Shown in pieces: positions 1-64,000 of a DNA stretch of 64,000 nucleotides. Location: contig NC_134036.1 in assembly GCF_964204645.1 (NCBI RefSeq), positions 6,540,600-6,604,599 of the forward strand, read 5' to 3'. Source of the DNA: Tubulanus polymorphus. Its lineage: Eukaryota > Animalia > Nemertea. Position 1 is the first letter of the stretch, and each line of letters opens with the position of its first letter. The notes below the pieces were generated by a model that did no database searches, was not told where the DNA came from, and worked only from the letters and a program-made list of their open reading frames with translations. Position numbers and translations under genes: made by a program.

Positions 1-678
1 ATACGCGTCCAATGGACGGCTTTCGCGTTGATCGCATGTTGGTCGTGAGCACACCACATCGGCGCATGCTGATATTTTTTGCTAACGAAAATCATTCATA
101 TTCTTAATTTGCCGGGAAATGAATCTAATTGCTTCGAACGTCTAGAGTTCTTGGAACCAACCCCACACCTCCTCTACTCCGTCTGACCTGTCCGTGGAAC
201 AAAACCTATCGTTCAAATAACTAACAGTAAATTCTGCCCCAGCCGCTTTTATGCCCCTCGTCCTTGTTCGATCTATTTACATTCTAGATTGACCACACCA
301 CCCGTACGTCCATTTAAAAAGCCCCTCCTATCAACCAACGAATTGCATGATATTATGCTTAAATTGTGGGACTACCATTAAAATCGAAAATTTCCGAGAG
401 TCGCTCGACGATGATATTAGGATTCTGCATTTTGTAGAATCACTGTTTGACATTATTTTTTTGATATCTCTCATATATACATACATTTCCTTAAGAGAGC
501 CCCGCTCAGAGAAGTACGAACATTTTTTTGGCCCCTCTCCGTACAAAGTTACTACATTATTTGTTTACCCTTCCCCAAACGTATGTCCTATTCGAACGCT
601 CGCTTATAAAATTTACCACGAACGCACGCATCCGCAGCCCCCAGAGCCATTCCAAGAGGCTGCGCTTGGGCCAGTGAA

Positions 679-1349
679 GGGTGTTCGAACATCGCTGAAT
701 CACTGAATCACTGAAACGCTGAAACGCTGATTATCATATCAATTTTGCTGATTCATTGAATTTATTTCTAAATACGCTGAATCCATGTAGATTTTACATA
801 TTCTAAGGAAAGTGTATCATTAGATCGATTCATTGAATATATTTTGTGACATTCGTTAAAAATTCAGTTGGACTAGGGTAACCGGACGTATTTTGCGGAG
901 AGCGGTAATGGCTTTCGGCTAACGTCATCGGTACTTCGATGTCTTACAGCTTTATCAGGGATTCGCCCTGGGAACCCGCGTTTCAGATATGATAGAAAAA
1001 TACACAAAACAAATCATGACGATTGTAATGTGAGGCAACGATTGGAATCAAATAGTTGACTGCTGGATATAGTCACAAATAAACTGGCGTTTGTTTGTCC
1101 TGCCAGGCCGCTTACCGCGAATTCGATTCAATATTAGAGCGCTATTAACATCTTTAATCTTGCTCTAAAGGCATTACCGTCATCAAATATGCTGTCATTT
1201 ATATGCTGTTTATCATTTATTATAGCCTACATTGCTGTTTTACAATTATTTGAAAAAAAATCAATGAAATGACAAAGGATTATAATTAACACAGAATTGA
1301 GCGTTTCGGCAATTCTGTGATTCTGTGATTCAGCGAAGTTCGAACACCC
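679..1349. mobile_element. Foldback/MITE-like element (second copy at ~23772-24433)
   Basis: Inverted ends gggtgttcgaacatcgctgaatcac ... gtgattcagcgaagttcgaacaccc. No TSD seen. Confidence 0.55.
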
Positions 1350-1976
1350 GCTCCCGTCTGTGCTATGGAACCATTCCGAAAAACTGCGCAATGGGCCTGT
1401 CCCCCTCCCCTCCAAGAACCATTCTGAAACGTTGTCTATGGACCGGCAACATGGTCAGAACATATAAGGCCAAGTCCAATCATACTAATTTTGATCCAAA
1501 GATTACGTGTATGAATGTCTTAACCGATGTTTTGAACAACTCAGTGTGAGTGAACCGTGTCTGCACTTTTACGATGCTGCGTTGCGTGTCCGAAGTCAGG
1601 TCAGGTCAGTAGATTACTAAGGAAATGAACCTGAACTAAAGAAACAGCCATGCACGGTATCATTACCTTCTGGATCAAATCGGGAGTCCTTCCTCTTGGC
1701 AAGAGTTCATTGCGACTCGAAACGCATAGACTGTATACAAATATATCCCGATTCGTTTGAATAGTTTATGATATGACATTTCACCATTCACAATGAATAG
1801 CGAATATTCATTTTTTCGCAATGACAAATCTCGACTACTGAGTTAATTCTGTCAGATTTCTGAGCATCGACTTTTAATTTCGGTGCCGAGAATAAACTGC
1901 GAACTTCTAAAAATGATACACGGCTTTCATTCGCGTTTAAGTATTTAGATAGTCAGTCTTCAAATTAACGTCAATC

Positions 1977-2930
1977 ATGAATTCTACCCAGCCGCAAATT
2001 GGTCGCCCTTACGCTAGTTTCATCGTGCTCATGTCCGTGGTAAACAGATCCGGCGCATCCCGATACTTGTCATCAGTCATTCTAGCCGTTCTGTTCGCGT
2101 TAGGAGCCTTCGGAAATTCGGCTACTTTCCTGATAATGACGACCCAAAGATTCCGCAACTTATCTTACGTCAACTATCTTATCGTTTTGTCTTTGACTGA
2201 TTTCGTGATCTGTATCAATTTCACGTTAATGCCCGTCCTGCAATTCGCTCTGTTCAATCAACGCGTAGATCCGATATTCCTGATGAAATCGCTGATCAGT
2301 TGCCGGATCTACGAGTTTGTAATGGCGCTCGCGTCATCTACTAGTTCCTGGTTGATAGTAGCTATATCTCTGGAACGCGCGGCCGTCGTGTTCTTCCCGT
2401 TCGCATCTCGTTCGATATGTACACCGACATTCGCCAGATTTACTATAACGATTATAACCGCGGCGAACGCGCTGTTCATATATTTCCTACCCATAATGTC
2501 GAAACAGTATTCGGAACGGTATCTCGGCTGTTACTACGAATCGTCTAACCAACTTCAATTCCTCACCGTAATCGTCATCTACCTTTACATCGTCCCGTTA
2601 ACCGTGATAATCGCGTCGAATACCGTTATAGTAATTCGGTTACTATTCGCGGGTTCGAAATTCGTATCGTCCGATAGGAAAACAACGAAATCGAAACGTA
2701 CGACGATAATGCTCGTAACGGTTTCACTGGCGTTCGCGACGTTTACGCTACCGTCCACTATCACCACGTTATCGCCGATCCCTTTCGGACTGAAACAATT
2801 TCTTTACGATATATTCGTCCAGTTTCACGTTTGTAACTATGTCGTTAACTTTTACGTATATCTTTTACTGGGAAGAAAGATTCGCGAATATTTCTGCGCA
2901 AAAGTCTGTTGCAGAATATCGGACCAATAG
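1977..2930 (+). CDS. Intronless rhodopsin-like (class A) GPCR, FMRFamide-receptor-like/orphan peptide type, 317 aa
   Basis: Seven hydrophobic segments; GN in TM1, LSLTD in TM2, SLERA (DRY variant), FTLP in TM6, NFYVY (NPxxY variant) in TM7. Confidence 0.9.
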   Translation: MNSTQPQIGRPYASFIVLMSVVNRSGASRYLSSVILAVLFALGAFGNSATFLIMTTQRFRNLSYVNYLIVLSLTDFVICINFTLMPVLQFALFNQRVDPIFLMKSLISCRIYEFVMALASSTSSWLIVAISLERAAVVFFPFASRSICTPTFARFTITIITAANALFIYFLPIMSKQYSERYLGCYYESSNQLQFLTVIVIYLYIVPLTVIIASNTVIVIRLLFAGSKFVSSDRKTTKSKRTTIMLVTVSLAFATFTLPSTITTLSPIPFGLKQFLYDIFVQFHVCNYVVNFYVYLLLGRKIREYFCAKVCCRISDQ

Positions 2931-4319
2931 AAATTGATATCATCTCAATCCGTTATAACGTGAAAAATCATTACGGTGTATTTGTTAGAGAATGTCTGGA
3001 GAATTTTCATTTGTTAAATCACTATTTATATGTATAGAATTTGTACCAAGTTGCGACTATAAGGCGAACCGCATATGCGCAATGAGACACAAAGAGGACA
3101 ATGAGGATGAAAGGGCCAACTGGCTCATGCATCTACTACTAAATTGTGAAAAAAAGATACACGTGTACAATACAGTTAATTTCATTTTTCTCCCAAAAAT
3201 CAAAAATAGATTTCGAAATTAATTTTCAAAAAAATTTCAAAATTTAATCCCAAAAAGAAAAGAGTTTTTCTGATCATTTTTGTCTTTCTGTTTCGAGCAG
3301 TCGAAAAGATCGCTTTTCCGGTATTGGGCTGTTATAAAATGAATTATCAACAGTAAATCTACTCACCATTAATTTCTTTAAGCTGTTTCAGAGCCATCCC
3401 GATCTATGTATCGACTCACGTCGCTAGGGCTATCATGAGACGTAGATTTCACCCTGTTATCTGTAAAATATAAACCAACAGTGAACTTACAGTAAAAGAA
3501 ATCTAAGTTTAATATCCTGGTGCAGAACAGACAGACGTAGAAATTGAAATGAGACCGGTCCCGGCACGCGACTTAAAAATCAGTAAATTCGAGAATGTTT
3601 GCGGAGTCTCCCATACATAGAAATCCATTTCAAAACACGACAGTGTTAAGCCATACGCGGGCTTATCGCGGCATTTCAATATTCCATCCTCGAGCAAAAA
3701 TCGAGTTAAATTTATCGAATAATAAATCCCACAACCTGGAAAACATATATAGCATATCGGGTGCATAATTGCATATTTTTTACATCATTTCGAAGATTGA
3801 AATCAACTTTTAGCGATAGAAAAACCTTCGAGGCTCGTGTCTTTAATTTTTCGTATTTTCAATAGACACTATGAACATTATCGCCACCTATCAGTTTTAT
3901 GGGCATTCAAACGAATGTAAAATACACTATAAAGCATACAAGTGTCGTTTGAGCCGCCAGGTTTGACTAGTTTGCCATCTAGCGAAAAATTGGGTAACTA
4001 GGTCAGTCAAGCGTTACGCGTCATCGTAAAAAAAACATTACATCAACGCACCTCATATGACGTCGCCAGCAAACTTCTTAATTAACGGGTTATCAATATA
4101 ACTGGCGCCATTCATATCGGGGAATTTGTGGTAACTAAACCGAATTTACGGAAAATGTGATACAGTCGTTATTTGGGGGTCTCAGTCTCTCACCGATTTT
4201 GAAACCGTTTCCCCTGTTCGCAAATAGGGTAACATTTGAACCTGTCTAGATTGCTTTCGTTTCGTTTTCATTAGAAAAGCGTTCATTCATTCGATCAGCT
4301 GAGTATATGGAATACTATA

Positions 4320-4493
4320 CAGCGAAACCTGATAACAACGAACTTCACGGGACCAGAAAATCAGTTCGTTATCACCGATAGTTCTTCACGTCCAGTATGA
4401 AAACAATTTAATTTTCTTACTCTGGACACTTTTTTCTATTTACAATATCCGACGAATCGTTGTATCCGAGTTCGTTATGACGAGGTTGCACTG
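4320..4493. mobile_element. 174-bp Tc1/pogo-type MITE
   Basis: ta-cagcgaaacct ... aggttgcactg ends; homologous 174-bp copy at 10303-10476. Confidence 0.65.
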
Positions 4494-4745
4494 TGTTATT
4501 GGGTGGTCGACGAGAATAAGAATCGAGGAAGAAATAACTGGAATAGGAGAAAATAGAAATCGATTTTAAACAACTGAAATGTGTAAATCGAGGCGAACTA
4601 ACCATTCGATAACTTGTCTTACTTTGGAAAGTATCAAAATGAGACCCCGGTAACACTGAGAGTATAACCTAAGGGTTGTAGCGTATGTATATTTTCTAGT
4701 CTCCTGTAGATCGCTGTAGCTCTCAGTTGAAACGCTTTTTTCAAT

Positions 4746-4970
4746 AAATAGAAACACGAAATAAGAATCAAATTCTACTAGGCCTGATCGAAAACAACGC
4801 CTTCAGTTGATTTCGAAAGCGACGCCACGAGACTAATCGCTTTTTTCATTAAATAGAAACACGAAATAAGAATCAAATTCTACTAGGCCTGATCGAAAAC
4901 AACGCCTTCAGTTGATTTCGAAAGCGACGCCACGAGACTAATCGCTTTTTTCATTAAATAGAAACACGAA
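4746..4970. repeat. 105-bp tandem duplication (2 copies plus a partial) at the truncated end of the GPCR pseudogene
   Basis: aaatagaaacacgaa...cgcttttttcatt repeats at 4746 and 4851, partial at 4956. Confidence 0.9.
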
Positions 4971-5790
4971 TGAGAACTAACGTCAGAGTTAAACTACGGT
5001 CACTGCTGCTGCTGCTGCTGCTGTTAGAGGTTTGATCATTTGTAGACATGTTTTTTCTCGCTGCTCCTGCGCGTCTCAACGTGAAAATACATCGAATAGT
5101 TATCAGAACCACTATCACTGTCGGGATTATAGTAAATATAGGAGCGCGGACAAACACATCATAGTATCTCAGATATCTATTTGTAGCTAATGGTGTCAAC
5201 CTTTGAGTCCATCTCTCATGCCCAGTGGACGGTTGACGTGTATAGTACTTCAAAAACTCCCTAGCCTTGTCACAAACCGGAATCATCGGAACTAAAAGGA
5301 TATGGACATAGCATTTCCTCATACTTATGATTCTAACAGCCTCCAGGGGCCACAAACGACGATATATCTGTATATAGCTATTAACAATGTTATCAGATTG
5401 CTGATAACCGAAAACACAACTAGAATGGTTTTAGTGTACGAATACATGCGCTTCATAACGTGGTTTATTTCAGCAGTCATGTCCAGTAACAGTGTGTGAC
5501 TGTAGAGCCGATATTGAAAGTCAAATACGATATAAGACAAACAAGCAAAAATGTCCGCAACAGCCAAACATCTCAAATAAAACATACTGGTGTTGTTTGA
5601 ACGTTCTTTACTGAGAATGATAAAAGACAGTAAGTTGGCGCCGAAACAGTAGATGACTATGCTTAGAATAACGTAGGTCGTGATCTGTAGATACAGATTC
5701 ACGTGAAACGGTTTGTAATCGGCGGATGAGGTATAAACCCTGCCTTCGCAGTTGTGGTTGTCAGGTCTGAGAAATTGAAGTCGAGAACCT
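4954..5790 (-). pseudogene. Class A GPCR pseudogene (peptide-receptor-like)
   Basis: TM1-TM3 (GANLLS, LAVAD, IYRY) lie in ORF 5325-5702 and TM4 to the start of TM6 in ORF 4954-5355. Frameshift near 5330-5355, upstream stops, no TM7. Confidence 0.8.
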
Positions 5791-5950
5791 GATCTGATTA
5801 ATTATCTAAAACCACCCTGCACATAGCACATTCACTCGACGTTGATAAAGAAATAATCGGTTCGAACTTTCGATTATATAAATCTTCTAAGACTCGGTGC
5901 AATCGCAGTTATCTGTGATATCCTCGATATATTAGAAGTTTAGTTCGTGG

Positions 5951-6471
5951 TACTATTGGAGTGATAAATTAGTTAACAAGTAATTTGCGTAACGGGGAGG
6001 GAAGCCAAAGTTCAGGGCAGTGGCTGAAGTTAGTAAACAACCTACGTAGATACTTACGTCACACATACGACACTGAATAGAAGATAGGTGAAAGTGACGT
6101 GAGTATCTGCGTGGGGATACTAGTTAAAGCGGCAGCCTTGAGCTCTGGTATTTCTAAGTAGTAAACAAGTAATCAACTCGTGACGTATAACATATGCAGA
6201 AGTATACGTCGCGAGTAACATGAAATAGTATGAATAGGGAGGGTCAGCACAGTAAGGGGGTCTAGAGATTCGAGAATGGCGGAGAAGCCTAAGATACGAG
6301 CTGTAGGGTAAGAAGGAATAAGAATTGTATTGGCAGAATAATGAAAGAAACCTAGATCAACGAGAAGTGTTATTATTATTCTGGAGTCAGAGAAATATCT
6401 ATTAACCCTAATACTCGGAGGAATTAAACAACACCAACACGAGTTGAGAACGCAAAATCAACACCAAAACA
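5951..6471 (+). mobile_element. Solo-LTR-like relic related to LTR family B
   Basis: Reverse-complement homology to the LTR at 32942-33540 (caacctacgt...cttacgtcacacata, gcagccttgagctct, ctcgtgacgtataaca). Ends approximate, no TSD. Confidence 0.65.
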
Positions 6472-6678
6472 CAGCCTACGGCTGGCCTAAAGATCTATGC
6501 TGACCATCAAGTGCGGCGCAGCGTCGTGGATTGTATCGAAATGTCTGGTGTCAACGGAGTTGGTTCAGTCTGTTTCGCAATCGGCTCTTCGTGATGTGAG
6601 AATGAGGAATGAGGGCTGATCTGAAATAAATAACAACTAGGCGCGTTACAAAAAAAGAATCATTGAAAAATTATTTCC

Positions 6679-6810
6679 AGTTGCACAGTCGCGACTTATG
6701 TCGAAGAGTGGTTTTAAATCTTAAGACTGGTCTTGAGTTGTAAGTTTGGCTATATAACTAAGTTGGTATTAGACTGGTCTTAGGTCTAGGCCAAGGCTGT
6801 GCAAACGACC
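6679..6810. repeat. Short palindromic MITE-like element
   Basis: gttgcacagtc ... ggctgtgcaa ends with internal agactggtctt repeats. Confidence 0.4.
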
Positions 6811-8269
6811 CCGGATAATTGCTTGTTCAAAAACTAAAAGTATGAATGGAATAAATCGAAAAAAATTGTTTGTTGCCCGAGTGAGATTCCACAAATCCAA
6901 GGATGTCAAATCGGTTAATCCCCACCGAGGTTCACTCCGTCCTCGGAAATGTATACGTCGAAATAATCTTGTTTGATTCAACTCACGTTATAGTTGACCC
7001 GAGGGCCAGACACTATCTACATCGTTCGAAATTAAACCTCCGATTCAAATCTATTCGATGTATTTCTTGCAGGTCTCGAAGGCCAGGTGTGAACGCGTCG
7101 ACCCATGTATGGAACAGAATACATCGGCGGTATTCGCCATGCCAGCGAAATGCACCACCCGCGTCAGTATCATCATAGATTCATCGTTATTACAACTTTC
7201 TGCAAAATGCAAACGAACAGGAAGTACAGAAAAAAATGAAAGATATCCAAACCTCGAACAAAAAACAAACACTGAAACTGAAATGAGACCGCTCTTGGTA
7301 TAATTCATTTTAGACCCGTGAAATGGAACTTTGCCGAGCCTTGCATAGATAAATTTCGGTAAAATTATCATAGTCGGAAAAGTTGGAAAGTATATCGAGC
7401 ATTTCCCGCGTTTAGATAATCTAAGAAATTCAGCTTTTTACCGATACGTGTAATAACGGTCGGACAATGCTATAAATGAATTCGTGACGAGTGAATTTAT
7501 AAATTAAACTGGTTAAACGTAATTTTAACTTGCACGAATATATACCTTATGTATCCTATGCAGAATAAACGGCTACATACCCTCCTTCAGCCGTACGACA
7601 ACAGTCGGAAATCAGGTGACACACTAGGATTAGTACATTCCGCATACGTGGCCATCGAAGCCGTGAATTTATCGGATCTATATATATGCGACGAATAGAA
7701 ATGTCTGAGCAGCGGGATATATGAAGTGAATGAAATCAAGCAATTCGACCTAATCCGCACAAAGAAGCGCATTTTCTTTAGTTGTCGATAATATATACGA
7801 GAAGATACCTTAAATTCCTAAATAGTAAATTGTGAAAATCTAATTTTTCATCATTTATAATGATCGAAATAGATATAGTTGAAATATCGAGACATATTAT
7901 CAAAATTTCAAATACCGGATAATTTGTCGGTATTTTCTATCCTTCTTTGCCTGAACAGCGGCCAGTGAAAGATACACATCACCACAGCTAACCAGCTAAC
8001 ATTAACAGCATAAACTATTGAGAGACCCAGTACATATTTACATTTCAACATGAAATAGATCCTTCTACCTCCCTGACCAGTTTCAAAGCTTAAAACAATC
8101 TGGCATTGAGATATAACAAAAATGGACGGAGTTTCCTCAAAATGCAACGCATTTCTATAGACGCTATATCTCAGCTGTCACTTTAATGACGTTGCAGCGC
8201 GCACCTGCTGATTGAGCCGACGCTGAACAGTAAGCGATGTAAACAACGAAATGAGGTCAAAAATCATGT

Positions 8270-9581
8270 TACTTTAACAAGGGTCCCAATTATCTTGTCC
8301 ATCTCGATGGTTATGACAAGCTCAAGCCTTTTGGTTTCCCGATTCATGGGTGTATAGATGGGTAAACATAATATATAATTGATATATCCTAAAAGATATT
8401 ATTTCCACCTATCAACAACAGTTGCTATAAGTTCAGAATTTGGTTTGTCGAACATGTTCATAAACACAGTCTATATTTAAAAGATTTTCCCGACGAATCC
8501 TTTGGTTACGAGTTGGAAATACTAATAATGACCCAGAGGTGGTTGCGCGGTACTTTTTAGATTTCGTTCAGGACATTGAAGGTAGATAGAATTGTCATAC
8601 ATAAATACACAATGTGCCGAAATTATGCCTGGGAAAAATTATCTGTTATCAATCGTCGATTAAGATAATACTCTGACCGTCATCTTTATATCATCATTCA
8701 GCAGTTCCTCGCTGCATCCGTATGGACGCTGGAACCGAAAATGGCAGAATTGCAGCGATTCAGAAGGCCTTTAGAGCAGAATATGACGACGAAACGTGCG
8801 TTCTTGTGGGTAGATCTACCAGTAATCAGGTTCGTGGTGTCATTAATATGGGTAGATTTGGACAATCCCCATTTCTGCGCTAGAACCAACTTAAGATACT
8901 TCAAAACTCACCAATTATTTTATTTTTCTTTGTTTTAAGCGCATTGAACGATGGTGGCGAAGTCTTCGAAACGAAGTTGTTCAGTTTTGAATGAACGTAT
9001 TTAAAGATATGGAGGAAAATGGAAGTCTATCTACCGCGGACGTTGTGCACATGTAGGTTAAATACCCGCCTTTAAAGCGCGTGGCGATTTTTTGTGATCC
9101 ACGTAGTAATTTCCCTTTCTCCAATATTTTTCAGTCAAACCTTAAGATACTGTTTTTTTGATTTGATAAATGCCGATCTTCAGGATTTCGTGCAGGAGTG
9201 GAATACACATGCCATCAGGCCTCAACGAAATGTGGATGTTCCACCCGGAAAACCTGATCTATTATACTTCTCGCCGGAATATTACGGTACGAAATACTCT
9301 GTATAAAAATGAGCATAGGTTTCTAAGTTTACGATGTTTTTATCACTTCTTGATAATACGAAATAATATTTTCAGGCACGATAGACTACAAATTTCCAGT
9401 GGACGCTGGACTACTTCCGCAAATTCGAGAGGAATTTTGTAGTAAGCCGAATGAATCGAGAGGCTGTGATCCGGACTTTTCAGCGATGTGTGATCTTATA
9501 ACGAGGCAGGGACAACAATCAAGACCGACATCAACCCCAGAAGCCGCTGCTTTGTATGACTGGCTATTAACTCAATTCTGA
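8270..9581 (+). pseudogene. Intron-containing DDE integrase/transposase (IS3-like integrase core), 5'-truncated, one nonsense codon
   Basis: Exons ~8270-8361, 8484-8581, 8702-8829, 8940-9052, 9135-9286, 9376-9581 with GT-AG introns. They splice to KGPNYLVHLDGYDKLKPFGFPIHGCIDGFSRRILWL...RMDAGTEN...STSNQRIERWWR...WNTHAIR. In-frame TGA at 8988-8990. Confidence 0.85.
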
Positions 9582-10302
9582 GAGCATACATGTTAGAATC
9601 ATTTTTATACGTATCTGTCCTGCACGGTTTATGTGTTGTCTGTTCATGATGTATTTCGAAGATTCAAATATATCTATGATACACGTTACGCGTTGAAAAG
9701 AATATGATTGTAATTTTTCATGGATTCATGCGACTGTTTGGGCTTAGTAATACATCATACTAACACTACCCATGTTTTAATTCGCTATCCAACCCCATCT
9801 CAAGTAGGTGTCTCAGAAATAGAATACACGTGCCATCAATTTACATGGAGAATTATCTGCGAAAGCGTACTCCAGTATCCGCTATTCTCAAAACGCTTCA
9901 GAATAAATTTGCGTATGGTTCAAAAAGATGTATTTTTGATTAAATTTATTTGAGAAAGTTCTATGAAGCGGTTGTTTAAAAAGTGGTCTTATGGACAAGT
10001 CACATATCTTTCATCCTCGCATGCCAGGGGTCTGGTATCGCACCCCGAACTCGTTTCCACCACCCCCTTGCCTCACGACGCGTGATTTCATTACTGGTTG
10101 AAATACCTCCTCGTACGCTGATTGGTCCATTTAACGGGAAAATCAACAGAAGCCTATAATGTCGTTTGCTTAAAGCGCTGTGATTGGTACGACCGGATTC
10201 TGGTCGGCTAGTAACGACTCCAACGACTCGCGAGATCAAGGGGTTCGGGGAACACGGCTTTAGCTTAGTGAATTCGATTCCCACGACAGGTGAAGATGCA
10301 TA

Positions 10303-10476
10303 CATTGGAACCTCGTTACAACGAACCTCTGGGGACCAGAAAATATTGTTCATATTAACAGATATTTCGTCATATCCAGTGTGAAATTAATCAAATTGTC
10401 TAATGTGGGACACAATCTTGTATTTGTTATGTCCGATGAATCGTTGTATCCCAGTTAGTTATAACGAGTTCCACTG
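10303..10476. mobile_element. 174-bp Tc1/pogo-type MITE
   Basis: ta-cattggaacctcgttacaac ... gttataacgagttccactg; homologous to 4320-4493. Confidence 0.65.
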
Positions 10477-10875
10477 GATCTCTATATGAATGTGCAATTT
10501 TGACAGTCTATAATTTAATCGTGTTCGAATACGTGCCAATGACACTTTCGTACTACGATATCATTTGCAGCTCGAGTGAAAGTGAGACACCATGAAAGAA
10601 CGAAAACGCAATGAAGTGAAGATATTTGAATATTTTAATCGAAGTATCAAAGTTTCTCTTAAAAGCCTTAAAACATTACCTACGTTTTAATACCGTGTTG
10701 ATACAATATATCAATATGTACTTAAAGATGATTGTCTTACAATTTCGAGACAAAACATAACTTGACAGCAGAGAAGTGGCACCCCCAAATCGCCCTGTTT
10801 TCAATACAAACAAAAAACGTATTTGTTCATGATTGATGCCCTGATTTGAAACGACAAATATAAGGAGCAAGTTTA

Positions 10876-10970
10876 ACAGCTCTCGGTAAGGTTTGACTCG
10901 AGAGTTAAGTCGGTTTTTTTCAATATTTCCAATGCTTTAACTCTAGAGTCAAACTTAACCGAGAACTGTA
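10876..10970. repeat. Short foldback element
   Basis: acagctctcggtaaggtttgactcgagagttaa is an imperfect reverse complement of ttaactctagagtcaaacttaaccgagaactgt. Confidence 0.6.
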
Positions 10971-11183
10971 GAACCTGGTCAAAATGCACTGCATGAATAA
11001 TTACTTCTATCATTAAAAAGATCGTCACTAAGTAATTCTATGATAAAAGAAACGACATCAGGGCTGGCAATTTTAAAAATAAACACACCACTTTTGGCCT
11101 AAACAAGAACTTAAACACGTTTTGATCCAACTTTGAAAATATGAAACTTACGTGGATTACGTCATTGCGTTTCTAGAATAATT

Positions 11184-12620
11184 TTATACGACGTCCATAA
11201 CCCAAACATTGCTCTGGAGAATATTATCGAATTCTTGTTTCAGTTCGACGTATTCGTCATATGTTTCTGGTAACTGCAATATCTGGGCACATGTTCGAGC
11301 AACTGGAGCTCGTTGGAGACCGTCTACCTTAGTAAAGGTCACGTCAATCTTTTGGCAGTTACAGATGTCAGAACCAGTACAATAGCGGAGGAACTTAGAC
11401 AACATGCTTTCATCCAATGATCTGTCATATATCTTCAGTAACGTAGCAACATTTGACTGAGGAGCTGACAAAACGTTTGGAAAAGAAAGTAATTCAACCA
11501 CTTTGCGACAGGAGGGTTTAAGATCCGTACAAAGATCGAGGTACTGTTTATATGATATTGTTACATATTTCTATATCATAGGTTTTATACAATCAACTAT
11601 AAATCTCGGCTTTTGCACCAATTCCTGGTGACTAATTTCCCGAATCAACATGGAGAAGTTCTCCTTCGTAGGAAGTTTCCGACATTCATATCCCCCCAGT
11701 ATGTCTATTATCTCTTCGACGTCATTTGCTTCATCATCGAAATTAGCCAATGCGCGTCGAAATACCAGCTCCTCAGACGGAGAAACATATTTCAGGAATG
11801 ATTCGACCAAGTCTACGCTATCATCCTGCTGGAAGAACAATTCGGAAACAAATGGCTGTGCGAGGAATATTGGGAAATATGATGTTTCCTGAAATCCTTT
11901 ACTGATGATGCGTCCTACAGCCTCCCATTTCTCTGTGCCATAATCATGGCGTATGAGAGGGATCATCTGACTACTACCCGTCATACATTGCTTTCTAAAT
12001 TCTGACCAAAATTCAGTAAGACACTCTCGAAAGACACCGTGTCCTTCTCCGGCTTCAACATTTCCATTAGGGAGTATCATTCGAGCATTTATTATTTTCC
12101 CCATCACCGATGCATCACAAAAAGCGTTTATCATATCTTCGACCATGGCTGTTCTGCGAACCAGAAGGTTGTATACTTCCCGTTCAATGCGATTTATCTC
12201 TTCTTGTGATAACTCGCCACTCGTCAGTACTCTGAATTGAATTGTAGGCGTATCAGGCTGTATCAATTCGAAATCATTAAAGTTGATATCTGCTATACCA
12301 TCACGGGAATGTGTATCATTTGAACCCGTATGTATGCCAACAGCACCGGTAGGCACATAACCAGACTGAATCCCGGCCGCAAATGGAGTTGAAAGTGTAT
12401 GGGCAGATTGGGTATGCGTAGTTAAAATGATAGGTTGAATATCACTACTAGCCGAAATTGTAGATGAGGCTGCTGGCGTAAACGACAATGCCGGTTGCAT
12501 CAACGAAAACATAGGTAAAGTTGACTCAGAAATCGGTGGCTGGTGGGTATTAGCAAGAAAGGATGACATGGATGGCAAAAATGTTTCATCATCACTATCG
12601 TCAACTAATTTAAATAGCAC
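11184..12620 (-). pseudogene. HECT-domain E3 ubiquitin ligase-like (G2E3-like) ORF, single in-frame stop, 5'-incomplete
   Basis: ORFs 11571-12620 and 11184-11501 are in the same frame, split by one TAG at 11571-11573. Motifs EAGEGHGVFRE, FLRYCTG and PVARTC (catalytic Cys equivalent of PxAHTC). Confidence 0.85.
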
Positions 12621-13440
12621 GGCAATCCACAGTGAGTGGGTTAGGTATGGAGTTCAAATATATCCCGGCAGAGACTTGAGCGCAACCGTAAAATCAGAAG
12701 TCTTTTACGCCTATGACAAGGATTAGTTCTTACCCAAAAGATATCTTTTCTCAGTAGACTTTTCTACCCATATGGGTTAATAAATCCAGGAAGAAAGACT
12801 ATCTAAATATTTGGATGGATATATGAAAGCTGTGGGTACTGGAGTGTGTAGTGTGGTGTGTAGTGTGATCTGTGTTCATTTGTGGCCAGCACACAGATCA
12901 CATTGTTCAATGGGGTTTGGTCCAGGACTCGCGAGATTTTCAACAACACGGAAGTAACGTGTAATAAACGATGACTTGAATTGCATGACTACCTACCAGC
13001 CTTCATTATTGTTGGAAAACTAAACGTTCGGCACTGGCTAAAAATTAGTAATAACATTTTAGAAATGGCCAGAATTTTAACTTAGGTTCTATCTCATTTT
13101 TATTTTACAATTGCGATTGGTAAAATTGTTTTTTAAACGGCCGTTAAGGCTTCATGTTTCGCTGCAATTCACTGCAAATAGTTACGCAACTACGCACATT
13201 TCAGTGTTTTTGGCAGCTGTACACTCAATCGGCACCGTTCGTGACTAGCTTCACTGCGGAATTATCATTAATTAACATCGCCATATCACATCATCAACTT
13301 ATATTGTGCCTTAAAACCCTAACAGCCGAAATAATTGAAATGCACACACGATTTCTATCATTGAAAATTGGCCATGTTTGTGTTTGCTGCTTCGCTTAAA
13401 TCCCGCGCGGTGGTGCAACCGCGCGGAGTGGGGCCGATAC

Positions 13441-14184
13441 GCAAAAACCGTAATGTTTCCAATGTCTCCATTTTTAACGCATGCGCATTAGGCTTAGTAA
13501 GTGTTGAAAAAGTCTAAGTCGAGAAATCAGTACAGTGCGCAGGCGTCATGACAGTGTTTACATGTTTCAAAACTGGGTCATGTCACACACAGTACGGTAT
13601 TCGCTTGAAATGAACCAGCGTGAACTTTAGCAGCGGGATCGTGATGTCTAAATAATCTCGTATCATATGCTTGCGTATTATATGTTAATACAATTAAAAG
13701 AATCCAAATAAATAAAATAAACAGTGACATTTGGGATCACCATAGAAAGTGCACCAAAGTTCATAATGGTTACCATTTCGAGATCAGCATTTTCGGGATT
13801 CGAACGTGATAGCGTCGTATAAAATAAATCAGCGACACTGGAGTCATCAAAGTTCAAATTGAAATGAAATAAGTTCAGTATTTTTCGGGGCTCGAATCTG
13901 GTAGCGCCACAAAAATAAACGAGTGACACTCGGGTCATCAATGTTCAAATCAAATTGAAATAAGATGAAATAAGATAATTATTTATTGTGGGATTCGAAT
14001 CTAATAGAAACGGAAACATGGAGTCATCAAAACACACATTCATTATGCGTCCTGACATGACCCAGTTTTGAAAGTTCTGACATGTAGTGACGCCTGCGCA
14101 CTCAACCGATTTCTGGACTTTCACCAACACTCACTAATGCGCATGCGTTAAAAACGGAGACATTGGAAACATTACGGTTTTTGC
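13441..14184. mobile_element. 744-bp MITE with long TIRs and 10-bp TSD (Mutator-like)
   Basis: gcaaaaaccgtaatgtttccaatgtctcc ... ggagacattggaaacattacggtttttgc. Imperfect TIR ~140 bp. gggccgatac on both flanks (13431-13440, 14185-14194). Confidence 0.9.
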
Positions 14185-15871
14185 GGGCCGATACGTCCGG
14201 AGTTATGTTCAATATGGATGAATCTAGAATGTTTATACGTTCAGTTGCGTTTATCCTATCAAATTAATGAATATATCAATTAAATTTTCTCAATTCGATA
14301 GACTTCAACAAGTCATTTACGCCAGCGAGGATGATTTGTCTTTTATCAACTTGTCTACCCCTACGGGCTAATAGATCTAGGATTCTGATTAGTATGGATA
14401 AATCTAGAATATTCACAGTACGTTAACCCTATCGAATAGATTAGTTCAATTATCTGAATAACTATTTCGATATAGTTAACCATTTTACAGTATAGGCATT
14501 CGAAAGGACCACAGTGCATGTAACCAGTGTGAATGTATTTTATCTACACGAATAGATGATATATACTGAAAACCGCTGTCGAAAACAGAAAGTTCTGACC
14601 GTTTTTACAGTAACTGCCTCGAGGCGTTTTACATACATACTCCACGCTGTAATATTAAATCAATATCCCTCTCGGTTACAGTCGATTCATAGAAAACGCT
14701 GAGATACGCAGGATATTTCAAATACGAATGAAGCTATGCTCATAATCTCTAGCTTTGAATCCAGAGAATTGATCCAATTTTCGTCGATGGAGACATCTTA
14801 ATTTAATTAAAAAAGCACTTTCTTTTAATTTGAACACAATTTATGGCTAAAGATTTACTAGCTAATACCTGTGCTCAATATTAAATGTGCTCATCGTCCA
14901 TATCTTGCTTTGAATCTCGATTTTCAAAAAATCGCATTTGAACACAAATCAAGCCTTGTGATACGATAGATAACAGCAATTTGACCGAATATATTTTTCA
15001 ACGCCAAATATTTAATCTATACCGTTTATTCGGTTCTCTTCAGATTTTTCAATCCGAGATCGATGTTCATCCTTAATTCGTTTGAGAAAATTAAAATGGG
15101 ATAATTACACCCAACGGAACATGCTTAGAATACAAGCAACGCGAAATCGCTTCACCCATATAGGCCTACTAAAGTGAGATGCACGAAATTTCAAAATAAT
15201 AATTTTCGATGTTTTGGAGCCACCACTCAGACTCGTTGAGCCTCATATAAAAGATTTTGTGTTCGATGAATTTTTTGTTTGATTCACGTTTCATATTCTA
15301 AATATTAATCAAATCAACATCTTTTTCGATGTTAATTAGTTTTTCTGTAAAACTGTGCACTATACGCAGTTATAGTTTCAAAATTGGATAGAATTTCGAC
15401 AAAATAACTTGAATCTAATAAGTTTTTCTTTTTTACAATTAACAACGGGTTCGGTGATCTTTCTTTTTAGTTACGTCTGTGATACGTGTGGAAAACAAAA
15501 ACGATGATATATTTAGTATTTGGTGTTTGAAAATATTTAACGAGTCAGAAAATTCGGATTTGAATATTTCTGCTCGGTTTAAACTTGGGTGTTTTGAGTG
15601 TATGCCGTTTCACGATAAGCTTGGCAGAATATATAGCAATTAGTAAACTCACTGAAACTAGAATAACCGCGAACATCAAGAAGTTCTTCATTCAGTTGCG
15701 TCATTATTCTTTATCCTATGCTGAAAATGCATCGTACGCATTTTAGCTGGAAACGATTGATGAATTTTCGACTCGGTGGAGCGAATTTTCTGATTGGATG
15801 AAATCGGATCGTGATGCGACCAATAAACGATTCTATGAAACTTGACGAATTTCGTTCATTCTGTCGCAGTG

Positions 15872-18800
15872 ATGTGGTTCGTTATGGACCAGCGACTGAG
15901 AGCGCTGTTTATAGCATCGCTGATCGTCTGTCAAGTTCGCATCGCGCGCGCTGATCGCGCAGACTCTATCGAGGAATCGTCTGTGACGGTAAGTTCGTCT
16001 TGTAACAACACGTTGAACCAGCTAGATTCTACGTCCGGTTACATCGTTTCACCGAATTACCCTACGTTAACGAGCGGTGTTGAATGTCGTTGGTTCATCA
16101 ACAGTTCTTTACCGGGAACTTTTCACGTCCAAGTTTTCTACGAAATCGCGCTTTCATTGTTTTGTAATGATAACTATCTTCTCGTCTACCAATCTGATAA
16201 CAGATTCTGTGGCGATGGAAAACATGAAATTCGCCGTGACGATTCGATCTCGTTGATGTTTAGGAGTGACGTCGATGGCGCGCGAGGTAGTCGGGTTTAT
16301 ATCATATACCATTTCGAACGAATCCGATTGAAAATCCGTAACGACTGCTATAGATTGAATTTAGTGAATGAATCAAAAACATCGACCGGATACAAATTGA
16401 TGATGTACCTAGATTATAGGTGCCGTTGGTTTTTCGAATGGAACGACATCCCAGTTGGTTTGGCGATGAATTTCACATACGAAGATTTGGATTCAAAAGT
16501 ATTTACCGGCACGGTAGTCGATCCAGCGACACAATTTCGAATCTATGATGGGTGGAGCACCAGCAGTGACCCGATAGCGCGAATTGGTTTCCAAAGCGGA
16601 CATAAGCCGTCATCGTTTTACACGAAAACTAAAAAGGCAATGATTTCTGCGTCAAACCAACGCACAACGAGAACTATACTTTTAGTTCATACGTACAAAA
16701 TATCAGATTGGAACGTCTCTAATCCGTTGATTCAGATCTCTAATAACGAGTCGGGAGTGCTCATTCCCGATGACAACAGTTTACACGTAATAACTCGATC
16801 GAAACACTTACACTGCTGGTCTATCACAGTGCAGGTGTTACAGTACGTCGTCTTTAAGTGGACACGTGATCTCGTCACATCAGGTGATGTCATAGGTGTA
16901 TATAAACAAGACGGGTTACGCGTTGTAGGAACTGACATTTTACTCGGTTACAACTACCTGCAATCACTGAGTGTCAAATCTGACGGCTTTCTCGTCATAC
17001 TGTGCGTTTTTACGAGGCCGAACATCACAGAACCGAATGTGAAAATTGACTTCAGAATGAAATCAACATCGATGTCAAAACTTCGCATTCATAAAGCTCC
17101 GGTAAGTGCCGAATTGTGGATACTCAAAGATTGAAACTCAAGCAAAGATTCGCAGCAGAGGTAAATATTTTTCAGTTAATGGATTCTGCTATCTGTATAT
17201 TTTAGATAAGACGCTCCAACACAATACCACTGCCATATTTCCATATTTTTCCTTCTACATCGAGGACGTTAGAGTATCGTGTTAATCTGTTAGAAATCAA
17301 ATGGAAAGTCGATATTTATGAAGAGAATATGGAACTAACAGTTTTATCAGAGAACTGCGAGCGAGCTGGATTTTACATATTTGACGGTGGTAATTTCTCG
17401 GCTAGACGATACGGTCCGTATTGTCCCGGTTCATCGGGTTATCGACGAAGTGTCATCGGTCTGATTACATCAGGTGGTCCTGTCATCGTAGCAGGCTATA
17501 CTTATAACCGACCTCCTAAGCCCCTGGTTCACGATAAGATTGCGAGATTACAGTTTCGTCCGACTGATTGTGACGGTTATGCTCTACGAAATGGAAAAAT
17601 CCAGGTTACAAAGACGTCACACTGTTTCAGGATTACACCAGAAAACCGAGCAGTACCATTACACAGAATTTACATATTATCACAGCACGAATATGAAATT
17701 GGTGAATGTGTGCCTATTGTTATGACAATCTACATCGCGAGATGTAGATCTCAAATGCCACTCAGTATTCTGCGTCTAAATTCCAGTCTCATACTGCACA
17801 CTGTTACATTCCGACAGGCGAATTTCCTCTCGAAATATCCGTACATCGTTGAATTACGGCGTATTTGTCAAACGTTAAGAATCCCTAACTCACCAACTAC
17901 GACGCAGCGCGGCGAAGGCGATTGTGGAATTCTACAGTCGCCGAATTACCCATCACCTCTTGAAACTTCATCTGTCATATTGAAATACAAACTCTCGTTC
18001 AAATATAACAAATTAAGAATTCAGTTTTACCGATTTGTCATTAAAGCGATGGAAAGGACGTCGTGCATCGAGGAAAGCCAATACAGACCTGAACCAGTGA
18101 CATTCGTCCAGGAGTTTACTTACGCGGATTTTAATAAGTGGATAAGCGCTGCCCGCCACGTTACGAAACTATGCGATACGTTTGCTGAACCGGGAGTTAT
18201 GTTTTACAGCATAAGGGATACATCGTTATGGTTTGAAGTGCAAAACCGAATACCCCCATTCAAGATACAATACATATTAGAAATACAGTTACCGGCGAAA
18301 AGGCGTGGAACTTTTTGTAAATTGGGGTTTAAATACTCGGGAATGTCATGCCTAAAATATGTCAGAGATGAACGTTTGAATTGGGAGAATGCTGAATTGT
18401 ATTGTAGACAGAAGTACGGGGGACATCTACTCAGTATCAACTCACAACAGGAAATGATTTCGATTAAACCACTATTTGCTATATACCCGCTGATTAATAT
18501 GGCGTTTTCAAAGAAAGCGCTCTTAATGATGATTGGACTGAAGAAAATGGTAATTTAGTTCGTATTCTAAGTATCACAAAGTGTCTATTAAAATGATTAT
18601 AAGAATATCAAATTATTATATTTCAAGAAAAATAATGGTTTTTACATGTGGACGGATGGTAAACCATTGAGCTACACTGAGTGGTATAAACCTGCAAATA
18701 ACGACACGATACCAGAAGTTATTCGAGGATTGATATCTCCTCTTAGAAAACAACCGATAAATGATGAAAATATGCTGTGTACAGCGATGATACTTAATAA

Positions 18801-21800
18801 CCCACGCGGTTCGGCGAACTGGGTTCGATTCCCCTGCGAACTCGAAGAAAGTCACACGAGTTTCGTTTGCGAAACCAAAAGAATCGATGTGAATACAGAT
18901 TTAGATGGTAATACAACGAGTAATTCATCATCCGGAGCTTACAGACAACACCTTTCGAATAGGGATAAGATGAATGCCAATTGTACAGTAGGTTGGTTAA
19001 GCATAGGAGGAAAATGTTACCAGATCCTTACTGAATGGCACACGAATCAAAGTTTACATACCAATAGCGCAAGTCAAATGTGTCATGGAATCCGCGGTGA
19101 AATAGGTACGATAAATGATCTGATACACACTAAAATGTTGATTGCCAGATTCCAATATCAGCACCAGTATGGCGCTATTCTAGCTAAACGATTTAGCAAT
19201 CAGTGGATGGAAATAAAAGCGGTTGTAACGAGTGATGAAATAGCTTATAATCATTCTGTTTATTGGGTATTGATACCCTGGTATAATCAATCAGATACAG
19301 CGCATTCTGTATTGTGTTCCTACAATGTAACTGATGAAGAGTTAGCTTCTATAAGCGGTTGTAAATCGTGGCAGTTTGAATGTAACGATCAAAGATGTAT
19401 CAGCGACCATCGCGTATGTGATACCAGACACGACTGTCAACACGGTGAAGATGAACTCGATTGTTCGGATATCAATTTACACAGTCAGTTTCAATGCAAT
19501 GATGGTCAGGTTGTATCCATAAGTGGTTTCTGTGATTTCATACAGGATTGTGTGGAAGGTTCTGATGAGAACTCGTGTATTTATTCCCCGTGTTTGTCCG
19601 AAGAATTTTCCTGTAAAAGTGGTCAATGTGTCAGTATGTCTAAACGATGCGATAGTGTGACTGATTGCAATGACGGTTCTGATGAAGTGGGATGCATCGC
19701 TCAACTGTGTAAGGGATTCCTATGTAACAGTGGTGACTGTATCAGTTCTCAGTTGTATCAGGATGGTGTCGTGGATTGTAGTGGAAGCCTCCAAGAAGAT
19801 GAATTAGTATTAGCTACTAATGTTACAGTGAATCCTAAGGTTAATTGTAATAATGAAAACTACTGTACGACTAACTTCACAAATCTTTGTGCGAAATCTG
19901 ATGAACAAAGATGTTCTTTCAATTCTCCTCATTGTTATTCAAGACGTCACAGATGTATTCTAGAAAGAATGACGAATGGTTTCCCAGTTTGTAGAAATCT
20001 CGAGCACGTGTTGAGATGTGAAGAATTTGAATGCCCAGCTGGTACTGTAAAATGTCCAGCATCGTACTGTATACCGATCAGACAGGTGTGCGATGGTCAA
20101 TCAGATTGTCCTAATTCAGAAGATGAACTAAACTGCGATGCACTTTCCTGTCCAGGAATGTTTAAATGTGGTCAGGAAAATCGATGCACTCCACAATCTG
20201 AAGTTTGTAATGGTGTCGCAAATTGTAAATATACAACTGATGACGAGGCTTTCTGTAACGTCACCTGTCGTGAAGGTTGTAAGTGTCAAGGTCATTTGAT
20301 CGATTGTAAAAATTCCGGTTTAACAAATATTACCGGTCTTTACCCGGCATCAACTCGAGTTTTAATTTTGTCAAATAACGAAATTATCTTGGATATGTCG
20401 ACATTCTTTTCGTATATCTATTTGCGTATGCTCAACATTTCCTACAATGAATTGTCATATATTTTACCAAACTCGTTCTCAAACCTGCATAATCTACATA
20501 CATTAGACCTTACATACAACAATATAACGTCTGTATTTGCTAATACATTCGCCGGTTTGTACAGTTTGAAAGAGTTATTGATAACTGAAAATCCAATAAG
20601 TCATTTAGAGGATGATACGTTCAAAGATTTGAAGTCACTTAAAATTATCGACCTTCACGGACTTAGTTTGTCGGTTATTGGCAGGAATGTGTTTCGAGGT
20701 TTATCTACATTACAGTTATTGAATATCAGCAGTAACAGAATCCATCATATTTCGCTTTACGCATTTTCTGGATTAATTTCACTTGAAATCCTGGATGTAA
20801 CCAACAACTACAAAGTTATTGCTGTCGACAGAAAGGTTTTCGACAATCTGACATCGTTAATCTCACTAAGGTCGGATGCTTACAAATTTTGCTGCATGGC
20901 TCCGAATGTTGACCAGTGCATTCCTGAAGCCGATCAATTTTCCTCCTGTTCTGATTTGATGGGTAACACAGTCCTCAGAGCTATTATTTGGGTCATCGCT
21001 TCATTCAGTTTTATCGCTAACGGAATTGTCATTTCTCTTCGCATTCAAACGATTCGATTCTATTCAAATCAATCTTCGGACATCATCATTATTAATGTAG
21101 CTGTGTGCGATTTTATGATGTCTATGTATTTGTTTCTGATCGCTGGAGCCGATTATACTTATAAGGGAATTTACTTTCTCTATTCAGAATCATGGACGGA
21201 CAGTTTGTTTTGTCGTCTCGCTGGAGTCGTGGTCACTATTTCCTGTGAAGGTTCATTGATATTTTTACTCATCATGACACGTCACAGATATTCAAATGTC
21301 GTTAATCCATTTTCTGGAAACCAAATTACATCTCCAAAACATGTGCGCTTTATTTGTTGCACATGTTGGATTTTATTGTGTGCTATTGCATTACTACCCC
21401 TTACACCTTTTCCTTACTTTGGAAACAACTTCTACGGCACTACTGGAGTTTGTTTAGCAATAAATTTAATTTCAATTGATGTCGACGCCTGGGAATATTC
21501 ATTCGCTATTTTTGCCGTGGTTAACTCGGTCATACTTGCTACGATAATGGCGACTTATGCGCAAATGTACAGACTCGTATCAGGAAGCAGGTCTGGTTCT
21601 GGTAGAGCTGATCCCACCGAACTGATTCTGGCACGCAGGAGTTTGGTGATAAATCTTTGTAATTTATTTTGCTGGCTGCCGTTGATTATCGTTCAGTTTT
21701 GCGCCGTATTACGGGTAGAAATACCGAATCAAGTGGCGGCTTGGCTGGCGGTTCTTTTCTTACCGATCAACTCGTCCCTCAATCCCCTTCTTTACACCAT

Positions 21801-21864
21801 ACTGACTATCGATATGAAATCCATACGAGCAAAAACTAAACGCAGGCAACATCGAGGCAATTAG
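15872..21864 (+). CDS. GRL101-like leucine-rich-repeat GPCR with CUB, C-type lectin and LDLa domains, ~1936 aa, 3 exons
   Basis: Exons 15872-17101, 17206-18549, 18628-21864 join through phase-0 GT-AG introns with no stops. Signal peptide, CUB (SPNYP twice), two CTL domains, 6-7 LDLa, LRRs, hinge (CC...FSSCSDLM), 7TM ending NPLLY. Confidence 0.88.
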
Positions 21865-23093
21865 ACTAACTGCTACAGTCTAGCTATATATATTACTCTG
21901 ATACATATTCAGTTGACAACATTAAATAATCTCAATTTACTGAAATACCTCGGAGTGTCCACATCTACAATAACTGCTTAGGGATGGGGAAGATATTATG
22001 TCAAGTCGGTCGGCAATCGCTCCCTGGACTCAACACTCAATGCGCGCCATTCAGGTCACGTAGCCCAATTGCTCCTGCGCGAAATTAATATACCGAGCTA
22101 AATTTCACAGCCGTAGTGCCTATATCTGTCAACAGCACCAATAACCGGAAGGAGATTCAAATAATGCATTTCCTGCAATTTACTAAACCTGATCGTAACT
22201 TATATACATGTTTTCCATCTTTTGATGAAATGTTGGATATTTTTGAGGCACACAATGCCTAAAATTGAGCTATTAAAGATACCCCCCCCCCCTTTAACAC
22301 TCCAGTATATTTGATATCGCAAATGTGTTATTTTTCGGTCAAAGGTCATACAATTCAGATGATAAACCCATGGTTCATATATTGACGCACTAACTGACTG
22401 GATTCTTAGAAAAAAAATAAAATATACGGACCTGTAAAAAGGGTTTTCTGCGAAACAGTCGGAAAACATAACAAACACTCGTATCCGAATAAGCCGGAAA
22501 AAATATCCGATAGTGCATGAATAAAACAATCGGTCAAATGAATCGAAGCAATTGAAAATCCGCGCACCAGCACCTCATTCTAGAAAATTACGAGAGAATG
22601 TTATAACATGTTTTTCTTAAACTCTTAATTACGTATGGCTGCGTTTACTTTATTCTGTTTGTTGTTTATGCCATCTATATATATAGTATTTACATGTTTA
22701 CTTATTTACATATTTACATCTTGCCCAAAATGCCGTTCATGGCGCGTGGCGAGATAATGTTTTGTAACATCTTTTCTTATGATGTCAATAAACTAATATT
22801 TTATTTTAAAAAAAAACCAGCAATCCCATCAGATGGCGAGACTAGCAGTAAGTCATCCGTTGTCAGTATTAGATCGTTTCAATGGAGTAACGATAACATG
22901 GATTAATCAAAGAAACGGGAAGCCCGCAATACTAGGTATCCCAACTGGCGTGACGAGCAGAAGGTCTCCCGTTCTCAAAATTAGTTCATTTTAAATGAAG
23001 AATGAACTGGATTTTGGACTCCCGAATCCATAAATTATCACAGGACTGACCGAATATGAAATGAATTCACTTTTCTACTCGGATACTGGCTGA

Positions 23094-26000
23094 ATACGCG
23101 TCCACTGGACGGCTTTCGCGTTGATCGCATGTTGGTCGTGAGCACACCACATCGGCGCATGCTGATATTTTTTGCTAACGAAAATCATTCATATTCTTAA
23201 TTTGCCGGGAAATGAATCTAATTGCTTCGAACGTCTAGAGTTCTTGGAACCAACCCCACACCTCCTCTACCCCGTCTGACCTGTCCGTGGAACAAAACCT
23301 ATCGTTCAAATAACTAACAGTAAATTCTGCCCCAGCCGCTTTTATGGCCCTCGTCCTTGTTCGATCTATTTACATACTAGATTGACCACACCACCCGTAC
23401 GTCCATTTAAAAAGCCCCTCCTATCAACCAACGAATTGCATGATATTATGCTTAAATTGTGGGACTACCATTAAAATCGAAAATTTCCGAGAGTCGCTCG
23501 ACGATGATATTAGGATTCTGTATTTTGTAGAATCACTGTTTGACATTATTTTTTTGATATCTTTCATATATACATACATTTCCTTAAGAGAGCCCCGCTC
23601 AGAGAAGTACGAACATTTTTTTTGGCCCCTCTCCGTACAAAGTTACTACATTATTTGTTTACCCTTCCCCAAACGTATGTCCTATTCGAACGCTCGCTTA
23701 TAAAATTTACCACGAACGCACGCATCCGCAGCCCCCAGAGCCATTCCGAGAGGCTGCGCTTGGGCCAGTGAAGGGTGTTCGAACATCGCTGAATCACTGA
23801 ATCACTGAAACGCTGAAACGCTGATTATTATATCAATTTTGCTGATTCATTGAATTTATTTCTAAATACGCTGAATCCATGTAGATTTTACATATTCTAA
23901 GGAAAGTGTATCATTAGATCGATTCATTGAATATATTTTGTGACATTCGTTAAAAATTCAGTTGGACTAGGGTAACCGGACGTATTTTGCGGAGAGCGGT
24001 AATGACTTTCGGCTAACGTCATCGGTACTTCGATGTCTTACAGCTTTATCAGCTGGGAACCCGCGTTTCAGATATGATAGAAAAATACACAAAACAAATC
24101 ATGACGATTGTAATGTGAGGCAACGATTGGAATCAAATAGTTGACTGCTGAATATAGTCACAAATAAACTGGCGTTTGTTTGTCCTGCCAGGCCGCTTAC
24201 CGCGAATTCGATTCAATATTAGAGCGCTATTAATATCTTTAATCTTGCTCTAAAGGCATTACCGTCATCAAATATGCTGTCATTTATATGCTGTTTATCA
24301 TTTATTATAGCCTACATTGCTGTTTTACAATTATTTGAAAAAAATCAATGAAATGACAAAGGATTATAATTAACACAGAATTGAGCGTTTCGGCAATTCT
24401 GTGATTCTGTGATTCAGCGAAGTTCGAACACCCGCCCCCGTCTGTGCTATGGAACCATTCCGAAAAACTGCGCAATGGGCCTGTCCCCCTCCCCTCCAAG
24501 AACCATTCTGAGACGTTGTCTATGGACCGGCAACATGGTCAGAACATATATCGCCAAGTCCAATCATACTAATTTTGATCCAAAGATTACGTGTATGAAT
24601 GTCTTAACCGATGTTTTGAACAACTCAGTGTGAGTGAACCGTGTCTGCACTTTTACGATGCTGCGTTGCGTGTCCGAAGTCAGGTCAGGTCAGTAGATTA
24701 CTAAGGAAATGAACCTGAACTAAAGAAACAGCCATGCACGGTATCATTACCTTCTGGATCAAATCGGGCGTTCTTACTCTTGGCAAGAGTTCATTGCGAC
24801 TCGAAACGCATAGACTTTATACAAATATATCCCGATTCGTTTGAATAGTTAATAATCTGACATTTCACCATTCACAATGAATAGCGAATATTCATTTTTT
24901 CGCAATGACAAATCTCGACTATTGAGTTAATTTAGTCAGATTTCTGAGCATCGACTTTTAATTTCGGTGCCGAGAATAAACTGCGAACTTCTAAAAATGA
25001 TACACGGCTTTCATTCGCGTTTAAGTATTTAGATAGTCAGTCTTCAAATTAACGTCAATCATGAATTCTACCCAGCCGCAAATTGGTCGCCCTTACGCTA
25101 GTTTCATCGTGCTCATGTCCGTGGTAAACAGATCCGGCGCATCCCGATACTTGTCATCAGTCATTCTAGCCGTTCTGTTCGCGTTAGGAGCCTTCGGAAA
25201 TTCGGCTACTTTCCTGATAATGACGACCCAAAGATTCCGCAACTTATCTTACGTCAACTATCTTATCGTTTTGTCTTTGACTGATTTCGTGATCTGTATC
25301 AATTTCACGTTAATGCCCGTCCTGCAATTCGCTCTGTTCAATCAACGCGTAGATCCGATATTCCTGATGAAATCGCTGATCAGTTGCCGGATCTACGAGT
25401 TTGTAATGGCGCTCGCGTCATCTACTAGTTCCTGGTTGATAGTAACTATATCTCTGGAACGCGCGGCCGTCGTGTTCTTCCCGTTCGCATCTCGTTCGAT
25501 ATGTACACCGACATTCGCCAGATTTACTATAACGATAATAACCGCGGCGAACGCGCTGTTCATATATTTCCTACCCATAATGTCGAAACAGCATTCGGAA
25601 CGGTATCTCGGCTGTTACTACGAATCGTCTAACCAACTTCAATTCCTCACCGTAATCGTCATCTACCTTTACATCGTCCCGTTAACCGTGATAATCACGT
25701 CGAATACCGTTATAGTAATTCGGTTACTATTCGCGGGTTCGAAATTCGTATCGTCCGATAGGAAAACAACGAAATCGAAACGTACGACGATAATGCTCGT
25801 AACGGTTTCACTGGCGTTCGCGACGTTTACGCTACCGTCCACTATCACCACGTTATCGCCGATCCCTTTCGGACTGAAACAATTTCTTTACGATATATTC
25901 GTACAGTTTCACGTTTGTAACTATGTCGTTAACTTTTACGTATATCTTTTACTGGGAAGAAGAATTCGCGAATATTTCTGCGCAAAAGTCTGTTGCAGAA

Positions 26001-27385
26001 TATCGGACCAATAGAAATTGATATCATCTCATCCGTTAACATGACAAATCATTACCGTGTATTTGTTAGAGAATGTTTGGAATTTTCAATTGTTAAATCA
26101 CTATTTATATGTATAAAATTTGTACCAAGTTGCGACTATAAGGCGAACCGCATATGCGCAATGAGACACAAAGAGGACAATGAGGATGAAAGGGCCAACT
26201 GGCTCATGCATCTACTACTAAATTGTGAAAAAGATACACGTGTACAATACAGTTAATTTCATTTTTCTCCCAAAAATCAAAAATAAATTTCGAAATAAAT
26301 TTTCAAAAAAATTTCAAAATTTAATCCCAAAAAGAAAAGAGTTTTTCTGATCATTTTTGTCTTTCTGTTTCGAGCAGTCGAAAAGATTGGCTATTTTCGT
26401 GAGAGTCCCGCAGAGATTTATCACAACACATCGCACAGGATTTAAGATCGCTTTTCCGGTATTGGGCTGTTATAAAATGAATTTTCAACAGTAAATCTAC
26501 TCACCATTAATTTCTTTAAGCTGTTTCAGAGCCATCCCGATCTATGTATCGACTCACGTCGCTAGGGGTATCATGAGACGTAGATTTCACCCTGTTATCT
26601 GTAAAATATAAACCAACAGTGAACTTACAGTAAAAGAAATCTAAGTTTAATATCCTGGTGCAGAACAGACAGACGTAGAAATTGAAATGAGACCGGTCCC
26701 GGCACGCGACTTAAAAATCAGTAAATTCGAGAATGTTTGCGGAGTCTCCCATACATAGAAATCCATTTCAAAACACGACAGTGTTAAGCCATACGCGGGC
26801 TTATCGCGGAATTTCAATATTCCATCCTCGAGCAAAAATCGAGTTAGATTTATCGAATAATAAATCCCACAACCTGGAAAACATATATAGCATATCGGGT
26901 GCATAATTGCATATTTTTTACATCATTTCGAAGATTGAAATCAACTTTTAGCGATAGAAAAACCTTCGAGGCTCGTGTCTTTAATTTTTCGTATTTTCAA
27001 TAGACACTATGAACATTATCGCCACCTATCAGTTTTATGGGCATTCAAACGAATGTAAAATACACTATAAAGCATACAAGTGTCGTTTGAGCCGCCAGGT
27101 TTGACTAGTTTGCCATCTAGCGGAAAATTGGGTAACTAGGTCAGTCAAGCGTTTCGCGTCATCGTAAAAAAACATTACATCAACGCACCTCATATGACGT
27201 CGCCAGCAAACTTCTTAATTAACGGGTTATCAATGTAACTGGCGCTATTCAAATCGGGGAATTTGTGGTAACTAAACCGAATTTACGGAAAATGTGATAC
27301 AGTCGTTATTTGGGGGTTAATTTCTAGTCTCAGTCTCTCGTCGATTTTCAAACCGTTTCCCCTGTTCGCAAATAGGGTCACATTG
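23094..27385 (+). repeat. Segmental duplication, copy 2 (may extend further left)
   Basis: 23094 aligns to window position 1; homology ends just before an LTR fragment. Confidence 0.95.
25061..26014 (+). CDS. Intronless class A GPCR, paralog of 1977-2930
   Basis: 317 aa, four amino-acid differences from copy 1 (A/T, Y/H, A/T, K/R). Confidence 0.9.
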   Translation: MNSTQPQIGRPYASFIVLMSVVNRSGASRYLSSVILAVLFALGAFGNSATFLIMTTQRFRNLSYVNYLIVLSLTDFVICINFTLMPVLQFALFNQRVDPIFLMKSLISCRIYEFVMALASSTSSWLIVTISLERAAVVFFPFASRSICTPTFARFTITIITAANALFIYFLPIMSKQHSERYLGCYYESSNQLQFLTVIVIYLYIVPLTVIITSNTVIVIRLLFAGSKFVSSDRKTTKSKRTTIMLVTVSLAFATFTLPSTITTLSPIPFGLKQFLYDIFVQFHVCNYVVNFYVYLLLGRRIREYFCAKVCCRISDQ

Positions 27386-28123
27386 GAACTTGTTTATTTA
27401 TCTTTTAAAGTAAGCAGGTTGTTGTTTGATGCTTTGATCTATCAGCGCTGACCATAAATCAGCCTGGTGTAAAAATAATTCTTTCTCGGTTCTTCTGCTG
27501 CGTCATCTGGCAAGCATTCAGAAATCTTTTTATAAACTTAAGAATAGACGGAACCGTATTTGGTCGGAACAATGGGTTGCATTAGTTATGCGGCTGGTGA
27601 AAGAATCACGCTGTTACTTCATGATACTCCCGACTACTTTCTATAAAAAGAAAAACGGAAGTATGGGGAGATATAGTTGTTTTGCTTTATCCCGTATTGT
27701 AATCAAATTCATTTATTGTAACAGTTATAGAATGATTTTAAGAAAGATAATGGATCATAATGAAGTTCCGAATCAAAAGTATTTACGATAATTCAAAAAG
27801 AAATAATCAGTGGTACCGTAATCTGAGACAAATACCATAGTTTCAAAAATATATTCAATTTGAATATCCTAGATGTTAATTGAGAACAAAGTCTCTATAA
27901 TCGCTAAAGTTTTAAGAAAATTAATTTGTGTTAAATGTTAATACCAGCTCTCTAAAGTTTCTCTTGTTGTATACGTCTGTTGGTAACTCGAGAATAGCTG
28001 TTCTCTCAACGATGATAAGCAAGGAGTGAGTAAATCATTCCGCTTCATGACAGGAGGGTTGGAAGGAAAAAGTTAGTTCAGCAAATCAGTTTTGAAAATA
28101 ATTTTAGATCAGCGAATCATTAA

Positions 28124-30950
28124 GGTGGTAGTACCCCACAAATTCTATTTCCTTTAATAAAGGAGTTACCCCATTCAACCTGATATATATCTAATTGGTA
28201 TAGAAAATGTAATTTATCAAACTTGAGAATTTTCCAATCTTGACCTGATTATGCAAATATGACCTAATTTGCATATGAAAGTGACAAATATCAGGGTATC
28301 AATAAAACAGCCCTCATTTCGAAAAAAGTTGAGGTAACTTCATTCTGTAAACTGTTATTTGTTTCAAATAATCATATCTAGTGCCTGTACCACTTTGGTT
28401 ACTGAACTCCCAAGGAATTTTTGCTCATCCAATAGTTTATTCCCCAAGATTGAATTTCAAAATTTCTGTCACCTAATTAATATGCACATGTCTTATAAAT
28501 GGCACATTTGTACTTGTATCACTGTCAAAGTGGTACAGGCACTAGATAAAGTTATTTTCTACGTTCTCTGAAAGTTTGGACAAGTTTCTTTAGAAAATAA
28601 ATGTTTTATGACTATTTCTATTTCCGAAGTCACACCAAAAATTACAAATGAGAAAATTAGTGATAAAAGCTTGTATTAAATGGTTATAGCAATACATAAC
28701 TGAAAAACGATATAAAGTCTCTTAAAATGCACCGGGAGCATATGTAATGCCTTCATGTTCCTCTGCTTTATCGAGATAACCCTTTCGCACTGCTCTTAAA
28801 GTTTTTCTGCGGTTTTTAACGGGTTCGCTAGATTTTCGGATCGACTCATTCAACCGTGATGTGTCGTCGACAGAACAAGCTTTAATAGTAAAACGTCCAG
28901 GAAGAATATCCATATCTTCAAATAGTTTTATACACACATTAGCTCCATCATTATAGTTACAAACAGCTGAATACACACCGATTTCGATAACTTCTCGCTC
29001 AACATACACGGTTTTGGGCACACGCTCCCAGACGCATCCATTTAAACGTTCATTTCCATTTTGTGTTTCACCATGCAGACACTTTTTAAGCAGATCTTCT
29101 TTTGAAAGATCTGCATAAACTGGCTCTAGCAGCTTGTATATAGGTTCTGCTAGGCCATGTCTATGCTTATATGTGTCTTTGTCCTTGACAAAACCACACC
29201 AGGAGTCCTCACCGATAGGACACAGATCGTGAAGTGGAACCTCATCGGTAGAGGCAACATGTCTGAGACTCGCCCACACCGCTTTCTGCATTGCAGGGAC
29301 AGATTCATGATTGTTTCGCAATGCAATGCCAAAATAGTTCTGTAAGATATCTATCTTGGTATCTGTTAGACGACCACGTCCGCTTAAACCTTTACCATCT
29401 GACAATTTTTTGCCCCGCCAGTTTGTTTTTAGGGTTCGACACCTTGTTCCGCATCTCTTCTGGACATGGCCAAGACACTCTAATTTCTCCAAAGAAACAT
29501 CAGGACCATATGGTTGACACTCTTGGACTTTCGCAAATGTTGAGGAATCCCCATCGCCTAACATTTTTGTGTATCGAAGACCTCGGTTTATTTCGGATCG
29601 AGTGAAGATTCGAACGGCACCAACATTTTCCATGCTGCTGGCAGAGCCTTTATGATTTATCTTACACACTGGAGGATGAGTTGCTAACCAGTTTCTGTAA
29701 GATAAAGACTCTTTGTCTACGGTTGTACTGTTCATATTTTGGCAAGATTTGCATTTGTCCGAGAGAACTTCTACATCTAGACACTTTTTGTTGCCGCCGA
29801 CTGCCAAACAAGTTACCAGTCCATTGTGTGAAGTACGTCCACGCTTTTGCCAGGAGCCATCAGTTGATACACATATATCTCTTGTACCATCCTCACTTAT
29901 TTCATAAGCTGCCGCATTCATCGAATCTTCAGCAAGAGCTTTATAGGCTTTATGAAGATGTTGCTGGATTCTTGAATAATTCTTCTTCGTCATTGGTGGT
30001 GGCATGTTCAAGAAACGACAGAAGTCAACTATAGCATTTCTACCTTTGCCAAATTCACAAAACGCAGCTGCAACTCGTAAATTAACTTCAAAATACTGAC
30101 TTTTGGTTTGACTAGTGGTCTTTTCTGAGGTAAATGTACTAATACACCAGTCACAAGAGTCACTAAAACATGATACACAGAACTTATGAGCAAGTCCATT
30201 CTTCGCAGATAGATCGATGAACATGTTGACATTTGACCCACAGTCAGGACATGAAATTAATTCTTTTAAAAAGTTTTTCAAAGTATTAATGTTGAAAAGC
30301 ACAAATCCTTCATCACAGTGGTTGTTTTCATCATTCAGATTGTATTTATCATCCAGATCTCCCAATTTCGAATGTGTTGATTTATTTTCATGGGCGCCGC
30401 CATCTTGGATTTTCTTTCTATATTGATTCCCCTTGAATTTAGGCTTTTTCTTACTCTTTTGGTTCTTTCTGTTTGCCATAACCAGTTAAATGTTTATCTC
30501 TGGACTGTTGTATATCTTTTTTATGTTGATTTCAGTCTTGATTGGTATCAGAAATCAATATAAATATCGTAAAATATTCAATCCGAGCACAAAGTGTAGA
30601 CAATAAACTTCTCGAGTTACTGCAGACACAGCGCAATGGCCTTTGTGTCCTCATAAGGCATCTTTGCTGATTCCAATAAAACAAGAACTGGTTGATGAAA
30701 TGTCGAAATTTTTAAAAAAATATCTTGAAAAATCAAGGTTTTACAGGGTTCCAAACCCGTTGCTATGCGTATCCAAGGACAAATGAATTTGCCAATTTTT
30801 TTTCAAAATCAAATTTTAGCATAGAAAATCATTTTTTTCTTATCCAAACCACCAGAATATGATAATTAACAGTCTTAACTAGTTAATACTTCCCAAAATT
30901 GAAAAATCATAATAATTTTACTTTTCTTCGATTTGTGGGGTACTACCACC
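28124..30950 (-). mobile_element. Full-length Kolobok-type DNA transposon, 2827 bp
   Basis: Perfect 20-bp TIR ggtggtagtaccccacaaat/atttgtggggtactaccacc with TTAA TSD. The empty site gcgaatcattaaggctaa is visible in paralogous LTRs near 36957 and 56262. Confidence 0.9.
28722..30479 (-). CDS. DDE transposase (Kolobok/Mutator-like-domain type), 585 aa, intact
   Basis: N-terminal CxxC...CxxxxC motif, DGSWQKRG, LGDGDS, KLECLGHVQKR, TQNGNERLN; lies inside the TIRs. Confidence 0.9.
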   Translation of the reverse strand: MANRKNQKSKKKPKFKGNQYRKKIQDGGAHENKSTHSKLGDLDDKYNLNDENNHCDEGFVLFNINTLKNFLKELISCPDCGSNVNMFIDLSAKNGLAHKFCVSCFSDSCDWCISTFTSEKTTSQTKSQYFEVNLRVAAAFCEFGKGRNAIVDFCRFLNMPPPMTKKNYSRIQQHLHKAYKALAEDSMNAAAYEISEDGTRDICVSTDGSWQKRGRTSHNGLVTCLAVGGNKKCLDVEVLSDKCKSCQNMNSTTVDKESLSYRNWLATHPPVCKINHKGSASSMENVGAVRIFTRSEINRGLRYTKMLGDGDSSTFAKVQECQPYGPDVSLEKLECLGHVQKRCGTRCRTLKTNWRGKKLSDGKGLSGRGRLTDTKIDILQNYFGIALRNNHESVPAMQKAVWASLRHVASTDEVPLHDLCPIGEDSWCGFVKDKDTYKHRHGLAEPIYKLLEPVYADLSKEDLLKKCLHGETQNGNERLNGCVWERVPKTVYVEREVIEIGVYSAVCNYNDGANVCIKLFEDMDILPGRFTIKACSVDDTSRLNESIRKSSEPVKNRRKTLRAVRKGYLDKAEEHEGITYAPGAF

Positions 30951-31470
30951 TTAAGGCTAAATTCTATGTGACAAAAACAGTCATGACAGTAAGGTTGCTG
31001 CTCCTTGCCAAAAGTCGAGTGGGAGAGTCGGTATTTTAAGAATGCCGATTCTTTCTATAAAAGGGACCCGCATCTTGAGAGAGCAGACACTCAAGACACT
31101 CAAAAGACACTCGATAGAGATTCGATAGTTACTTGTTAAAAGCTTGTTTGGGACTTAATTCAGGACGGGTTACCAGCAGGTGAGTGCAATAGAAATTTAG
31201 AGCTAGGATTTGGATTGTGTTAAACTAAAGAGCTGAGTTTAAATATTAAGGTAAATAAATTCATCTTGTATTGTTATATCCATTCAAAATTTCCGGTATT
31301 CTAGTTTTACTTGGGTTTGTGCGCGGACACATTCTCTCGCCAGGGACCGATTATTGCTTATATTATTATACGACTAAGGAGAGGATTGTGACCGGCGTAT
31401 CAGTATAACACACGAGTCCATATTCAAAGGATCCATCATACACACCATTTTTATATATAAAGGATTTATA

Positions 31471-32204
31471 ATGGATTCTGTAGAATTTTTCGGTAAGCAA
31501 CAATATCTTTTCTCTTTTTTATTTGTATTTTTTTCAAGTTCTACTTCTATACTTTTTACTTCTAAACCCTTTTTTCATTACAATAGGTATCCTGAATCCA
31601 TTTTTTCCTAATTGAGCTTATTTGGTACTAAATATGCTGTTTGGCTTTATCGCCACGCAGCCCGGTAAGACCAATCAACTAAATATCACTATCATTTATG
31701 ATTTTCAGATATCAATTTCACAATCTTTTACTTTTTCAACCATTGGTAACAAAATTATTTCAATTTAGGTGACCGATACCGGTTACTGGAAATAATACTG
31801 GGGGCGATTACCGAAATCCGTACATCGGATCCAGGTATAGAACTAATATTAATTTATTCAGTTACTGAATTTCTTCACTCGCCAATTCGTAGCAATTCGC
31901 TTCATAACCATATTTACAATTTTAACATAACCATAACATTTCAAATTATAATAAATACACAATTGTTACTTAAATCCAACTTTCAGCCTCATCTGTGCCT
32001 GGACGTGCCCCCAGGGCCCAAACTCCTGTCCCTTTCGTGGGCACGCGGAAGAGCAAACGAAAGAGCAAGGGGAAGTCAAGCAGCTTCCCTACACGTCATC
32101 ATCCCTATTCCCGACCTCTCAACCCGTCATCAAGTTCGGGTGTAGATCCTGTACCGTCTGGTTCAGGTCTACAGCCCCTACAGTTGATCAGGGATGATGA
32201 CTGA
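31471..32204 (+). CDS. Micro-exon antisense gene of an LTR element, subtype D; 3' end runs into minisatellite
   Basis: Exons 31471-31492, 31617-31664, 31769-31834, 31987-32204, all phase-1 GT-AG. Product MDSVEFFAYLVLNMLFGFIATQPGDRYRLLEIILGAITEIRTSDPASSVPGRAP...RKSKRKSKGK...RHHPYSR. Confidence 0.75.
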
Positions 32205-32941
32205 GGGTACAGTACAATCAGTTTGTAAGGGGGGAGATGACTGAGGTTACAATGCAATCAGTCTGCAAGGAGAGATGACTGAGGGTACAGTACAATCAGT
32301 ATGCAAGGGGAGATGACTGAGGGTACAGTACAATCAGTCTGTAAGGGGAGATGACTGATGGTACAGCACAATCAGTCTACAAGGAGAGATGACTGAGGGT
32401 ACAGTGCAATCAGTATGCATGGGGAGATGACTGAGGGTACAGTACAATCAGTCTGCAAGGAGAGATGACTGAGGGTACAGTACAATCAGTATGCAAGGGG
32501 AGATGACTGAGGGTACAGTACAATCAGTTTGTGAGGGGATATCACTGAGGGTCCAGTACAATAAGTCTGTAAGGGGAGATTGCTGATGGTACAGTACAAT
32601 CATTCTGCAAGGAGAAATGACTGAGGGTACAGTACAATCAGTCTGCAAGGAGAGATGACTGAGGGTACAGTACAATCAGTCTGCAAGGGGAGATAGATGA
32701 CTGAGGGTACAGTACAATCAGTTTGTAAGGGGAGATGACTGAGGGTACAGCACAATCAGTCTGCAAGGGGAGATGACTGAGGTTACAGCACAATCAGTCT
32801 GCAAGGGGAGATAGATGACTGAGGGTACAGTACAATCAGTTTGTAAGGGGATATCACTGAGGGTACAGTACAACCAGTATGCAATGGGAGATGACTGAGG
32901 GTACAGTACAATCAGTATGCAAGGGGAGATGACTGAGGGTA
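32191..32941. repeat. 38-bp minisatellite array
   Basis: Unit ggggagatgactgagggtacagtacaatcagtctgcaa. Confidence 0.97.
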
Positions 32942-33540
32942 TGTTGTGGGGTTTTTTTTCCCAGTGTCGTGTGTTGACCACCTGTGTTGTTTGCGTTTCA
33001 CCAGCGTAGTTCCTTGGGGTTCTTCTCATAAAATAACTACAACTAGCTTTCTTCTACCGATCCAGATCTTTATTCTTTATACTCTCTTCTTACAATCTTT
33101 CTAGCACGTCTCCTCTAGTTCTAACCACTAGCTCAACCGACCTAGCTCTACCGACCCAGCTTTTATCGACCATACTCCATTAAAACCCTCCCTTTTTATA
33201 CTTATTCTTCCTTCGCTCGTGACGTATATTTCCACACCGCTTGGCATCATAGCCTGTGACGTATTATCGTATTACTACAGTTCTACTTGCCATGTAAATC
33301 ATTTCTACGTGTGTTATACGTCACGAGCGCTAAATTTTTAACTCAACTTTCTAGAGCTCAAGGCTGCTGCTATAACAAGCTTTCCCACGTAGACACCTAC
33401 GTCACTCCACCTATCTTCTATGCTTCTCTCTTATGTGTGACGTAAGTATTCACGTAGGTTGTCTGCTTACCGCAACTACTGCCTTGAACTCCGGCTTTTT
33501 TTCCGGTTGTTTAAATAGGTAATTTATTCCTCCAAAACCA

Positions 33541-33551
33541 TCCCCCTTTCC
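33541..33551 (-). promoter_or_regulatory. Polypurine tract
   Basis: tccccctttcc on + strand immediately inside the LTR; equivalents near 40438, 43601, 50224 and 53393. Confidence 0.7.
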
Positions 33552-33983
33552 AGACGATTGGACCCCCAATTGCAAAAAAATTACTGGCCCGTTTGCATTT
33601 CCGAAGATTTTTGTTCAAATTTTTGTTTTGTTAAAAGAGCCGCAGCCAGCAAAAGTGCAAAATCAGTACCCCTTACTTTGATGAACAATTTTTTTTTCTA
33701 ACAACTTCTTTCACCTCTTGAACTTTATCGTAAGGTAATAAAAATGGTACTTCATGATAAATGATATAACAATCTTGCAACTGATGCACATAAATTTTCA
33801 ACATCTGGATGGTAGAGAGAGAAAAAAAACCCTTTATTTTTTTTCCTTCTGACCAGCAACGATAACATTACACCTGGCCAGAAAGTCACCCTTGATACTG
33901 AGTACAATTCCGATCTCTTAAACATTTTACTTCCATCCGCCATATAGACAAAACCATCATCACCATCCGGATTAGCATTTACA

Positions 33984-35281
33984 ATGGACCCAATAGAGTT
34001 TTTCGGTAAGCAACTTATTTTAGATACTTTAAACTAACACACCAATAATTCTGTACAGTTTTATCGTTACATGCGATAATACATTTATGCGCCACTCTTG
34101 CACTTTGTTATTTTAATCGGTCACATCGACCCTGATAAGATCTATCAACCCATGCCTTACTTCTAAAAATGTGAACAATTTAATACTAGAAAAACCTTGA
34201 ATTTTAACAATATTAGTCATGTAACTATAATTATTAATCGTAAATACGTTAATTGCACCTCAGTCCATTCCATTACCGTTGTATTATAATATGCAACAAT
34301 ACTTTTATATATACTATTCTTTTTTTTCTCCATTATATATGTTAATCATCATTACCAAGGTACTGTACGGCAACGTACTAATACTGTGCTTCAAAGCATG
34401 AAGTATATAAGATTAGAAACCTCAAAATTAACAACATATATATCCCATTCTGTCATATTTTTTTTTTCATATCAGCCTCACTGGTCCTACACATGCTGTA
34501 TGGCTTCATACTAGCGCAGCCCGGTAAGACTTCTTAATTCATTTTATGTACTAAAAAACAATTTATAATTGCTTTTCTAACATACTTTTGTAACGCAGGC
34601 GATCGACAGAAATTATTAAATATAATTCGGGCTGCCACTACTGACTTACGCGCCACTTTTTCAGGTATACATTCTATATATCTTTCTTTATAACTATAGT
34701 TCATACGTATTTATTTATTCATTTCGTATACCATTAGTTATATCAGGGAAGTGTGATGAGATGATGATGCGCATCACACTTCCCTGGTTATATGTTCTAA
34801 TTCTAATAACTATACAATCGCAACGCCACGAACACAATTCCACATGTTACCTGTACATACATTGTTTATTTACTTAGGGCTCTCAGTTCCATTCACCCCT
34901 CCCCCAACACGAGGGCAACATACGGCGCGGCAAAGGGGCACGGGATGGGGGCAACCAAGCGGCGGCACCCTCCGCATGCACCCCTATTTCCGTCGTACTA
35001 ACGCGCCCACAGACCGGAGCGTGGACCCCTCACCCTCCGGTCTGGGGCCACAGTCTCTACCCCATAACCGCATGTCTTCATCCCCCAGTACCTCTTCTCC
35101 CAATCCAACTCTCTTCCTCGACCTCTCTCAGCACCCCCTCCTATCACTTGGAGTTCCCGATTCCCCTCCTGTACCTGATTCCCCTTTTTTACCTGATTCC
35201 CATTCCAAATATCCCATTCTTCACATCCCTGATACCCCTGCCAGCCCTTCTGCAAGCAGCACCTCTAGTTCTAACCACTAG
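33984..35281 (+). CDS. Micro-exon antisense gene, subtype B, 179 aa
   Basis: Exons 33984-34005, 34476-34523, 34599-34664, 34878-35281. Product MDPIEFFASLVLHMLYGFILAQPGDRQKLLNIIRAATTDLRATFSGLSVPFTPPP...RMHPYFRR followed by a Ser/Pro-rich tail. Confidence 0.75.
34744..34786. mobile_element. 43-bp mini DNA transposon
   Basis: Perfect 15-bp TIR cagggaagtgtgatg/catcacacttccctg and 7-bp duplication gttatat. Absent from paralogs near 44800 and 54590. Confidence 0.8.
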
Positions 35282-35822
35282 CTCAACCGACCTAGCTCTA
35301 CCGACCCAGCTTTTTCGACCACACTCCATTAAAACCCTTCCTTTTCATACTTATTCTTCATTCGCTCGTGACGTATATTTCCACACCACTTGGGATCATA
35401 GCCAGTGACGTATTATCATATTAATACAGTTCTACTGGCTACGTAAATCATTTCTACATGTGTTATACGTCACGAGCGCTAAATTTATAACTCAACTTTC
35501 TAGAGCTCAAGGCTGCTGCTATAACAAGCTTTCCCACGTAGATACCTACGTCACTCTCACCTAAATTCTATGCTTCTCTCTTATGTGTGACGTAAGTATT
35601 CACGTAGGTTGCCTGCTTACTGCAACTACTGCCTTGAACTCCGGCTTATTTTCCCGTTGTCTAAATAGGTAATTTATTAGGGGAGATTAGGTAAGGGGAG
35701 ATGACTGAGGTGAACTCAACCGTAAAGCAATAAAGCATAATGTCATCTTCATCAGCAATATCTCTGCTAAAAATATACCTATTTATATATAATAAATACG
35801 ATTCCCAATCTTTAGTTAGCGT

Positions 35823-38362
35823 TGATCCACAGCTAGATTTTCGTAGTATTTGAAAATGTTTCGTAGTATTTAGAAATGTTCTTAATGTTGTTTCCGTATG
35901 CGTGGGGGTTACGTTAAAGCCGTCAGACAAGAACGTACTAGTAGTAAGAATTACGAAAGTTCTTGTTTGATGCTTTCATCTATCAACGCAAACCATAAAT
36001 CAGTCTATAAACAACAATTCTTTCTCGGTTCTTCTGCTGTGAGATCTGGCAAACATTCAGAAAATCTTTATATAAAACTTTTAAATACTTGGAACCATAT
36101 TTGGTTGGGTCGGAACAATGGAGTGTATTGATCCGCAGCAAGATTCCGTAGTAACTAAAAAAATGTTTGTAATGATGGTTTTTTGTTTGCGTTGGTGGTT
36201 TCTTTATGGGTATCAGACAGCAAACGATGTGTGCAAGTTGTTGTTTGATGCTTTGATCTATCAGCGCTGACAATAAATCAGCCAGGGGTAAAAATAATTC
36301 TTTCTCGGTTCTTGTGCTGCGATATCTGGCAAACATTCAGAATTATTTTTAAACTTAAGGATAGACGGAACTGTAATTGGTTGGGTCGGAACGATGAGGT
36401 GCTTTGATAATGTGGTTTGTGCAGGGATCTCGCTGTTACTTCTTGATACTCCCGACTACTTTCTATAAAAGGAAGAACCGGAAGTATAGGAAGACATTGT
36501 TGTTTTGCTTTATCCTGTATTATAATAGAGTTAGTTAAATTATAAATGAAAATTGGTATAATAAGTATAGGATGATTTTAGATTTGATAATTAATTACAT
36601 TGTATTTCTGAATCAAAAGTTTACTATTGTTAATTGGAAAAAGAAACGATGAGTTTGTTCCATAATCTAGGTGAAAACTAAGTTTTGAAAATATATCTAA
36701 ATTAAGTATCCTGGATGTTAATTAAGGACAAGACCTTTATAATCGCTTAAGTTTTATGGAAGTTTAATGGTGGCAAATATCAATACTAGCTCTCTAAGGT
36801 TTCTGTTGGTGTACATGTCTGTTGGTAACTCGTAGAGAATAGCTGCTCTCTCAACGATGATGAGTAGGGAGTGAGTAAATCAAAGCGCGTCATGACAGGA
36901 GGGTTGGAAAGAAAAGTTACTTTGGCAAATCAGTTTCTCAAATAATTTTAGATTAGCGAATCATTAAGGCTAATTCTACATGTCCAAAACCGTCATGACA
37001 GCTAGGTTGCTGCTCCTTGCCAAAAGTCGAACGGGAGAGTCGGCATTCTAGGAATGCCGATCTTTTCCATAAAAGAGGCCCGCAGTCTTGAGAAAGCAGA
37101 CTTACCAGGGACGCTCGTTAAGATACTTGAGATTTGGGTGGAAATACCAGAATTAAGACGGGTTGCCAACAGTAGTGTACGATAGGAATTTGGAGTTAGG
37201 AATTGGACTGTGTACTATCTGGAGATATTACTATCATCAAGGTAAATAAAATCTATATTATTATTATTATATTCAATCAGAATTTCGGCATTTTAGTTTA
37301 ATTATTTGGGTTTGTGCACGGACACGTTCTCTCGCCAGGGACCGATCTTTACGTTTTTATATTCAACGATTAAGGAGAGGATTGTGAGCGGTGTATCAGT
37401 ATTTATAATGAGGCTCGTGAAGGGATCACGCTGATACTTGATGATATTCCCGGCTACTTTCCGTAAAAGGAAAAACCGGAAGTTTAGGAAGATGTGGTTG
37501 TTTTGCTTATTCTGTATTAAAATAGAATTAGTTAAATTGTAGATAAAATAATTAGTATAAGTATTTCAAATAATTTAAGAATTGATAATCAATCACAATG
37601 TATTCCGATCGTAGTTAGTTATAATAATTAAAAAAGAAACAATGAATTTGTACTGTAATTAGAAAAGAAAACAAAGTTTTGAAAAGATATTTAATTTGAG
37701 TAATCTATATGTTGTTTAAGAACAAATTGTTAATAATCGCTAATGTTTTAGAAAAATTAATTTGTGTTAAATGTTAAAACTAGCTGTCTGAAGTTTCTGT
37801 TGTCTGTATGCGCTCGTTGGTAATTCACAGATAATAGCTGCTCTCTCAACAACGACTAGCAAGGAGTGAGTAAATCACAACGCGTCATGACAGGAGGGTT
37901 GGAAGAAAAAGTTTATATCAGCAAATCAGTTTCTAAAAAAAACCTTTAGATCAGCAAATCAGTAGGGCTAAATTTTCCGTAACTAAAAACGGTCATGACA
38001 GTTGGGTAGCTGCTCCTTGCCGAAAAGCGGAAGACCCTGCGTGGGAGAATCGGAATTCTGAGAATGCCGGTTCTTTCTACAAAAGGGGGCCGCTATCGAG
38101 AGGGAGGGCAGAATCTGTACCTTAGTAAGACGAGTGTCGACAGCAGGACAGGAGAAGCTTCGGAACGATAGGGATTCATATACAATAGGGATTAGGAAAA
38201 TCATTCTTTGTTCAACGTAAATAAAATATATTATCTTCAAGATTATCATCCGGTATTTCAATTTATTCATTCGGATTTGTGCACGGACACGTTCTCTCGC
38301 CAGGGCCTTACTCAAGTATTTTATAGATAACGATTAAAAAGAGGATTGTGACCGGTGTATCA
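35823..38362 (+). mobile_element. 5' LTR of family A containing a nested solo LTR
   Basis: Starts tgatcc, ends gtatca, followed by a PBS. Confidence 0.8.
36129..37398 (+). mobile_element. Solo LTR, family A, 1270 bp
   Basis: tgatcc...gtatca ends with 4-bp TSD gtat (36125-36128, 37399-37402). Confidence 0.9.
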
Positions 38363-38363
38363 C

Positions 38364-38376
38364 TGGTGCCGAAACC
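38364..38376 (+). promoter_or_regulatory. Primer binding site, tRNA-Phe
   Basis: tggtgccgaaacc, 1 nt after the LTR end, complementary to the eukaryotic tRNA-Phe 3' end (...GGUUUCGGCACCA). Confidence 0.85.
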
Positions 38377-38429
38377 GTATTGATTAATTATTGTGTCGAG
38401 CTTTTATTACTTGTAATTTATTAATTTTA

Positions 38430-38972
38430 ATGGTTCGAATTTTTACTTGTTCACACTGTGGTTCGAAGAACGCATTCTCAAAGAAGCGCCGCACTCCAGT
38501 AAACAGGCCGACACAGGCATTGTGGGATTCGAACCCACCCCGTGCACGACCATTTCAGATCCCGGAGGAGTATCGGGAACCATTGTGGGATTCGAACCCA
38601 CCGATTAAGCCTTTCGAAATACCGGAAGAGCACCGGGAGCCTTTGTGGGATTCAAACCCACCGATTCCAAAGGCATTAGGTTTGATTGAAGATAATCAGG
38701 AGCCATTGTGGGATACGAACCCACCGCTTACCTCGGTCTCCCCCGCTGAGCCCTTGTGGGAACCAAACCCACGTGCTACACAGCACGAGGCGCCAGCTCT
38801 GGTCACCTTTGGGGATTCGAACCCCTCGGAACGCCGGCGCAGAGTACGGCTGGTAAAGGTGCAAGACAAGTTCGACCCGTTCTGGGTACACTTTTTTCGG
38901 GATTTCGCGAACCCTTACGACTTCATTTTTGGGGATGAAGACGCGAATGGTTACTTTCTTTGCTCAGCCTAA
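38430..38972 (+). CDS. 180-aa unknown protein with CxxCG and about six LWDSNPP-type repeats, in the LTR-A internal region
   Basis: First ORF after the PBS. GC-richer than its flanks. Paralogous motifs at 39172 and ~60272. Confidence 0.6.
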   Translation: MVRIFTCSHCGSKNAFSKKRRTPVNRPTQALWDSNPPRARPFQIPEEYREPLWDSNPPIKPFEIPEEHREPLWDSNPPIPKALGLIEDNQEPLWDTNPPLTSVSPAEPLWEPNPRATQHEAPALVTFGDSNPSERRRRVRLVKVQDKFDPFWVHFFRDFANPYDFIFGDEDANGYFLCSA

Positions 38973-39171
38973 ATAGAGTTGGCTAGAGGGCGTCAATTTT
39001 CTTAATATTATCATTCTAGTATTCAATTGTTAATTAATTATTTATTACTATTTTTAAATTGGTTTAATATTATCATTTAAGTATTTAATTATTGATTAAT
39101 GATTTAATTATTATACAACCAGATTTAACTTATAATTGGTTTGCTATTTTAATATTTTACTATTGTTATAC

Positions 39172-39489
39172 ATGTCGGTTGGGTTGAAGTGTGGTCACTG
39201 CGGGGCTACGGTTTATAAAACACATACACTTGCCCCAGCTCCCAAGTCTAGTTGGGAAATACCGGCTCACCTAAGGGAGCCGCTGTGAGAATCGAACCCA
39301 CCCAGCATTAAAGGTACCACCACCGTCGGGGCTGTGGGACAGCCAGTGAGGGACTCGAACCCTCCACCCGGTGGATTAACCGATAGCGATACGTCTTTCT
39401 GGGATCAGGGGGATTTTAGTTTGTGCGCTATCCCTGATCACAACATATTGGTAGCCGACAGGTCGCGGGTATACGGCTACTTTGAGTGA
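39172..39489 (+). pseudogene. Paralog of the CxxCG/WDSNPP ORF with one internal TGA
   Basis: MSVGLKCGHCGATVYK...WEIPAHLREPL*ESNPP...; TGA at 39286 where paralogs have TGG. Confidence 0.6.
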
Positions 39490-39625
39490 CTTTGAGGGAT
39501 TCTAGATTGCTTAACACTTGATGATCATACATTTTCTTTCTATTAATATTATTATCAATTGTTTATGTCGGGCCGATAACGGTAAGGGTAACAACCAAAC
39601 GCCGTAGCGCTGGTTATTTGGGTGC

Positions 39626-41278
39626 TGTTGTGGTGTTGAATTTTGAGGTTGTCCGCTTCTGTTGTGATCTCTACCACTGTTATGGTTGCGTTTCTCTATC
39701 AGCGATGTCGTGCAGGATCTGTCTTAAGGCCAGGTCTTTCTTCCCAGTTCTTGACTTTGGCTCCCGTATATAACTTAACTACTTCTTAAATTATATATTC
39801 GTTTATTATCTCTTAACTCGTTGTTTACAGATTCTTCCCCGGAGCTCAACTCCCGTGCTTACTAAAAACCCCCTTATTTATCTAACTTTCTCTTGTATAA
39901 CCGGTGCAGGAGCTCTTCTATACATGGCTTGGAATTCATTGCTTGTGATGTATTTATACGTCACAACATTCCTCCCTATTTATATAACTTTAACGTGTGC
40001 AGGTCCTCTTCCACACATGGCTTGGAATTCATTGCTTGTGACGTATTTATACGTCACAACATTCCTTCCATCCATGTATGGGCGCTGACGTATCTGCACA
40101 CGTCATAATTTTCTATAAATATATTTCCGCACTCAACGGAGCGCATAACCGGACCATATTAGCTCTTCCTACGTTGACACATACGTCACTTCCAGACTTG
40201 TTTATTTATATAATTTCTATTTATGTTCATGTACGACGTACATATCCAGGCAGGTTGTCTGGTAACTGTACTGCTGGCCATGAACTCCCGCTTCTGTATA
40301 TTACTTGTTGATTTTGTTTAAATGCTGACAACTGAAACCTACTAATGTGTTTCCTAAAGGCTTGTTGATATAATTTCATAGATCTACTTGGAAGCTAATA
40401 TTTTCATTAATTATTTCATCAAAGTCTCCATAATATATCCCCCGGCCCAGGTCGTTTGCCCTCAAACGACAAAATTAATGCAGTCCGAATTTTCAGAAGA
40501 CCCCTAAAATTGATGTCAAAACGCCAGGTATCAGCTGCCAACACCAAACATCATCAGTACACAATAAACGAATACAACATCCATTTTCTCTTGAACTCAA
40601 CCGTAAAGCAATAAAACATAATGTCATTTTCCTCAACACAATCTCTGCTAAAAATATACATACTCATAACCAAGAAGTACGACCCAAAAAATCTTTTAGT
40701 CAGTATAACACACAATTCTTCATCCAACGAACACGCAATTTTTACACTTAAAGGATTTACTATGAATTCCGTTGACTTCTTCGGTAAGCAACAATATATC
40801 TCTTCTTTTTAAGTTCTAAAGTCCTATCTCTATACCTTTATTTCTAACTCTTTTTTCAATACAATATGTATCTTGAATCCATCATTTATTTTATTCCTCT
40901 TCTTTTTTCTTTTTTTTTTTTTTATTTTAGCCTATTTGGTACTGAATATGCTGTACGGCTTCATTGCCGCCCAGCCTGGTAAGACCAATAAACTATGTAC
41001 TAACATCATTCATTATTTACTGATATCAATTTTACAAGTTTATTTTTTTTTTTTTTCTTAACCATTGGGTAACAATATTATTTTCAATTTAGGTAACCGA
41101 TATCGGTTACTGGCAATTATACTGAGGGCAATCAATGACAGTAGTGCATCGGATCCAGGTATAGAACTTAACTAATATTGATTTATTCATTTACTGATTT
41201 TTTTTTTTTTTTCTTTTTTTCACTTGCCAATTCGTAACAGTTCGCTTAATAATAATATTTACAATTTTTAACATAATT
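39626..41278 (-). mobile_element. LTR family C fragment: 3' LTR 39626-40437, PPT, antisense gene exons 1-3
   Basis: Same tgttgtgg terminus as family B, diverged U3 homology (caggttgtctg...gaactcc), PPT at 40438. Confidence 0.7.
40762..41158 (+). pseudogene. Micro-exon antisense gene, subtype C (exons 1-3 only)
   Basis: Exons 40762-40783, 40931-40978, 41093-41158 give MNSVDFFAYLVLNMLYGFIAAQPGNRYRLLAIILRAINDSSASDP. Confidence 0.7.
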
Positions 41279-41717
41279 ATAGTGCCCCACCCCGAAAGAG
41301 GTGTCTCGTTGCGGTGCGCTTGACACCCGCAGCTCCGACATCAATAGCTGCAGCACGGTCACCTTCTAGGGACAATAGTGGGACTCCGTATTCCCGGCTA
41401 ACGGACTTTGAGTTACAAGACTGATATGTTGTAAATTCCCTCATTTCATTCTCTCATACAAAGCTCATTTCACTTCCACCATCTGGTAGAACCTATCGGC
41501 CAGCAGTCCACGTAAGGCTAAATTAGCTAAGAAATAGCATACTGCTGAGCGGTAGAGTTCTACTTCAGATATAGACCCTTTCCTCTCTCGCCACTCTCCC
41601 ACCTGCACTCACGCGGTACACCAATAAATTCCCATTTTTCTCTCTGTAATATTTGGACTTCTATTCAGTGGATTTTGGACATATATAGTTTTTCTGGCTT
41701 CAGGTAGCTTTATATCA

Positions 41718-42309
41718 AAATGTTAAAACTAGCTGTCTGAAGTTTCTGTTGCATGTATGCGCTCGTTGGTAATTCACAGACAATAGCTGCTCTCTCAACA
41801 ACGACTAGCAAGGAGTGAGTAAATCACAACGCGTCATGACAGGAGGGTCGGAAGAAAAAGTTTATATCAGCAAAACAGTTTCTAAAAAACCTTTAGATCA
41901 GCAAATCAGTAGGGCTAAATTTTCCGTAACTAAGTACGGTCATGACAGTTGGGTAGCTGCTCCTTGCCAAAAAGCGGAAGACCCTGCGTGGGAGAATCGG
42001 AATTCTGAGAATGCCGGTTCTTTCTACAAAAGGGGGCCGCTATCGAGAGAGAGGGCAGAATCTGTACCTTAGTAAGACGAGTGTCGACAGCAGGACAGGA
42101 GAAGCTTCGGAACGATAGGGATTCATATACAATAGGGATTAGGGAAATCATTCTTTGTTCAAGGTAAATAAAATATATTATCTTCAAGATTATCATCCGG
42201 TATTTCAATTTATTCATTCGGATTAGTGCACGGACACGTTATCTCGCCAAGGCCTTACTCAAGTATTTTATAGATAACGATTAAAGAGAGGATTGTGACC
42301 GGCGTATCA
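41718..42309 (+). mobile_element. 3' half of an LTR, family A (duplicate at ~51508-52100)
   Basis: Near-identical to ~37770-38362. Confidence 0.85.
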
Positions 42310-42310
42310 G

Positions 42311-42992
42311 TAAAATCAGTTTGTAAGGGGGAGATGACTGAGGTTACAGTGCAATCAGTCTGCAAGAAGAGATGACTGAGGGTACAGTACAATCAGTCTG
42401 CAAGAAGAGATGACTGAGGATACAGCACAATCAGTCTGCAAGGGGAGATGACTGAGGGTACAGCACAATCAGTCTGCAAGGGGAGATGACTGAGGGTACA
42501 GTACAATCAGTTTGTAAGGGGATATCACTGAGGGTACAGTACAATCAGTCTGCAAGGAGAGATGACTGAGGGTACAGTACAATCAGTATGCTAGGGGAGA
42601 TGACTGAGGGTACAGTACAATCAGTCTGTAAGGGGAGATGACTGAGGGTACAGTACAATCAGTATGCTAGGGGATATCACTGAGGGTACAGTACAATCAG
42701 TCTGTAAGGGGAGATGACTGAGGGTACAGCACAATCAGTCTGCAAGGGGAGATGACTGAGTGTACAGCACAATCAGTCTACAAGGGGAGATGACTGAGGG
42801 TAAAGTACAACCAGTCTGTAAGGGGAGATGACTGATGGTACAGTACAATCATTCTGCAAGGAAAGATGACTGAGGGTACAGTACAATCAGTCTCCAAGGG
42901 GAGATGACTGAGGGTACAGTACAATCATTTTGTGACGGGATATCACTGAGGGTCCAGTACAATAAGTCTGTAAGGGGAGATGACTAAGGGTA
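42311..42992. repeat. 38-bp minisatellite array
   Basis: Same unit as 32191-32941. Confidence 0.97.
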
Positions 42993-45703
42993 TGTTGTGG
43001 GGGTCCTTTTCCCAGTGTTAGGTGTCGTGTGTTGACCACCTGTGTTGTTTGCGTTTCACCAGCGTAGTTCCTTGGGGTTCTTCTCATAAAATAACTACAA
43101 CTAGCTTTCTTCTACCGATCCAGATCTTTATTCTTTATACTCTCTTCTTAAAATCATTTTAGCACGTCCCCTCTAGTTCTAACCACTAGCTCAACCGACC
43201 TAGCTCTACCGAACCAGCTTTTATCGACCAAACTCCATTAAAACCCTTCCCTTTTATACTTATTCTTCCTTCGCTCGTGACGTATATTTCCACACCGATT
43301 GGCATCATAGCCTGTGACGTATTATCGTATTACTACAGTTCTACTGGCCATGTAAATCATTTCTACGTGTGTTATACGTCACGAGCGCTAAATTTATAAC
43401 TCAACTTTCTAGAGCTCAAGGCTGCTGCTATAACAAGCTTTCCCACGTAAATACCTACGTCACTCTCACCTATCTTCTATGCTTCTCTCTTATGTGTGAC
43501 GTAAGTATTCACGTAGGTTGCCTGCTAACCGCAACTACTGCCTTGAACTCTGGCGTATTTTCCTGTTGTCTAAATAGGTAATTTATTACTCCAATACTAC
43601 TCCCCTTTCCAGACGATTGGACCGCCAATCGCCAAAACAAAATACTGAGGCCCGTTTGCATTTCCAAAGATTTTTGTTCAAAGATTTTTTTTGTTAAAAG
43701 AGCCGCATCCAGCAAAATTGCAAAATCAGTACCCCTTACTTTCATGAACAATTTTTTTTTTCTAACAACTTCTTTCACCTCTTGAACTTTACCGTAAGGT
43801 AATAAAAAATGGTGCTTCAAGATAAATGATATAACAATCTTGCAACTGATGCACGTAAATTTTCAACATCTGGATGGTAGAGAGAGAAAAGAAAACGCAT
43901 TTATTTTTTTTTCTTCTGACCAGCAACAATAACAGTACACCTGGCCAGAAAGTCAACCTTGATACTGAGTAAAATCCCCATCTCTTAGACATTTTACTTC
44001 CATCCGCCATATAGACTAAACCATCATCACCATCCGGATTAGCATTTACAATGGACCCAATAGAGTTTTTCGGTAAGCAACTTATTTTAGATACTTTAAA
44101 CTAACACACCAATCATTTTGTACAGTTTTATCGTTACATGCGATAATACATTATGCGCCACTCTTGCAATTTGTTATTTTAAACGGTCACATCGACCCTG
44201 ATAAGATCTATCAACCCATGCGTTACTTCTAAAAATGTGAACAATATAATATCAGAAAAACCTTGAATTTTAACAATATTAGTCATGTAACTATAATTAT
44301 TAATCGTAAATACGTTAATTGCACCTCAGTCCATTCCATTACCGTTGTATTATAATATGCAACAATACTTTTATATACACTATTCTTTTTTCCATTGTAT
44401 ATGTTAATCAGCATTACCAAGGTACTGTACGGCAACGTACTAATACTGTGCTTCAAAGCATGAAGTATATAAAATTAGAAACCTCAAAATTAAAAACATA
44501 TATATCCCATTCTGTCATATTGTTTTTTTCATATCAGCCTCACTGGTCCTACACATGCTGTATGGCTTTATACTAGCGCAGCCCGGTAAGACTTTTTAAT
44601 TCATTTTATGTACTAAAAAAACAATTTATAATTGCTTTTCTAACATACTTTTGTAACGCAGGCGATCGACAGCAATTATTAAATATAATTCGGGCTGCCA
44701 CTACAGACTTACGCGCCGCTTTTTCAGGTATACATTCTATATATCTTTTTTTTATAACTATAGTTCATACGTATTTATTTATTCATTTCTTATATCATTA
44801 GTTATATGTTCTAATTCTAATAATTATACAATCGCAACGCCACGAACACACTTCCATATGTAACCTGTACATACATTGTTCAATTACTTAGGGCTCTCAG
44901 TTCCATTCACCCCTCCCCCAACACGAGGGCAAAATACGGCGCGGCAAAGGGGTACGGGAAGGGGGCAACGAAGCGGCGGCACCCTCCGCATGAACCTTTA
45001 TTCCCGTCGCACTAACGCGCCCACACACCGGAGCGTGGACCCCTCACCCTCCGGTCTGGGGCCACAATCTCTACCCCATAACCGCATGTCCCCATCCCCC
45101 AGTACCTCTTCTCCCAATCCAACTCTCTTCCTCGACCTCTCCCAGCACCCCCTCCTATCACTTGGAGTTCCCGATTCCCCTCCTGTACCTGATTCCCCTT
45201 TTTACCTGATTCCCATTCCAGATATCCCATTCTTCACATCCCTGATACCCTGCCAGCCCTTCTGCTAGCAGCACCTCTAGTTCTAACCACTAGCTCAACC
45301 GACCTAGCTCTACCGACCCAGCTTTTTCGACCACACTGCATTAAAACCCTCCCTTTTTATACTTATTCTTCCTTCGCTCGTTCCTTCGCTTATATTTCCA
45401 CACCGCTTGGCATCATAGCCAGTCACGTATTACCATATTAATACAGTTCTACTGGCTATGTAAATCATTTCTACGTGTGTTATACGTCACGAGCGCTAAA
45501 CTTATAACTCAACTTTCTAGAGCTCAAGGCTGCTGCTATAACAAGCTTTCCCACGTAGATACCTACGTCACTCTCACCTATCTTCTATGCTTCTCTCTTA
45601 TGTGTGACGTAAGTATTCACGTAGGTTGCCTGCTAACCGCAACTACTGCCTTGAACTCCGGCTTATTTTCCCGTTGTCTAAATAGGTAATTTATTACTCC
45701 AAT
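42993..45703 (-). mobile_element. Family B LTR element with 4-bp TSD, inserted in the minisatellite
   Basis: ggta on both flanks (42989-42992, 45704-45707); the right LTR end appears a few nt short. Confidence 0.8.
44051..45268 (+). CDS. Micro-exon antisense gene, subtype B (late frameshift relative to the 33984 copy)
   Basis: Exons 44051-44072, 44538-44585, 44662-44727, 44892-45268. Confidence 0.6.
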
Positions 45704-45733
45704 GGTACAGTACAAACAGTCTGCAAAGGGAGA

Positions 45734-46424
45734 TGTCATGATCGCAGTTCTGACATTTTGAATTTATTTTGATATTTGAAATTATTAACTTATAGTTGGA
45801 ATTATTAACTTCATTTCAATTGAATTATAATTATGATAAAGCATCTTTTGGAATTAATATCATTGATATCAACAGTAAGTAATAGTATTATGGATGCAAC
45901 CCTTCTTACTATCCTCACAGGTAAAGTTCAAATGAACTGCTGTGTCCAAGTACTGTTAACCTGTTGATATCAGTACAGTTTGAACAAACAACCGGACATG
46001 GTCCAGTAATTAAAGATTCCAGGGTTTTGAAGGGATGCCAGTTTCTGAGCTGCAAAATCATGATATCATTCCTAAGCTTTCCTCCACTAAAATCACTAGT
46101 TAAAATCACGTGACCCTTGGTCATGTGATATTTGGGTATAAAATACCCCCGCACTTAACTTGCGGGGTTGGTTTCGTTTGGATTTTTGGAAAAGCCAACG
46201 CTTGTATTTAAAACAAATTTTCACTATCTGCAGTTAGTTTTATTACCGTAACTGTACGCAAAATTAAATAATAAACTTCAACTTGATATGATATGACTGT
46301 GAAAAGGATTTTACACTATACGACGAAATAAATGACTTCTAACACGGAAAGTGAACATCTTAAGACTTTGTTCGTGATCACGCGAAGACTCGTGCGACGC
46401 GCATTGATTCACGGTATCATCACA
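45734..46424 (+). mobile_element. Solo LTR, family E, 691 bp
   Basis: tgtcatgat...atcatcaca ends, 4-bp TSD gaga, internal TATA and AATAAA. Absent from duplication unit 2. Confidence 0.85.
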
Positions 46425-48380
46425 GAGATGACTGAGGTACTGTACAATCAGTCTGTAAGGGAAGATGACTGATGATACAGTACAATCTGTCTGTAAGGTA
46501 AGATGACTGAGGGTACAGTACAATCAGTCTGCAAGGAGAGATGACTGAGGCTACAGTACAATCAGTCTGTAAGGGAGGATGACTGATGGTGCAGTACAAT
46601 CAGTCTGTAAGGGAAGATGACTGAGGGTACAGTACAATCAGTCTGTAAGGGAAGATGACTGAGGGTACAGTACAATCAGTCTGTGAGGGAAGATGACTGA
46701 GGTACAGTACAATAAGTCTGTAAGGGAAGATGACTGAGGGTACAGTACAATCAGTCTGTAAGGGGAGATGACTGAGGTGAACTCAACCGTAAAGCAATAA
46801 AGCATAATGTCATCTTCATCAGCATATCTCTGCTAAAAATATACCTATTTATATATAATAAATACGATTCCCAATCTTTAGTTAGTAAAACACACAAGTT
46901 CACATCTAAAGGATTCAGTATACACACAATTTTACATCTGAAGGATTCAGTATAACACACAATTTTACATCTGAAGGATTTATCATGAATTCCGTAGAAT
47001 TTTTCGGTAAGCAACAATATATACATATTTTTTTTAAAGTTCTATCTCTATACTTTTAACTTCTAAACTCTTTATTCATTACAATATGTATCTTGAATCT
47101 ATTTTGTCTCCAATTCAGCGTATTTGGTATTAAACATGCTCTATGGCTTCATCGCCGCCCAGCCCAGTACAATCAGTCTGCAAAGGCAAGATGACTGAGG
47201 GTACAGTACAATCAGTCTGCAAGGGGAGATGACTGAGGGTACAGTACAGTCTGCAAGGGGAGATGACTGAGGGTACAGTACAATCAGTCGGTAAGGGGAG
47301 ATGACTGAGGGTATAGTACAGTCTGCAAGGGGAGATGACTGAGGGTAAAGTACAATCAGTCTGCAAGGGGAGATGACTGAGGGTATAGTACAACCAGTCT
47401 GCAAGGGGAGATGACTGAGGGTACAGTACAATCAGTATGCAAGGGGAGATGACTGAGGGTACAGTACAATCAGTCTACAAGGGGAGATGACTGAGGGTAC
47501 AGTACAATCAGTATGCAAGGAGAGATGACTGAGGGTACAGTACAATCAGTCTGCAAGGGGAGATGACTGAGGGTACAGTACAATCAGTTTTTAAGGGGAG
47601 ATGACTGAGGGTACAGTACAATCAGTTTGTAAGGGGAGATGACTGAGGGTACAGTACAGTACAGTCTGCAAGGAGAGATGACTGAGGGTACAGTACAACC
47701 AGTCTGCAAGGGGAGATGACTGAGGGTATAGTACAACTAGTCTGCAAGGGGAGATGACTGAGGGTACAGTACAATCAGTTTGTAAGGGGAGATGACTGAG
47801 GGTACAGTACAATCAGTCTGCAAGGGGAGATGACTGAGGGTACAGTACAGTCTGCAAGGGGAGATGACTGAGGGTACAGTACAATCAGTATGCAAGGAGA
47901 GATAACTGAGGGTACGGTACAATAAGTATGTAAGGAGAGATGACTGAGGGTACAGTACAATCAGTTTGTAAGAGGAGATGACTGAGGGTACAGTGCGATC
48001 AGTCTGCAAGGAGAGGTGATTGAGGGTACAGTACAACCAGTCTGTATGGTGAGAGGACTGAGGGTACACTACAATCAGTCTGCAAGGAGAGAGGACTGAG
48101 GGTACAGTACAGTCAGTATGCAAGGAGAGATGACTGAGGGTACAGTACAATCAGTTTGTAAGAGGAGATGACTGAGGGTACAGTACGATCAGTCTGCAAG
48201 GGGAGATGACTGAGGGTACAGCACAATCAGTAAGCAAGGAGAGATGACTGAGGGTACTGTACAATCAGTATGCAAGGAGAGATGACTGAGGGTACAGTAC
48301 AATCAGTTTGTAAGAGGAGATGACTGAGGGTATAGTACGATCAGTCTGCAAGGAGAGGTGATTGAGGGTACAGTACAATC
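46425..48380. repeat. 38-bp minisatellite arrays flanking an embedded gene fragment (46779-47165)
   Basis: Same unit; interrupted by unique-looking sequence. Confidence 0.95.
46985..47165 (+). pseudogene. Micro-exon gene fragment (exons 1-2); duplicate at 57519-57703
   Basis: MNSVEFF|AYLVLNMLYGFIAAQP, cut by the minisatellite at the exon-2 donor. Confidence 0.7.
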
Positions 48381-50547
48381 GATTGGGAGGTGATATTCAG
48401 GACCTTGTTTAGAGAGTTTTGTTTCCAACAGGAGTGTAGGTTAGGGATCGTTTAAAGAGTTAGGATCTGGATTTTATATTCTAAAATGTTTTCCGACTTG
48501 GAATAATAGGACTTATTATCAATTTTAACCCAGTATTAAGTATTCATCCTCCACGGATTTATGCTAAGTTGGAGGAATGGACTAATTAGTGCTGTCGGAG
48601 TACAGAGAATTTAATGATTTATATTTTTTCTCCACTCCTAGAACCAAGAGATTTGTCAGAACTTGTATTATGCTGGATCACAGTTGAAGTAAAACTTTTG
48701 CTGTATACTGTACTTTCTTTCAAATCGAAAAGTTCTCTATTTGTATATCATCAGTGGAAAGAACATAGTTTCCATTTCTTTTTAATGAATCGAATTTACG
48801 ATAACTGGTGGTATTCGATTGCTACTCGTCATAGAATATCTACAACAGAATATATACAACATTGGATGGATTGACCATTGATGTTTCAAACACGTTGACG
48901 ACAGTAGTCGCGGTGTTATTGCGTGTGACCAATAGAAATATTGGAACTGGACGTTTCTAATATTTTCTTGCTCCGTTTCGCGGGAACTTTTTTCCTAATT
49001 TTGCGTAAGACGTTGGTGATTTCTACGAGACTACATTTCTACATTTCCACACAGTTTTTCGACTACGGGACTGAATAAATTAATGATTATTTGTAATACA
49101 CAAAACCAGATATGCAGAATAGATAAGTATTGTTATCATTTTTTTGGTTTCAGTGAATCTTGGTTAGGTTATGGTTGGGTAGTGTTTTTTTTTTAAATTT
49201 TGGTTTGTCAGTCTAAAGCAAAATTTGAATGATATCTGCTATAGATTCTTATAGTTATACGAGAATTTCTTTTAATTCTAATGCATGAGTAAATTGTATA
49301 ATCATTTCATTGTTTGATTTTGATTTAGTTGGTTTGACGTAGTTAACGAGGATTCAAATTTCTTTTGTTCCCAAGGCGCACGTTGGCCAATAACATTCCG
49401 GCACGTTGGCCGTGTTGTGGAGTTGAATTTTGAGGTTGTCCGCTTCTGTTGTGATCTCTACCACTGTTATGGTTGCGTTTCTCTACCAGCGATGTCGTGC
49501 AGGATCTGTCTTTAGGCCAGGTCTTCTTCCCAGTTCTTGACTTTGGCTCCCGTATATAACTTAACTACTTCTTAAATTATATATTCGTTTATTATCTCTT
49601 AACTCGTTGTTTACAGATTCTTCCCCGGAGCTCAACTCCCGTGCTTACTAAAAACCCCCTTATTTATCTAACTTTCTCTTGTATAACCGGTGCAGGAGCT
49701 CTTCTATACATGGCTTGGAATTCATTGCTTGTGATGTATTTATACGTCACAACATTCCTCCCTATTTATATAACTTTAACGTGTGCAGGTCCTCTTCCAC
49801 ACATGGCTTGGAATTCATTGCTTGTGACGTATTTATACGTCACAACATTCCTTCCATCCATGTATGGGCGCTGACGTATCTGCACACGTCATAATTTTCT
49901 ATAAATATATTTCCGCACTCAACGGAGCGCATAACCGGACCATATTAGCTCTTCCTACGTTGACACATACGTCACTTCCAGACTTGTTTATTTATATAAT
50001 TTCTATTTATGTTTATGTACGACGTACATATCCAGGCAGGTTGTCTGGTAACTGCACTGCTGGCCATGAACTCCCGCTTCTGTATATTACTTGTTGATTT
50101 TGTTTAAATGCTGACAACTGAAACCTACTAATGTGTTTCCTAAAGGCTTGTTGATATAATTTCATAGATCTACTTGGAAGCTAATATTTTCATTAATTAT
50201 TTCATCAAAGTCTCCATAATATATCCCCCGGCCCAGGTCGTTTGCCCTCAAACGACAAAATTAATGCAGTCCGAATTTTCAGAAGACCCCTAAAATTGAT
50301 GTCAAAACGCCAGGTATCAGCTGCCAACACCAAACATCATCAGTACACAATAAACGAATACAACATCCATTTTCTCTTGAACTCAACCGTAAAGCAATAA
50401 AACATAATGTCATTTTCCTCAACACAATCTCTGCTAAAAATATACATACTCATAACCAAGAAGTACGACCCCAAAAATCTTTTAGTCAGTATAACACACA
50501 ATTCTTCATCCAACGAACACGCAATTTTTACACTTAAAGGATTTACT

Positions 50548-50938
50548 ATGAATTCCGTTGACTTCTTCGGTAAGCAACAATATATCTCTTCTTTTTAAGT
50601 TCTAAAGTCCTATCTCTATACCTTTATTTCTAACTCTTTTTTCAATACAATATGTATCTTGAATCCATCATTTATTTCTTCTTTTTTCTTTTTTTTTTTT
50701 TTTATTTTAGCCTATTTGGTACTGAATATGCTGTACGGCTTCATTGCCGCCCAGCCTGGTAAGACCAATAAACTATGTACTAACATCATTCATTATTTAC
50801 TGATATCAATTTTACAAGTTTAATTTTTTTTTTTTTCCTAACCATTGGGTAACAATATTATTTTCAATTTAGGTAACCGATATCGGTTACTGGCAATTAT
50901 ACTGAGGGCAATCAATGACAGTAGTGCATCGGATCCAG
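50548..50938 (+). pseudogene. Micro-exon gene, subtype C, duplicate (exons 1-3)
   Basis: Exons match those of 40762-41158. Confidence 0.7.
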
Positions 50939-52101
50939 GTATAGAACTTAACTAATATTAACTAATATTGATTTATTCATTTACTGATTTTTTTTTTTTT
51001 TTTTTTTTTTTCACTTGCCAATTCGTAACAGTTCGCTTAATAATAATATTTACAATTTTTATCATAATTATAGTGCCCCACCCCGAAAGAGGTGTCTCGT
51101 TGCGGTGCGCTTGACACCCGCAGCTCCGACATCAATAGCTGCAGCACGGTCACCTTCTAGGGACAATAGTGGGACTCCGTATTCCCGGCTAACGGACTTT
51201 GAGTTACAAGACTGATATGTTGTAAATTCCCAAATTTCATTCTCTCATACAAAGCTCATTTCACTTCCACCATCTGGTAGAACCTATCGGCCAGCAGTCC
51301 ACGTAAGGCTAAATTAGCTAAGAAATAGCATACTGCTGAGCGGTAGAGTTCTACTTCAGATATAGACCCTTTCCTCTCGCGCCACTCTCCCACCTGCACT
51401 CACGCGGTACACCAATAAATTCCCATTTTTCTCTCTGTAATATTTGGACTTCTATTCAGTGGATTTTGGACATATATAGTTTTTCTGGCTTCAGGTAGCT
51501 TTATATCAAAATTTTAAAACTAGCTGTCTGAAGTTTCTGTTGCATGTATGCGCTCGTTGGTAATTCACAGACAATAGCTGCTCTCTCAACAACGACTAGC
51601 AAGGAGTGAGTAAATCACAACGCGTCATGACAGGAGGGTCGGAAGAAAAAGTTTATATCAGCAAAACAGTTTCTAAAAAACCTTTAGATCAGCAAATCAG
51701 TAGGGCTAAATTTTCTGTAACTAAGTACGGTCATGACAGTTGGGTAGCTGCTCCTTGCCAAAAAGCGGAAGACCCTGCGTGGGAGAATCGGAATTCCGAG
51801 AATGCCGGTTCTTTCTACAAAAGGGGGCCGCTATCGAGAGAGAGGGCAGAATCTGTACCTTAGTAAGACGAGTGTCGACAGCAGGACAGGAGAAGCTTCG
51901 GAACGATAGGGATTCACATACAATAGGGATTAGGGAAATCATTCTTTGTTCAAGGTAAATAAAATATATTATCTTCAAGATTATCATCCGGTATTTCAAT
52001 TTATTCATTCGGATTAGTGCACGGACACGTTATCTCGCCAGGGCCTTACTCAAGTATTTTATAGATAACGATTAAAGAGAGGATTGTGACCGGCGTATCA
52101 G

Positions 52102-52783
52102 TAAAATCAGTTTGTAAGGGGGAGATGACTGAGGTTACAGTGCAATCAGTCTGCAAGAAGAGATGACTGAGGGTACAGTACAATCAGTCTGCAAGAAGAG
52201 ATGACTGAGGATACAGCACAATCAGTCTGCAAGGGGAGATGACTGAGGGTACAGCACAATCAGTCTGCAAGGGGAGATGACTGAGGGTACAGTACAATCA
52301 GTTTGTAAGGGGATATCACTGAGGGTACAGTACAATCAGTCTGCAAGGAGAGATGACTGAGGGTACAGTACAATCAGTATGCTAGGGGAGATGACTGAGG
52401 GTACAGTACAATCAGTCTGTAAGGGGAGATGACTGAGGGTACAGTACAATCAGTATGCTAGGGGATATCACTGAGGGTACAGTACAATCAGTCTGTAAGG
52501 GGAGATGACTGAGGGTACAGCACAATCAGTCTGCAAGGGGAGATGACTGAGTGTACAGCACAATCAGTCTACAAGGGGAGATGACTGAGGGTAAAGTACA
52601 ACCAGTCTGTAAGGGGAGATGACTGATGGTACAGTACAATCATTCTGCAAGGAAAGATGACTGAGGGTACAGTACAATCAGTCTGCAAGGGGAGATGACT
52701 GAGGGTACAGTACAATCATTTTGTGACGGGATATCACTGAGGGTCCAGTACAATAAGTCTGTAAGGGGAGATGACTAAGGGTA
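52102..52783. repeat. 38-bp minisatellite array
   Basis: Duplicate of 42311-42992. Confidence 0.97.
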
Positions 52784-53843
52784 TGTTGTGGGGGTCCTTT
52801 TCCCAGTGTTAGGGTGTCGTGTGTTGACCACCTGTGTTGTTTGCGTTTCACCAGCGTAGTTCCTTGGGGTTCTTCTCATAAAATAACTACAACTAGCTTT
52901 CTTCTACCGATCCAGATCTTTATTCTTTATACTCTCTTCTTAAAATCATTTTAGCACGTCCCCTCTAGTTCTAACCACTAGCTCAACCGACCTAGCTCTA
53001 CCGAACCAGCTTTTATCGACCAAACTCCATTAAAACCCTTCCCTTTTATACTTATTCTTCCTTCGCTCGTGACGTATATTTCCACACCGATTGGCATCAT
53101 AGCCTGTGACGTATTATCGTATTACTACAGTTCTACTGGCCATGTAAATCATTTCTACGTGTGTTATACGTCACGAGCGCTAAATTTATAACTCAACTTT
53201 CTAGAGCTCAAGGCTGCTGCTATAACAAGCTTTCCCACGTAAATACCTACGTCACTCTCACCTATCTTCTATGCTTCTCTCTTATGTGTGACGTAAGTAT
53301 TCACGTAGGTTGCCTGCTAACCGCAACTACTGCCTTGAACTCTGGCGTATTTTCCTGTTGTCTAAATAGGTAATTTATTACTCCAATACTACTCCCCTTT
53401 CCAGACGATTGGACCGCCAATCGCCAAAACAAAATACTGAGGCCCGTTTGCATTTCCAAAGATTTTTGTTCAAAGATTTTTTTTGTTAAAAGAGCCGCAT
53501 CCAGCAAAATTGCAAAATCAGTACCCCTTACTTTCATGAACAATTTTTTTTTTCTAACAACTTCTTTCACCTCTTGAACTTTACCGTAAGGTAATAAAAA
53601 ATGGTGCTTCATGATAAATGATATAACAATCTTGCAACTGATGCACGTAAATTTTCAACATCTGGATGGTAGAGAGAGAAAAGAAAACGCATTTATTTTT
53701 TTTTTCTTCTGACCAGCAACAATAACAGTACACCTGGCCAGAAAGTCACCCTTGATACTGAGTAAAATCCCCATCTCTTAGACATTTTACTTCCATCCGC
53801 CATATAGACTAAACCATCATCACCATCCGGATTAGCATTTACA

Positions 53844-55060
53844 ATGGACCCAATAGAGTTTTTCGGTAAGCAACTTATTTTAGATACTTTAAACTAACAC
53901 ACCAATCATTTTGTACAGTTTTATCTTTACATGCGATAATACATTATGCGCCACTCTTGCACTTTGTTATTTTAAACGGTCACATCGACCCTGATAAGAT
54001 CTATCAACCCATGCGTTACTTCTAAAAATGTGAACAATATAATATCAGAAAAACCTTGAATTTTAACAATATTAGTCATGTAACTATAATTATTAATCGT
54101 AAATACGTTAATTGCACCTCAGTCCATTCCATTACCGTTGTATTATAATATGCAACAATACTTTTATATACACTATTCTTTTTTCCATTGTATATGTTAA
54201 TCAGCATTACCAAGGTACTGTACGGCAACGTACTAATACTGTGCTTCAAAGCATGAAGTATATAAAATTAGAAACCTCAAAATTAAAAACATATATATCC
54301 CATTCTGTCATATTGTTTTTTTCATATCAGCCTCACTGGTCCTACACATGCTGTATGGCTTTATACTAGCGCAGCCCGGTAAGACTTTTTAATTCATTTT
54401 ATGTACTAAAAAAACAATTTATAATTGCTTTTCTAACATACTTTTGTAACGCAGGCGATCGACAGCAATTATTAGATATAATTCGGGCTGCCACTACTGA
54501 CTTACGCGCCGCTTTTTCAGGTATACATTCTATATATCTTTTTTTATAACTATAGTTCATACGTATTTATTTATTCATTTCTTATATCATTAGTTATATG
54601 TTCTAATTCTAATAATTATACAATCGCAACGCCACGAACACAATTCCACATGTTACCTGTACATACATTGTTCAATTACTTAGGGCTCTCAGTTCCATTC
54701 ACCCCTCCCCCAACACGAGGGCAAAATACGGCGCGGCAAAGGGGTACGGGAAGGGGGCAACCAAGCGGCGGCACCCTCCGCATGCACCTTTATTCCCGTC
54801 GCACTAACGCGCCCACACACCGGAGCGTGGACCCCTCACCCTCCGGTCTGGGGCCACAATCCCTACCCCATAACCGCATGTCCCCATCCCCCAGTACCTC
54901 TTCTCCCAATCATACTCTCTTCCTCGACCTCTCCCAGCACCCCCTCCTATCACTTGGTGTTCCCGATTCCCCTCCTGTACCTGATTCCCCTTTTTACCTG
55001 ATTCCCATTCCAGATATCCCATTCTTCACATCCCTGATACCCTGCCAGCCCTTCTGCTAG
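53844..55060 (+). CDS. Micro-exon antisense gene, subtype B duplicate
   Basis: Same exon structure as 44051-45268. Confidence 0.6.
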
Positions 55061-55425
55061 CAGCACCTCTAGTTCTAACCACTAGCTCAACCGACCTAGC
55101 TCTACCGACCCAGCTTTATCGACCACACTGCATTAAAACCCTCCCTTTTTATACTTATTCTTCCTTCGCTCGTTCCTTCGCTTATATTTCCACACCGCTT
55201 GGCATCATAGCCAGTCACGTATTACCATATTAATACAGTTCTACTGGCGTTGTAAATCATTTCTACGTGTGTTATACGTCACGAGCGCTAAACTTATGAC
55301 TCAACTTTCTAGAGCTCAAGGCTGCTGCTATAACAAGCTTTCCCACGTAGATACCTACGTCACTCTCACCTATCTTCTATGCTTCTATCTTATGTGTGAC
55401 GTAAGTATTCACGTAGGTTGCCTGC

Positions 55426-56703
55426 TGATCCGCAGCAAGATTCCGTAGTAACTAAAAAATGTTTGTAATGTTGGTTTTTGTTTGCGTTGGTGGTTTCTTT
55501 ATGGGTATCAGACAACAAACGATGTAGTATAAAATTGTGCAAGTTGTTGTTTGATGCTTTGATCTATCAGCGCTGACAATAAATCAGCCAGGTGCAAAAA
55601 TAATTCTTTCTCGGTTCTTGTGCTGCGATATCTGGCAAACATTCAGAATTATTTTTAAACTTAAGAATAGACGGAACTGTAATTGGTTGGGTCGGAACAA
55701 TGAGGTGCTTTGATAATGTGGTTTGTGCAGGGATCTCGCTGTTACTTCTTGATACTCCCGACTACTTTCTATAAAAGGAAGAACCGGAAGTATAGGAAGA
55801 CATTGTTGTTTTGCTTTATCCTGTATTATAATAGAATTAGTTAAATTATAAATGAAAATTGGTATAATAAGTATAGAATGATTTTAGATTTGATAATTAA
55901 TTACATTGTATTTCTGAATCAAAAGTTTACTATTGTTGATTGGAAAAAGAAACGATGAGTTGTTCCATAATCTAGGTGGAAACTAAGTTTTGAAAATATA
56001 TCTAAATTAAGTATCCTGGATGTTAATTAAGGACAAGACCTTTATAATCGCTTAAGTTTTATGGAAGTTTAATTGTGGCAAATATCAATACTAGCTCTCT
56101 AAGGTTTCTGTTGGTGTACATGTCTGTTGGTAACTCGTAGAGAATAGCTGCTCTCTCAACAATGATAAGCAAGGAGTGAGTAAATCAAAGCGCGTCATGA
56201 CAGGAGGGTTGAAAAGAAAAGTTACTTTGGCAAATCAGTTTCTCAAATAATTTTAGATTAGCGAATCATTAAGGCTAATTCTACATGTCCAAAACCGTCA
56301 TGACAGCTAGGTTGCTGCTCCTTGCCAAAAGTCGAACGGGAGAGTCGGCATTCTAGGAATGCCGATCTTTTCTATAAAAGAGGCCCGCAGTCTTGAGAAA
56401 ACAGACCTACCAGGGACGCTCGTTAAGATACTTGAGATTTGGGTTGAAATACCAGAATTAAGACGGGTTGCCAACAGTAGTGTACAATAGGAATTTAGAG
56501 TTAGGAATTGGACTGTGTGCTATCTGGAGATATTACTATTATCAAGGTAAATAAAATCTATTTTATTATTATTATATTCAATCAGAATTTCGGCATTTTA
56601 GTTTGATTATTTGGGTTTGTGCACGGACACGTTCTCTCGCCAGGGACCGATCTTTACGTTTTTATATTCAACGATTAAGGAGAGGATTGTGACCGGTCTA
56701 TCA
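55426..56703 (+). mobile_element. Solo LTR, family A, 1278 bp
   Basis: tgatcc...ctatca ends with TSD ctgc; empty site gttgcctgctaacc near 45626. Confidence 0.92.
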
Positions 56704-56756
56704 CTGCTAACCGCAACTACTGCCTTGAACTCCGGCTTATTTTCCCGTTGTCTAAA

Positions 56757-58955
56757 CAGTCTGCAAAGGGAGATGACTGAGGTACAGTACAATCAGTCTG
56801 TAAGGGAAGATGACTGATGATACAGTACAATCAGTCTGTAAGGGAAGATGACTGATGGTACAGTACAATCAGTCTGTAAGGGAAGATGACTGATGGTACA
56901 GTACAATCAGTCTGTAAGGGAAGATGACTGAGGGTACAGTACAATCAGTCTGCAAGGAGAGATGACTGAGGCTACAGTACAATCAGTCTGTAAGGGAAGA
57001 TGACTGATGGTACAGTACAATCAGTCTGTAAGGGAAGATGACTGATGGTACAGTACAATCAGTCTGTAAGGGAAGATGACTGATGGTACAGTACAATCAG
57101 TCTGTAAGGGAAGATGACTGAGGGTACAGTACAATCAGTCTGTAAGGGAAGATGACTGATGGTACAGTACAATCAGTCTGTGAGGGAAGATGACTGATGT
57201 ACAGTACAATCAGTCTGTAAGGGAAGATGACTGAGGGTACAGTCCAATAAGTCTGTAAGGGAAGATGACTGAGGGTACAGTACACTCAGTCTGTAAGGGT
57301 GATGACTGAGGTGAACTCAACCGTAGAGCAATAAAGCATAATGTCATCTTCATCAGCAATATCTCTGCTAAAAATATACCTATTTATATATAATAAATAC
57401 GATTCCAATCTTTAGTTAGTAAAACACACAAGTTCACATCTAAAGGATTCAGTATACACACAATTTTACATCTGAAGGATTCAGTATAACACACAATTTT
57501 ACATCTGAAGGATTTATCATGAATTCCGTAGAATTTTTCGGTAAGCAACAATATATATATATATATTTTTTTTTAAGTTCTATCTCTATACTTTTAACTT
57601 CTAAACTCTTTATTAATTACAATATGTATCTTGAATCAATTTTGTCTCTAATTCAGCGTATTTGGTATTAAACATGCTCTATGGCTTCATCGCCGCCCAG
57701 CCCAGTACAATCAGTCTGCAAAGGCAAGATGACTGAGGGTACAGTACAATCAGTCTGTAAGGAGAGATGACTGAGGGTACAGTACAATCAGTCTGCAATG
57801 GGAGATGACTGAGGGTACAGTACAATCAGTTTGTAAGGGGAGATGACTGAGGGTACAATACAATCAGTCTGCAAGGGGAGATGACTGAGGGTACAGTACA
57901 GTCTGCAAGGGGAGATGACTGATGGTACAGTACAGTCTGCAATGGGAGATGACTGAGGGTACAGTACAATCAGTTTGTAAGGGGCGATGACTGAGGGTAC
58001 AGTACAACCAGTCTGCAAGGGGAGATGACTGAGGGTACAGTACAATCAGTTTGTAAGGGGAGATGACTGAGGGTACAGTACAATCAGTCTGCAAGGGGAG
58101 ATGACTGAGGGTACAGTACAGTCTGCAAGGAGAGATGACTGAGGGTATTGTACAACCAGTCTGCAAGGGGAGATGACTAAGGGTACAGTACAATCAGTAT
58201 GCAAGGAGAGATAACTGAGGGTACGGTACAATCAGTCTGCAAGGTGAGATGACTGAGGGTACAGTACAATCAGTTTGTAAGAGGAGATGACTGAGGGTAC
58301 AGTGCGATCAGTCTGCAAGGAGAGGTGATTTAGGGTACAGTACAACCAGTCTGTAAGATGAGAGGACTGAGGGTACAGTACAATCAGTCTGCAAGGAGAG
58401 AGGACTGAGGGTACAGTACAGTCAGTATGCAAGGAGAGATGACTGAGGGTACAGTACAATCAGTTTGTAAGAGGAGATGACTGAGGGTACAGTACGATCA
58501 GTCTGCAAGGGGAAATGACTGAGGGTACAGCACAATCAGTAAGCAAGGAGAGATGACTGAGGGTACAGTACAATCAGTATGCAAGGAGAGATGACTGAGG
58601 GTACAGTACAATCAGTTTGTAAGAGGAGATGACTGAGGGTACAGTACGATCAGTCTGCAAGGGGAGATGACTGAGGGTACAGTACGATCAGTCTGCAAGG
58701 GGAGATGACTGAGGGTACAGCACAATCAGTAAGCAAGGAGAGATGACTGAGGGTACAGTACAATCAGTATGCAAGGAGAGATGACTGAGGGTACAGTACA
58801 ATCAGTTTGTAAGAGGAGATGACTGAGGGTACAGTACGATCAGTCTGCAAGGGGAGATGACTGAGGGTACAGCACAATCAGTAAGCAAGGAGAGATGACT
58901 GAGGGTACAGTACGATCAGTCTGCAAGGAGAGGTGATTGAGGGTACAGTACAATC
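56757..58955. repeat. 38-bp minisatellite arrays flanking an embedded gene fragment (~57311-57703)
   Basis: Same unit. Confidence 0.95.
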
Positions 58956-59057
58956 GATTGGGAGGTGATATTCAGGACCTTGTTTGGAGAGTTTTGTTAC
59001 CAACAGGAGTGTAGGTTAGGGATCGTTTAAAGAGTTAGGATCTGGATTTTATATTCT

Positions 59058-59060
<3 letters not shown>

Positions 59061-59115
<55 letters not shown>
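59061..59115. repeat. (TA)n microsatellite
   Basis: Direct reading. Confidence 0.98.
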
Positions 59116-59119
<4 letters not shown>

Positions 59120-60271
59120 CTTATTTGGTAATCTTTTGGGTAGTTTCAGAAATTTTGGGGAAAATCTTAGTTATTGATTATTGATGTTTAGGCATTATCT
59201 GGTGATCATTTGGTCTATTGGCAATGGACTGTTGTTAGCTAAATTTGATATGTTATATTTTATATTTTCAATGGGACTATTTTCCTTGGAACTATTTCGG
59301 GGCAGATCTGAGCTGGGTTTTAGAAGAGAAGGAAGCCAACAAGGTTTATTCCTAAAACACTATTTTTTCCGACTAGGAATAATAGGACTTATTATCAATT
59401 TTAACCCAGTATTAAGTATTTATCCTCCACGGATTTATGCTAAGTTGGAGGAATGGAATAATTAGTGCTGTCGGAGTACAGATAATTTAGTGATTTATAT
59501 TTTTTCTCCACTCCTGGAACCAAGAGATTTGTCAGAACTTGTATTATGCTGGATCACAGTTGAAGTAAAACTTTTGGTGTATACTGTACTTTCTTTCAAA
59601 TAGAAAAGTTCTCTATTTGTATATCATCAGTGGAAAGAACATAGTTTCCATTTCTTTTTAATGAATCGAATTTACGATAACTGGTGGTATTCGATTGCTA
59701 CTCGTCATAGAATATCTACAACAGAATATCTACAACATTCGATGGATGGACCATTGATTTTTCAAACACGTTGACGACAGTAGTCGCGGTGTTATTGCGT
59801 GTGACCAATAGAAATCTGGACGTTTCTAATATTTTCTCCGTTTCGCGGGAACTTTTTTCCTAATTTTGCGTAAGACGTTGGTGATTTCTACGAGACTACA
59901 TTTCTACATTTCCACACAGTTTTTCGACTACGGGACTGAATAAATTAATGATTATTTGTAATACACAAAACCAGATACGCAGAATAGATAAGTATTGTTA
60001 TCATTTTTTTGGTTTCATTGAATCTTGGTTAGGTTATGGTTGGGTAGTGTTTTTTTTTAAATTTTGGTTTGTCAGTCTAAAGCAAAATTTGAATGATATC
60101 TGCTATAGATTATTATAGTTATACGAGAATTTCTTTTATTTCTAAATTGTATAATCATTTCATTGTTTGATTTTGATTTAGTTGGTTTGACGTAGTTAAC
60201 GAGGATTCAAATTTCTTTTGTTCCCAAGGCGCACGTTGGCCAATAACATTCCGGCACGTTGGCCAATAACA

Positions 60272-60397
60272 TGTGGTCACTGTGGGGCAACGATTTATAA
60301 AACGCACGCGCTTGCTCCAGTTCCCAAGTCTAATTGGGAAATACCGGCTCAGTTAAGGGAGTGTCGGTGGGATTCGAACCCACCAAGTACCAAGTGA
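60272..60397 (+). pseudogene. Fragment of the CxxCG/WDSNPP ORF family
   Basis: CGHCGATIYKTHALAPVPKSNWEIPAQLRECRWDSNPPSTK, homologous to ~39190-39310. Confidence 0.65.
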
Positions 60398-61393
60398 TAG
60401 TTAATCAAATAATGATATAAATATTAATAACGTCCGGGAAACAAAAACAAACAAATAAAAATAATGATTTAATGGGAACAGTTGGGTTTAACGAAGAAGA
60501 CAAGAAATGTAAATATCTTAGTCTAAGGGAATAGTTCAGAAAACATGATTCAGAAACTTGGTATGTAGTGTTGGTGGTTGGGAATATATTTCTAGTCGGA
60601 GAGTGGTTGATGGAGGCTGCAGATTATGTAGAAACCATACTAAATTTGGTAGAGAGAGATCACGTGGTTGAAACTTGGTAGAGGGAGAGAGTAGTTGGGG
60701 AAACAAGTAGAGAGGGAGAGAGTTCGAATTTTGGCAGCCACCAGTACAGTTGTCAGTAGATCCTACGAGATTGCCTGGTCGTTAGTTTAATTTTTGGAGA
60801 AGTCATCTTAAGAGGCAATCGATCACAAGGATACTACCACCCAACGACAAATGAAATGTCGTTCATCGATAATTCCATAGCTTCCAGGCGTCTGTTATAC
60901 GAAATAACTTGGTAGGGGGGAGGAAACGACGCGACACCCGCAATTCCAGACGGTTGTGTGAATAGATTCGATGAAGAGATGGCCTCAAGACGCGTGCAAA
61001 GTAACGATTTGAAAATATCAAAATAAAATCTATGTTATAATTCTGCCGGGACCTGTAGATGGTGCATGTTTGATTGCAAATTGCGGGAAATTGAGTACGT
61101 TTGTCGTTGCCTAATGTTTTGTGAGACATCGAGGAGTGATGTGCGTTGCAATCCCACTGATCGCAACCATGATTATCCTACCCGAATACCCTCCAGTCAA
61201 GAAAGTGCAGGGTAAAGAATAAAACTCTACTCAGCAAATACAACATTAAAAGTAGAAAACGGTCAAAACGCTCGTAGCGATCTGTGCAACCTTAACGATA
61301 AACTGGAAGAATAAAAGTATTCTGGGAAATAGTACTAAATCATAATTTTGACACCAGTGATATGTAGTGGGGTGAGTGGCTAGTAAAAGCTTG

Positions 61394-61628
61394 TAATCCC
61401 TTCGTTTCACCTCATCTCATTTCATCCCTCTGTGCGTTTCATACAACCGCCGGCCAGTGGTTGCCGTTAAAAAATAAACCACCACTGAGCGGTGGTTTCT
61501 CGCATCCCAGCGGCTCTTTTTAAGAGCCAAAACCCTTGCATCCACGCTCAATCTCATTCACACACTTATGCCAAGCAGTACGTCGTTGCGACTTAAACTG
61601 GATCTAAGATCCCAGGCTAGTTATCATT
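61394..61628 (+). mobile_element. SINE-like interspersed repeat (second copy ~62525-62745)
   Basis: Shared atccctt...ctcatctcatttcatccctc, ccactgagcggt and agatc(c/t)caggctagttatcatt tail. Confidence 0.55.
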
Positions 61629-64000
61629 GGAGGAGAACCCGGGCATGCGTAGGTCGTATCAAAAATGATCCTCGAGCGGACTCTCAACAATGAAAAGCCT
61701 GTAAACAGATACATGTAAATTATCAATACAAGTGATGAGACATATGTCATAAGTGAAACTTCATTAATATTATTCGAGGGATTGGGGCACGCCGTAGGTC
61801 CGTTGCAACCCTCTATTGGCTCGACCCGTGGCCGTTTTCCGTCTGTCTGGGGTTGGAGTACCCCTGAGTACATTGGAATTTCAAACACTAGGAGCCTCAG
61901 ACCTCTTCAGATGTGAGGGCAAGGGTAGACAAATTTGCCCCACTGCTAGATCAATGAGGGCACGTTCAGTTTCCACATGTGCTAGCGCCCTGTTCTTCAA
62001 CGAACATGAGAAAATAATAAGATTTTGTGACATAGATACCAGGTATCCGGCCTCTACGAAGGATCGATCGACCTAGGTTTTAACGGACGATACGTGGCCA
62101 GTGGGCGCGAGTCGTCTTGGTCGATGTCGTGCCCTGGTGCGCCGACCAAAGCCATTGCCGCATGTAATATGTGCATCATACAGCTACCGTATGTATATAT
62201 ATATATACATATATATATATACATATATATATATACATATAATCTGCAGCATTCTTTATAGTATCTTAAATTTTGGACAAAAAAAATCAAGATTCTTTTT
62301 TTTCGTGAAGAGGGGAACATGTGACAACGCGGTCATCGTCACATAATATTTAATGATACATATAAAAAAACTAGATATATCATCGTGGTGTGAATTCACT
62401 AAAAATCAAATATTTTAGATATTCTGTCAAAAACTATTAACTTCCCTATCATAAATTATGTTCAACAAAAATATAAAGCTCTTAAATATTACTAACTTCC
62501 TGGTCATAAATCAGCTCACATATTATCCCTTCATTTCACTCTCATCTCATTTCATCCCTCAGTATATTCCCTAGATAAAAACAGATCGCCACTGAGCGGT
62601 AGTTTCTCACATTGCATCGGCTCACACCCTCATACGTGTATCTCATCCACGCAACGGAATAGGAATAAATACATAATAATATGATATTATGTCGTTTGTG
62701 ATTTGAACTAGTAGATCTCAGGCTAGTTATCATTATTTATTATCATTAGCATTATTAGCTGGAAGAAACGACTGTAGAATGTACTCCGTCGACGAAAATC
62801 GTGCCTACATGAATAAATCTATCTACCTCCTACGATAAACAATATATACGGACGTTTTTATTGTAACCAGTTGTCTTCAATGAATCATCCATACCGCCTA
62901 ATCGTTTAGACATTCCCGAACATATATTAAAGCCGTACATATAGAAAGTTAATGGTGAATAATAGTTCAGCAATACCCTTCTAACTACCGATAAACGCAC
63001 GTCAATTTTTCTGACAACTACGTTACGCTTATGCAAATATTCTCTCATATTGTCAAGTCCACCGTTACGCTGCTACGGCAATATCCTTGAATTTGGAATA
63101 AGCTTTTTTACCCGAAATTCTTATCATGATTTATAGAGCAGAATATGTACAAAATACACGAATAGCTCGACAAACTAGTGGAAATATAACCATTGTTAAG
63201 GCACAGCTAAGTAATTACATGTATCATGCACCTGTCACCGCACACCCCCCCCCCCCCCTGCTTTCGCAAAAATATACAAAAACTAAAGAACCGCCAACAT
63301 CCTAACGATAACGTAAGCATGGCCGGTTTGAACGAAAAAAAAGCGCTGGGCCACGCTCAGGATTTCCACGCATCGCGACAGCGATAAAAAAATTGTGCAA
63401 GCCATTTTCAGTCGAAAGTCCGAATGCATTTGCGGCCACGCAATACACGGCCCAGTCGATTGCACTCATGCAGGGATGCAAGCACCGCTTCACGGCACCG
63501 TTCAACCGAAGACGATAACAATTAACAGATAATCACATACTAATATAACGAAATATGAAATCCGGGAAGATTCCTAAAACCGATAATTTATTAATACAAC
63601 GTTTCGCCTCTAACCAAATATAATATAGTCGTCTCCAGGAATATTGTATTACAATCGTTGATGTAGCCAAATACTGAAAGGTGGCGATACTTTCGCGGAA
63701 GGAAAAATGATTCAAAAATTTCGAAAGTTAAGTATTACCAGCATTCCTGAAGATGATATTAGGTTATAGTCGAAGCATTGAATAGATATCAATTATCCGT
63801 TGTAAGGAAACCTCAAGGACTTTCATCTTTCAGCATCAGTGTCGGATTCGCTATTTATGCCCACAACACGTTGTATACAACGATTCAAAACCGATCCGTT
63901 AAAAAAAAGTAACACGACTGTGGAGTATAACAGATGCGGGCCAACAGCCGCCTGCGGGACCTGACGATCCGGCTGTAGAACACATGGCATGGGTTGAACG

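Follow-up and report, generated by a model that had tools for sequence, protein, structure and literature searches.

Why do LTR insertions in the nemertean Tubulanus polymorphus carry a gene interrupted by introns, and what might it encode? A first-pass annotation of the window analysed here (64,000 nucleotides of contig NC_134036.1) proposed a selected accessory gene of LTR elements. Selection, predicted introns and an antisense position beside the purine tract (PPT) stand, based on dN/dS values and the LTR insertions, while the accessory role is held with graded confidence below. The reading we favour, with modest confidence, is that the locus consists of deleted, decaying copies of one LTR retroelement group with a selected antisense gene beside the PPT, predicted to be spliced and likely encoding a small nuclear regulator. 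That this is a real coding gene carried by the element is considered highly probable.

Exon pattern, copies and selection

All eight ATGs of the first-pass annotation (31471, 33984, 40762, 44051, 46985, 50548, 53844 and 57519) were found at their positions, with 19 nt separating each from a GTAAG, and the pattern ATG-N18-GGTAAG occurs eight times on the plus strand of the 64-kb window and never on the minus strand. Exons of 22, 48 and 66 nt with phase-1 GT-AG introns, as originally described, can be seen in the sequence wherever these parts are present, splicing itself being predicted. The 22-nt exon 1 (counted from the ATG) is found in 8/8 copies, the 48-nt exon is complete with donor GTAAGA in six of the eight, the 66-nt exon is also present in 6/8, and exon 4 is retained in four (A, B1-3). 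In both D copies the 38-bp satellite truncates exon 2 after ~46 nt. The predicted junctions 34005^34476, 34523^34599 and 34664^34878 agree with the sequence, as do intron 1 lengths of 124 and 470 nt; the intron 1 acceptor of version A is an unusual GAG. A natural end is found in 0/8 copies: exon 4 enters satellite (A) or the deleted 5' LTR (B) and is missing in C and D. Eight copies is too high a count of independent versions, of which there are four (A, B three times, C and D twice each), the others being local duplications (Table 1). The gene is described as predicted to be spliced, with phase-1 micro-exons, and antisense to LTR insertions.

Table 1 Coordinates of gene versions, carrier elements and associated features, given as positions in the window
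Feature	Position	Strand	Details
Version A	31471..32204	+	Exons 31471-31492, 31617-31664, 31769-31834, 31987-~32190; stop supplied by neighbouring satellite; X-type LTR end at 31402, beyond which the upstream part is lost
Version B1	33984..35281	+	Exons 33984-34005, 34476-34523, 34599-34664, 34878-35281; last codons within partial 5' LTR
Version B2	44051..45271	+	Exons 44051-44072, 44538-44585, 44662-44727, 44892-~45268; exon 4 without HPY motif, tail frame differs from B1
Version B3	53844..55063	+	Exons 53844-53865, 54331-54378, 54455-54520, 54684-~55060; duplicate of B2, 99%
Version C1	40762..41158	+	Exons 40762-40783, 40931-40978, 41093-41158; carrier insertion stops within intron 3
Version C2	50548..50938	+	Exons 50548-50569, 50711-50758, 50873-50938; duplicate of C1
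Version D1	46778..47164	+	Exon 1 46985-47006, exon 2 from 47119, satellite-cut; 387-bp fragment flanked by satellite arrays
Version D2	57312..57702	+	Exon 1 57519-57540, exon 2 from 57657, satellite-cut; duplicate of D1, 97%
Upstream block with candidate donor	33720..33975	+	GT at 33730; candidate intron ends at AG 8 nt before ATG
Candidate donor GT, other copies	43794, 53586, 40603, 50389, 46789, 57323	+	
Element B1	32942..35679	-	Same insertion as B2, older duplicate; 3' LTR 32942-~33536, PPT to 33551, partial 5' LTR 35262-35679
Element B2	42993..45703	-	Entire insertion, GGTA target duplication; complete 3' LTR 42993-43595 (TATA 43258, AATAAA 43132), PPT ~43596-43610, partial 5' LTR ~45270-45703; R/U5, PBS, gag and pol missing
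Element B3	52784..56753	-	Solo X2 LTR (55426-56703, CTGC duplication) within its 5' LTR
Element C1	39626..41281	-	Inserted into element X1, GTGC target duplication; 3' LTR 39626-~40434, PPT 40439-40448
Element C2	49413..51072	-	Duplicate of C1 block, 98.6%
Element X1	35823..42309	+	Unrelated, non-coding LTR element in opposite orientation; contains C1 plus a solo X2 LTR (36129-37398, GTAT duplication)
38-bp satellite, seven arrays	32190..58955	.	Received the insertions; 32190-32941, 42308-42992, 46426-46777, 47165-48380, 52099-52783, 56757-57311, 57703-58955

The dN/dS comparison suggested by the first-pass annotation gave 0.02-0.19 between versions, indicating purifying selection rather than values near 1 (pS 0.46-0.82 vs pN 0.02-0.29; Fisher P 8e-4 to 5e-8). 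Individual ratios are 0.15 for A/B1, 0.19 for A/C1 (44 codons), 0.08 for A/D1 and 0.017 for C1/D1 (21 codons), and synonymous sites are saturated for B/C and B/D. When all six frames were tested in three pairs, only the predicted frame was stop-free. An overlapping sense ORF was ruled out, the longest minus-strand frames being 32-93 aa. Exon 4 is homologous between A and B1, with 24/58 aligned residues identical, 15 of those 24 encoded by different codons, and an alignment score matched by 0/2000 shuffles. Identity of intron 1 between A and B is no better than that of shuffles (0.24 vs 0.22), while exon lengths and phases are kept. Among B1-B3 no selection is detectable (two synonymous and two replacement changes for B1/B2, one and three for B1/B3) and a PY motif of exon 4 is lost in B2 and B3; thus, the B copies look dead.

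The predicted protein and its possible roles

The ordered part of the protein is predicted to comprise 45 residues arranged as helix, proline turn and helix with regular hydrophobic spacing, and exons 1-3 have helical hydrophobic moments of 0.9-1.25. Exon 4 contains a basic tract that A and B share only loosely, and an R-x2-PY sequence, present in A and B1 (two of the four exon-4 copies), which we take to be a nuclear-import-like motif. Exons 1-3 would encode two amphipathic helices, joined by a Gln-Pro-Gly turn and pairing with a partner, and exon 4 a disordered tail with the basic tract and import-like motif. A nuclear transcription regulator is a possible product, to which we assign slightly less than an even chance.

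Single exons or their genomic frames served as queries for homologue searches. The exon-4 profile had no matches at E 0.001 among 1.84 billion representatives, and weak searches at E 10 with the exon-3 and exon-2 frames confirmed 0/464 and 0/299 candidates, respectively. None of 44 pattern matches in viral contigs was confirmed, exon 4 of B1 gave no usable match in Atlas, and single exons yielded chance-level matches only in the PDB. Pfam contained no families matching exon 4 of A and B1, and none above cut-off for the exon-2 and exon-3 frames; family searches of single exons returned no bZIP match. The pattern of exon 1 plus donor was absent from viral and genome contigs and matched four metagenome sequences, all in long prokaryote-type ORFs without exon 2. 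The helix pair presumably resembles the C-terminal half of a SAM domain. Complete SAM domains consist of five helices in ~65 residues, and a whole domain of this kind was ruled out because the 45 ordered residues are too short and the upstream candidate exon is non-coding. D/D domains (Dpy-30, RIIa) share the length of ~45 residues and the helix, proline turn, helix order, however, their loop is PxxP or Pxx[LIV] with YF in helix II, whereas here P-G-D/N-R and I-I or I-L/R are found (PMC8339350, in excerpt), and single-exon scans gave no D/D match at E up to 10.

The same gene might alternatively encode a small membrane or secreted protein aiding particle traffic or cell-to-cell spread, exons 1-2 serving as signal or anchor, exon 3 as amphipathic helix and exon 4 as basic disordered tail. 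Hydropathy across exons 1-2 is borderline for a membrane segment (1.5-1.7 over 19 residues; KD19 1.54-1.66), and signal peptides are often followed by phase-1 introns. However, residues 1-7 carry a net charge of -1 or -2, the core contains His/Asn, a hydrophobic moment is clearly evident in the segment and 11/16 exon-2 positions are invariant over the four versions, more than is usual for signal peptides, which makes this role unlikely. A function like that of Rev, Rex or CERV, in which the helices oligomerise while the basic tail binds unspliced genomic RNA and exports it, appears equally doubtful. The basic tract and import-like motif of exon 4 would suit it, and Cer1 of C. elegans offers a precedent as an animal LTR retrotransposon whose spliced nuclear accessory protein, CERV, was shown to export genomic RNA. 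Yet CERV derives from spliced Cer1 mRNA, apparently not from an antisense gene (PMC10309623, in excerpt), and has no sequence link to the protein predicted here; the loosely kept basic tract and the lack of a family match likewise count against it.

Carrier insertions and a candidate leader exon

Versions B and C lie entirely within LTR insertions, antisense to them and with 4-bp target duplications, which are intact in two of five cases (GGTA in B2, GTGC in C1), the ends of B1, B3 and C2 being altered. The opposite strandedness claimed earlier is borne out, as PPT, TATA and AATAAA of LTRs B and C are on the minus strand, and the ATG is ~440 nt (B2) or ~315 nt (C1) from the PPT, in line with the distances given before. 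A purine tract directly adjoins the 3' LTR in 5/5 B and C copies, and each of these five insertions in the window carries the gene. The direct terminal repeats of B1 and B2 have 385-430 nt in common at ~95%, the 5' repeat being partial, and the region after the 5' LTR, where the primer-binding site would sit, is deleted in B and C. The 3' LTR end, CAACA, has the usual CA, whereas the 5' end, judged from the B2 duplication and from a related piece at 5955, would be ATTGGAG; non-TG ends have been reported in a minority of annelid elements (PMC8220671). The carriers are LTR retroelements, classed by their LTRs, PPT and target duplications, with gag, pol and env absent from the window (22 ORFs of at least 120 aa checked, none with PR-RT-RH-IN).

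The C1-free joined form is represented by a DNA contig from sequencing run X1 in which 39621 and 41282 are adjacent and the shorter flank spans 140 letters, and in sequencing run X2 the shorter flank of this join has only 26; both come from one study, possibly of the source sample. Two of three sequencing runs contain the stretch and neither is recorded as RNA. Sequencing run X3, whose RNA origin is a guess, has no contigs over 32945-42305 and one partial contig over 15000-32185. Summed contig depth reached 500-660 on LTR B, 150-400 on B internal sequence and 70-150 on C internal sequence, compared with ~40-60 over individual pieces of A and of the DNA transposon. Contig depth, which does not equal copy number, hints at few further copies.

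A host gene family captured by, or just overlaid with, LTR elements would place the selection among host paralogues, with the elements gaining nothing. Micro-exons with canonical introns do resemble a host gene, and A and D have no remaining carrier LTR. This origin is nevertheless quite improbable: B and C sit between target-site duplications, the two different LTR families B and C, alike over only a 39-nt stretch, agree in where the gene lies and which way it points, and an upstream block is common to B, C and D. Four separate captures would be required. Penelope-like elements, characterised by pseudo-LTRs with hammerhead ribozymes, 5' truncation, retained introns and an RT plus GIY-YIG, could account for the partial second repeat of B and the end of C inside an intron but are very improbable carriers given the purine tract directly before the repeat in 5/5 B and C copies, fixed 4-bp duplications and the order U3-TATA-AATAAA-CA; moreover, an Rfam scan at E up to 1 returned AT-repeat noise but neither a hammerhead nor any other family.

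For the favoured antisense accessory gene, an AG at -10/-9 (8 nt ahead of the ATG) in 8/8 copies and all four versions, together with the donor-like upstream block in 7/7 copies retaining that region, suggests an additional intron, with a non-coding leader that stops near the 3' LTR. With 8 nt of leader included, exon 1 probably measures 30 nt. The candidate leader exon would end 170-200 nt from the LTR, which fits a putative 3' LTR promoter. On its exon side (ACC or ATC) the candidate donor is weak. The block also contains a plus-strand AATAAA and could instead be a promoter element or plus-strand poly(A) signal. A coding role of the block was ruled out by a stop in B and the absence of an in-frame ATG in C. 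Transcription would begin in or just inward of the 3' LTR, a placement we hold with moderate confidence, and proceed via the non-coding leader exon. Maize Grande gene23 has its own, upstream promoter (PMC7264820). On the packaged RNA, which is of the opposite strand, the splice signals would be unreadable, and the introns would therefore pass through reverse transcription intact.

Relation to known antisense genes

The novelty of the arrangement was overstated initially, as antisense accessory ORFs before the 3' LTR have been described in plants and Botrytis. Plant aORF-3R genes, antisense ORFs between pol and the 3' LTR, are found in maize Grande (gene23), rice RIRE2, Silene Retand and bean PvRetro13 (PMC7264820; PMC11963269, in excerpt). 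Like the gene described here, they are antisense, inward of the 3' LTR, conserved as proteins and without known relatives; Retand additionally has tandem repeats nearby, as here. GENE23 is nuclear, the sole case tested among them (PMC7264820). In contrast to this animal gene with three micro-exons, the plant elements have long ORFs and TRP28 or SMC domains; the word intron does not occur in PMC11963269, and Pfam detected no Transposase_28 domain, as in Retand TRP28, in exon 4 of A and B1 or the exon-2 and exon-3 frames. Outside plants, brtn of Boty (Botrytis, Sclerotinia) is an antisense extra Ty3/Gypsy gene before the 3' LTR, a fungal case likened here through the descriptions of citing papers (PMC7264820; PMC8365987).

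HBZ (HTLV-1) and APH-2/3/4 are spliced antisense genes read from the 3' LTR side that encode small nuclear proteins and accompany CRE-type LTR sites, a layout that the present gene is predicted to share; HBZ and APH-2 act on CREB factors, and APH-2 binds CREB despite having no bZIP (PMC10186651, in excerpt). Their hosts are mammalian deltaretroviruses, whereas here there is no bZIP but three or four predicted introns and micro-exons, and the window contains no retroviral ORF or bZIP match. The kind of gene is known in plants, fungi and deltaretroviruses; new with respect to the searched literature are the micro-exon structure, the animal host and the protein. In this literature no animal LTR retrotransposon with an antisense gene containing introns was listed, although subscription papers, Repbase entries and supplements may include such cases; the main text of an errantivirus survey (PMC13524379) does not mention antisense, and a rotifer paper (PMC5408684) does so once, for small RNAs.

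The gene is likely an antisense accessory gene of the aORF-3R type, encoding a likely nuclear regulator with a predicted helix pair and disordered tail. TGACGT/ACGTCA occurs five times in 603 nt of LTR B and six times in 807 nt of LTR C vs 21 times in 26 kb (Poisson P ~1e-4). CRE-like TGACGT sites are abundant in the U3 of the 5' LTR, and by analogy with HBZ and APH-2 in HTLV the protein would most likely dampen or time transcription driven by that LTR. The CREB idea has no bZIP or other family match behind it, and CRE-like LTR sites need no partner protein. More speculatively, and with little confidence, we hypothesize that animal LTR retrotransposons harbor an undescribed class of intron-rich antisense genes and that the present one is a minimal mimic: the helix pair of micro-exons 1-3 would act as a Dpy-30/RIIa- or SAM-like docking module, joining a host chromatin or CREB complex, the element thereby tuning its own LTR.

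What antisense extra genes do for LTR retrotransposons is regarded as an open question, and the study of antisense and spliced transcripts has been urged (PMC7264820). Annotating elements by their ORFs overlooks micro-exon genes on the opposite strand, and many more may therefore be present in animal elements. Because it is a small orphan protein under selection, with 45 ordered residues, the product lends itself readily to localisation, partner and LTR-reporter work. If the regulatory reading is true, antisense regulation like that of HTLV would also exist in invertebrate retrotransposons.

Exon pattern, copy number and selection

All eight ATGs, exons of 22, 48 and 66 nt and phase-1 GT-AG introns were found where the first-pass annotation had placed them. 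Exon 1 is present in every one of the eight copies, exons 2 and 3 are complete in six each, and four copies have exon 4. The proposed count of eight copies holds for the start codons, but only four versions (A, B, C and D) are independent, the remainder being duplicates. Window self-comparison revealed two highly similar duplications and identified B1 as an older duplicate (93%) whose left junction in the satellite is identical. LTR divergence is 4.9% inside B1 or inside B2 (own two LTRs), with matching LTRs of B1 and B2 3.4-4.7% apart, compatible with a single B insertion that was then duplicated; the duplications and LTR distances thus leave four independent versions.

The suggested dN/dS check gave values between versions of 0.017-0.19, far below 1: 0.15 for A/B1 and 0.19 for A/C1 (44 codons), and 0.08 for A/D1 and 0.017 for C1/D1 (21 codons), while synonymous sites are saturated in B/C and B/D comparisons. 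Synonymous change greatly exceeds replacement between versions (Fisher P 8e-4 to 5e-8, rounded counts), and the predicted frame is the only stop-free one among six frames in three version pairs. Intron 1 of A and B shows similarity at shuffle level; the introns of A, C and D are still alignable, these versions forming a closer group than with B. In exon 4, A and B1 are homologous: 24 of 58 residues are identical, and the score is matched by 0 of 2000 shuffles. No sign of selection was detected among B1-B3, the HPY motif of exon 4 is lost in B2 and B3, and their exon-4 tail frame is unlike that of B1; the gene copies in the window thus look dead, and selection operated in the lineages prior to insertion. 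Judged from sequence, this is a real, selected antisense micro-exon gene inside deleted LTR elements.

Carrier elements and candidate upstream leader

That the gene is carried by LTR insertions was borne out by two target duplications, GGTA around B2, which has both LTR termini and lies in satellite, and GTGC around C1, which lies inside the unrelated, non-coding LTR element X1. Such 4-bp duplications would be compatible with Ty3/Gypsy. The joined form without C1 is found in a DNA contig of sequencing run X1 with 140 letters on the short side, and in run X2 with 26; the contigs of both runs come from one study, perhaps the source sample. On the minus strand of B2 and C1 the order is purine tract, LTR start, TATA, AATAAA and CAACA, which identifies the complete LTR as the 3' one; the gene is directed away from it, antisense, as had been proposed. 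In B, all sequence from R of the 5' LTR up to exon 4 is gone, C ends within intron 3, D is a fragment flanked by satellite arrays, and A is missing its upstream part and runs into satellite at its end. No gag, pol or env was found in the window. A rival explanation takes the carrier to be a Penelope-like element.

An AG lies exactly 8 nt 5' of the ATG in all eight copies, and B, C and D have in common an upstream block in which a donor-like C|GTA(A/G) occupies the same alignment position. Together they predict an extra intron of 151-250 nt, with candidate junctions such as 33729^33976 and 40602^40754, exon 1 then being 30 nt. A coding role of the upstream exon was rejected (B has a stop without an acceptor, C no in-frame ATG). 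The 3' LTR lies about 200 nt from the end of the candidate exon in B and about 170 nt in C, compatible with a candidate start in or near the LTR. Since the block also holds a plus-strand AATAAA, it is possibly a poly(A) signal or an internal promoter element.

Surrounding window

From 27.4 to 60 kb, LTR pieces are nested in 38-bp satellite, whose unit includes a purine run then TG, resembling a PPT (polypurine tract)/LTR border; A and D meet it at short shared words. The window is DNA of animal type, with intronless rhodopsin-family receptors and a three-ORF receptor taken to be of GRL101 type, a gene content indicating an invertebrate, probably a lophotrochozoan. Thousands of DNA-run contigs align to the three-ORF receptor at 80-99% identity, which suggests a very large family in the genome.

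Coordinates of features in the window
Position	Strand	Feature
1-4248; 23094-27396		4.2-kb duplication, 97-98%, with 325-aa rhodopsin-family receptor ORF
5955	opposite to LTR B	related LTR piece, same ATTGGAG start
11184-12653	-	two neighbouring ORFs resembling HECT-type ligase pieces; 360-aa ORF without Pfam match
15839-21864	+	intronless CUB/C-lectin/LDLa/LRR/7TM receptor, three ORFs; taken to be GRL101 type
28124-30950		DNA transposon, presumably Kolobok-like; 587-aa open transposase frame (PF20700), terminal inverted repeats and duplicated TTAA; in X-type LTR, empty form among DNA contigs
32190-58955		38-bp satellite; landing site of B (GGTA) and solo LTR (GAGA)
34737-34786		50-nt hairpin-like insertion, intron 3, B1 only; skipped by run X1 contigs
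38363-39400	+	element X1; primer site presumably tRNA-Phe-like, then 180-aa ORF of repeated PLWDSNPP-like units built on recurring GGGATTCGAACCC (tRNA B box reverse complement); no Pfam family, homologue search 0/829 candidates
39626-41281		C1
39626-42307; 49413-52098		duplication, 98.6%
42993-45703		B2
42993-45641; 52784-55434		duplication, 99%
43589-43595; 45697-45703		LTR B start, ATTGGAG, not TG
45734-46424		691-bp solo LTR
46884-46980; 57418-57514		33-bp unit x3 just 5' of D ATG; candidate acceptor in each unit
48381-49411; 58956-60400		non-coding stretch present twice, each flanked by satellite and LTR C
60272-60387		matches element X1 interior at 39190-39305 (window self-comparison)

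Predicted protein and proposed mechanism

Exons 1-3 encode 45 residues with an acidic N-terminus and hydrophobic positions helically spaced either side of a Gln-Pro-Gly-Asp/Asn-Arg turn (hydrophobic moments 0.9-1.25; 19-residue hydropathy peak 1.5-1.7). Exon 4 is Ser- and Pro-rich; in A and B1 it has a basic tract and R-x2-PY, which we take to resemble a PY import signal. The first-pass annotation had recognised no protein family, and searches with single exons likewise found no family or homologue; on these searches the predicted product is an orphan, a remote family being possible for the whole spliced product. A resemblance to a SAM-domain end does not hold, given the length, and the loop and YF features of a docking/dimerisation domain, as described in PMC8339350, are absent.

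We hypothesize that the introns are retained since the packaged RNA is the opposite strand, that antisense RNA arising on the 3' LTR side would be spliced into a short mRNA, and that the protein would enter the nucleus, pair via its helices and tune the LTR. TGACGT density in U3 of B and C is about ten times background, and CREB/ATF factors would therefore be the likeliest target, by analogy with HBZ and APH-2, which act on these factors (PMC10186651). Rival explanations are that the product is a small membrane protein, that it is an RNA exporter of Rev/CERV type, or that the gene is a captured host gene.

Spliced antisense genes are known from deltaretroviruses (PMC10186651), a spliced accessory protein from Cer1 (PMC10309623), and additional antisense ORFs located ahead of the 3' LTR from Grande, RIRE2, Retand, PvRetro13 and fungal Boty (PMC7264820; PMC11963269). 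The literature search, which also covered parts of PMC13524379, PMC5408684, PMC8220671, PMC4402516, PMC12477816 and PMC8365987 and was confined to article texts, found no intron-bearing antisense gene of an animal LTR retrotransposon. The Tubulanus polymorphus gene would be of the same antisense kind as those of Grande, RIRE2, Retand, PvRetro13 and Boty, but differs in being a micro-exon gene with a predicted orphan protein.
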